A stretch of 35,428 nucleotides of DNA from contig JAHJUB010000002.1 of assembly GCA_018829455.1 (NCBI GenBank), forward strand, positions 1-35,428, written 5' to 3'. Within the stretch, counting starts at the first letter, position 1. Every line of letters starts with the position of its first letter. Below the pieces are notes generated by a model that worked only from the letters and a program-made list of their open reading frames with translations, did no database searches and was not told where the DNA came from. Positions 1-35,428 of this stretch are shown piece after piece. The stretch comes from Candidatus Omnitrophota bacterium (lineage in GTDB: Bacteria; Ratteibacteria; UBA8468; MWAK01). Both the position numbers and the translations under genes were made by a program.

Positions 1-422
1 AAAGCTTCATCCTTCTGATGCGCCGCGCTGATAAGGTCGGCGCCGTCATCCATCAGTATTTCCGGCTTTGCCTCCAGGACCGAGGAAAGATGACGGTAGT
101 AATCATCCCTTTCTTCTCCGCGAAAAGCAAAAACAGCGACGCCGTATTCCTGGGCCAGCGCCGCGGCAACGCTGTCGTTGGTGCTTAACGGGTTGGAAGC
201 GCACAAATAAACCCGGGCGCCTCCGGCCTGTAAAGTAATCGCCAGGTTTGCGGTTTCGGAGGTAACGTGCAGGCAGGCTCCGATGCGCCGGCCAGCCAAT
301 GGTTTTGTTTTTTCAAAACGCTCGCGGATGGAAAACAACACCGGCATCTCCCGGCCGGACCATTCAACGCGGCGGACGCCTTCCGACGCCAGTTTTATGT
401 CTTTAACTTCAAAATCAGGCAT
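1..422 (-). CDS. ahcY: S-adenosyl-L-homocysteine hydrolase, N-terminal ~140 aa (rest lies left of the window)
   Basis: The ORF is open at the window edge, so it is absent from the ORF track. Reverse translation from ATG (422-420) gives MPDFEVKDIKLASEGVRRVEWSGREMPVLFSIRERFEKTKPLAGRRIGACLHVTSETANLAITLQAGGARVYLCASNPLSTNDSVAAALA..., typical of the AdoHcyase N-terminus. GGAGGT (rc of 426-431) lies just upstream. Confidence 0.85.
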   Translation of the reverse strand, partial: MPDFEVKDIKLASEGVRRVEWSGREMPVLFSIRERFEKTKPLAGRRIGACLHVTSETANLAITLQAGGARVYLCASNPLSTNDSVAAALAQEYGVAVFAFRGEERDDYYRHLSSVLEAKPEILMDDGADLISAAHQKDEA

Positions 423-460
423 GATACCTCCGATGGTTAAGAAAAAATTAACTGCGATTT

Positions 461-489
461 ATTTTAACACACAAAAAAAAACTTGACAA
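461..489 (-). promoter_or_regulatory. Candidate sigma70-type promoter for ahcY
   Basis: Minus-sense TTGTCA (489-484), 17-nt spacer, extended -10 TGtTAAAAT (469-461). The -35 overlaps a plus-sense TTGACA (483-488) facing the micro-ORFs. Confidence 0.45.
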
Positions 490-596
490 ATGTTTTGATA
501 TATGTTTTACTATGTACCAGAAGTGAAACCTGTTTGTTGTTTTCTGGAAATAAACGCAATCATTTTTCATTTTTCAAAAAAAAGGAGGTGATACCG

Positions 597-650
597 GTGG
601 CCAAGAAAGCAAAAAAAGCAGCCAAGAAAACAGCTAAGAAGAAGAAGTAA
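597..650 (+). CDS. Lysine-rich micro-protein, 17 aa (MAKKAKKAAKKTAKKKK)
   Basis: Near-perfect SD AAGGAGGTG (582-590) lies 6 nt before GTG. The frame is open to TAA at 648-650. It is below the ORF-track size cutoff. A paralogous micro-ORF lies 80 nt downstream. Confidence 0.5.
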   Translation: MAKKAKKAAKKTAKKKK

Positions 651-730
651 AAATATTGGAAAAAGCGTTTGACGCTAAAAAACCAATTAAAAAATACAAC
701 GAGCAAAACAATAAGGGAGGTGATTTAAAA

Positions 731-802
731 GTGGCAAAAAAAGTCGTCAAAAAAACAGCCAAGAAACCGGTTAAGAAAGCGAAGAAGGGTTGTTGCAAAT
801 AG
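731..802 (+). CDS. Lysine-rich micro-protein, 23 aa (MAKKVVKKTAKKPVKKAKKGCCK)
   Basis: SD GGGAGGTGA (715-723) lies 7 nt before GTG. It shares the MAKK..KKTAKK pattern with the 597-650 peptide. Its 3' end overlaps the convergent coaB stop by 32 nt. Confidence 0.5.
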   Translation: MAKKVVKKTAKKPVKKAKKGCCK

Positions 803-1424
803 TTAGGCAGTGGTCAAAGAGAAAACGGGAGATATCCTCCTTGGAATAGTTTGACAAATCGATAACTTTTCCTTTCCGCGAAATAAACAAGGAGGCGTGT
901 CTCCCTTTTTCTTTTCCGAAGAAATTCGGGTCGTTCACCAGAATGTAATCCAACCGTTTCTCCCTCATTTTCCTTTTTCCCTCCTCAATCAGATTCCTGG
1001 TTTCCAAAGCAAAACCGATTAAAACCTGGTCCGGTCTTTTATTCTTTCCACAGACGGAAAGGATATCCGGATTGGGAAAAAGGGTCAGCTTGATTCCTTT
1101 TTTGTGTTTAATCTTGTTGCGGCGGAATCGGGGCCGCCAGTCGCTTACCGCGGCCGTCATAAAAAGGCAATCCACTTCGGGAAAAACTTGCAGAACTTTT
1201 TCTTCCATCTGCCGGGCGCTCTCCACCGGGACAAAGACCACGCCGGCCGGCGGTTCAAGCCGGGTCGGACCGCTGACCAGGATAATGTCGTGACCGCGCT
1301 TTCTGCCTTCGGCCGCCAGAAGATAGCCTAATCGTCCGGTGGCCGGATTGCTGATGAATCTGACCGGGTCAAGCCATTCCCGGGTGGGACCGGCGGTAAT
1401 TAAAATTTTCACGTGAATGAACAA
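771..1424 (-). CDS. coaB: Phosphopantothenate-cysteine ligase (stand-alone CoaB domain)
   Basis: 217-aa ORF. The ILITAGPTREWLDPVRFISNPATGRLG motif and MTAAVSDW are characteristic of the CoaB half of CoaBC. No CoaC flavoprotein domain is attached. The start may be the internal GTG a few codons in. Confidence 0.85.
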   Translation of the reverse strand: MFIHVKILITAGPTREWLDPVRFISNPATGRLGYLLAAEGRKRGHDIILVSGPTRLEPPAGVVFVPVESARQMEEKVLQVFPEVDCLFMTAAVSDWRPRFRRNKIKHKKGIKLTLFPNPDILSVCGKNKRPDQVLIGFALETRNLIEEGKRKMREKRLDYILVNDPNFFGKEKGRHASLFISRKGKVIDLSNYSKEDISRFLFDHCLTICNNPSSLS

Positions 1425-1435
1425 AACATTTTGCT

Positions 1436-2560
1436 CTAAATTTCTGTTTCTCGTTTTTTCCTGATATAGGCGGGCTCATCCTGGGCGCTGCTCGGGGTTG
1501 CAAAGATAGAAGTTTCTTCCGGCTTGTCCTCTTTTTCCCGCCGGCGCGGCTGACGCGGCAGTTGCTCTCTCTCCTTCTCTTTCTTTTCAGCCGCAGTATC
1601 AACTTTTTTTAAACCGGTGGCAATTACCGTAACCTTGATCGTGTTGCCCAACCGCTGGTCAACCACGGTTCCGCAAAATCGTTCGGCCTGAGGAGTGAGC
1701 GATTCGTAAATCGTATCCGCCACCTTCCGCACGTCAAAGATGCCTAAATTTTCACCGCCGGCGATGCTGATTAAAACACTACGCGCCGTAACCAGTTCTT
1801 CTCTCTTCAGGAATGGATTGCTGATGGCCATACGGGCTGCTTCTTCCGGGCGGTTAGGTCCTTCTTCGGCGGAACCGGTCCCCATCAAACCGTCGCCGCC
1901 GTCCTCCACAATCTTGCGCAGGTCAGCGAAATCAAGGTTCATGATGCCCGGCTGGGTGATGAGGTCGGAAATAGAAGCCACTCCCTGGTAAAGGATTTCG
2001 TCCACCATGGCGAAAGCGGAGATCAGGGACGTGTCCGGAGACGCAACTTCAAATATTTTTTCGTTGGAAACCGTAATCAGGGTATCAAGGTGCTTGCGTA
2101 ATTCGGCCAGTCCTGCGTGGGCGATATCCATCCGGAGATTACCCTCAAAAGCAAAAGGCAGGGTGACAAAACCGATTACAATGGCGCCGTTGTCTTTGGC
2201 GATTTTGGCAACCACCGGTCCGGCCCCGGTGCCGGTGCCGCCGCCGAGGCCGCAGGTTAAAAAGACAACCTTGGCCCCTTTTAAGAGTTCGGAAATCTGC
2301 GCCCGGTCCTCATTTGCGGCAAACTTTCCCATTTCCGGATTAGCGCCGGTGCCCAGACCTTCCGTCAACCGTCGGCCGATCTGGAGTTTAATCGGAACGG
2401 CCGCCGCAAATAACGCCTGGCTGTCGGTATTAATCGCTACCAGGTCAACGCCGGAAAGACGTTCCACCATCCGGCTGACCGCATTACCGCCGGCGCCGCC
2501 GACACCCACTACCTTAATCTTAACTCCGGCGCTGCTTTCTTCGGGTTTAATTTTTAACAT
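1436..2560 (-). CDS. ftsZ: Cell division GTPase FtsZ
   Basis: GVGGAGGNAV and GLGGGTGTGAGPV tubulin signature, with a C-terminal linker plus a DEPAYIRKK tail. Start set at MLKIKPEE (ATG 2560). The 21 extra codons in the track ORF run through a REP-like repeat. Confidence 0.97.
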   Translation of the reverse strand: MLKIKPEESSAGVKIKVVGVGGAGGNAVSRMVERLSGVDLVAINTDSQALFAAAVPIKLQIGRRLTEGLGTGANPEMGKFAANEDRAQISELLKGAKVVFLTCGLGGGTGTGAGPVVAKIAKDNGAIVIGFVTLPFAFEGNLRMDIAHAGLAELRKHLDTLITVSNEKIFEVASPDTSLISAFAMVDEILYQGVASISDLITQPGIMNLDFADLRKIVEDGGDGLMGTGSAEEGPNRPEEAARMAISNPFLKREELVTARSVLISIAGGENLGIFDVRKVADTIYESLTPQAERFCGTVVDQRLGNTIKVTVIATGLKKVDTAAEKKEKEREQLPRQPRRREKEDKPEETSIFATPSSAQDEPAYIRKKRETEI

Positions 2561-2583
2561 ATTCCCGCCTCTTTTAATAAATT

Positions 2584-2638
2584 GTAGGGGCGGGGTTACA
2601 TCCCCGCCCACGGGAGGGGACATAAGCCCCTCCCCTAC
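2584..2638. repeat. GTAG-headed hairpin doublet (REP/REPIN-like)
   Basis: GTAGGGGCGGGGTTACATCCCCGCCC, then ac, then the reverse complement of GTAGGGGAGGGGCTTATGTCCCCTCCC. These are two hairpin units in inverted orientation bracketed by GTAG...CTAC. Confidence 0.85.
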
Positions 2639-2666
2639 ACAAGATTACAGATGACAGGCGAATCGG

Positions 2667-3884
2667 TTAGAACAACTCGTCCCAAAAACGTCTGGCCTTA
2701 CTCACTGCTTTTTTAATAACTGACTTCCGGGGAGAATTCTGACTCTTATCTGTCTGATTTTCCACAGAAGCCTGCACCACACCTAACACCGCATTATAGG
2801 CCGGATTTTTCAAAACTTTTTCCCATCCGTGAAACCGATGAGCGGTCCCGATTCGAACCGGCATCTCCAGTTCCGTTTCCAAAAATTCCGGCAAACCCGG
2901 TAAAAGAGCGCCGCCTCCGCCCAAAACCAGACCCGCGGTAAACGCCGGACGGTATTTCAGAAAAATTGACCGAAAAGGAATCAACATATCTTTTAATTCT
3001 GCCTCGATAATCTCGGCTACCTCGCGGCGGTTGGTTGTTTGTTTGGATTCCCCCTGGACATTAGAGAGCGATAATTCCCGGGGTTCCACATCCAGCAGAC
3101 AGGAACCGTATTCCTTCTTGATTCTTTCCGACTCAATGGAGGTGGTTTTGAGACAAACAGCGAGGGCATAGTTAATCCGGTCGCCCCCGCGGCCCAGGAC
3201 TTCAATCTCCCGCAGGGTAGGTTCAAAAATCAAAAGAGTGGAAGCGCTTCGTCCAAAATCAAAATAAGCCACCCCGGATTCCAGTTCCTCCGGAGTAAGA
3301 ACCGCGTCGGCCGCCACCAACGGCGCAAAAAAGATTGACCTGGTTTCCAGATGTACTTCTTCCAAGCAACGCTTCAGGTCTTTAACCCGCTTAGCAGCAG
3401 CCGTCACCGTAAAGAGGCCGACACCGAGACGTTCACCGGACATTCCCACCGGATCCTTTATCTGCCGACGGTCATCCAACAGATACTCTTGAACTATGGT
3501 ATGAACAATTTCATATTCGGAAGAGGCGCCGGGAAAAGCTTTCTTAACTACTTCCTGCCGGTCAGTTTCCATCACCTCACCCTGGCGATTCCTGATTTCC
3601 AGAGACCCCTGTCTTTTGTCAACGCGGAAATAATCTCCAAAAAGACACAGGTTTACGGAACGGATCGCTTTACCGGATAAGGACTCCGCTTCCATCACGG
3701 CCTTTTCCACCGTAGCGCTCAATTCTGGAATGCTGGTAACCGCGCCGTTTTTCAACCCCACCGTGGGAACAGTGGCAAACCCCAAAACTTCAAAACCGGC
3801 GCCGCGGGGAGTCGCCACGACAACCGATGTTTTATCCGAACCGATTTCAACGCCGGCCAAAAAATCGTTTCCGTTTGTTGCCAT
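2667..3884 (-). CDS. ftsA: Cell division protein FtsA (actin-like ATPase)
   Basis: 405 aa, located between ftsQ and ftsZ. It has an actin-fold phosphate motif (VEIGSDKTSVVV) and GGGALLPGLPEF near the C-terminus. Confidence 0.93.
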   Translation of the reverse strand: MATNGNDFLAGVEIGSDKTSVVVATPRGAGFEVLGFATVPTVGLKNGAVTSIPELSATVEKAVMEAESLSGKAIRSVNLCLFGDYFRVDKRQGSLEIRNRQGEVMETDRQEVVKKAFPGASSEYEIVHTIVQEYLLDDRRQIKDPVGMSGERLGVGLFTVTAAAKRVKDLKRCLEEVHLETRSIFFAPLVAADAVLTPEELESGVAYFDFGRSASTLLIFEPTLREIEVLGRGGDRINYALAVCLKTTSIESERIKKEYGSCLLDVEPRELSLSNVQGESKQTTNRREVAEIIEAELKDMLIPFRSIFLKYRPAFTAGLVLGGGGALLPGLPEFLETELEMPVRIGTAHRFHGWEKVLKNPAYNAVLGVVQASVENQTDKSQNSPRKSVIKKAVSKARRFWDELF

Positions 3885-3892
3885 AGGATTTT

Positions 3893-3942
3893 GTAGGGGT
3901 CGGATTCATCCGACCCGCGGGCGCCATAAATGGCGCCCCTAC
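3893..3942. repeat. GTAG-headed hairpin doublet, 50 nt
   Basis: GTAGGGG-TCGGATTCATCCGA-CCCGCGGG-CGCCATAAATGGCG-CCCCTAC. The terminal CTAC contains the ftsQ stop codon (TAG, 3939-3941). Confidence 0.9.
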
Positions 3943-4682
3943 GTTTTTTCTACATTTACTTCCGGTGCCGGCAAAAAGACCGGGTCATCAAAACGCAGGT
4001 CAAGATACTTATATCTTAAACCTTTCTGTTGAAATTCAGCAAGTAACTGACGAAAAACAGATAGTTTTTCTGCGAGAGACTCCCTCGGCAAATAAATCGT
4101 CTCACCGGTATTAAGGGCAAGGGTCAGGAAACCGGGCGAAAATGCCACCGATTGCAGAGAAACCAAAGACCGGCAATGGTCAAAAACAGAGACAGCCGGC
4201 AAGATTGAACCGGGTAAATCAGCAAGCGTTAAACCGTAAATCTCCAACGCCGGTTTATCGGAGCATCTTTCCTCCGGAACAATCATCCCATCCCTGGTTA
4301 CTAAAAAACGCCTGGTCGGCAGCACAAGATACGCAAAAGGAGCCCGCGGGATGACCGAAATATGCAGAACGTCGGGGAAAGTGCGGTGAACGGTTACCCC
4401 GGCAACCCAGGGGTCACGCCTGGCCCGGGCGGCTATCTCCGACAGGGAAACCGTGAATATGTTCCGACCGCAAAAAGATGAAAGGTCAAGGTTTGGGGCG
4501 TCCACCGTAACTTTTTTAATTTTGAAGAGCGGGCTGTAAAAAATACTCATAGACACTAAATAGACGATATAAACAAGCGCTGGAATTGCGGCCCCAAAAA
4601 CCAGAAAAGGCCAGGAACATTTCCAGTGATTTTCCTGTTTTGTGCGTCTGCTTTTAAATTTTTGCGCGCTTCTTTTTTTCAT
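3939..4682 (-). CDS. ftsQ: Cell division protein FtsQ (POTRA domain, N-terminal TM)
   Basis: 247 aa with a basic N-terminus, one TM helix (WPFLVFGAAIPALVYIVYLV), then a POTRA-like region. It sits in the conserved ddl-ftsQ-ftsA-ftsZ position. Confidence 0.85.
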   Translation of the reverse strand: MKKRSAQKFKSRRTKQENHWKCSWPFLVFGAAIPALVYIVYLVSMSIFYSPLFKIKKVTVDAPNLDLSSFCGRNIFTVSLSEIAARARRDPWVAGVTVHRTFPDVLHISVIPRAPFAYLVLPTRRFLVTRDGMIVPEERCSDKPALEIYGLTLADLPGSILPAVSVFDHCRSLVSLQSVAFSPGFLTLALNTGETIYLPRESLAEKLSVFRQLLAEFQQKGLRYKYLDLRFDDPVFLPAPEVNVEKT

Positions 4683-4708
4683 ATCAAAAAATTATTGGGC
4701 TGTTAAAT

Positions 4709-4800
4709 GTAGGGGCGGGGACTTACCCCCCTGACAAGGGGGGCAAGGGGGGTTTACATCCCCGCCGCCCGCGGTTTGACAGGCGAGACGCCTGTCCTAC
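4709..4800. repeat. Composite GTAG-hairpin element with nested insertion
   Basis: The unit GTAGGGGCGGGG..TTACATCCCCGCC is the same as at 2584, but here its loop is interrupted by about 32 nt carrying its own CCCCCC-TGACAA-GGGGGG hairpin. It is followed by ACAGGCGAGACGCCTGTCCTAC. The terminal CTAC holds the ddl stop codon. Confidence 0.85.
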
Positions 4801-5681
4801 TGTCTTTCTCGGGCCAATTCCACTAACTGTCTGGTTAATTCTCCGAAGGAAATACCGGCTGCGGCCGCCGCCTCCGGAAAGAGACTGGTTGCGGTGAAAC
4901 CCGGTATCGTATTAACATCCAAAAGATAAGGGTTTCCTTTTTGGTCAATGATAACCTCGCTGCGCGAAAGACCGCGGCATCCCAATAACCGGTGCGCGGC
5001 AAGCACCACTTCACCCGCCCGGTTTACCCATTTCCGCGGAAGTTCCGGCGGTATCAGATGCTTACTTCCGCCCGGCGCGTATTTTGCCTGGTAATCATAG
5101 AAACCGCTGGCCGGCACAATCTGAATGGCCGGCAGTATCCGGGGGTTTTCATTACCCAGGATGCCGATGGTAATTTCAATTCCGGGAATGAACTTTTCCA
5201 TCAGAATCCTCGCGTCGTATTTTCGGGCAAGGTCAAGAGCAGCCGTCAGGCCGGCTTTCTTTTTGACGATGGAAATTCCCAGCGTGGAACCGCCGTGAAC
5301 CGGCTTGACAACTAACGGAAGGTCTCGCGGCAGACAGACCGGCGGAACCAATAATCCGGCCGAGACGAAGAGTTGCTTGGAAAGAATTTTGTCCATAGCC
5401 AGGGCGCTGGCCAATATCCCGCTCCCGGTATAAGGCAATCCGATAGTCTCCAGAAATCCCTGAATCGTTCCGTCCTCTCCCTTACCGCCGTGCAAAGCAA
5501 TGAAAACAGCATATACATTCTTCACACCCAACAATTTTCCGGGAAAATCCGGTTTAATCGGGTCTAAAACCTTTACGACGAAGCCGGCTTCTTTCAGGGC
5601 TCGGGCCACACCAATCCCGCTGTGAAGAGAAACCTCCCTTTCCGGAGAATCTCCACCGGCCAATACCACCACGGTTTTCAT
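4797..5681 (-). CDS. ddl: D-alanine--D-alanine ligase
   Basis: 294 aa with an ATP-grasp fold and typical motifs (ALHGGKGEDGTIQGFLE, LLDVNTIPGFT). A 4-nt overlap with the murB stop suggests translational coupling. Confidence 0.95.
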   Translation of the reverse strand: MKTVVVLAGGDSPEREVSLHSGIGVARALKEAGFVVKVLDPIKPDFPGKLLGVKNVYAVFIALHGGKGEDGTIQGFLETIGLPYTGSGILASALAMDKILSKQLFVSAGLLVPPVCLPRDLPLVVKPVHGGSTLGISIVKKKAGLTAALDLARKYDARILMEKFIPGIEITIGILGNENPRILPAIQIVPASGFYDYQAKYAPGGSKHLIPPELPRKWVNRAGEVVLAAHRLLGCRGLSRSEVIIDQKGNPYLLDVNTIPGFTATSLFPEAAAAAGISFGELTRQLVELARERQ

Positions 5682-6532
5682 ATAATTTTTATTTCCAGTT
5701 CCAGATTAACGCTAAATTTATCGTAGACCGCTTCCCGTATCTTTGCGATTAAACCCAGCACGTCAGCAGCGGTGGCATTATCAACGTTGAGGATGAAATT
5801 GGCGTGCTTATCCGAAACGACCGCGCCTCCCTGGCGCCACCCCTTACAGCCGGCCGACTCAATCAGGCGCCCGGCCGCTTCACCGATTGGATTCTTGAAT
5901 ATGGAACCGGCGGATGGATACCCTCCGGGCTGGCTGTTGTTTCGCCCGGAAATATGAGCGTTAATTTTCTGTTTGATTTCATCGTTCCGCTCAACCGGTT
6001 TCGCCTCCAGGCTTGCGGAAACAATAAACGGAAAACGGGCCAAATTGGAAGAGCGGTAGGAAAAAGATGCTTCCGCCGCGATTAGTTCTACTTCCTCCAG
6101 ATTTTCATCCAGCGCTTTTATCCCGGCGACCACTTCAGAAACAGACCTTTCTTTAATTCCGGTATTCATGAGTAAAACGCCGCCGAGTGACCCGGGAATT
6201 CCGGCCAGAAATTCCAGTCCGGCCAGGTTATATTTTACCCCAAATTTTAGTATTTGCGAAACAAGAGCGCCGCTTTCCGCCAGAACATACTTATCGGTCC
6301 GCGAAATCCGGTTAAGCCGCCGGGTGGAAATAACGATACCATCAAAACCTTCATCCCGGACCAGAAGATTACTGCCGGCGCCCAGGATAAAAAATGGTTG
6401 GCTTTTCTCCCTCGCCTGACCGATTAGTTCTTTTACCTCGTAGAGGTTCTCCGGTTCCGCAAAAAGAGCGGCCCTGCCTCCAATCTTAAAAGTGGTGTGG
6501 CCGGCTAAAGGTTCGTTGGGTTTGATTAGCAT
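5678..6532 (-). CDS. murB: UDP-N-acetylenolpyruvoylglucosamine reductase
   Basis: HTTFKIGG, GAGSNLL and SAGSIFKNP motifs. Start set at ATG 6532 (MLIKPNEPL). The track ORF begins at an upstream TTG (6550). Confidence 0.93.
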   Translation of the reverse strand: MLIKPNEPLAGHTTFKIGGRAALFAEPENLYEVKELIGQAREKSQPFFILGAGSNLLVRDEGFDGIVISTRRLNRISRTDKYVLAESGALVSQILKFGVKYNLAGLEFLAGIPGSLGGVLLMNTGIKERSVSEVVAGIKALDENLEEVELIAAEASFSYRSSNLARFPFIVSASLEAKPVERNDEIKQKINAHISGRNNSQPGGYPSAGSIFKNPIGEAAGRLIESAGCKGWRQGGAVVSDKHANFILNVDNATAADVLGLIAKIREAVYDKFSVNLELEIKII

Positions 6533-6568
6533 AGTGAAAAATAGACACAAAGTTTATCAAGACAAATG

Positions 6569-6727
6569 GGACGCAGATGTACGCAGAAACAACAGGATAA
6601 CGCTAAATGATTATTCTTTTGTAGTCGCCAACCTTGGTTGGCTCTTTTAAAACGCCGAGCAAGCTCGGCAACTACTATAAAGTAATCTTTAATCTGTATC
6701 TGCGATTATCTGCGGTAATCTGCGTCC
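6569..6727. promoter_or_regulatory. 10-bp-phased heptamer repeats in inverted arrangement (candidate operator/iteron-like sites) around the murB upstream region
   Basis: ACGCAGA occurs at 6571 and 6581. ATCTGCG occurs at 6698, 6708 and 6718, with exact 10-bp spacing. The outermost copies form a 10-bp inverted repeat, GGACGCAGAT (6569-6578) against ATCTGCGTCC (6718-6727). The left pair abuts a candidate murB promoter: minus-sense TTGTCT 6565-6560, 16-nt spacer, TATTTT 6543-6538. Confidence 0.5.
6621..6675. repeat. GTAG-headed hairpin doublet (GTAGTyGCC subtype)
   Basis: GTAGTCGCCAACCTTGGTTGGCTC, a 9-nt spacer, then the reverse complement of GTAGTTGCCGAGCTTGCTCGGC. The same unit types recur at 33925 and 34768. 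Confidence 0.9.
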
Positions 6728-6741
6728 AGATGAATTGTGCC

Positions 6742-7542
6742 TTAATACTTTACCCACAGCAGGGTAAGGCCGTGGGCCGGCATGGTCTTTCCGGCTTTTC
6801 TCCGGTCGCCTGATTTTAAGATTTCCCGAACCGCCTCCGGCTTGATTTTACCCCGCCCGACTTCCAGAAGCGTACCGACGATATTGCGGACCATCTTATA
6901 GAGAAATCCGCTGCCTATGACGGTAATGCCAACCAGTCCAACCGCCTGGAAGAGGTCCGAAGGCTCCTCCCTTACCGTCAAATTATAAACAGTTCGCACC
7001 GGGTCCTTAACTTTCCGGCCGCTGGCCTGAAAAGCGGTAAAATCGTGCCGGCCAACCAGGTACGCGGCTGCCTGCCGCATCTTTGTCAGGTTCAATTTTT
7101 CCGGGAAGAAATAGGCGTAGGGTGAAAGAAGAGGGTTTGCCGCGCTCGTGTTTTGAACCAGATAACGATAGGCCTTCTTTTTCGCCTGAAACTGGGGGTG
7201 AAAATCATCAGACACTTTCCGGACGGAAAGAACCCGAACGCTGTCGGGCAGAAGCCCGTTCAATCCCTGTCTTATGTTTTCGGCGGAACGGTTGACACCC
7301 GTTCGAAACGCCACTACCTGGCCCAAACTATGCACGCCGGCATCAGTGCGGCCGGAAGCGATGACCCCGGTCTTCTCGCACAATATGCGCGCCAGGGCCT
7401 CTTCCACGGTTTCCTGCAGTCCATTACCGTTGCTCTGTTTTTGCCACCCGCAGAAATCGGCGCCCCGGTAAGAAATAATTAGTTTAAATACTGCCACGGA
7501 AGAATTTTTTCTGAAGAAGAACTTCTCCGATCTGCACCGCAT
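6742..7542 (-). CDS. truA: tRNA pseudouridine(38-40) synthase
   Basis: 266 aa with YRGADFCGWQKQ and the catalytic GRTDAGVHSLGQV motif. The start is uncertain: ATG 7542 overlaps the asd 3' end by 59 nt, and GTG 7497 is an alternative. Confidence 0.9.
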   Translation of the reverse strand: MRCRSEKFFFRKNSSVAVFKLIISYRGADFCGWQKQSNGNGLQETVEEALARILCEKTGVIASGRTDAGVHSLGQVVAFRTGVNRSAENIRQGLNGLLPDSVRVLSVRKVSDDFHPQFQAKKKAYRYLVQNTSAANPLLSPYAYFFPEKLNLTKMRQAAAYLVGRHDFTAFQASGRKVKDPVRTVYNLTVREEPSDLFQAVGLVGITVIGSGFLYKMVRNIVGTLLEVGRGKIKPEAVREILKSGDRRKAGKTMPAHGLTLLWVKY

Positions 7543-8512
7543 TCAGCGCGGCGCCCTTGCGCAAATTATCGGATACCACCCAGAACGATATCCCGTTCTC
7601 TACGGAAAGGTCTTTGCGGATGCGGCCGACGAAAACCTCATCCCGGCCGGCCGCCAGGATTGGTAACGGATATAATAACTTGGACGGGTCGTCAATAACC
7701 GTCACTCCCGGCGCAGACTTCAGGATTTCAGTCGCCTCCGCAGCCGAAAGTTTTTCGGCAAAATCAACGGTCACCGCCTCGCTGTGACCGACATAAACCG
7801 GAACCCTTACGCAGGTTGCGGTAATCATCAGGGAATCGTCGCCCATAATCTTCCGGGTTTCGTTAACCATCTTCATCTCTTCCTTGGTATAGCCGTTTTC
7901 CAGAAAAACGTCTATCTGGGGAATGAGATTATGGGCAATCTGATACGGAAAAACAACCGGATTTACCCGGTTTCCTTCCGCCAGGGTCTTGATTTGGGAT
8001 TCCAATTCCACAATTGCTTTTTGGCCGGCGCCGGAAACCGCCTGGTAGGTTGAAACGATAATTCTTTTAATGCGCACCCGCCGGTGTAAGGGATAAAGCG
8101 CGCATACCATCTGAATCGTGGAACAGTTGGGGTTGGCGATTATCTTTTTCTCCGGACTTAGCGCATCTGAATTTACCTCGGGCACCACCAGCGGCACCGC
8201 TTCTTCCATGCGCCAGCAGGAAGAATTGTCAACTACAAAAATTCCTAATTTTGCGGCAATCGACGCATATTCCCGACTGATAGCGGTACCGGCGGAGAAG
8301 AAGAGCAGGTCAATATTCCGGTCAAATGAATCCGGGGTCAGACGCTCAATCCGAACCGGGTTGCCCCGAAAAGGAATGGTCTTCCCCTCGGAACGCGCGG
8401 AAGCAAAGAGACGAAGGGCCTCCACCGGAAAATTACGCTCCTCCAGAATGGAGACCATTCGTCGTCCTACGGCGCCGGAAGCGCCGACTACGCCGACTCT
8501 CAAAGCGCCCAA
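7484..8512 (-). CDS. asd: Aspartate-semialdehyde dehydrogenase
   Basis: 342 aa with the N-terminal VGVVGASGAVG Rossmann motif, the NPNCSTIQM active-site Cys region and SGAGQKA. TTG start. Confidence 0.95.
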   Translation of the reverse strand: MGALRVGVVGASGAVGRRMVSILEERNFPVEALRLFASARSEGKTIPFRGNPVRIERLTPDSFDRNIDLLFFSAGTAISREYASIAAKLGIFVVDNSSCWRMEEAVPLVVPEVNSDALSPEKKIIANPNCSTIQMVCALYPLHRRVRIKRIIVSTYQAVSGAGQKAIVELESQIKTLAEGNRVNPVVFPYQIAHNLIPQIDVFLENGYTKEEMKMVNETRKIMGDDSLMITATCVRVPVYVGHSEAVTVDFAEKLSAAEATEILKSAPGVTVIDDPSKLLYPLPILAAGRDEVFVGRIRKDLSVENGISFWVVSDNLRKGAALNAVQIGEVLLQKKFFRGSI

Positions 8513-8513
8513 G

Positions 8514-8741
8514 TTATTTCTTCTTTCGTAAAATTACCTTGTAATCGCGGGGACCGCGGGCAGGCACTTTGGTTTCCTGCACAATTACGTGCCCTTCCCG
8601 CGCCAGCCAGCCCAGACTCATTAAAAGGTAATCACGCGGGTCGTCAATATCCCGGCAGAGTTCCCTGAGCAGAGCGCCTTCCGGCTTCTTGTCCAGGTAC
8701 TGCCAGATATCACCAGCCACAAAACCAATCTTGGTAATCAT
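8514..8741 (-). CDS. Small winged-helix protein (DUF2582-like)
   Basis: 75 aa. The pattern VAGDIWQYL...LSLGWLAREGHV resembles the DUF2582 wHTH family. AAGGAG SD lies 7 nt upstream. Confidence 0.65.
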   Translation of the reverse strand: MITKIGFVAGDIWQYLDKKPEGALLRELCRDIDDPRDYLLMSLGWLAREGHVIVQETKVPARGPRDYKVILRKKK

Positions 8742-8754
8742 ACGGTCTCCTTCG

Positions 8755-8839
8755 GCGACCCTGAAAGGGTCGCACTACGTTCGGGAAATGTAGGGGCGCC
8801 ATTCATGGCGCCCGCGGGCTTGATGAATCAAGCCCCTAC
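8755..8839. repeat. GTAG-hairpin units: one single unit plus a 50-nt doublet
   Basis: Single unit: GCGACCCTGAAAGGGTCGCACTAC (8755-8778, head on the minus strand). Doublet: GTAGGGG-CGCCATTCATGGCG-CCCGCGGG-CTTGATGAATCAAG-CCCCTAC (8790-8839). Confidence 0.9.
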
Positions 8840-8850
8840 GTTTTATTTCT

Positions 8851-9075
8851 TCATTTCTTATTTAAATTCCCGCAGCGGGGACAGCGGGAAAACCGCTCGG
8901 CGATGCTGTCAATGTATTGATACAAACACAAACCGCAGGCCCACGCCCGATTTTCCTTTGGACTTAAATCGGCTGCCCGGCGCCGGCTTTCGCTGACCAC
9001 CCAGAGCAAGGACATAATTCCCACCCCAATCAACAGATAGAGACCCAACGCCAAACTTAAATCTATCGGTATCAT
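8851..9075 (-). CDS. Small membrane-anchored zinc-ribbon protein, hypothetical
   Basis: 74 aa with an N-terminal TM helix (LALGLYLLIGVGIMSLLWVV) and C-terminal CGLC...CPRC cysteine pairs. No family recognised. Confidence 0.55.
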   Translation of the reverse strand: MIPIDLSLALGLYLLIGVGIMSLLWVVSESRRRAADLSPKENRAWACGLCLYQYIDSIAERFSRCPRCGNLNKK

Positions 9076-9208
9076 GTTTCAATCCACGTTCCCGAGCGGG
9101 GAACGACATTTTCCCAAAATTTTCAGAAACAGCACCTCTCATCATCGTTCAATTTATTTTACCTCAAACTTTACCGATTTGTCCATCACAAGACGTTGTG
9201 AAATAATA

Positions 9209-9217
9209 TGCTATAAT
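9209..9217 (+). promoter_or_regulatory. Extended -10 promoter element immediately upstream of queF
   Basis: TGcTATAAT lies only 8 nt before the queF ATG (9226). No SD lies between them. Confidence 0.5.
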
Positions 9218-9225
9218 AATGTCAT

Positions 9226-9624
9226 ATGGCTAAGGGGTTGCGAAAAAATAACTACGGCTTAAAAGAAGCACAGAAAGGCCTCACGGAAAAACTGCCCGGC
9301 ATTGAAACCTGGCCCAACCAGTTCCCCGGTTACGAAATCACGATTATTTATCCGGAATTTACCTCGGTCTGTCCCAAGACCGGCCGGCCGGATTTCGGCG
9401 CCATAACCATCCGTTACCAGCCAAACAAGCAGTGTTTGGAGTTAAAATCTCTGAAGTTTTATTTTCTCGCCTACCGCAACCTGGGCATATTTTACGAAAA
9501 TGCGGTAAACCGCATCCTGAAAGATGTGGTTGCGGCCGCCAAGCCGAAATGGGTGCGGGTGACCGGAGAGTTCAACAGCCGGGGCGGAATGAAGAGTGTC
9601 GTAGAAGCAATCTATGGACTTTAA
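9226..9624 (+). CDS. queF: NADPH-dependent 7-cyano-7-deazaguanine (preQ0) reductase, type I
   Basis: 132 aa with PEFTSVCPKTGRPDFG (catalytic Cys) and the LELKSLKFY / YENAVNRI motifs typical of unimodular QueF. Confidence 0.93.
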   Translation: MAKGLRKNNYGLKEAQKGLTEKLPGIETWPNQFPGYEITIIYPEFTSVCPKTGRPDFGAITIRYQPNKQCLELKSLKFYFLAYRNLGIFYENAVNRILKDVVAAAKPKWVRVTGEFNSRGGMKSVVEAIYGL

Positions 9625-11455
9625 AGTTCTCTTTCAACCGGAAGGGATTGAATCTTCCGGTCTGCCCGGACTGACCGTACTGGAACTGGCCCGGCGGGCG
9701 AATATCGGCATTACCGCTTTCTGCGGCGGACGCGGAACCTGCGGTAAATGTCAGGTAAAAGTAGAACCGGCGCCGGCGCCGAATGAATTGGAAAAGAAAC
9801 ACATAACGCCGGAACGGCTCAAAGAAGGTTACCGGTTGGCCTGCCAGACGAAAATCATTGATTCTGATTTGACTGTCTTTGTACCGCCGGAATCCCGCTT
9901 TTTCAACCTTAAAGTCCTGGTCTCCGGACTTACCCGGGACATCAAAGTCCACACCTCCATCCGAAAATACTACCTCCAATTACAGCCGCCCACCATTGAA
10001 GACCAGCGGCCCGACTGGGAAAGAATGAAATCGGCAATATCAGCCGCTTCCGGATTCAAAGAGGACGATATTATCGCCAGCATCTACCTGCTCCGGCGGT
10101 TGCCGACCATATTAAGAACCAGTAATTTCAAAATAACCGCGGTCCTGGAGGGAAAACGCCTGATTTCCATTGAAGCCGGTGACACCGCGGGCCAATCTTT
10201 CGGCATGGCATTTGACCTCGGCACCACCACCATCGTCGGCTCACTGCTTGACATCAACAACGCCCGGGAAATGGCCGTAGCTTCCCGGCTAAACCCACAA
10301 TCAACATACGGCGCCGATGTCGTCAGCCGAATCAATCATACCATCACCGAAAAGAACGGCGCGGAAACTCTCCAACAGGCGGTCGTCGGGAGTCTGAATG
10401 AAATCATCGCCGAGGTCTGTCAGAAATCCGGCATTAGTCCGGAAAATATTTACGAAATTATGCTGGTCGGCAATACAGCTATGGAACACCTTTTCCTGGG
10501 ACTGCCGGCGGCGGCCCTGGCTACCAGCCCTTACGTCGGCGTCTATCAAGGTTCCATCAATCTACCGGCAAAAAAAATGGGGCTGGCCGTCAACCACGAT
10601 GCAGTAGTCCGGGTAGGACCGCTCATCAGCGGTTTTGTCGGCGGGGATACGGTAGCTGGTATCCTGGCAACCAACCAGCATCATGAAAGAGCTCTGCGCC
10701 TCTTTGTTGACATTGGAACCAACGGCGAGATTGTAGTCGGAAACCGGGAAGGCCTCTGGTGCACTTCCGCCGCAGCCGGGCCTGCCTTTGAAGGCGCCAC
10801 CATCCATTTTGGAATGCGGGCGGAACCAGGCGCCATAGACAAAGTTAAAATTACCGACCGGGTTCTGTGCAGCACCATCGCGGAACAACCGCCGCGGGGC
10901 ATCTGCGGAACCGGCCTGGTGGAAACGGTCAGCGAACTCCTGCGCTGCGGGATAATCAGTGAAGACGGACGCCTGAAATCCAGGTGCGATTTGACCGACC
11001 TGCCCAAAGAAGTCCTAAAACGATTGCAGGAAGAAAAGGGGGAGCGCCGGTTCGTTTTAGCGCCGGAGACCGGCATCGCCATTTTTCAAAAGGACATCCG
11101 GCAGTTACAACTGGCCAAGGCCGCAATCGCCGCCGGAATTCAAATTCTGCTGGCAAAAATTCCCATCTCTCTTTCCGAGTTGGATGAAATTCTGCTGGCC
11201 GGCGCCTTCGGTTCCTACATAGACCCGGAAGCGGCTTTACGGCTGGGGCTCCTGCCGTTGGTTCCGTTGGAAAAGATTCGTTTCGTGGGAAATACCGCGC
11301 TCACCGGCTCCAAGATGATGCTCCTATCCCAGGATATGAAGGATGAGGCGGAAAATATTCCGGTGGTCTGCCGTTACGTGGAACTTTTCCACGAAAAGGG
11401 ATTTATGGACCTTTTTGTGGATAATCTATCTTTCCCGATTCCAAATCTTCTTTAA
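9614..11455 (+). CDS. 2Fe-2S ferredoxin domain fused to an ASKHA-fold ATPase (RACo-like / DUF4445 protein)
   Basis: 613 aa. The N-terminus has the plant-type ferredoxin Cys pattern (CGGRGTCGKCQV...C). FDLGTTTIVG and DIGTNGE phosphate motifs follow, as in reductive activators of corrinoid enzymes. It overlaps the queF stop by 11 nt. Confidence 0.85.
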   Translation: MDFKVLFQPEGIESSGLPGLTVLELARRANIGITAFCGGRGTCGKCQVKVEPAPAPNELEKKHITPERLKEGYRLACQTKIIDSDLTVFVPPESRFFNLKVLVSGLTRDIKVHTSIRKYYLQLQPPTIEDQRPDWERMKSAISAASGFKEDDIIASIYLLRRLPTILRTSNFKITAVLEGKRLISIEAGDTAGQSFGMAFDLGTTTIVGSLLDINNAREMAVASRLNPQSTYGADVVSRINHTITEKNGAETLQQAVVGSLNEIIAEVCQKSGISPENIYEIMLVGNTAMEHLFLGLPAAALATSPYVGVYQGSINLPAKKMGLAVNHDAVVRVGPLISGFVGGDTVAGILATNQHHERALRLFVDIGTNGEIVVGNREGLWCTSAAAGPAFEGATIHFGMRAEPGAIDKVKITDRVLCSTIAEQPPRGICGTGLVETVSELLRCGIISEDGRLKSRCDLTDLPKEVLKRLQEEKGERRFVLAPETGIAIFQKDIRQLQLAKAAIAAGIQILLAKIPISLSELDEILLAGAFGSYIDPEAALRLGLLPLVPLEKIRFVGNTALTGSKMMLLSQDMKDEAENIPVVCRYVELFHEKGFMDLFVDNLSFPIPNLL

Positions 11456-11849
11456 CCTTGTTTAAAATTCCGTTGATAAACCGATAAGAATCCTCGCTGC
11501 CGTAGGACTTGGCCAGTTCAACCGCTTCATCAATACAAACCGCCGGCGGTATCTCCTCGTTCTTCCTGAGCATTTCGTAAAGAGAAAGGCGCAGGATGTT
11601 ACGGTCAATAACCGCCACCCGGTCCAGAGACCAGTTGGTTGCATATTGGGATATGAGACGGTCAAAATAGTCCTGGTTTTCCTTAACGCCGGATAACAGT
11701 TCCCAAGCGAATGCCTGCGTCGTTTTCTCCGCCGTTTCCTCCCGGCTAATATCCGCCAATCGTTCCTCAGCCCCCCCGGTCGGAAGCACTTCCAGCGAAT
11801 AGAGACACTGCAGCGCCAACTCCCTGCCTTTTCTACGTTTTCCCAACAC
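11403..11849 (-). CDS. nusB: Transcription antitermination factor NusB
   Basis: 148 aa with RRKGRELALQCLY at the N-terminus and IDRNILRLSLYEM / INGILNK motifs. It overlaps the RACo-like gene convergently by 53 nt. Confidence 0.92.
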   Translation of the reverse strand: MLGKRRKGRELALQCLYSLEVLPTGGAEERLADISREETAEKTTQAFAWELLSGVKENQDYFDRLISQYATNWSLDRVAVIDRNILRLSLYEMLRKNEEIPPAVCIDEAVELAKSYGSEDSYRFINGILNKVKEDLESGKIDYPQKGP

Positions 11850-11876
11850 ACACCTCGCTTAAAAAAGAATATTAAT

Positions 11877-12569
11877 TCAATCAACAAAACGATATTTAAC
11901 CAGGGTCCAGACAGCGGAAAGTCCGTCGGAAAATCTGATTTTTTTCCCTTCTTTTATCGTACGGGGATAATAGTGAATCGGCACTTCATATATTCTGTAT
12001 CCCCTTTTCCGCACCTTGGCCGTAACTTCAGGGCAAAATTCAAACCGCCGGCACTTTAAATCTAAATTCTGCAGAACTTCTCGCTGGAAAACCTTGTAGC
12101 AGGTGGGCTCATCGGTAATTCCGGCCCGGTAAAGAAGGTTGGTTAAAAAAGAAAGCAGTTTTCCCCCCAGAAAAAAACCAGGCGAAGAAATTCTGTTTTT
12201 ACTCAGACACCGGGAACCGTAAACAACGCATGTTTTTCCATCAATAATTGGCTGAATGAGCCCGGCATAATCTTGAGGGTCGTATTCCAGGTCCGCGTCC
12301 TGAATGATGACGATGTCGCCGACCGCCTCTTTTAAACCCGTGCGGATGGCCGCGCCCTTCCCCTGATTCTGAAGATGCCGGATGACCTTGATCGGGTTGC
12401 CGGAGTCCTGTTCCCGATTAACCTTATCTAAAATATGACCGGTTTTATCGGTGGAGGCGTCGTCAATTACAATAATTTCTTTAGTAATATTAACCGCTTT
12501 CACGCGCCTGATAATTTCGGCAATCGTCCGTTCTTCATTGTGAGCCGGGATAATAACGGAAATTTTCAT
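11877..12569 (-). CDS. Family 2 glycosyltransferase (polyprenyl-phosphate sugar synthase-like)
   Basis: 230 aa with the VIIPAHNEE, VIDDASTD and IIQDADLEYDP (DxD) motifs of GT2/DPM1-like enzymes. Confidence 0.88.
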   Translation of the reverse strand: MKISVIIPAHNEERTIAEIIRRVKAVNITKEIIVIDDASTDKTGHILDKVNREQDSGNPIKVIRHLQNQGKGAAIRTGLKEAVGDIVIIQDADLEYDPQDYAGLIQPIIDGKTCVVYGSRCLSKNRISSPGFFLGGKLLSFLTNLLYRAGITDEPTCYKVFQREVLQNLDLKCRRFEFCPEVTAKVRKRGYRIYEVPIHYYPRTIKEGKKIRFSDGLSAVWTLVKYRFVD

Positions 12570-13740
12570 TTTTTCTCAGACGTAGTATTTTCAAGCTTCC
12601 GCCGGCAATTGCGGCGGCCAGCGGCAAAACCGGAATATGATATCGCGGAATCGCCAGCAAAAACAGGTGGACGAAAGTAAAGTAAAATATCATCAAAACC
12701 GGAAGGCAAACCCGGACATTCCGCTCCCTCCAGGCCGAAAACACCCCGGAAAGAAAGAGAAGGAGCAAGAGATACTGAAAGGTAAAAACCAGTATTTTTG
12801 CCGCCGGTCTTTTGTCCAGAACCTGTTTCCCGCCCGGAACCTGCAGCCAGAACCGGCCAATTTTTTTCACACAGAGCAACGCGTAAGCCGCCGGGCGCTG
12901 TTTAATGTTTTTTACCCCCTCCGCAAAAAACTTTCGGTCCGCTTCAATCTGCGGAAGCCCTTTAACTAATTCTTCCGAATCGCTCAAGTCTTTCCAGTTA
13001 TAATCGCCGTTCCAGGGAAGGTAACTGCCCACCCAGAGATTAAAACCGCTCCCGACGGATACCGGGATAAAACGGTGGAAGACAAGGGCGTTGCGTATTG
13101 TCCAGGGCAGGATTGGGAGAGCCATCCCCAAACAGAACACGATGACCAAAAAAACGTTTCTTGCCTTTCTTGGCGAAAAAAAGAGAAACCCTGTTAGCAG
13201 GAAGAATGGAAAAAGAATGGTAACCGGCCGGGTCAGGGTTGCCAGTCCCAAAACAACGCCCGAGAGCAGCCATCCCTCTTTTTTGCTCTCGGCCTGAGCT
13301 TTCAGCAACAAGAGGACGGCGGCAGTTAATAAAAACGCGGTCAGGGTTTCCGTCAGGATATAAGAAGTGGAGGCAATCAGAGAAGGAGAAACCGCGGTCA
13401 GCAACCCTCCCAGCAAAGCCGGTTTTTTGTCTCCGAAGACCCTTTTCCCGATGAAAAAGGCAAACAGGCAGGTAACTGAATCCAAAAGAGCCTGGATAAT
13501 CCTTACCGCCGGAAAACTGTGGCCGAAAAAAAAATAGATGCCCGCCAGAAAACTGGGATACAGCGGCGGACGATTCAGGTTGGTGGAAAAACCCAGGCCG
13601 CTTAAAAGGCGCAGGGCATAATTATCATACTCCGGGGAATCGCCTGCATCCAAAGGTAAAATAATGACAAAAAGGAGGCGCAGCAGCAGAGCCGAAAAAA
13701 AGAGGCCCCACAGCAGTTTTTTCTCACTGATTTCTCTCAT
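12535..13740 (-). CDS. GT-C fold membrane glycosyltransferase (family 39 / ArnT-PMT-like)
   Basis: 401 aa and polytopic. The N-terminal loop motif (LPLDAGDSPEYDNYA) is typical of ArnT/PMT_2 proteins. It overlaps the downstream GT2 gene by 35 nt. Confidence 0.8.
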   Translation of the reverse strand: MREISEKKLLWGLFFSALLLRLLFVIILPLDAGDSPEYDNYALRLLSGLGFSTNLNRPPLYPSFLAGIYFFFGHSFPAVRIIQALLDSVTCLFAFFIGKRVFGDKKPALLGGLLTAVSPSLIASTSYILTETLTAFLLTAAVLLLLKAQAESKKEGWLLSGVVLGLATLTRPVTILFPFFLLTGFLFFSPRKARNVFLVIVFCLGMALPILPWTIRNALVFHRFIPVSVGSGFNLWVGSYLPWNGDYNWKDLSDSEELVKGLPQIEADRKFFAEGVKNIKQRPAAYALLCVKKIGRFWLQVPGGKQVLDKRPAAKILVFTFQYLLLLLFLSGVFSAWRERNVRVCLPVLMIFYFTFVHLFLLAIPRYHIPVLPLAAAIAGGSLKILRLRKNENFRYYPGSQ

Positions 13741-13749
13741 TCTTCAGCA

Positions 13750-14352
13750 TCACTTTTTGATTTCGGACTCTTTTACCTGCCAGGCGCCGTTTTCGTTTTG
13801 AATCCATTCACCATCATTCGCTAATTTTTGCTTAGCCTTAGCAGAAGCCGCCTGAACATTCTTAATCTGCGCCGAAGGCATATTATTAATCTTAACTGTC
13901 TCCCGATAAATTGTCATCCGGTCGCTGTTCTCCTCTTTTACCATTTTCTGAAGCGACGACACTTGCTTTCCGTCTAGTCCGGCGGTTGACCTTACATCCA
14001 AAAGTCCCTGGTTATTCTCGCCGAGGATCTTGTTGTCTTTGTAGCCCTGGATATCGGAAAGGCGTCCTCTTCTCCTCGCCTGCGCCTCATCAATGACCGA
14101 AGACGTGGTCTTCACTTCAGAAGTAATAACTGTTGTTTCCGCGTAAAGGGGTGCCGGTTCCAGAAAACGCCAGGGGCTCAAACGGCTCTGCTTTTTGGGA
14201 ACCACCAGAGAAGGAGCGGCCGGTTGAACTTGCAGTTCCAATCCCTCCATCGCCTTATCCAGCTTTTCCTGGGGAAAGGTAACGTAAACATTAACCACCG
14301 CACAACTGACTAACAATAAGGCCAATCCAAAAATCAATCCGATTTTCCGCAT
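13750..14352 (-). CDS. Lipoprotein with C-terminal DUF1318 (YdbL-like) domain
   Basis: 200 aa with signal peptide plus lipobox LLLVSC. The C-terminal half (GYKDNKILGENNQGLL...EENSDRMTIY...GEWIQNENGAW) resembles YdbL. Confidence 0.7.
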   Translation of the reverse strand: MRKIGLIFGLALLLVSCAVVNVYVTFPQEKLDKAMEGLELQVQPAAPSLVVPKKQSRLSPWRFLEPAPLYAETTVITSEVKTTSSVIDEAQARRRGRLSDIQGYKDNKILGENNQGLLDVRSTAGLDGKQVSSLQKMVKEENSDRMTIYRETVKINNMPSAQIKNVQAASAKAKQKLANDGEWIQNENGAWQVKESEIKK

Positions 14353-14365
14353 TTTATCCTCCTTC

Positions 14366-14393
14366 GGTCGCCATAGCCTTGGCGAAGGCGACC
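14366..14393. repeat. Intergenic hairpin sharing a 21-mer with the repeat array at 22343
   Basis: GGTCGCC...GGCGACC stem. The minus-sense sequence CCTTCGCCAAGGCTATGGCG matches plus-strand CCTTCGCCAAGGCTACGGCG at 22344-22363 with one mismatch. It sits directly upstream of the SD of the DUF1318 gene. Confidence 0.7.
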
Positions 14394-14399
14394 TGTATG

Positions 14400-15884
14400 T
14401 CAGTTACTAAAAACCTGGTTAAGACGCTGTTTCAAATCATCCAGTTTTATCGTATTGCCCTTGGGGTCCATAGAGATATTAACCGTATAACCCAGGAGGT
14501 TTCCCAGGAGAATGTAATCCCGGCCCTTCTCCCGCCGGGCAAGACCCTCAATACTCAGCAGTCCGTCCCGGTAAGTGACGGCTGCCTTTAATTTTCGGTA
14601 TCCATAATCGTTCCTGGCCAGAAACCCAACCGGAGAACCGGCGCTGATCGCCAGCAATACTTTCAGGGCGCGGACGTTCAGATACTGCCGGACGCCCTTC
14701 ACCGGTACGGTCTCAAAAAGAGCGCGCCAAGATTCCAGGCCGCTTTCCCCGGTCTGAAAATTATAGCCAAGGTTAGCGATTCCGGACATCTGCGCGCCAT
14801 TTCCATAAATGGTTGAAAGGGACAAAAGGTCAAGCCCGGACAGATTCAGATGACCGAAGATTGAAGGCTTTCCATTTTCGGAGCGTTGGACCGAAAAATC
14901 TCCGCCTCCGGCCGCCTTATAAAACGAAAATGAAACGTGGGAACTAAGGGTTCCGTTTTCCGAATCGTAGGTCGCTTTGCCAACGACCTTTTCCATTTTT
15001 AATCCCATCTTTTCCCGGACCGGCGCCGGCAGCGCTTCAATCAAATCCTCAAGATAAAAACCGTCGGAAGTAAAAGACAGGTCAAAACCTTTTTGGGTAA
15101 TGTTTCCGGTGAGGGATAAACTGCCGCCGGATTGGGTTAAGATACGCGCCGAGTTTATTTGACCGGAACCGGCTGCAAAATCGTAGAACCCCTGCGCTTC
15201 TCCGGAAAGAGGCGAAATTTTCTGTTCTTCAAAGCGGAGACCGGAAAAAATGACCCGGCCGTCAAGACGCTGGGCCTTCCACTGGCCGTCCGGACGTGCC
15301 ATCGCCAGCACAACCTGTCCCTGCAAACTGCCCTGCGTCGGAAGTGTTTTCAGCCCGAGAGATTTTTTCAGTTCCGCCAGGGAAACATCGGCCAGGTTTA
15401 TGGAAATCCGGCTGCTCTCCGTTCCCCTGGTTTCAATACGGCCGGAAACGGAGATTTCACCAACCTTCTCAATCCTTACCTTCAGGTTTGAAACTTCGTA
15501 GGAACCGGTGCGGAAGTTACCGGTTATCCGGCCGTTTATTTTTAACTGTTTAGGATTAGCAGAACCGACCTTTCCTTTTCCGGCCAGGGCGATTAAAACC
15601 GGTTTAAAGCCAGGGTTGGAGGCCAGGTTTTGAACGGTAACATCTGTAACGGAAAACGAAAACGGCGGCTTGCTCCAATCGGTAAAAACGATTTCCTCCA
15701 CAGTCAGACCGGGTCCCGAATGGAAGACCGGATTCAACAACTGTATCTTGCCCTTGCTGCCGGACTTCACCCGCCAGGCAAGATAATTGCCAGACAGTTC
15801 CGGAAGGTAATAACCGAAAAAGAAAGCGGTCATACCCACCAAAACCGCCAGGGTCAGCAAAAACGTTCTGTTTCTTTTTTTCAT
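14400..15884 (-). CDS. AsmA/YdbH-like envelope protein (single N-terminal TM, beta-rich)
   Basis: About 494 aa from ATG 15884 (MKKRNRTFLLTLAVLVG...). The track ORF starts at GTG 15941, overlapping comM. The functional call rests mainly on architecture and on adjacency to a DUF1318/YdbL-like lipoprotein, as in ydbH-ynbE-ydbL. Confidence 0.55.
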   Translation of the reverse strand: MKKRNRTFLLTLAVLVGMTAFFFGYYLPELSGNYLAWRVKSGSKGKIQLLNPVFHSGPGLTVEEIVFTDWSKPPFSFSVTDVTVQNLASNPGFKPVLIALAGKGKVGSANPKQLKINGRITGNFRTGSYEVSNLKVRIEKVGEISVSGRIETRGTESSRISINLADVSLAELKKSLGLKTLPTQGSLQGQVVLAMARPDGQWKAQRLDGRVIFSGLRFEEQKISPLSGEAQGFYDFAAGSGQINSARILTQSGGSLSLTGNITQKGFDLSFTSDGFYLEDLIEALPAPVREKMGLKMEKVVGKATYDSENGTLSSHVSFSFYKAAGGGDFSVQRSENGKPSIFGHLNLSGLDLLSLSTIYGNGAQMSGIANLGYNFQTGESGLESWRALFETVPVKGVRQYLNVRALKVLLAISAGSPVGFLARNDYGYRKLKAAVTYRDGLLSIEGLARREKGRDYILLGNLLGYTVNISMDPKGNTIKLDDLKQRLNQVFSN

Positions 15885-15931
15885 AATCCGGATAAATGAT
15901 AGCACATCGGACAGAGGAGAGGCAAAATAGG

Positions 15932-17503
15932 CTACACCCACACCTTCCGGTCCAACGCCCGGTACTGGATGGCCTCGGAGATATGCTCCACTTCTATCTT
16001 TTCGGATTTATCCAGGTCCGCGATGGTGCGGCCGACCTTCTTCAATTTGTCGTAGGAACGGGCGCTCAACGAAAACCTCTCCATAGCGGCCTTTAAGAGG
16101 TTATCGGCTTCCGGCGTAAGCAGGCAGTGTTCTTTAATTTGCCGGCCGGTGAGAGAAGCGTTGGTGCGACCACCCCCCCACCTCGCCTCCCCCGCCAGGG
16201 GGGAGGTAGAATCACAGTAGCGCTCTGCCTGAACCTGCCGGACAGACTGAATCCGGTTGCGAATTATCTGGGAACTTTCGCCGGCCGGCCGGTTATCGCT
16301 CAAATCTGAAAACGGCACCGGCGGAACCTCCACGTGCAGGTCAATCCGGTCCAGGAGCGGACCGGAAAGTTTACTGCGGTATTTGGCAATCTGGCTGGCC
16401 GGGCAGCGGCAGGATTTACGGGGATTGCCGAGGTTGCCGCAGGGACAGGGATTCATCGCGGCAATCAGAATAAAGGAGGCCGGGAAAGAAACCGAACCTT
16501 TAGCCCGGGAAATGTGGACCAACCCCTCCTCCAGGGGCTGGCGTAAAACCTCCAGCACGCTGCGGTCAAACTCCGGAAGTTCATCCAGAAACAAAACCCC
16601 GTTGTGGGCCAGACTAACCTCTCCGGGTTTGGGTATGGAACCGCCGCCGATTAACGCTATGTCAGAGACGGTATGGTGCGGACTGCGAAAGGGGCGGTTC
16701 CGGATAAGCCCCTCCTCCGGCAGAAGACCGGCGAGACTATAAACCTTGCTGGTCTCAATCATTTCATCAAGAGTAAGAAACGGCAGGATTGACGGGACCC
16801 TTTTCGCCAGCATCGTCTTGCCGGCGCCGGGCGGTCCGACGAAAACAATATTGTGTCCGCCGGCAACCGCCACTTCCAACGCCCGCTTGGCAAATTCCTG
16901 GCCCCGAACTTCCGAAAAATCGGAAGGATACTCGGCCCGGGCTTCAAACAGCGCACCAGGTTTCAGCCGGAACGGCGCTATCTCTAACTCCCCCTGAAGA
17001 AAGGAAACTGCTTCCGAAAGGGTTGACACCGGGTAGACTTCTAAACCTTCAATAATCGCAGCTTCTGGAGCGTTTTCCCTGGGCAGGATAATTTTCTTAA
17101 TCCGATTCTCCCGGGCAAAAACAGCCATCGGCAACACTCCCCGAACCCGGCGCACTTCTCCCTGCAGGGAAAGTTCACCTAAAATATAGCACCCGGCCAG
17201 AGTTTCAGCCGTAAGGGAAGGTATTCCGCTGGTAGCCACAAGAGCAACGGCAACCGCCAGGTCAAAAGAAGGACCTTCTTTCCTTATTTCGGCCGGCGCC
17301 AAGTTAACGGTAATTCGGCGGTAGGGAAAAGGAAGGCCTGAATTCTTGATGGCCGGTTTAATACGGTCCCGGCTCTCCCGGATCGCTTGGTCCGGAAGGC
17401 CGACAATGGATATCCCGGGCAGACCGCCGGAAACGTCCACTTCAATCCTTACCAGATAAGCATTACAGCCGAAGATACCCAGGGAATTGACGGCAGAAAT
17501 CAT
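15932..17503 (-). CDS. comM: Mg-chelatase-like AAA+ protein ComM/YifB
   Basis: 523 aa with an N-terminal Lon-protease-like domain (GLPGISIVGLPD), Walker A GPPGAGKT, VLFLDELPEF, a CxCG zinc motif and C-terminal SARSYDKLKKVGRTIADL. Confidence 0.93.
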   Translation of the reverse strand: MISAVNSLGIFGCNAYLVRIEVDVSGGLPGISIVGLPDQAIRESRDRIKPAIKNSGLPFPYRRITVNLAPAEIRKEGPSFDLAVAVALVATSGIPSLTAETLAGCYILGELSLQGEVRRVRGVLPMAVFARENRIKKIILPRENAPEAAIIEGLEVYPVSTLSEAVSFLQGELEIAPFRLKPGALFEARAEYPSDFSEVRGQEFAKRALEVAVAGGHNIVFVGPPGAGKTMLAKRVPSILPFLTLDEMIETSKVYSLAGLLPEEGLIRNRPFRSPHHTVSDIALIGGGSIPKPGEVSLAHNGVLFLDELPEFDRSVLEVLRQPLEEGLVHISRAKGSVSFPASFILIAAMNPCPCGNLGNPRKSCRCPASQIAKYRSKLSGPLLDRIDLHVEVPPVPFSDLSDNRPAGESSQIIRNRIQSVRQVQAERYCDSTSPLAGEARWGGGRTNASLTGRQIKEHCLLTPEADNLLKAAMERFSLSARSYDKLKKVGRTIADLDKSEKIEVEHISEAIQYRALDRKVWV

Positions 17504-17880
17504 ATTACATTCTTGGTCAGGGAAATCCTGGGGGTCTTTTCGGAAAGGTCAACGCCTACAAAATCAAAACGGATAGGTTGGTCAAACTCGCCTGACTTCT
17601 GCAGGTAAGAGGAGGCCGATTTTCCCCAGTGGGAAATCTTATTCCGGGTCAGTGATTCTATCGGGGTCCCGAAATCTGTTCCCCGGCGGGTACGAACTTC
17701 AATAAATACGAGTTCCCGGGCTTCCCGGGCAATCAGGTCAATTTCACCGTATGGGGTTTGATAATTACGCTCCAAAATACGATACCCCTGTTTTTGCAAG
17801 AATACCTCGGCCATTTTTTCACCGGCCTGGCCCAACTCTTTCCTTCCATCCTTTTTTTTGCCGGGTTCCTCAGGCGTCAT
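17500..17880 (-). CDS. yraN: YraN-family (UPF0102) endonuclease-like protein
   Basis: G..GE..A..FL...GY.IL.RN......GEIDLIA.....LVFIEV+.R pattern. Start set at ATG 17880. The longer track ORF runs into rplS. It overlaps the comM start by 4 nt. Confidence 0.85.
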   Translation of the reverse strand: MTPEEPGKKKDGRKELGQAGEKMAEVFLQKQGYRILERNYQTPYGEIDLIAREARELVFIEVRTRRGTDFGTPIESLTRNKISHWGKSASSYLQKSGEFDQPIRFDFVGVDLSEKTPRISLTKNVI

Positions 17881-17887
17881 TAAGCTT

Positions 17888-18211
17888 TTAATGCGTACTT
17901 CGTAACTCCCCGTCTCGCAAATGATACAGTTTGGCCCGTCGGCTCTTGCCAGACTTGATAATTTCAATCTTTTTAATAATCGGACTGTAAAGAGGCACAA
18001 TGCGTTCCACGCCTTCTCCGTACGAAACCTTGCGCACCGTCATTGTGGCTCCGGTCCCGCTGCCCCGCATGGCAATAACTGTTCCCTTAAATATCTGGGT
18101 ACGCTCTTTTCCGGCTTCAACCACTTTCAGGTGCAAAGCAACCTCATCGCCGGGCTTAACCACCGGGATTTCTTTCTTAAACTCTTTTTCGATTTCTTCA
18201 ATCAGGTTCAT
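17888..18211 (-). CDS. rplS: 50S ribosomal protein L19
   Basis: MNLIEEIEKEFKKEIPVVKPGDEV...RIFKGTVI-type L19 sequence. The ATG at 18211 overlaps the queH TGA (ATGA). Confidence 0.93.
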   Translation of the reverse strand: MNLIEEIEKEFKKEIPVVKPGDEVALHLKVVEAGKERTQIFKGTVIAMRGSGTGATMTVRKVSYGEGVERIVPLYSPIIKKIEIIKSGKSRRAKLYHLRDGELRSTH

Positions 18212-18735
18212 ATCTTCTTCTCCCATTCGCTGTAGAGACAACCGCAATAATTTTGATGATAAAGGCCCAGCCCCCTGCTCCGGGCTTGCGCCTCTTTTCC
18301 ATTGACCCGGAAATTCTGATAAAGAAACGGAACTCCAACCCTCCCGCCTATTTCCAGACCGAGTTCTTTCAGGGCCTGGTGGTTCTGGTGACCGCTGGCC
18401 AGAAGCGTGGTGGTGAAACCATCAAAACCACCTGTTTTTGCGGCCAAGGCAACTTTTTCCAGGCGATGCCGCCAGCAGAAGAGACACCGGCCCCCTTCAC
18501 GCTGGGCTTCGACCAGTCCGGAAAGAAAATCAGAAAAATCTGCCTGTTCCACCAGCAAAGATAACTGGAGATTTCCAAACAGGAAACCGGCGGTCATCAG
18601 CCGCCGCTGATATTCGGAATAGGGATGGATATTAGGATTATACCAATAACCGGTTAGTTGATTCCCTTCCTTATTAAGCGCTTCCTGAGGACCCAAAGCA
18701 CAGGGTCCGCAGCAGACATGAAGCAGAATACGCAC
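18208..18735 (-). CDS. queH: Epoxyqueuosine reductase QueH (DUF208)
   Basis: 175 aa with the LLHVCCGPC N-terminal motif and the C-terminal YHQNYCGC Cys cluster typical of QueH. It has a GTG start, no SD, and an in-frame stop four codons upstream. Confidence 0.88.
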   Translation of the reverse strand: MRILLHVCCGPCALGPQEALNKEGNQLTGYWYNPNIHPYSEYQRRLMTAGFLFGNLQLSLLVEQADFSDFLSGLVEAQREGGRCLFCWRHRLEKVALAAKTGGFDGFTTTLLASGHQNHQALKELGLEIGGRVGVPFLYQNFRVNGKEAQARSRGLGLYHQNYCGCLYSEWEKKI

Positions 18736-18741
18736 TATTTT

Positions 18742-18771
18742 ATTTTAACATTAGCGCGGAAGAGGCGTCAA
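18742..18771 (-). promoter_or_regulatory. Candidate promoter of queH
   Basis: Minus-sense TTGACG (18771-18766), 18-nt spacer, TGtTAAAAT with the hexamer ending at 18742. The queH GTG begins 7 nt after the hexamer. Confidence 0.55.
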
Positions 18772-18800
18772 TTAAAAGATTTATTCTTTAATGGTCTCTA

Positions 18801-18809
18801 TGTTACAAT
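18801..18809 (+). promoter_or_regulatory. Extended -10 element (TGtTACAAT) of the duplicated plus-strand promoter
   Basis: The hexamer ends 6 nt before GTG 18816. An identical element lies at 21538-21546. Confidence 0.5.
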
Positions 18810-18815
18810 GTAAAG

Positions 18816-18890
18816 GTGGAATGGAAATCGTTCGGGGATAATATCTCGGCAGCCGGCAAATATTTCTTTTCGTCCCGCTCAACAGTCTAA
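18816..18890 (+). pseudogene. Internally deleted remnant of a paralog of the 21891-22268 gene
   Basis: GTG-GAA-TGG-AAA-TCG-TTC-GGG-GAT-AAT-ATC (MEWKSFGDNI) matches the start of the 125-aa ORF. It then jumps to sequence matching 22148-22180. The deletion lies between AACCGGCA/CCGGCA direct repeats. The frame ends after 24 codons. Confidence 0.75.
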
Positions 18891-18900
18891 GTGGTTTTAG

Positions 18901-20328
18901 TTAAAACTGAAATCCCTTCTCAAAAACTTTCAGGCAGGCATTCACTGCTTCCGGGTCATAAAGAATGTTTCTGTTTTGTAATATTTCAGCCAGCGCTTTG
19001 TCAATACCGAGAGCCGGCCGGTAAGGCCGGTGGGAAGACATCGCTTCAACCACGTCGGCAACCGCTAAAATTTTCGCTTCCAACATGATTTTCCCCCCGG
19101 ACAGTCCTTTGGGATAACCGGTGCCGTTTATCCTTTCGTGGTGCTGAATGGTTATCTTGGCAATCTCCCAGGGAAATTCAATTTCCTTTAATATCTGGTA
19201 ACCAACCAAGGAATGCGTCTTAATTATGGAAAATTCATGACTGTTCAGACTGCCGGGTTTGCCCAGAATTTCCACCGGAATGGTTATCTTACCCACATCA
19301 TGGAGGAGACTGGCGATGCGGATTCCCTCCACCTGTTTTTCCGGAAGGTCCATTTCTCTGGCGATGGCGGTTGCCAGCGCTGCAACCCGGGTTTCGTGAC
19401 CGGCGGTATAGGAGTCTCTTATCTCTCCTAATTTACCGATGAGATTAATCGTCTCGTTCAGTAATTTTTGCATTTTTTCTGCTGCCTGTCTGCGCTCGGT
19501 GATGTCGGTGCTGATGGTAAGTATCCGGGCGTTCTCTCCTTTTCCATTCAAGAACAGACATTTTATGGTCTGATGAAAACGTACTTCCCCTGAAGACAGA
19601 GTACAAATTTCTTCCAGAATGAATTTCTCCTTGCCGGTTCGCAACACCTCCAGGTCGTCTCGCCGGGACCGGGAAGCTTCCTTAGAAATGGCGCCAAGGT
19701 CAACATCCGTTTTCCCGGTCATTTGTTCGGGAGTAATCCCGCGGACGTCGGCCATTCTCCGGTTCGCCAAAAGATATCTACCCTGACTATCTTTGACCGA
19801 AACCAGGTTAGGGCTCATATCAATTATTTGTCTTAAAAAAGTGTACTGGCGAACACATTCCTTCTCCTCTGCCCGCTTGCGTTCGGTGATGTCGCGACCC
19901 TCCGGGATAAGAAACATAACCTTGCCGCTTTTATCTTTGATGGGCTTAAGGGAGAAGTCAACGTAATGAAGGCTTCCGTCGGCTGCAAGATGGGTCGCCT
20001 CAAAACGCACAAACTGCCCTTCCGAAGCTGATTTTACGGCAGCCCGAAGATTCTTCTGCATTTCCGGGCTATGCGTCCACCAGGGCGTCTTCCAGAACAG
20101 TTTCCCGATCACATCAGACTCTTGGATTCCGGCAAACGCCAGCGCCGACCGGTTGGCCTCGATAAGTATCCCGTCGGGTGTCATGAGACCGATAAATTGG
20201 AACGCCTGTTCGAAAATATCGGATTTCCTTTTATACTTCTCCGACACCTCCACTACCTGTTTATGGTTATTACTCAAATTCTCCGTCTGAATGTTACCTC
20301 GTTTCTTCCGCCCCGATTCATCTCCCAT
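18901..20328 (-). CDS. PAS-PAS-HD-GYP domain protein (putative c-di-GMP phosphodiesterase / signalling protein)
   Basis: Two PAS-like modules are followed by HDVGK...HHERINGTGYPKGL (HD-GYP). Start set at ATG 20328 (MGDESGRKK), which has AAGGAG 7 nt upstream. The track ORF begins at an upstream TTG (20367). Confidence 0.88.
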   Translation of the reverse strand: MGDESGRKKRGNIQTENLSNNHKQVVEVSEKYKRKSDIFEQAFQFIGLMTPDGILIEANRSALAFAGIQESDVIGKLFWKTPWWTHSPEMQKNLRAAVKSASEGQFVRFEATHLAADGSLHYVDFSLKPIKDKSGKVMFLIPEGRDITERKRAEEKECVRQYTFLRQIIDMSPNLVSVKDSQGRYLLANRRMADVRGITPEQMTGKTDVDLGAISKEASRSRRDDLEVLRTGKEKFILEEICTLSSGEVRFHQTIKCLFLNGKGENARILTISTDITERRQAAEKMQKLLNETINLIGKLGEIRDSYTAGHETRVAALATAIAREMDLPEKQVEGIRIASLLHDVGKITIPVEILGKPGSLNSHEFSIIKTHSLVGYQILKEIEFPWEIAKITIQHHERINGTGYPKGLSGGKIMLEAKILAVADVVEAMSSHRPYRPALGIDKALAEILQNRNILYDPEAVNACLKVFEKGFQF

Positions 20329-20375
20329 GTTTCCGCTCCTTACTCTTTTTTTCAAAAATAAATTCAAGATAATTT

Positions 20376-20405
20376 ATTTTAACATTAGCGCGGAAGAAGT
20401 GTCAA
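20376..20405 (-). promoter_or_regulatory. Candidate promoter of the HD-GYP gene (duplicate of the queH promoter)
   Basis: Minus-sense TTGACA (20405-20400), 18-nt spacer, TGtTAAAAT (hexamer 20381-20376). It is followed by a 5'UTR of about 45 nt with an SD. Confidence 0.55.
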
Positions 20406-20409
20406 TTAA

Positions 20410-21507
20410 CGAAGTGCCTCATCTAAAATCTACTCGAAACCAATACGATGCCTCACGTAAGAAATCTACACCAAAACGTACCGCTTCTGGTAAGATAAAC
20501 AGAACAAAGGCTCCCCTTCGCGCTCAGTGCTACGGCGAGCCAAAGGAGGCGGTGAATGGGGCTAACGATGAGCGAGAAGAAAGCAATCACCAAAGAAGTG
20601 GCAAAGCGGTACCGGAAGGCAAGAAAAAAGGAGAAAGGCGGGATGTTGAATGAGTTTGTGGCGACAACCGGCTATAACCGCAACTACGCTGCCTGGGTAT
20701 TGCGCAACTGGTACAGGGAGATAGGCCGGTATCTTCACAACGGGGATAAAATCGTCCTGGTAAAAGAGAGAAATGGCAGGTTAAGGGAAAGTCCACTACA
20801 AAACCCGGAACGCTTCTTAAGAGCCAGATACCAATCAGGACCTTTGCCGATTGGAATGAGAATAAGCCCGGCTTCATTGAAGCAGACCTGGTGGGACACG
20901 ACGGGGGCAGCCCTGTGGGTATCTACGGCCAGACGCTTACCGCCACCGATATTTTCACCGGCTGGACCGAGACGGAAGCGGTCAAGAACAAAGCCAGAAT
21001 CTGGGTCTTCGCGGGCCTGAAGAACATCAGAGGGAGATTCCCCTTCCCTATCCTGGGTCTGGACTCTGACAACGGCGGTGAATTCATCAACCACCCGCTC
21101 TACGAATACTGCCTATCCGAGGAAATCACCTTCACTCGCGGTCGCTCATACCGGAAGAACGATAACTGCTATGTAGAGCAGAAGAATTATTCGGTGGTTA
21201 GAAAGATGGTGGGCTACCGCCGGTATGACACCGAAGAAGAACAGGAAATACTCAACCGGCTTTACCGGTTTCTTTCCTTCTACACCAACTACTTCCAGCC
21301 CTTAAGGAAACTGATTAAGAAAGAACGGATAGGCGCGAAGGTCAGAAAGACATACGACACCCCCAGAACACCCTACCGCCGCGTCATGGAAATACCCGAA
21401 ATACCGGAGAGAACAAAAGGAAGTGCAAAAACAGGAGGACTTCGTGTATAATTTAAGTGAGGCGGCGGAATCTATCCTTCGTATAGATTCTTACGTGAGG
21501 CATTAGG
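20410..21507 (+). mobile_element. Decayed insertion sequence (rve/DDE transposase type), ~1.1 kb, with 5-bp target duplication ATTAA
   Basis: ATTAA at 20405-20409 and 21508-21512 flanks the element. The unoccupied paralogous site (18767-18780) reads GTCA-ATTAA-AAGATTT. The imperfect terminal repeats contain TGCCTCA..TAA.AATCTA..CG at both ends, and each end carries a second subterminal copy. Confidence 0.8.
20556..21451 (+). pseudogene. rve-family (integrase core, DDE) transposase, frameshifted and apparently internally deleted
   Basis: The N-terminal HTH part (MSEKKAITKEVAKRYRKARKKEKGGMLNEFVATTGYNRNYAAWVLRN) is in one frame. The catalytic part (STTKPGTLLKSQIPIRTFADWNENKPGFIEADLVGHDGG...LDSDNGGEFINH...VEQKN) is in another frame that opens at about 20750. 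The junction leaves far less sequence between HTH and core than I expect for this family. Confidence 0.8.
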
Positions 21508-21537
21508 ATTAAAGGGTTTATTCTTTCACGGCCTCTA

Positions 21538-21546
21538 TGTTACAAT
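21538..21546 (+). promoter_or_regulatory. Extended -10 element (TGtTACAAT) upstream of the 125-aa gene, now separated from it by the MITE
   Basis: Identical to 18801-18809. Without the 335-bp insert and one TTA copy, the hexamer would end 6 nt before ATG 21891. Confidence 0.5.
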
Positions 21547-21550
21547 ATTA

Positions 21551-21885
21551 GGGGTTACAAAAGAATAAAATTACCTATTTGCCAGAGCTGATTTTGGAGC
21601 GAGACAAGGAGCGAAGAAGATTGGTTGACACACTGCAGTCTCCCTGCCATACGCCGAAGAGACGAAGAAGGTACAACTTCTGGCAGGGTTGTCACTGTAC
21701 TACTCAATCAATAAGCGACGCAGTCGCAGCCCAAAAGCACCTGGCCCTTCGGGGAATCCCGTCTTTGGGTCATTGCGGCGTTGCTCCTCGGTTATGTGCC
21801 ACAGTGGGCACAGAACCTTCGTCGCGCCTGGCACTGACCTTAAATCCGGGACTCCAAATAGGTAATTTTATTCTTTTGTAACCCC
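21551..21885. mobile_element. MITE-like non-autonomous element, 335 bp, 31-bp perfect terminal inverted repeats, TTA target duplication
   Basis: GGGGTTACAAAAGAATAAAATTACCTATTTG (21551-21581) is the exact reverse complement of 21855-21885. TTA flanks both ends (21548-21550 and 21886-21888). The paralogous site at 18801-18825 is uninterrupted and of matching length. The internal 273 bp is GC-rich with several local hairpins and shows no convincing coding signal. Confidence 0.8.
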
Positions 21886-21890
21886 TTAAC

Positions 21891-22268
21891 ATGGAATGGA
21901 AATCGTTCGGGGACAATATCTCAATAACCGGCAAACCAAGGGAAGTGCGCTCGTTAAAACTGCCGGATGCGCTCGGCAATTTCCGGCGTTACCGGGTTAC
22001 CACCACCTGGGATTTAGACCGGTACAATTTCACCCGGGCGCCGGCCGTCGGACGGCTGGCCAAAGACAATAAGGAGGGTAAAATCGGCGCGGTGGTTATG
22101 GGTCGCAGCGGCGGTTATCTAAAAATCGGACGGTTTCCGAACCGGCAGACGTTTCTTTTTGTCCCGCTCAACAGTCTCAGTCAAAAAGTAAAAAACGGCC
22201 TTCTCAAAAACGAGAACTTGGACCTCTTCCTGGAAGGAAACCTGCTCTTCGCCCGCCAAAGGGAATGA
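21891..22268 (+). CDS. Hypothetical protein, 125 aa
   Basis: Intact ORF (MEWKSFGDNISITGKPREV...). A decayed paralog lies at 18816. No family recognised, and no SD lies upstream. Confidence 0.6.
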   Translation: MEWKSFGDNISITGKPREVRSLKLPDALGNFRRYRVTTTWDLDRYNFTRAPAVGRLAKDNKEGKIGAVVMGRSGGYLKIGRFPNRQTFLFVPLNSLSQKVKNGLLKNENLDLFLEGNLLFARQRE

Positions 22269-22305
22269 CGAACTAAAATTTGGTGGGAGAGGCGGAAAGG
22301 ATTAA

Positions 22306-22637
22306 GTAGGGGCGCCATTCATGGCGCCCGCGGGTCGGATCCTCCTTCGCCAAGGCTACGGCGGACGCGGTAAATCCGACCCCTACATTAACAGCGCCAA
22401 ACAAGCTTGGCAACTACAAATAAAAAGCGACCCTGAAAGGGTCGCGCACTACGTAGGAACGGGAATAGTTAAAGTAGTGTGGATTCCCGCTTACTATCCG
22501 CCTTCGCTAAAGCTTCGGCGGACACAGTCCGCGGGAATGACAGAGGGGTGACAGGCGACCCTGAAAGGGTCGCACTACGAAAGAGACAGGCGGGACGCCT
22601 GTCCTACTACGCGGGTCGGATGAATCCGACCCCTACA
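22306..22637. repeat. Array of at least 8 GTAG-headed hairpin units of several subtypes (BIME-like mosaic)
   Basis: The units are: 22306-22386 (a doublet whose TCGGAT/ATCCGA hairpin loop carries a 32-nt insert), 22396-22417, 22427-22452, 22453-22496, 22555-22578, 22586-22607 and 22613-22637. Most have their GTAG head on the minus strand. Confidence 0.88.
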
Positions 22638-22668
22638 TTTTTAGTGTGTTTTGTACTTCTTCAAGCGA

Positions 22669-22835
22669 GGATTGTCTCTTTTGCAGCACTTCGCGAAGTG
22701 TCAGCGACAAAACAAGCAATACGGAGGCTTGAGTGGCCGGGGCTCACCTGCAGTTTAGGTGAGAACACGGCGAGGCTCAAGCCGGAGTTGCGTAGTTTTG
22801 TCTGACACGAAGAGTGTGCAGCAAAAGAGACATCC
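22669..22835. ncRNA. 167-nt long imperfect palindrome: candidate rod-shaped structured RNA, or a TIR element
   Basis: The arms 22669-22713 and 22795-22835 pair in blocks of 4, 11, 4, 7 and 7 bp, separated by internal loops. The apical part has GGCTTGAG/CTCAAGCC (22726-22733 and 22776-22783) and CTCACC/GGTGAG (22743-22748 and 22758-22763). It starts 5 nt after the rpsG stop. Strand and function are unknown. Confidence 0.4.
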
Positions 22836-22840
22836 GAGCG

Positions 22841-23311
22841 CTACCACCGATAATGCGCAAAAGCCCGGTTGGCTTCGGCCATGCGGTGAACCTCATCCCG
22901 ACGCTTGATGGTCTCACCTTCGCCCTTGTAAGCATCCAGAAGTTCTCCGGCGAGTTTCTCAAACATCGGTTTTCCCTTACGCTTACGAATTATCTCCAGC
23001 ATCCAGCGGATAGCCAAAGACAAGGAACGGGCCGAGGGAACTTCCATCGGCACCTGGTAGGTGGCGCCGCCGATTCTCCGGCTGCGCACCTCAACCCTGG
23101 GACGGGCATTATCTAAGGCCTTTTTCAAAACGGCGGTTGGATTTTCCTTGGTCTTCTCGCCGATAATGTCCATCGTCCGATAAAAACTGGCGCGGGTAGT
23201 GCTCTTCTTGCCGTCATACATCATCAAATTAACGAATCGGGCAATCTCCAAACTGTTATACTTCGGGTCCGGCAACATCTCTCTTTTACTTGCCTTTCTT
23301 CGTCTTCCCAT
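22841..23311 (-). CDS. rpsG: 30S ribosomal protein S7
   Basis: 156 aa. MGRRRKASKREMLPDPKYNS...ANRAFAHYRW is canonical S7. Confidence 0.97.
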   Translation of the reverse strand: MGRRRKASKREMLPDPKYNSLEIARFVNLMMYDGKKSTTRASFYRTMDIIGEKTKENPTAVLKKALDNARPRVEVRSRRIGGATYQVPMEVPSARSLSLAIRWMLEIIRKRKGKPMFEKLAGELLDAYKGEGETIKRRDEVHRMAEANRAFAHYRW

Positions 23312-23314
23312 AGG

Positions 23315-23701
23315 TTACTCCGCCTTTGTTTGTTTGGGCATCTTGGCGCCGTAACGGCTTCGGCTGGTCTTACGTCCTACCACGCCTACGGCATCATAAA
23401 CTCCGCGCACCAGGTGATATCTGACACTGGGCAAATCCCGAACGCGGCCGCCTCTTACCAGCACGATTGAGTGTTCCTGAAGATTATGGCCGACGCCCGG
23501 AATGTAAGCGATAACTTCTTCTTTATTTGAGAGGCGCACCTTGGCAATTTTACGCAACGCCGAATTGGGCTTTTTGGGCGTCATCGTCTTTACGTAAAGA
23601 CAGACACCGCGCAAAAATGGGTTTCCGTCTAACGCCCGCGCTTTAGAGCGTCTGGAACGCTTCTTTCTACTTCCTCTGACTAACTGGTTTATCGTCGGCA
23701 T
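23315..23701 (-). CDS. rpsL: 30S ribosomal protein S12
   Basis: 128 aa. MPTINQLVR...[10 protein letters not shown]...[15 protein letters not shown] is canonical S12. AAGGAG SD upstream. Confidence 0.97.
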
Positions 23702-23722
23702 ATTGATTACTCCTTGTTGATG

Positions 23723-23781
23723 GCGACCCGGAAAGTTTATCCGCCGAAGCCAGTTTTTGGCGTAGGCGGGGGTCGCACTAC
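23723..23781. repeat. GTAGTGCGACC-type hairpin unit with insertion in its loop
   Basis: GCGACCC-GGAAAG[34-nt insert with CCGCC...GGCGG hairpin]GGGTCGC-ACTAC. The CTAC contains the rpoBC stop codon (23778-23780). Confidence 0.8.
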
Positions 23782-26700
23782 TTAGCGTCTAAGGGGTTTT
23801 CCCTCTTTTTTGAACCCGAATGCTTTTTGACGCCGGTCTCAGCGTCTAATGGATTTATTGACTCCTTCTTTTTGGAACCCGAATGCTTTTTATCTCCGAA
23901 CTCAGCATTGGCGGATTCCGCTTCTTTATCCTTCATCCGATTCTCCCTGACCGTCCGGAGGAAAAAGCCGGTGCCGGCCGGAATCAACCGTCCCAAAATC
24001 ACGTTTTCCTTGATTCCCAGGAGCGGGTCATCCACCCCCATCAAAGCCGCGTCGGTCAGAACGCGCAGGGTCTCCTGGAATGAAGCGGCGGAAATAAAAC
24101 TTTCACTCGCCAGAGCTACCCGCGTGATACCCATAACCAGGGGCTGCAGTGTGGCCTGTTGTCCACCTTCGGCTTCAATCCGTTCGTTCTCCCGGGTAGC
24201 GCGCACACGGCTGATTGCCTCCCCCTCCAGGAAGAGCGTATCGCCGGGTTTTTCAATACGCACCCGGGAAAGCATCTGACGGATGACTATCTCAATATGC
24301 TTATCGTTCAGGGCAACGCCCTCCAGACGGTAAACCGACTGGATTTCGTTCAGCAGATATTCGTGAACTTTGTGTTCACCGCCGATGCGCAAAAGGTCGT
24401 CAAGATCCACCGCGCCTTCGGTCAGTTTTTCACCAACCTGGACATAAGAACCATCACCCACCAGAAGGTGTTTGTCGAAAGGAATCAGGTAACTCTTGAC
24501 CAGGTCGGAAACAACGCTGGAAATTTTAATCACCCGCTGGTTCTTTTCGTTTATCTCGGTGGATACTTTTCCGTCTATCTCCGAAAGAATGGCCGGATTC
24601 TTAGGCCGCCGCGCTTCAAAAAGTTCGGCAATCCGGGGCAGGCCGCCGGTAATATCCTGAACGCGGCCGGCCAACCGGCGTGGAATACGCGCCAGGTTAT
24701 CGCCGGCCAGCACTTTCTGACCATTCTCCACCATCGGATGCGTATCCACCGGCAAATAATGCGAGTCTATCTTATTCCCGGCGGAATCCCTGACCACAAC
24801 CACCGGCGCAATATCTTCCTTGTGGCTGATGATGACTTTGTGGGAGTGCTTGGAAACTTCATCCAACTCTTCTTTAAAAGTAACACCGAGCTTAAGGCCT
24901 TCGTAACTGGCCACCCCTGACTTTTGCGCCACAATGGGCAGCATGTAGGGGTCGCGCTTCAAGAGCGAAGTCGCTTCTTTTTCCCGGGTTTTGGAATGAA
25001 CAACGTCTCCGTCTTTAACCTGCAGGATGTCGCCAACCTGGGCCAGGTAGTGCTCCACTTCCCGGCCGCGCTCGTCAATCAGCGCTAACTTTGCTCCCCG
25101 ATTCAGAACCACCGTCTGACCCAGCCGGTTAACGGCCGAGGAAAGACCCTGAAATTTAACTTTATAATGAGCCGCTTCTTTTTTATGCTTACTGTCTTTT
25201 TGCTGGCGGACTTTTACCTCAGTTTCGCCCACAATCCGGCTGGCCGTTCCGCCGATATGGAAAGTGCGCAGGGTAAGCTGGGTGCCGGGTTCGCCGATGG
25301 ACTGAGCGGCCACGATACCCACCGCTTCTCCTATTTCAACCATCTTGCCGGTGGCAAGATTCCAGCCGTAGCATTTCTGGCAGAGTCCCCGCGGCGCTTT
25401 ACAGGTTAAAACCGAGCGTATCCGGAACTTTTCAATACCCATCTCCTCAATCTGGGCGGCAATTCTCTCGCTGATCAATTCGTTACTCTCTACAATTACC
25501 TCATCGTTGACAATATCCACAATCCGGTCAACCGCCACCCGGCCGATAATACGGTCACTCAGTGAAACCATCAGCCTTTCTCCATCCCAAACCGGGGTGA
25601 CCATAACGCCGGAATTGGTCTGACAGTCGTCAACGGATATCACCATATCCTGAGAAACGTCAACCAGGCGCCGCGAGAGATACCCGGCGTTAGAAGTTTT
25701 AAGGGCGGTATCAACCAGCCCTTTGCGGCCGCCGTGAGTGGAAATAAAATATTCCATGACCGTAAGGCCTTCCCGGAAGTTGGCGATAACCGGCTGCTCA
25801 ATAATCTCTCCGATGCCGCCGGTAATCTTCTTGGTCGGCCTGGTCATCAAGCCGCGCATGGCCATCAACTGACTCACCTGCTGCTTGTTGCCGCGGGCTC
25901 CGGATTGAACCATCAGATAGATGGGATTAATCAAGAATTTATCTTCCAGGTCACTCTTCAGCGAGGCAAAAAGATGCTCGCTCAAGCGGCTGGTGCAGGA
26001 GGTCCAGGTGTCAACAACCTTATGGTAGCGTTCGCCTTCGGTAATGATACCCTTACGGTAATCACTCTCAATCCGATGCACCTCTTTCGCGGTGGTTTCC
26101 ACCAGTTCTTTTTTGTTCTTCGGAATCGCCAGGTCGCGAATACCGATGGTCAGGCCGGAGCGGGTGGCAATCTGAAAACCAACATCCTTTGCCCGGTCCA
26201 GGAACCGGGCTGTTTGTTCGTAACCAAAACGGTTGTAAATTGTCTTAATCATCCGGCCCAGAATCTTGCCGTCCACCAAATTATCATGATATTCCATGCC
26301 GCCGGGTAAAAGTTCATTGAAAAGAATACGGCCCGGCGTAGTCTCAATAATCTGGCCATGCATTCTAACCCGGACCGGCTGGTGATAGGAAAGATATTCG
26401 GCGTCCAACTTCCTTAAAACCTCATCGGCGCCGGCGTAAACGGCAAATTTCCCCTCCTCCGGAGAAAGGGTGTTGTTTTCAAGAGTCAGGTAATAACAGC
26501 CCAGGAGCGCTTCCCGGCTCAGGTTGATGATGGGCTTGCCGCTGGACGGGGAGAAAATATGCGTTGACGCATTCAGTATCAGCTGGGCCTCCAGCTGCGC
26601 CTCTACGGAAAGCGGCACGTGGACCGCCATCTGGTCACCGTCAAAATCCGCGTTAAAGGCGGTGCAAACCAGCGGGTGAAGTTTAATTACGTTTTCCTCA

Positions 26701-29700
26701 ATCAACCGCGGGTAAAAAGCCTGAATGCTCAACCGGTGTAAAGTCGGCTGCCGGTTAAGGAGAATCGGGTGGTTGCGGGTCACATCTTCCAGAATTTCCC
26801 AAACTTCCGGGTCGTTCCGTTCCAGGGCTCTTTTGGCGCTGCTGATGGTATGAACGTATTCCCGGCGCCTTAATTCTCTTAAGATGAAGGGCGCAAATAA
26901 CTCCAGGGCCATATGCTTGGGCAGCCCGCATTCGCTCAACTTCAAGTCCGGGCCAACGACAACCACGGCTCTTCCGGAATAGTCAACCCGCTTACCGAGA
27001 AGGTTCTGGCGGAAGCGCCCCTGTTTGCCGCGCAGCGTATCGGCCAGTGATTTCAGGGGACGGCTGTTCCGACCCAGAACCTGCGGTCCGTGCCGGCCGT
27101 TATCAAAGAGGGCGTCAACCGCCTCCTGGAGCATCCGTTTTTCATTGCGGATGATGATATCAGGCGCATGCAGTTTCAACAACCGCTTAAGCCGGTTATT
27201 CCGGTTGATGATACGCTGATAGAGGTCATTAAGGTCGGAAGTGGCAAACCGGCCGCCTTCCAGAGGAAGCAGCGGTCTTAAATCAGGCGGAATGACCGGA
27301 ATAACGTCCGTAATCATCCATTCCGGCCTGGTGTTGGTGCGCAGCAAGCCGTCAACGATCTTCAACTTCTTGATGATTGCCCGGCGTTGCCCCTGGCTGG
27401 AACGAATCTTAATAAGTTCTTTCTGCAGGACGTCTTTTTCTTTCTCCAGATTAATATCCTCCAGCAATTCCTTGATAGCCAGCGCGCCAATTTCCGCCTT
27501 TAGTTTCGGAAATTTGACCAGCGTCTCCCGATATTCCTTTTCGGTAATCAGGTCTTTCACCTGGTGCGGGCTGTCGGCCGGGTCCAGAACCAGATATCGC
27601 TCAAAATAGAGCACTAATTCCAGATGGTTCTGGGACATATCCAGCAGGGTGCCCATCCAGTTGGAAACAGATTTAAAGATCCAGACGTAACTAACGCAAG
27701 TCGCCAATGGAATATGACCCGCCCGGGTGCGCCGGACATCCGAAGTGGTCACTTCCACACCGCACCGGTCGCAGACAGTGCCCCGGTATTTAACCTTCTT
27801 ATACTTGCCGCAGGCGCATTCCCAGTCTTTAACCGGACCAAAAATCTTTTCACAGAAGAGGCCGTCTTTTTCGGCCTTAAACGTACGGTAGTTTATCGTC
27901 TCCGGTTTCTTGATTTCGCCGTGCGAAGATGACCTTACCACCTCCGGGGACGCCAGGGAAATGGATACCACCTCCTTTTCTCCGGTCTTCTTAACCAGTT
28001 TAATGTCAAAACCCAGACCCTTCAACTCGCTCATCAAAACGTTGAATGACTCCGGGGATTGGTAGTAATCAAAATCCCGGTCCTTGACGATATTCTCATA
28101 AACTTTCTTCCGGCCCTGGATATCATCGCTCTTCACCGTCAGGATTTCCTGCAGGATATTGCTGGCGCCGTAACCTTCCAGAGCCCAGACTTCCATTTCG
28201 CCGAAGCGCTGACCCCCGAATTGAGCCCGGCCGCCCAAAGGCTGCTGGGTCACCATGGAATACGAACCGACGCTGCGGGCGTGAATCTTGTCGTCCGCCA
28301 GGTGGTAAAGTTTCATCATGTAAATATAGCCGCAGGTGGTCTTTACGTCAAAAGGATTACCGGTTACACCGTCGTAAAGTTGAATCTTGCCGTCTGCCGG
28401 CAGGCCCGCCTTCAGAAGCAGTCCGCTAATTTGCTCTTCGCTGGCGCTGTTAAAGATCGGGGTCTCCACCGAAAAACCGAGGGTTTTAGCCGCCCACCCC
28501 AGATGGGTTTCCAAAATCTGACCCACGTTCATTCGGGAGGGAACGCCTAAGGGATTAAGAACCACGTCAACCGGTGTTCCGTCCGGCAAAAACGGCAGGT
28601 CCTCCTCCGGAACAATGCGGGCGATTACGCCCTTGTTTCCGTGCCGGCCGGACATCTTGTCGCCGACGGAAACCGGCTTTTTAATCGCGACCTGAACCAC
28701 GACCTTCCGGACCACGTCGGTACCTAATTCGTCGCCCTGCTTGATGTGTTGAATCTCGCGCTTGGCTTCTTTCTTTATCTCTTCCAGGCGCTTTTCGAGT
28801 TTCTCACAAAGAGAATTCAACGCTTTTTGCTTTTCCGAGTTGGACGTTTTGAGGGATAAGAGAGCGGAAAGCGATGGTTTTTCCTTGATTTTCTGCTGCG
28901 GCAAAATTTCCATCACGCGACGGCCGGCTTGCTTCTGGAGCTGGTCGGTGAGTTCCTTCCGGCGTTTCTCCACCTCACTAATCATAACCTGCCGCTTACT
29001 TTCCTCCTCCGTTGATTTCTCTTTGTCGGAAACCCGTTCAAACTTACGAACATCTACCACGATTCCCGAAATACCCGGCGGAGCGTAAAGTGATGTATTA
29101 TCAACTTCTCGGGCCTTCTCTCCGAAGATTACGCGCAGAAGACGCTCTTCCGGGGTCAGTTCTGTTTCGCTTCTGGGTGTAACCTTGCCGACCAGAATAT
29201 CGTTAGGTTTTATGTGGGCGCCGACCCGGATAATACCCTCTTCATCCAGATTAGCCAGGGTCTCTTCTCCTACATTGGGGATGTCACGGGTAATCTCTTC
29301 CACCCCTAATTCCGTTTCCCGCGCTTCCGATTCAAACTCCTTGATGTGAATGGAAGTAAACGTGTCGTCTTTAACCAGTCGTTCGCTGAGTACGATCGCA
29401 TCCTCAAAGTTATATCCGCGCCAGGGCAGAAAAGCCACCAGGACGTTCTGGCCGAGAGCCAACTGACCGCTCGCATCCACCGCCGGACCGTCAGAAATCA
29501 AATCACCTTTCTTGATCTTTTGGCCCGCCTGCACCAACGGCCGCTGATTGAAAACAGTATCCTGGTTAAGATGCTGAAATTTTAAGAGCTGGTATGTCTT
29601 TTCGGTTTCCAGGTCTTCCGGTTTATTTTGTTCGGCGGAGATTACAATTTTAGAACCATCCACGTAGGTAACCACACCATCTTCTTCGGCCTTGACGATT

Positions 29701-31595
29701 ACGCCGGAATCCCGGACCACCACGCTTTCAATGCCGGTTTTAACCAGGGGCGAAGACGGCCTTAACAAAGGCAGCGCCTGGCGCTGCATATTAGAACCCA
29801 TCAGGGCGCGGTTGGCATCATCATGTTCCAGGAAAGGGATGAGGGAAGTGGAGACGCTTACCACCTGACGGGCGGAAACATCAATGAAGTCCACTTTTTC
29901 CACCGGAAATTTGGGGAAAATACCGCGGTAACGGACCAGGACTTCTTTTTCAATAATTTTGCCGTTTTGATCTAACTGGGTGCTGGCCGGAGCAATACGA
30001 TAATTATCCTCTTCGTCGGCCGAAAGATATTTGATTTCATCTATCACTACGCCATTTTTTACGACCCGGTAAGGGGACCGCAAGAAACCGAGTTTATCCA
30101 CCCGGGCATAGGTAGCCAGCGAAGTAAGAATACCGATATTACCGCCTTCCGGGGTTTCAATCGGGCAGATGCGTCCGTAATGGGTGTAATGAACGTCACG
30201 CACTTCAAATCCGATGCGTTTACGTTCGGAAAATACCCCTTCGCCGATCGCGGTCAGACGCCTTTTATGCGTAAGTTCCGCAAGAGGGTTGGTCTGGTCC
30301 ACTAACTGCGAATAGGGACTTCGGGCAAAAAAGTCTTTAATGGCTGAGGAAAAATTGCGGCTGTTTACCAATTCCTGCGGGGTCACTTCTTCCGTTTTGG
30401 AAAAATTAAGACGGTCCTGGACCAACCGGGCCAGCCGGGATAAACCGATTTCCACTTGTTCGGCCACTAATTCTCCGACCATCCGCACCCGCTTGTTGCC
30501 CAGATGATCAATATCGTCTACCGAATAGACCATCTGCGCATTGCCTATTTCGGATTTATCCTCTCCCTGCTTTGCATCAAGGTCACCGAACTCACCGGAC
30601 GCAAAATCCTGATTTTGATACAACCCGAAAAGATAAGACAGTGTGCCGATAACATCTTCTTTTTCCAGAACAAGTTCCTGGGAAGAACGTTTTAACTTCT
30701 TGTTTAGTTGGCTGCGTCCGGCTTCGGAAAGAGCATACGTTTCAGGAAAAAAGAAAAGGTGGGTAAAGAAATCGCCGGCTTTCTTCTTGCTGATCGGGTC
30801 TCCGGGTCGAAAAAGACTGTATATTTCCAACAGCGCCTCTTCCTGGCCGGCCAGGGGTTTCCGCTCCAGGGTATTCTTCCAAAGTTCGTAACCATCCCCG
30901 CTAACTGTTCCTTTCGGAAAAAATAGTTTGGTCAGTTCTGCCTTGTCGTTATACCCGAGAGCCGAAAAAAAGGTTGACGCTGAAACCTTCTTTTTGCCCA
31001 GGTGGGCGTAAAGAATGTTCCCGCCGTCGGAACGAAATTCCAGCCACATGCCCCGCTTGGAGACGATGCGCGCCGAATACTCCCGGGGAGAGGAATTTTC
31101 TTCCTTAAAATAGACTCCGGGCGAACGCTGGAGGCGGGAAATGATAACGCGTTCCACGCCGTTGATAATAAACGTCCCGCGTTCGGTCATCAATGGTATT
31201 TGGCCTAAAAATACTTCGTGACCGTGTTTTGTTTCCCGCACCTGGATAAGTTCACCGGTCTCTTTGGAACGCCGGATAATGCGCAGACAAATACGCAGGG
31301 CGGAGCCGTAGGTTAAACCGGCCAGCTTGCATTCCGCAATGGAATGGGCCGCCGGTTCCAGAAGGTAATATCCGTATTCCAGGCTCAGCGTGCCGTTGTT
31401 ACTGACAATCGGAAAATTTTTTCGAAAAACTCCCTCCAGTCCCTGGTCCTTCCGCAATGCTCGGTCTGCGCCTTTCTCTTTCGGGGATATTTGGAGAAAT
31501 TCATGGTAGGAATTTAACTGTGCAACCAAAAGATTGGGGATTTCCAATTCTTTAAAATCTTTCTTGCCGCAGTAAAGAGATTCCGCTTTTTTCAT
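23778..31595 (-). CDS. rpoBC: Fused DNA-directed RNA polymerase beta-beta' subunit (RpoB-RpoC single polypeptide, 2605 aa)
   Basis: A single uninterrupted ORF. The beta portion ends ...[19 protein letters not shown] (residue 1200, codon 27996-27998). An 11-aa linker [11 protein letters not shown] follows. Beta' homology then begins at [62 protein letters not shown] and the other beta' motifs are present. Confidence 0.95.
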
Positions 31596-31623
31596 ATTTT
31601 AAATTCTTTCGAATTAAAACATT

Positions 31624-31748
31624 GTAGGGAGGCAACCCGGAAAGGGTCGCACTACGAAAGAAACAGGCAGAACGCCTGTCCTACGTTTGGGAGGGGACGA
31701 AGCCCCTCCCCTACATTACGACGCGGGTTAAATAACTCCGGCCCCTAC
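31624..31748. repeat. Array of 4-5 GTAG-headed hairpin units between rplL and rpoBC
   Basis: Units at 31624-31655, 31663-31684 (ACAGGCAGAACGCCTGTCCTAC), 31689-31714 (GGGAGGGGACGAAGCCCCTCCCCTAC) and a degenerate GTAGGGG head at 31745-31748 that contains the rplL stop. Confidence 0.85.
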
Positions 31749-32146
31749 TTTAATTCTACCTTGGCGCCCACCGCCTCTAACTTCTTCTTAATCTCTTCTG
31801 CTTCCTCTTTACTGACATTCTCTTTAACGGGCTTGGGCGCTGCCTCTACCAGGTCCTTGGATTCCTTAAGGCCCAGGTTGGTAATCGCTCTTACTTCCTT
31901 GATTACCGGAATCTTGTTAGGACCCACGTCGGAAAGAATTACGGTAAAGGTCGTCTTCTCTTCTGCGGCAGCCGGAGCAGCCCCCGCTGCGTCCGTCGCG
32001 GCGGCGCCACCCGCCGGAACCGCCATCACCGCGCTCACGCCAAACTTTTCTTCCAACAACTTGGTTAGTTCGGACAACTCAAGCACGGAAAGACCGGCAA
32101 TCGCTGAAACTAATTCTTCTTTCCCCATTTTTGCTCCTTCGGCCAT
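31745..32146 (-). CDS. rplL: 50S ribosomal protein L7/L12
   Basis: The Ala-rich hinge and the C-terminal KEAKDLVE-like region ([41 protein letters not shown]) identify it. Two SD-preceded ATGs (32146 and 32128) are both plausible starts. Confidence 0.95.
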
Positions 32147-32177
32147 TTTTATCTCCTTTTATTTTCCGGTATTTCTG

Positions 32178-32699
32178 TTAATTATCCTTCTGCTCGGCGA
32201 TCTGTTTCAGGACAGACACGAATTTCTGCGGCACCGCCTTCAGGGTAAAAAGAAATTGATAGATGGGACCTGACACCCCGGCGCAAAACCGGGATAGAAT
32301 AACTTCCCGATTGGGAAGTTTTGCCAGGCGATCCAACTGCACTATGGAAATAACTGCGCCGTTTTGATAACCACCACGGAAAACCAGCGGAACAGCCTTT
32401 TCCTTATTAAAACCATAAATTGCTCTGACCAGGGAAACTTCGTCCTTCCCGGAAAACAGAATGATGCCGGTTGGCCCGACAATTAGATTTTCGCTCTCGG
32501 AAAGGTCGAGTCCTTCCAGCGCCCGCTGGAAGAAGGTATTTTTAACTACCTTAAAAGCGCCTTCTGTTTTTTTCACGGCGCTCCGGAATATCGTCATCTC
32601 CGCCACCGCCACACCCGAAAATCCCACAAAAATAATAAATTTGGCTTCTTTTATTTTCGCGCGCAACGATTCTACCGCGGCAATCTTCTCTGCTTTCAT
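32178..32699 (-). CDS. rplJ: 50S ribosomal protein L10
   Basis: 173 aa in the conserved position upstream of rplL, with a typical L10 N-terminus (KIAAVESLRAKIKEAK...FVGFSGV). Confidence 0.93.
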   Translation of the reverse strand: MKAEKIAAVESLRAKIKEAKFIIFVGFSGVAVAEMTIFRSAVKKTEGAFKVVKNTFFQRALEGLDLSESENLIVGPTGIILFSGKDEVSLVRAIYGFNKEKAVPLVFRGGYQNGAVISIVQLDRLAKLPNREVILSRFCAGVSGPIYQFLFTLKAVPQKFVSVLKQIAEQKDN

Positions 32700-32735
32700 C
32701 GTTTTGTTTAGGTAATTTTTTACACGTTACTAATT

Positions 32736-32785
32736 GTAGGGGCTTGATTTATCAAGCCCGCGGGCGCCATGAATGGCGCCCCTAC
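32736..32785. repeat. GTAG-headed hairpin doublet, 50 nt, between rplA and rplJ
   Basis: GTAGGGG-CTTGATTTATCAAG-CCCGCGGG-CGCCATGAATGGCG-CCCCTAC. The CTAC contains the rplA stop codon (32782-32784). Confidence 0.9.
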
Positions 32786-33465
32786 GTTACTTTAATAATT
32801 AGCGAAGGACCCATCGTAGTGCTGAGGTAGGCCCGTTTCAGAAACTGTCCCCTGACCACACTGGGCGCAGCAGCGTTAATAGCATCCAGGGCCGATTTCA
32901 GATTTTCGGAAAGTGCCTGCTCTTCAAAGGATATTTTTCCGATGGGAAGGTGCACGTTGCCTCCCTTATCCATCCTGAAATCCACGCGCCCGGCTTTTAA
33001 TTCCTTGATGGTCTGTCCGGTTGTAGTCGTAACCGTGCCGTTTTTCGGGCTGGGCATCAAGCCGCGCGGTCCCAAAATCTTTCCCAGCCGGGCCACGTCT
33101 TTCAAGCAGTCCGGAGTGGTAACCGCCACGTCAAAATCGGTCCAGCCTCCGGAAATTTTGGCTATGTATTCATCAAGACCCGCAAAATCGGCGCCGGCTT
33201 CCGTTGCCTCAGCCACCTGCGCTTCCTTAACCAGAGCCAGTATCCGCACCTTTTTGCCGGTTCCGTGTGGGAGCGCCGCAGTCCCTCTCACCACCAATTC
33301 GCCCTTCTTAAGGTCAACTCCAAGCCGGCAGGCAAGTTCCACGGTTTCATCAAACTTAGCGGCTTTGACCTCTTTCAGGGCAGCAATTGCCTCCGCGCCG
33401 GAATAAACCTTCTCCGGTTCCACCTTTTTGCTTCCTTCCTGATAACGCTTTGAATGCTTTTTCAT
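32782..33465 (-). CDS. rplA: 50S ribosomal protein L1
   Basis: 227 aa. [22 protein letters not shown] and GPRGLMP are canonical L1. It overlaps the rplK stop by 4 nt. Confidence 0.96.
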
Positions 33466-33887
33466 GATTTTACCTCTAAGCCCATGCTCCGCGCTGTTCC
33501 TTCAATAATCTTGACGGCCGCTTCCAATTTATCGGCATTCAAATCAACCATCTTTATCCGGGCAATCTCGGCAACTTGCTCCCGGGTAACGCTGCCAACC
33601 ACTTCTTTTCCAGCCGTTCCGCTGCCCTTCGCCAGACTGGCGGCCTTCTTCAGAAGGTCTGATGCCGGAGGGGTCTTTATTTTATAAGTAAAAGAGCGGT
33701 CCTCGTAAATAGTGATAACCGCCGGGAAGATGGTCCCTTCCTTGCCGCGGGTTGCTTCGTTATAAGACTTGCAGAACTCCATAATATTAACCCCGTGCGG
33801 ACCCAGGGCTGTTCCGACTGGCGGCGCCGGCGTAGCCTGTCCGGCCGGGAGCTGTAATTTTACAACCGTTTTTATTTTCTTTGCCAT
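33462..33887 (-). CDS. rplK: 50S ribosomal protein L11
   Basis: 141 aa. [31 protein letters not shown] is canonical L11. Confidence 0.96.
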
Positions 33888-33924
33888 AAATTAATTGGAC
33901 GCTGATTTTCGCAGATAAAAATTG

Positions 33925-33980
33925 GTAGTTGCCGAGCTTGCTCGGCGCGGTTAACAGAGCCCGGCAAGCCGGGCGACTAC
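33925..33980. repeat. GTAG-headed hairpin doublet (GTAGTyGCC subtype) between nusG and rplK
   Basis: GTAGTTGCCGAGCTTGCTCGGC, a spacer, then the reverse complement of GTAGTCGCCCGGCTTGCCGGGCTC. An orphan GTAGTTGCTGAG head lies at 33999. Confidence 0.88.
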
Positions 33981-34012
33981 AAATAATACCAAGATACTGT
34001 AGTTGCTGAGAA

Positions 34013-34534
34013 TTACACCTTTTCAACCTGCCACATATCCAGCTCAACCATGGTAGACCGACCGAAAATAGAAACGCTTACCTTGATTTTTTCTTTATCT
34101 AAAATCACTTCCTCCACCAAACCGGCGAAATTCAGGAACGGGCCTTCTCTGATTTCAACCCGGTCGCCCTTGTTAAACTCAAACCGGGGAGCCGGCTTCT
34201 CTTTTCTTTCTTCCACCAGAGAAAAAACGTTAGCCACCTCGCTCTCCGAAAGAGCGTCCGGGCTGGCATCACTACCTAACACATCCAGCACCCCGGGTAA
34301 GATCCGGATGCTGTGGACAATCTCTTTTGAGGGCTCCACCTCCACCATGATATAACCGGGCATAAGAAATTGCGTTTTACTCTCTTTCTTTCCTTCTTTA
34401 ACATCCTGCACCTGTTCCGTCGGCAGGAGAATCTGTTTTACGCTTTCCGGAAATTCCGTCTGCAAATTTTCCAAAAAACGTTTTACCTTTTTTTCGTGAT
34501 TGCTGCGTACGTGAAGAACATACCAGTTAGCCAT
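34013..34534 (-). CDS. nusG: Transcription termination/antitermination factor NusG
   Basis: 173 aa with the WYVLHVRSNHEKKV NGN start and a C-terminal KOW (GDRVEIREGPFLNFAGLVEEV). Confidence 0.95.
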   Translation of the reverse strand: MANWYVLHVRSNHEKKVKRFLENLQTEFPESVKQILLPTEQVQDVKEGKKESKTQFLMPGYIMVEVEPSKEIVHSIRILPGVLDVLGSDASPDALSESEVANVFSLVEERKEKPAPRFEFNKGDRVEIREGPFLNFAGLVEEVILDKEKIKVSVSIFGRSTMVELDMWQVEKV

Positions 34535-34538
34535 AAAT

Positions 34539-34739
34539 TTAAAATTTACTCAGAAAAAGCTGAACTATTTTTGAGAATATGGCGTCTATGATTCCGGCAA
34601 ACAAAGCCAGCATGATTGTCAACGCCAACACAAAAAAGATCAACTGCTTTAAAACTGTCTTTTTGGGCCAGGATATCCGGCGGAACTCCAGTTTAACCCC
34701 ATCAAAATATTCCTTGAATCCCTGGAGTATTTTATTCAT
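34539..34739 (-). CDS. secE: Preprotein translocase subunit SecE
   Basis: 66 aa from ATG 34739 (MNKILQGFKEYFDGVKLEFRRISWPKK..., then a single TM), immediately upstream of nusG. The longer track ORF extends through a repeat element. Confidence 0.88.
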   Translation of the reverse strand: MNKILQGFKEYFDGVKLEFRRISWPKKTVLKQLIFFVLALTIMLALFAGIIDAIFSKIVQLFLSKF

Positions 34740-34767
34740 AAAATGTGGTTTCCAAACTGTATTTACT

Positions 34768-34824
34768 GTAGTTGCCAACCTTGGTTGGCTCGGTGTAAAA
34801 GAGCCCGGCAAGCCGGGCGACTAC
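34768..34824. repeat. GTAG-headed hairpin doublet between tRNA-Trp and secE
   Basis: GTAGTTGCCAACCTTGGTTGGCTC, a spacer, then the reverse complement of GTAGTCGCCCGGCTTGCCGGGCTC. Both units also occur at 6621 and 33957. Confidence 0.9.
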
Positions 34825-34831
34825 AAACCCC

Positions 34832-34870
34832 TCGACTCCCTTTGTCAAGATGCAGGCCTGGAGGGAGTCG
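34832..34870 (-). repeat. Duplicated copy of the tRNA-Trp 3' end plus trailer (39 nt, perfect)
   Basis: Identical to 34952-34990. It covers the T-loop 3' part, the T-stem, the acceptor 3' strand and discriminator of tRNA-Trp, plus 19-20 nt of trailer. The offset is exactly 120 bp. Confidence 0.9.
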
Positions 34871-34972
34871 GCGGTCTCACTTCAAAGCGTTCGACTCGGC
34901 CCCCCGCTGGTATTGCTTCCTAATCAGTCTCAATACCTTACTTCGCTCCGTTCGACTCCCTTTGTCAAGATG

Positions 34973-35045
34973 CAGGCCTGGAGGGAGTCGAACCCCCAAC
35001 CTACGGATTTGGAATCCGTTGCTCTGCCAGTTGAGCTACAGGCCT
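34973..35045 (-). tRNA. tRNA-Trp (anticodon CCA), 73 nt, CCA end not encoded
   Basis: The manual cloverleaf has acceptor AGGCCTG/CAGGCCT, D arm GCTC-AACTGGCA-GAGC, anticodon stem ACGGA/TCCGT with loop TTCCAAA, variable loop AGGTT, T arm GGGGG-TTCGACT-CCCTC and discriminator G. It sits in the classic position between rpmG and secE. Confidence 0.93.
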
Positions 35046-35101
35046 AAAATCAAGGCACAGAGGCACAAAGTAGCGGCAAAGCGATAGTTTTGCATCTTTC
35101 A

Positions 35102-35126
35102 GGGCAGAGCTTCGCTCTGCAGCTAC
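35102..35126. repeat. GTAG-headed hairpin directly at the rpmG stop
   Basis: Minus-sense AAG-TAG-CTGCAGAGC-GAA-GCTCTGCCC. The 7-bp stem GCAGAGC/GCTCTGC spans 35104-35120. The TAG of the GTAG is the rpmG stop codon. Confidence 0.65.
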
Positions 35127-35272
35127 TTGATTTCCTTATGCAGAGTGTGCTTACGACAAGTTGGGCAATATTTTTTCAACTCCACCTTTTCTTTGTGGAG
35201 TTTCTTGTTCTTGGTGGAATTATAATTACGGCGCTTACAATCCTGACACGCCAGCGTAATCAGTTCTCTCAT
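35123..35272 (-). CDS. rpmG: 50S ribosomal protein L33
   Basis: 49-aa ORF below the track cutoff: [49 protein letters not shown]. It has the CxxC...CxxC zinc ribbon and the RNY..TKNK motif of L33. Confidence 0.92.
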
Positions 35273-35286
35273 TTTTTAGTGTACAA

Positions 35287-35428
35287 CTATTCCAAGATTT
35301 CCGTCACCGCCCCTGCTCCGACGGTATGGCCGCCTTCCCGGATGGCAAAGCGCTGACCCTTCTCCATGGCGATGGGGGCGATTAGTTTTACCTCCAGTTT
35401 GGCGTTATCTCCGGGGATAATCATCTCC
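35287..35428 (-). CDS. tuf: Elongation factor Tu, C-terminal 46 aa (rest lies right of the window)
   Basis: Reverse translation gives ...[46 protein letters not shown], the canonical EF-Tu domain III end. The ORF is open at the window edge. Confidence 0.93.

Follow-up and report, generated by a model that had tools for sequence, protein, structure and literature searches.

What are the short, GC-rich hairpins headed by the tetranucleotide GTAG that recur between the genes of an uncultured Omnitrophota bacterium? The stretch of DNA analyzed, hereafter the window, comprises 35,428 nucleotides of contig JAHJUB010000002.1. A sequence-only reading had likened the hairpins to REP/BIME elements and connected them with RAYT, the REP-associated tyrosine transposase (alias TnpA-REP), a Y1 HUH enzyme. 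Our analysis supports that reading, the RAYT link being demonstrated in relatives.

A script searching for GTAG followed, after a gap of 0 to 4 nt, by a perfect stem of at least 6 bp and a loop of 3 to 8 nt detected 28 such heads in the window, far above the 0.86 expected from 100 dinucleotide-preserving shuffles of the window (standard deviation, 0.85; maximum, 4). The tetranucleotide GTAG by itself is not enriched (142 observed versus 125 expected). Twenty-five of the 28 perfect hairpins are intergenic, and the three within genes (7582, 8470, and 10613) are probably due to chance. With split and degenerate copies counted, there are about 31 intergenic units; they make up 2.4% of the window (about 845 nt) and can be assigned by sequence to four classes, A/A', B, C, and D. 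All the positions named in the sequence-only reading carry the sequences it reported, but its claim that almost every intergenic gap is occupied was too strong, since, of about 20 gaps that measure 30 nt or more, 13 contain units. The gaps of the divergent or promoter type (9076-9225, 18736-18900, and 21452-21578) contain none. The features are as follows.

2584..2609, + strand: class A' unit GTAGGGGCGGGGTTACATCCCCGCCC, half of the ftsA/ftsZ doublet
2612..2638, - strand: class A' unit GTAGGGGAGGGGCTTATGTCCCCTCCC, partner half of the ftsA/ftsZ doublet
3893..3916, + strand: class A unit, stem TCGG, ftsQ/ftsA gap
3919..3942, - strand: class A unit, stem CGCC; its GTAG gives the ftsQ TAG stop codon
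4709..4770, + strand: class A' unit interrupted by a nested insert, ~33-36 nt long (~4721-4753); intact copy in relative L242
4778..4800, - strand: class C unit GTAGGACAGGCGTCTCGCCTGTC; its GTAG gives the ddl stop codon
6569..6731, unstranded: ~165 nt composite, terminal inverted repeats GGACGCAGAT...ATCTGCGTCC around a class D doublet; other sites in L239 and L178
6621..6642, + strand: class D unit GTAGTCGCCAACCTTGGTTGGC
6654..6675, - strand: class D unit GTAGTTGCCGAGCTTGCTCGGC
8755..8778, - strand: class B unit GTAGTGCGACCCTTTCAGGGTCGC
8790..8813, + strand: class A unit, stem CGCC
8816..8839, - strand: class A unit, stem CTTG
14358..14393, unstranded: class E-like hairpin immediately upstream of the DUF1318 gene, with core CCTTCGCCAAGGCTATGGCGA on the - strand; conserved in relative L239
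22306..22329, + strand: class A unit, stem CGCC, array start
22332..22386, - strand: class A unit, stem TCGG, whose loop holds a class E module (~22341-22371); orthologous copy in L010
22392..22417, - strand: degenerate class D unit GTAGTTGCCAAGCTTGTTTGGCGC
22427..22452, - strand: class B unit, GTAGTGCGCGACCC variant
22480..22545, + strand: hairpin without GTAG head (ATTCCCGC...GCGGGAAT) with a 31-nt class E insert (~22498-22532); site empty in L010
22555..22578, - strand: class B unit
22585..22607, - strand: class C unit
22613..22636, - strand: class A unit, stem TCGG
23723..23781, - strand: class B unit interrupted by a ~35-nt hairpin insert (CCGCC...GGCGG); its GTAG gives the rpoBC stop codon
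31632..31655, - strand: degenerate class B unit
31663..31684, - strand: class C unit
31689..31714, - strand: class A' unit GTAGGGGAGGGG...
31720..31748, - strand: degenerate class A unit; its GTAG gives the rplL stop codon
32736..32759, + strand: class A unit, stem CTTG, rplA/rplJ gap
32762..32785, - strand: class A unit, stem CGCC; its GTAG gives the rplA stop codon
33925..33946, + strand: class D unit, rplK/nusG gap
33959..33980, - strand: class D unit GTAGTCGCCCGGCTTGCCGGGC, rplK/nusG gap
34768..34789, + strand: class D unit, secE/tRNA-Trp gap
34803..34824, - strand: class D unit, secE/tRNA-Trp gap
35070..35126, unstranded: degenerate class D-like doublet downstream of tRNA-Trp

The conserved operon context described earlier agrees with Pfam, which identifies ftsZ/ftsA/ftsQ/ddl/murB and rpsG/rpsL/rpoBC/rplL/rplJ/rplA/rplK/nusG/secE. 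The - strand is the coding strand and also the G-rich one, and it carries the GTAG of all 11 solitary units; this bias is consistent with strand-specific insertion of the Y1 type and is confounded with the direction of transcription. GTAG...CTAC doublets were confirmed at 2584, 3893, 6621, 8790, 32736, 33925, and 34768, with a further one at 22306 and a degenerate one at 35070. As had been noticed, the two stems of a doublet differ, which holds for all 8 clear doublets of the window and for 28 of 28 over all loci. According to the folding computation, the two halves of each doublet form separate hairpins and leave GTAG and CTAC unpaired, with z-scores of -5.4 to -5.9 for class A/A' doublets and -2.9 for class D. 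The proposed covariation of the stems was also found: when the frame GTAGGGG-N4-ATNNAT-N4-CCC was searched in all the DNA fetched, the N4 segments were perfectly complementary in 360 of 376 matches, which comprise 19 different stems.

Selection on RNA structure could also produce such stem covariation, and the hairpins might be host-selected RNA elements (3' stabilizers, attenuators, or terminators) kept in place rather than mobile DNA. The units do lie downstream of genes inside operons, the solitary ones all in sense orientation, and E. coli mRNA is reportedly stabilized by REPs, according to the background given in PMC3733652. However, no T-run follows the hairpins of the window, with one exception, and no Rfam family matches them. 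Moreover, the units are not confined to the window: in a search of genome and metagenome contigs, more than 115 stretches of genomic contigs contained the class A 24-mer exactly, and more than 119 metagenome stretches contained that of class B, with identical 24-mers present in many phyla and at unrelated sites. The sequences at orthologous sites are not identical in related genomes: in five Omnitrophota contigs (FtsQ identity, 76-90%; nucleotide identity, 85-89%), the orthologous gaps are empty or hold other units, and exact empty versus filled sites are visible in alignments A3 and A4. The ftsQ/ftsA gap measures 54 nt with its doublet in the window versus 5 nt in L241, and the truA/murB gap 209 nt versus 22 nt in L239, while the ftsZ/coaB gap of 11 nt corresponds to 146 nt with three units in L241; the rpsL/rpoBC gap of L010 holds wholly different units between flanking genes that are 89% identical. 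The units are thus not fixed regulatory hairpins. Together with the transposase genes flanked by the same units, described below, these observations largely refute RNA elements as the origin of the units, an explanation that we consider highly improbable, although an RNA role may persist as a secondary effect.

In agreement with the sequence-only reading, the window holds no detectable RAYT (tblastn with six RAYTs; best E = 0.4). Y1-HUH transposase genes flanked by the same units do occur in related Omnitrophota and in other phyla. Class A units, with the consensus GTAGGGG-N4-ATTYAT-N4'-CCC, flank RAYT-like genes in the Omnitrophota loci L117/L066, L243, and L247, as well as in L244, which shares sample and coverage with the closest relative L242. 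In the metagenome contig L235, the exact CGCC/CTTG doublet of the window adjoins the RAYT, and class A units lie beside RAYT-like genes also in Endomicrobiales (L119), Pantoea (L072), Ktedonobacteraceae (L039), and Polyangiaceae (L075). The class A-linked proteins contain the HUH and Tyr motifs and belong to a family of at least 7985 members that JGI names RayT. Among NCBIfam models they match NF047646 (REP-associated tyrosine transposase) best, with scores of 72, 60, and 34 bits, under the curated cut-off of 80, and RAYT-like proteins score at or just under the cut-off of Pfam Y1_Tnp. Class B units flank a second RAYT clade (L198, L152, L183, L155, and L229), whose identity to that of class A is about 32%, and for classes C and D no RAYT was found among the loci examined. 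Very probably, then, these units, which stand in BIME-like hetero-doublets and clusters, belong to the GTAG super-family of REP elements and are mobilized in trans by RAYT.

The family might instead be a fossil, immobile in this genome after the lineage lost the RAYTs it formerly had, which we regard as rather unlikely. Such a loss would agree with the 35 kb without a RAYT, with the many degenerate or interrupted copies, and with the REPtron loss that PMC3733652 reports for many E. coli strains. In addition, no unit differences were seen between strains 99.9-100% identical, so no very recent movement is documented. However, the close relatives L244 and L247 retain an intact RAYT at a conserved location (RAYT-yjbQ-cupin-ligA), and the window, at 0.79 units/kb versus 0-0.45/kb in relatives chosen through FtsQ only, has several-fold more units, many of them perfect identical copies, which suggests recent expansion.

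At least for class D, the doublets might form the center of a MITE, about 165 nt long and bounded by terminal inverted repeats, that carries the GTAG hairpins along when a conventional, DDE-type transposase moves it. The composite bounded by GGACGCAGAT and ATCTGCGTCC, together with its inner class D doublet, is indeed about 90% identical at three places (truA/murB in the window, ftsA/ftsZ in L239, and L178), and GTAG dimers inside longer palindromes are already known from PMC3733652. We nevertheless deem this improbable, because only half of the composite accompanies the class D doublet at 33925 and none of it the one at 34768, a target-site duplication is not definable, and the analysis found no transposase to match. 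The rve fragment (20891-21451) is weak, under the Pfam cut-off, and positionally unrelated.

For the preferred reading, mobilization by RAYT, catalysis, the single-strand or replication-fork route, and any RNA-level effect are inferred from published work on E. coli and IS200/IS605. The units would be non-autonomous single-strand-DNA hairpins: in transiently single-stranded DNA, a unit would fold into a GC-rich hairpin of 8 bp (6 bp in class D) with its 5' GTAG unpaired, and the cognate RAYT would bind the hairpin, use GTAG as guide and cleavage context, and cut and rejoin the strand. Units or doublets would thereby be copied or moved to new intergenic sites, often right at a gene end. Different RAYTs would serve different classes, a subclass-2.4-type enzyme class A and the second clade class B. 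The class A enzyme presumably reads the constant frame (GTAG, the GGG/CCC base, and the ATTYAT top), and the middle four base pairs may vary freely provided that pairing holds. Since doublet partners are always different, no long perfect palindrome arises. Units inserted downstream of genes would be transcribed and probably also serve as 3' stem-loops.

Among known systems, E. coli REP/BIME with TnpA-REP (PDB 4ER8) shares with the window the 5' GTAG beside an imperfect palindrome and mosaic doublets that combine two distinct REP types, oppositely oriented, and the REPtron, with REPs flanking the transposase gene, resembles the loci of the relatives. However, the REPs of E. coli have bulged stems and a greater length (~35 nt), and E. 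coli TnpA-REP, of subclass 2.2, is 24-32% identical to the unit-adjoining RAYT-like proteins. The Pseudomonas REPINs (Bertels and Rainey) likewise have two inverted REPs as the common unit and a single-copy RAYT at a conserved chromosomal place, as in L244 and L247, but their two REPs are mutual copies forming one long hairpin, whereas here the stems differ and fold separately.

The class A-linked proteins show the motifs that Quentin et al. 2018 (PMC6006769) give for RAYT/TnpA-REP subclass 2.4, the subclass with "canonical long REPs" and the equivalent of group 4 of Bertels et al. 2017; membership is proposed by motifs only, namely xH[LI]H, WQ, and YIxNNP. The three G-C pairs at the stem base of subclass 2.4 REPs recur in class A, and GTAGGGGCGCGATTCATCGCGCCC, an exact class A variant, is present in Table S1 of that work. 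REP units inserted within the RAYT gene (L075) and a scattered distribution over many phyla are further likenesses, while the Omnitrophota and Endomicrobiales proteins differ in that the residue before the HUH histidines is T or A instead of N.

The closest description is that of the GTAG super-family by Di Nocera, De Gregorio and Rocco 2013 (PMC3733652), which distinguishes 24 numbered families. As in the window, an unpaired GTAG stands beside a GC-rich stem of 6-9 bp with a short loop, sub-families show complementary stem changes, several families coexist per genome, GTAG-outside dimers ("HH" there), hetero-dimers, and clusters occur, the repeats lie between co-directional or convergent genes, GTAG supplies TAG stop codons, and complex loops with GCGG/CCGC-type termini occur. 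Opitutus terrae, of the PVC group, is there rich in GTAG repeats, with dimer spacers of 1-2 bp. As to the features first thought unusual, many stems per head are already described for GTAG REPs, as are hetero-doublets, several classes per genome, and sites inside conserved operons (PMC3733652 and PMC6006769). Less ordinary are the density (2.4% of the window), locally high at 0.8-0.9 units/kb compared with PMC3733652, and the placement of small hairpin modules inside the loops of other hairpins. Omnitrophota are not among the phyla named for GTAG repeats in the parts of PMC3733652 consulted; the window thus adds an uncultured Omnitrophota bacterium, with an unusually high density, as a new host of a known kind of element.

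A counting script that required GTAG and, within 0 to 4 nt, a perfect hairpin (stem of at least 6 bp, loop of 3 to 8 nt) returned 28 hits in the window, against 0.86 ± 0.85 expected and a maximum of 4 in 100 dinucleotide-preserving shuffles, so that the frequency of units is far above chance. Since GTAG alone is not enriched, the signal lies in the combination of head and hairpin. All the units cited by the sequence-only reading were recovered where it had placed them; with degenerate and interrupted copies they number about 31 and cover 845 nt (2.4% of the window). The perfect units are predominantly extragenic (25 of 28 are intergenic) and of high copy number within the window. As in the GTAG super-family of REPs, they are palindromes of 20 to 40 nt with an unpaired GTAG, or a near variant of it, at one end, and they fall into the following classes, where N4 stands for the middle four bp of the class A stem:

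Class A, GTAGGGG-N4-ATTYAT-N4'-CCC; 14 copies, class A' included
Class A', the variants GGGGCGGGG and GGGGAGGGG, counted under class A
Class B, GTAGTGCGACCC-TTTCA-GGGTCGC; 5 copies
Class C, GTAGGACAGGCG-TCY-CGCCTGTC; 3 copies
Class D, GTAGTYGCC-N3-CTTG-N3'-GGC; 7 copies and one D-like pair

Eight tight doublets are bracketed GTAG...CTAC, with GTAG facing outward and a spacer of 2 to 13 nt, and the earlier observation that their two stems are unequal holds in every window doublet. On folding, each yields two separate hairpins, with GTAG and CTAC left unpaired; because the arms do not pair with each other, and the stems differ throughout, these doublets are not REPINs in the strict sense. Arrays are present at 22306-22636 and 31632-31748, which gives the inverted-dimer and cluster organization typical of BIMEs. 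The claim that units occupy almost every intergenic gap was somewhat overstated: among the gaps that reach 30 nt, about 20 in all, 13 hold them, and the divergent, promoter-type gaps do not. Five upstream genes (ftsQ, ddl, rpoBC, rplL, and rplA) end in a stop codon that is the TAG of a unit's head, and every one of the 11 solitary units has its GTAG on the - strand, which is the G-rich strand. Intrinsic terminators were considered and rejected, since a T-run follows the hairpin in just one of 31 units (22427). CRISPR, attC, and uptake-sequence readings were likewise discarded, as regular spacers are lacking, neither integrase nor cas genes lie nearby, and the hairpins bear a one-sided tag. An Rfam scan of the window matched tRNA-Trp only; neither a leader (L10, L1, or any other) nor another known RNA family covers the units.

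The window (35.4 kb, ~51% G+C) has most of its genes on the - strand, and its gene content can be summarized in two blocks:

First block: coaBC-ftsZ-ftsA-ftsQ-ddl-murB-truA-asd, then comM, queH, and a PAS-HD gene
Second block: rpsG-rpsL, fused rpoBC (2605 aa), rplL-rplJ-rplA-rplK-nusG-secE, and tRNA-Trp

It is at least 99.9% identical to two contigs of the NCBI MAG GCA_043824295.1 and 100% identical to one ENA contig; close relatives are labelled Candidatus Omnitrophota, and one FtsQ homologue is labelled Ratteibacteria. The rpoB and rpoC genes form a single ORF (23778-31595, - strand) with all Rpb2 and Rpb1 domains in order, and this fusion is not an assembly error in the window, since the NCBI and ENA copies (L245 and L246) contain an identical 2605-aa gene call. 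Upstream of coaBC, an AT-rich stretch holds on the + strand two tiny lysine/alanine-rich ORFs at 596-649 (MAKKAKKAAKKTAKKKK) and ~731-802 (VAKKVVKKTAKKP...), each preceded by a GGAGG site; the NCBI gene call in this region is of 48 aa.

Turnover of the units was assessed against five syntenic contigs of related Omnitrophota, namely, L010, with 85 to 89% nucleotide identity to the window, and L239, L240, L241, and L242, with FtsQ identities of 81%, 80%, 76%, and 90%, respectively. The units differ at the following gaps:

ftsQ|ftsA: 54 nt with a doublet in the window; 5 nt in L241
truA|murB: 209 nt in the window; 22 nt in L239
ftsZ|coaB: 11 nt in the window; 146 nt with three units in L241
ftsA|ftsZ: class A' doublet in the window; in L239, a class D composite, which the window has in truA|murB
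rpsL|rpoBC: one split class B unit in the window; four different units in L010

Identical sequences at all orthologous sites would speak against dispersal, and this is not what was found, since the units differ junction by junction in the five relatives; such variable presence at orthologous sites is also a feature of the GTAG super-family. Two exact pairs of an empty and a filled site were seen in alignments. In the first (A3), a 31-nt module sits in the loop of a ATTCCCGC...GCGGGAAT hairpin in the window and is missing in L010. In the second (A4), an insert of 33 to 36 nt splits a class A' unit of the window whose counterpart in L242 is uninterrupted. Unit density is 0.79 per kb in the window versus 0 to 0.45 per kb in the relatives chosen via FtsQ. 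The units are thus a dispersing family which has expanded in this lineage. At strain level, the three copies L001, L245, and L246 (99.9 to 100% identical to the window) show no indels and are therefore uninformative on gain or loss. TTAC flanks the insert at 4721-4753 and TCCGC the one at 22498-22532, but the placement of these indels is ambiguous, so no target or duplication is claimed for either.

Other differences between the window and its relatives were noted in passing. Another family of repeated hairpins, TCATTCCCGC-loop-GCGGGAATG, lacks the GTAG head; it occurs at 22480-22545 of the window and at 3437-3466 of L010, and such hairpins occupy the truA|murB and ftsQ|ftsA gaps of L240 and L242, where the window has REP units. 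The DUF2582|asd gap, 1 nt long in the window, contains in L239 (6217-6435) a palindrome of ~200 nt, TTAAGGGTCTGTCTCATAATAAAATTGCC...GGCAATTTTATTATGAGACAGACCCTAAG, which has the look of another mobile element. About 3 kb of the window (18860-21891), with the PAS-HD gene, two unassigned ORFs, and a weak rve (integrase core) fragment, is missing from L010. Duplicated queH-side intergenic pieces bracket it (18736-18775 matches 20370-20409, 18771-18816 matches 21508-21553, and 18817-18860 matches 21892-21935), and the region looks like an insertion or duplication scar.

The window itself lacks a gene for a REP-associated tyrosine transposase (RAYT, the Y1 HUH enzyme TnpA-REP), as the sequence-only reading had stated. 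Using E. coli TnpA-REP, whose sequence was confirmed against PDB 4ER8, and then the newly found proteins as tblastn queries, we found RAYT-like genes that directly adjoin units, and REPs of the same class flank such a gene in relatives and in other phyla. An earlier regular expression for the HUH and Tyr motifs, applied to 2247 ORFs of the first 115 loci, was too strict and returned no RAYT. The flanked genes are as follows:

Class A, L117/L066: Omnitrophica GWA2_41_15
Class A, L243: Omnitrophota MAG GCA_043797665.1
Class A, L247: Omnitrophota MAG GCA_043826355.1
Class A, L244: shares its ENA sample and coverage with L242, the closest relative
Class A, L235: metagenome contig; flanks include the window's exact CGCC/CTTG doublet
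Class A, L119 (Endomicrobiales), L072 (Pantoea), and L039 (Ktedonobacteraceae)
Class A, L075 (Polyangiaceae): gene interrupted by a unit
Class B, second clade (FMPDHLHLL...YILxNPVRKGL): L198, L152, L183, L155 (remnant), and L229

For classes C and D, no RAYT partner was found. The class A-linked proteins share a YDY..G.YF[VI]T N terminus, the HUH motif, WQRNYYEH, and the Tyr motif YIQNNP, and the class B clade is ~32% identical to them. The best model for the class A-linked proteins is NCBIfam NF047646 (REP_Tyr_transpos equivalog, "REP-associated tyrosine transposase"), with 72.0, 60.3, and, for a truncated protein, 33.6 bits, all below its curated cutoff of 80 bits; their matches to Pfam Y1_Tnp are borderline. 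The family has at least 7985 members at an E value of ≤1e-10, many of which are named RayT by JGI. Since one class A RAYT gene is flanked by units of several N4 stems, the sequences argue that a single enzyme would serve the whole class. The neighbourhood RAYT-yjbQ-cupin-ligA is common to L244 (935-1399) and L247 (3001-3399), two related Omnitrophota sources, which suggests that the class A RAYT is inherited vertically as a stable single-copy gene and is not an insertion sequence that hops. In L075 (3181-3767), the reading frame of the RAYT is split by a class A unit positioned between its HUH and Tyr motifs. Several RAYTs end in codons drawn from the flanking unit, with tails like ...MNRTPT (compare L235, 517-544).

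The units are not confined to the window. More than 115 stretches of species-representative genomes contain the exact class A 24-mer GTAGGGGCGCCATTCATGGCGCCC, with hosts that include Armatimonadota, Myxococcota, Acidobacteriota, Chloroflexota, Ignavibacteria, Zixibacteria, Desulfobacterota-type MAGs, Pantoea/Erwinia, and several Omnitrophota. For the class B 24-mer, more than 119 stretches of metagenomes had a copy. The partner of the class A 24-mer is nearly always a unit with the same frame and a different N4 stem. Across all fetched DNA, N4 is perfectly complementary in 360 of 376 frame matches, with 19 stems, and at all loci the tight doublets are heterodimers (28 of 28). Identical 24-mers in more than 12 phyla could be read as recent cross-phylum transfer, but identity alone is not evidence of it, since the frame is conserved, each genome has many N4 variants, and the search picked the CGCC variant.

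Two further structures involve the units. Class E is a 31-nt module, CCNCCTTCGCYAARGCTWCGGCGGACRCRGT, that sits within hairpin loops; its hosts are class A, A', and B units and a hairpin that lacks the GTAG head. Over the window and eleven other loci, it was found at 16 places, one of which has an orthologous empty site. Class E may represent the sort of loop variation that Di Nocera et al. noted, or it may be an independent element. It seems rather unlikely that it is a separate, undescribed mini-element inserting specifically into the loops of other hairpins (several REP classes and one non-REP); if it were, it would form a second tier of mobile hairpins with folded loops as target, nested like Russian dolls. 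Class D doublets form the core of a larger composite (~165 nt), whose sites differ between genomes. This candidate MITE has terminal inverted repeats and copies at three different sites, and no target duplication could be defined for it. A class E-like hairpin also lies over the Shine-Dalgarno region of a DUF1318 gene (14358-14393) and, unlike the other units, is kept in L239 (~120-160; 81% FtsQ identity); it could be a co-opted translational element.

The one-sided GTAG hairpin, its large excess over chance, its gain and loss between relatives, and the class-specific adjacency of Y1-HUH genes are observed here, and they support the earlier interpretation of the units as REP/BIME-like and RAYT linked. 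By analogy with the literature on E. coli TnpA-REP and IS200/IS605, the RAYT would bind the folded unit on single-stranded DNA and take GTAG as guide and cleavage context, and its cutting and rejoining would spread the units. To our knowledge, single-stranded cleavage and rejoining of REPs at a GTAG context has been demonstrated for E. coli TnpA-REP only. The - strand that carries GTAG in solitary units would be the lagging-strand template; the bias of these 11 units fits Y1 enzymes but is confounded with transcription direction. A secondary, hypothetical role as 3' stem-loops in mRNA is plausible.

Omnitrophota are an uncultured, PVC-related phylum, to which the REP/RAYT system is hereby extended. 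In E. coli, REPs make up ~1% of the chromosome, and REP density in Omnitrophota can be several-fold higher, even within the fts and ribosomal-protein/rpoBC operons. For annotation, the units account for odd 50-nt palindromic gaps and repeat-borrowed TAG stops in these MAGs, and they probably also contribute to the fragmentation of the assemblies. A constant frame with a freely covarying four-bp core makes a testable prediction of what a subclass 2.4 RAYT reads in its REP.

The GTAG REP super-family was defined by Di Nocera et al. in 2013 with 24 families and tagged REPs in 8 phyla; its described features are sub-families that differ by complementary stem changes, several families per genome with their own REPtron each, heterodimers by which long palindromes are avoided, dimers that are tightly spaced in Opitutus terrae, a PVC bacterium, complex loops of the GCGG/CCGC type, and TAG stop codons furnished by the GTAG of REPs (PMC3733652). 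The supplement of that paper contains no unit sequences, and a search of main texts for the string GTAGGGGCGC yielded unrelated papers only. TnpA-REP subclass 2.4 (Bertels group 4) of Quentin et al. (2018) is defined by the motifs NH[IFV]H, WQ, and YIxNNP and by the absence of a C-terminal extension domain; it is scattered over many phyla in a manner compatible with horizontal transfer, its cognate "canonical long REPs" have three G-C pairs at the stem base, and REP insertions occur within its genes (PMC6006769). The class A-linked proteins are candidate members of this subclass: their motifs and REP type fit, and the L075 gene has a unit inside it, but in Omnitrophota the residue before HUH is T or A. 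Table S1 of the same work contains GTAGGGGCGCGATTCATCGCGCCC, an exact variant of the window's class A, and lists a subclass 2.7 gene of Ignavibacterium with GTAGGACAGG-type REPs, which resemble class C (PMC6006769). Since the main features have been published before, the system opens no new question; less ordinary are the nesting of class E in loops and the ~165-nt class D composite. The match to the published GTAG REP and subclass 2.4 descriptions places the window's system among those already described and supports the view that the units belong to an already known type of element, which is present here at high local density in a new host lineage.

Follow-up and report, generated by a model that had tools for sequence, protein, structure and literature searches.

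Several hairpins in this stretch of DNA are interrupted in their loops by another hairpin-bearing segment, which raises the question of what was inserted, by which route, and whether the loop was its target. The window, i.e., the whole stretch of 35,428 nt, is contig C44 of a Ca. Ratteibacteria assembly (1.52 Mb, 246 contigs, 83% complete). This genome is termed G000 and its congeners G001-G004, with G002 being JBAZEZ01. REPs were located in the G000 assembly by a scan that required GTAG and then a mismatch-free stem of 7 bp or more. The flanks of each G000 element were mapped onto 1.12 Mb of G002. For the cosmopolitan scan, exact patterns of the two insert families, A and B, were searched in one genome per species, which gave at least 120 loci for A and at least 109 loci for B.

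Split hairpins and their GTAG-tagged hosts

The unit at 4709-4766 (plus strand) carries a family-B module in its loop. It begins with GTAG (4709-4712), and its arms GGGCGGGG (4713-4720) and CCCCGCC (4760-4766) enclose an insert of 33 nt (4721-4753), which contains CCCCCC-TGACAA-GGGGGG-CAA-GGGGGG and is followed by TTACAT and the second arm. The module is flanked by ACTTA and TTTACAT, and its core CCCCCCTGACAAGGGGGGCAAGGGGGG lies at 4726-4752 (plus strand). The intact twin of this unit, 2584-2609, belongs to a REP doublet at 2584-2638 (plus strand), which was used as the empty reference and reads GTAG-GGGCGGGG-TTACAT-CCCCGCCC-AC-GGGAGGGG-ACATAAG-CCCCTCCC-CTAC. At 4778-4800 (plus strand), an intact neighbouring REP, GACAGGCG-AGA-CGCCTGTC plus CTAC, provides on the opposite strand the TAG that is the stop codon of ddl. 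G001, G002 and G004 lack the unit at 4709-4766, host REP included, in their orthologous ftsQ-ddl spacer; in G001, this spacer holds the 4778-4800-type REP alone.

Three further units carry family A. In the REP GGGTCGGA...TCCGACCC-CTAC at 22332-22386 (plus strand), the order is GGGTCGGA, T, an insert of 31 nt, TAA, ATCCGACCC and CTAC; the module TCCTCC-TTCGC-CAAGGC-TACGG-CGGA with the tail CGCGG occupies 22340-22370 (plus strand, 31 nt). Its intact twin is GGGTCGGA-TGAA-TCCGACCC-CTAC at 22613-22637 (plus strand). The REP at 23723-23781 (minus strand) reads GTAGT-GCGACCC...GGGTCGC in the minus sense, where GTAG supplies the rpoBC stop codon; on the plus strand, the order is GCGACCC, GGAAAG, an insert of 34 nt, GGGTCGC and ACTAC. 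The loop holds a long family-A variant (23735-23770, minus strand), CCCGCC-TACGCC-AAAAACT-GGCTTCGG-CGGA plus the tail TAAAC, and the intact twin GCGACCC-TGAAA-GGGTCGC-ACTAC lies at 8755-8778 (plus strand). The preliminary description had reported three loop-split units together with these three intact twins. All were recovered, the split units to within 1 nt, with the start at 22331 corrected to 22332. It had overlooked a fourth filled hairpin at 22481-22538 (plus strand), GGATTCCCGC-TTACTA-[A, 22497-22527]-TCC-GCGGGAAT.

Two other features of this region were noted. Downstream of rpsG, at 22650-22845, the window contains a rod-like palindrome of about 190 nt, which is multi-copy in all four congeners (dozens of matches, 75-88% identity). 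When G002:C1 88115-89510 is compared with window 22269-22660, an additional ~1.2 kb with a long ORF is found between rpsG and the REP cluster, which is missing from G000.

The GTAG and stem scan found about 430 REPs in the 1.5 Mb of G000, falling into 14 main stem families (among them GCGACCC, GACAGGC, GGGAGGG, GGGTCGG, GGGCGCC and GGGCGGG). Stems measure 7-8 bp, loops mostly 3-7 nt, GTAG or CTAC adjoins, and doublets of the form GTAG...CTAC are frequent, e.g., 2584-2638. In tag, stem size, copy number and dimers, the host units match the GTAG-tagged REP/BIME super-family (Di Nocera et al. 2013, PMC3733652). About 49 of the REPs have loops of 10-70 nt, most of which are filled by A or B. Each insert seen within a REP lies in the loop, as the preliminary description had proposed, and no A or B copy was recognised within a REP stem in G000. 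REP sites turn over rapidly: 18 of 157 mapped sites (11%) are common to G000 and G002, and orthologous positions may differ in stem family, such as GGGTCGGA at window 22332-22386 and GGGCTCGA at G002:C1 ~89330.

Two cosmopolitan families of 30-nt modules

Family A (30-31 nt) reads YCCGCC-TWCGC-YAARGC-TWCGG-CGGR plus a tail, CAAG, TAAA or CRCAG. It comprises a 6-bp stem, the conserved interior TWCGC-YAARGC-TWCGG and a tail of 4-5 nt. Family B, CCCCCCTGACAAGGGGGG-(N0-2)-CRA-GGGGGG, is about 29 nt long, with one run of C and two of G. In G000, A occupies loops in seven or more host stem families. The 29 copies of B in this genome are found almost exclusively (~27/29) inside G-rich REPs, the hosts being GGGCGGGG or GGGAGGGG. 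Of 60 pattern-matched A copies, 32 are enclosed by an outer stem of 6 bp or more with no mismatch, far above the 5% seen among 20,000 random windows, and several further copies lie in imperfect hosts. Composites fold with the host stem stacked on the module stem, the tail and the remaining loop forming a 3' bulge. Modules are also nested: A sits in the apical loop of another A at seven places in G000 (C45, C138, C64, C180, C212, C38 and C246), and one loop (C149) holds B and A together. At one orthologous REP (C120), a short form is carried by one of G000 and G002 and a long form by the other.

Rfam contains no family for the modules, either for the whole window at the gathering threshold or for 22250-22850 at E-values up to 10. 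A literature search by sequence found the letters of A and B in no paper, and keywords matched work on REP, RAYT, SDR and IS1397; a published description of the two families was not found by either kind of search. The inserts cannot be classed as REPs themselves, having no conserved tag, flanks free of information and the same sequence in at least 13 phyla.

REP loops of G000 also hold other small hairpin inserts (C234, C170, C3, C154, C2, C138 and C207). One group of them ends in ACAAGTTT, e.g., CCCCAC-CTACTACAC-GTGGGG-ACAAGTTT, and has the ACAAG tail in common with family A.

That the inserts recur as a dispersed family, a possibility raised by the preliminary description, was borne out well beyond G000. 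Both families occur in at least 13 phyla among the loci listed from the exact-pattern scans, including cultured Bradyrhizobium and Geobacter. For A, the listed loci cover Alphaproteobacteria (cultured Bradyrhizobium and Maricaulis), Acidobacteriota, Verrucomicrobiota, Planctomycetota, Bacteroidota, Patescibacteria, Omnitrophota, Elusimicrobia, Nitrospirota, Desulfobacterota and further phyla. Those for B, at least 109 for its core, cover Gallionella, Geobacter (G. argillaceus), Geomobilimonas luticola, Poribacteria, Patescibacteria, Nitrospirales, Spirochaetes and further groups. Across phyla, 24-30 nt are nearly identical and the flanks are unrelated. In an alignment of 119 copies of A from 119 genomes, practically no information is left at -2 and beyond on the upstream side or at +6 and beyond on the downstream side. 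This delimits a block of 30 nt, one base outside of which the signal has dropped to zero, and the closing pair covaries (T-A 58, C-G 42, T-G 6).

The distribution is patchy at close range. In the set of the Ratteibacteria phylum, A was present in 8 of 65 genomes (reversed-pattern control: 0), and the B core was absent from the four congeners G001-G004 and from genome G006. In IMG/VR, A was found on 31 contigs and B on none, and matches to A in plasmids and phages of cultured hosts were at chance level only. A and B are cosmopolitan, non-autonomous and patchily distributed. In other phyla, 6% of 117 A copies and 4% of 111 B copies lie between inverted repeats, compared with about 4% of control windows; for this cosmopolitan sample, loop targeting as an intrinsic property of A and B is ruled out. 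A 16S rRNA origin of A was considered and rejected, as the common 12-mer TGGCGAAGGCGG is probably a chance match. At three loci in other phyla (L059, L101 and L121), there are tandem expansions made up of A halves or of complete units with a spacer of 9 nt.

Copies outside REPs are found in three settings. First, comparison of G000 with G002 revealed exact, in-frame 30-nt A insertions in a 1110-aa ORF (C123) and a 405-aa ORF (C218), the latter putatively MnmA-like, judging from a motif. In-frame insertions of 60 nt (A in A, C38) and 39 nt (C42) were also seen. Three clean 30-nt ORF copies translate to PAYAKASAGK, PSFAKASAGK and PAYAEASAGK. Second, the P3 loop of RNase P RNA (Rfam-confirmed) contains two nested A in reverse orientation in G000 (C212 3830-4281, i.e., L329 830-1281), one forward A in G002 (C9 41942-42356) and one A in Geobacter (L032 2586-2977). 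The G000 gene measures 452 nt against 367 model positions, and A-like sequence is also present in P12 of G002 and Geobacter. Third, the last six bases (...TCC-G-CC) of four tRNA genes of G000 (two in C1, one each in C104 and C242) are at the same time the 5' arm of the adjoining A, with an overlap of 6 nt in 4/4 cases. In G002, an A complex directly follows a tRNA-Ala and is missing in G000.

Rod hairpins of about 78 nt with A-like termini (CCGCCTTCGC...GCTACGGCGG) stop at the Shine-Dalgarno sequence of five genes in G000 (C60, C173, C179, C215 and C226). By eye, we take these genes to encode a membrane protein, a phosphate-binding-like protein, a ferredoxin-like protein, a lipoprotein and an SPFH-like protein, which seem to be unrelated. 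The rods may be 5'-UTR structures made of nested modules.

Gain and loss as exact units, and possible routes

Filled and empty alleles of the same hairpin were found in sister genomes. The hairpin at window 22481-22538 is filled and its collinear counterpart at G002:C1 89433 is empty (GGATTCCCGC-TTACTACAC-GCGGGAAT). The REP at G000:C234 11324 (GTAGT-GCGACCC...) differs from that on G002:C9 by a gap of exactly 30 nt. Beside the rpoBC stop codon, a GTGCGA hairpin contains a module in G002 (C1 90643) and lacks one in G003 (C117 12680). The unit at 23723-23781 is filled in both G000 and G002, so this insertion is common to both genomes and older. If the empty G002:C5 doublet is reverse-complemented and a 31-nt A block and a 35-nt B block are added, the result equals the doublet at G000:C225 2965; as the G000 doublet is inverted with respect to G002, it possibly replaced a REP instead of receiving its modules in place. 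A and B hence come and go as exact units, both in REP loops and at other sites. Each in-place event is either an insertion or a precise excision, the direction not being distinguishable from the data.

With a probability of roughly 80%, the split units are ordinary GTAG-tagged REPs whose apical loops received one ultra-small, gene-less, self-folding module of family A or B.

The junctions of A and B show no duplication of fixed length, and the bases following a module repeat its first 1-9 nt. In this respect, the insert resembles one period of a circular or tandem arm-core-arm'-tail sequence, and the 3' arm has two possible pairing partners, its own 5' arm and the copy downstream. The repeat is CCC or TCC in ORFs, TCC (the entire loop) in GACAGGCG hosts and TCCGC(C) at tRNA ends; it reaches 9 nt at C42, and for B it is the 6-nt TTACAT, the host loop sequence that stands on both sides of the module in GGGCGGGG hosts. 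This identity is strong in G000 and weak in the cosmopolitan sample (46/119 observed versus ~31 expected). The upstream flank of the 119 A copies has neither conserved bases nor 5'-side microhomology. A strict 3-nt target (YCC) was also considered; it suits the ORF, tRNA and GACAGGCG cases and was rejected because it fails for the GGGAGGGG, GGGCGGGG and GCGACCC hosts.

The chances are about even that insertion uses single-stranded or hairpin-extruded DNA at targets that partly mimic the 5' arm. In such a route, a structure-guided cut-and-join or copy-and-join step would act on the exposed strand and leave no fixed target duplication. The target would imitate part of the module's 5' arm, and at the four tRNA genes, the tRNA 3' end would be the 5' arm itself. 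The logic would be that of IS200/IS605-type HUH elements, with a putative enzyme. An excised circle or a tandem junction would read ...CAAG-YCCGCC... for A and ...GGGGGGTTA-CATCCCCCC... for B, the hyphen marking the joint.

How the modules became concentrated in REP loops can also be explained with no loop targeting at all. A and B could have entered REP loops a few times, filled REPs could then have multiplied as composite units, and insertions disrupting a stem would have been lost. Orientation, position and tail subtype are constant within each host REP family, which also fits a few founding insertions followed by composite spread. Identical composites occur at separate loci (C138/C225 and C31/C88), G002 lacks any host REP at 8 of 9 mapped B sites, and the concentration of B in REPs of G000, together with its absence from the four congeners, suggests that filled REPs may also spread as composites. 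The low conservation of REP sites and the missing loop enrichment of the cosmopolitan copies point the same way. Since so few REP sites are conserved between G000 and G002, most orthologous sites cannot separate in-place insertion from the arrival of a filled REP. On the other side stand the clean in-place differences in collinear hairpins, i.e., 22481-22538, C234 11324 and the G002/G003 pair, as well as the nesting of A in A and the loop shared by A and B. Furthermore, GACAGGCG hosts contain at least eight A variants at one junction, among them the long variant and each of the two covarying states (TAAAG and CAAGG). As a complete explanation, composite spread without targeting seems the less probable account, yet the strongest of the alternatives. 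In addition to in-place events, a secondary spread of filled REPs is probable. It is about an even bet that the REP-loop concentration in this lineage was secondarily amplified, with filled REPs spreading or turning over as composites.

The claim that insertion is targeted at loops accordingly holds in part. Within REPs, the loop is always the site; the cosmopolitan copies are not enriched in hairpins, and in G000 A also resides in ORFs, at tRNA ends and in RNase P RNA. Since loop enrichment is lacking outside this lineage, the preference may reflect tolerance, selection or composite amplification. The preliminary description had suggested that the hairpin family is, or recently was, mobile. 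The small inserts do move and REPs turn over fast, but the mobile unit need not be the family of GTAG hairpins.

Enzyme-free copy-choice is a rather doubtful alternative to insertion of a module into single-stranded or extruded DNA. A nascent strand would switch to another, tandem or circular module copy, return at a short identity and paste one period where hairpins stall the fork. The 1-9 nt of identity between the module start and the following bases would be explained, including TTACAT on both sides of B and the 9-nt repeat at C42, and so would the partial tandem expansions of module halves at L059, L101 and L121. Against it, the inserts are always complete and have the same ends in unrelated phyla, and conserved microhomology on the 5' side is lacking. 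Near-identity over 24-30 nt across phyla argues for sequence recognition and not for chance switching.

It is more improbable still that the modules are functional elements under selection, such as binding sites or RNA structures stabilising transcript ends or 5'-UTRs, which were recruited into REPs. Composites do fold into longer and more stable structures, A-ended rods stand just before five Shine-Dalgarno sequences, and the stem covaries; yet copies lie in frame in ORFs, in RNase P loops and after tRNAs, occur in both orientations, are patchy in close relatives and belong to no Rfam family. Finally, the idea that nothing was inserted, and that these REPs simply vary in having long loops of changing content, is already refuted. 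The loop contents recur in G000 and, between unrelated flanks, in at least 13 phyla, orthologous empty hairpins exist and modules are nested, so the gain and loss of discrete modules is real.

Candidate drivers, implications and known systems

G000 (83% complete) was searched with the PF01797 profile. A single IS200-type TnpA was found, the end hairpins of which are unrelated to A and B, and no RAYT. All-versus-all clustering of the ORFs within 2 kb of the 120 listed A loci yielded no protein family recurring beside A. A search of G000 for split A halves around an ORF returned only nested A copies and the 78-nt rods upstream of unrelated genes. Genes for Y1 enzymes are present in 38 of the 65 genomes of the Ratteibacteria phylum, and A is present in 8. 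In G003 and G004, TIRs flank the Y1-like genes, which have no link to GTAG REPs. At L279 (G003:C53) and L283 (G004:C6), such genes of about 215 aa lie between GGGACAGCCCCCATATTTT inverted repeats, and the L279 flanks also carry a direct repeat of ~100 nt. These loci represent a TIR-type tyrosine-transposase element and no REPtron. The link to HUH/Y1 enzymes, whose substrate preference the preliminary description had invoked, is an analogy; these searches of G000, its congeners and the 120 A loci found no driver enzyme.

Somewhat speculatively, A and B could form a class of insertion modules not described before, minimal in size (~30 nt), cosmopolitan and guided by structure. A widespread, highly conserved enzyme, either an HUH-type nuclease or a housekeeping ssDNA enzyme, would move them in single-stranded form. 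The 3' arm of the module would pair with a target mimicking the 5' arm, such as the loop of a REP, the 3' end of a tRNA or YCC within an ORF. This reading is unlikely as it stands; if true, bacteria at large would possess a minimal natural DNA inserter that is addressed by base pairing and reshapes REPs, structured RNAs and proteins.

If truly mobile, the 30-nt modules would be among the smallest insertion elements known. They would account for part of the structural diversity of REPs (hairpins within hairpins) and would be a source of ten-residue protein loops of the PAYAKASAGK type and of extra helices in RNase P RNA and tRNA trailers. Their driver would have to be widespread and conserved, and its identification could bring to light either a novel chemistry for inserting ssDNA or an additional activity of a familiar enzyme. 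Mobility can be tested directly in carriers, since Bradyrhizobium, Maricaulis, Geobacter argillaceus and Geomobilimonas luticola are available in culture.

Among known elements, MITEs are 70-300 bp long and have TIRs of 15-30 bp and a fixed duplication; the inserts measure 30-35 nt and have 6-bp arms and junction repeats of 1-9 nt. Elements of the IS200/IS605 family are moved by an HUH Y1 transposase in a single-stranded, hairpin-guided manner, and gene-less derivatives exist. The modules resemble them in lacking a target duplication, in hairpin ends, in putative single-stranded targets, in a short flank related to the element end and in a possible pairing of an arm ('guide') with the target (comparison drawn partly from PMC6006769). 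They differ in having one hairpin instead of two ends and a length of 30 nt, and no linked or matching TnpA was found. The lack of a fixed duplication fits IS200/IS605, but no tetra- or pentanucleotide is conserved ahead of the 119 A copies.

REP hairpin loops are known as insertion sites of larger elements. IS1397 and ISKpn1 insert in the loop of E. coli palindromic units, and ISPpu9/10 and others also target REPs (PMC94167 and PMC1525189, as cited in PMC3116915; PMC8450116). These elements are full-size, with a transposase, inverted repeats and a target duplication, whereas A and B comprise 30 nt and encode nothing. Rickettsia palindromic elements (RPE) and intragenic REPs (PMC3733652 and its refs 13-14) are in-frame palindromic repeats in functional genes; RPE are 100-150 bp long and confined to one genus, whereas A is 30 nt long and cosmopolitan.

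The hosts themselves resemble GTAG-REP/BIME and REPIN-RAYT systems (Bertels & Rainey 2011, PMC3116915; Ton-Hoang 2012, PMC3333891) in the GTAG head, GC-rich stems of 7-8 bp, loops of 3-7 nt, many compensatory stem sub-families, GTAG...CTAC doublets and hundreds of copies. In contrast to REPIN-RAYT, the REP in G000 is the host and not the guest. The guests A and B have no GTAG and are near-identical across phyla, and no RAYT associated with them was found in G000 (83% complete). REPs are lineage-specific and co-evolve with their RAYT.

Nostocaceae contain small dispersed repeats, SDR1-8, of 21-27 nt, reportedly described by Elhai et al. (2008, Genome Res 18:1484; cited in PMC5861425 and PMC3116915). 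SDRs and modules A and B are alike in being very small (21-27 versus 30 nt), gene-less, hairpin-forming and apparently mobile. Both kinds nest in one another, use short specific motifs as insertion sites and come and go between related genomes. According to PMC5861425, SDRs were found in Nostocaceae only, whereas A and B are spread over at least 13 phyla and sit in REP loops, in-frame in ORFs, at the ends of tRNAs and in RNase P RNA, which makes them analogues of SDRs at most. Unlike REPs or SDRs, the modules are common to many phyla almost unchanged. By analogy, the nearest published counterparts are the Nostocaceae SDRs and the REPs nested in other palindromes, which PMC3733652 mentions in passing for T. 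roseum, A. variabilis and H. neapolitanus.
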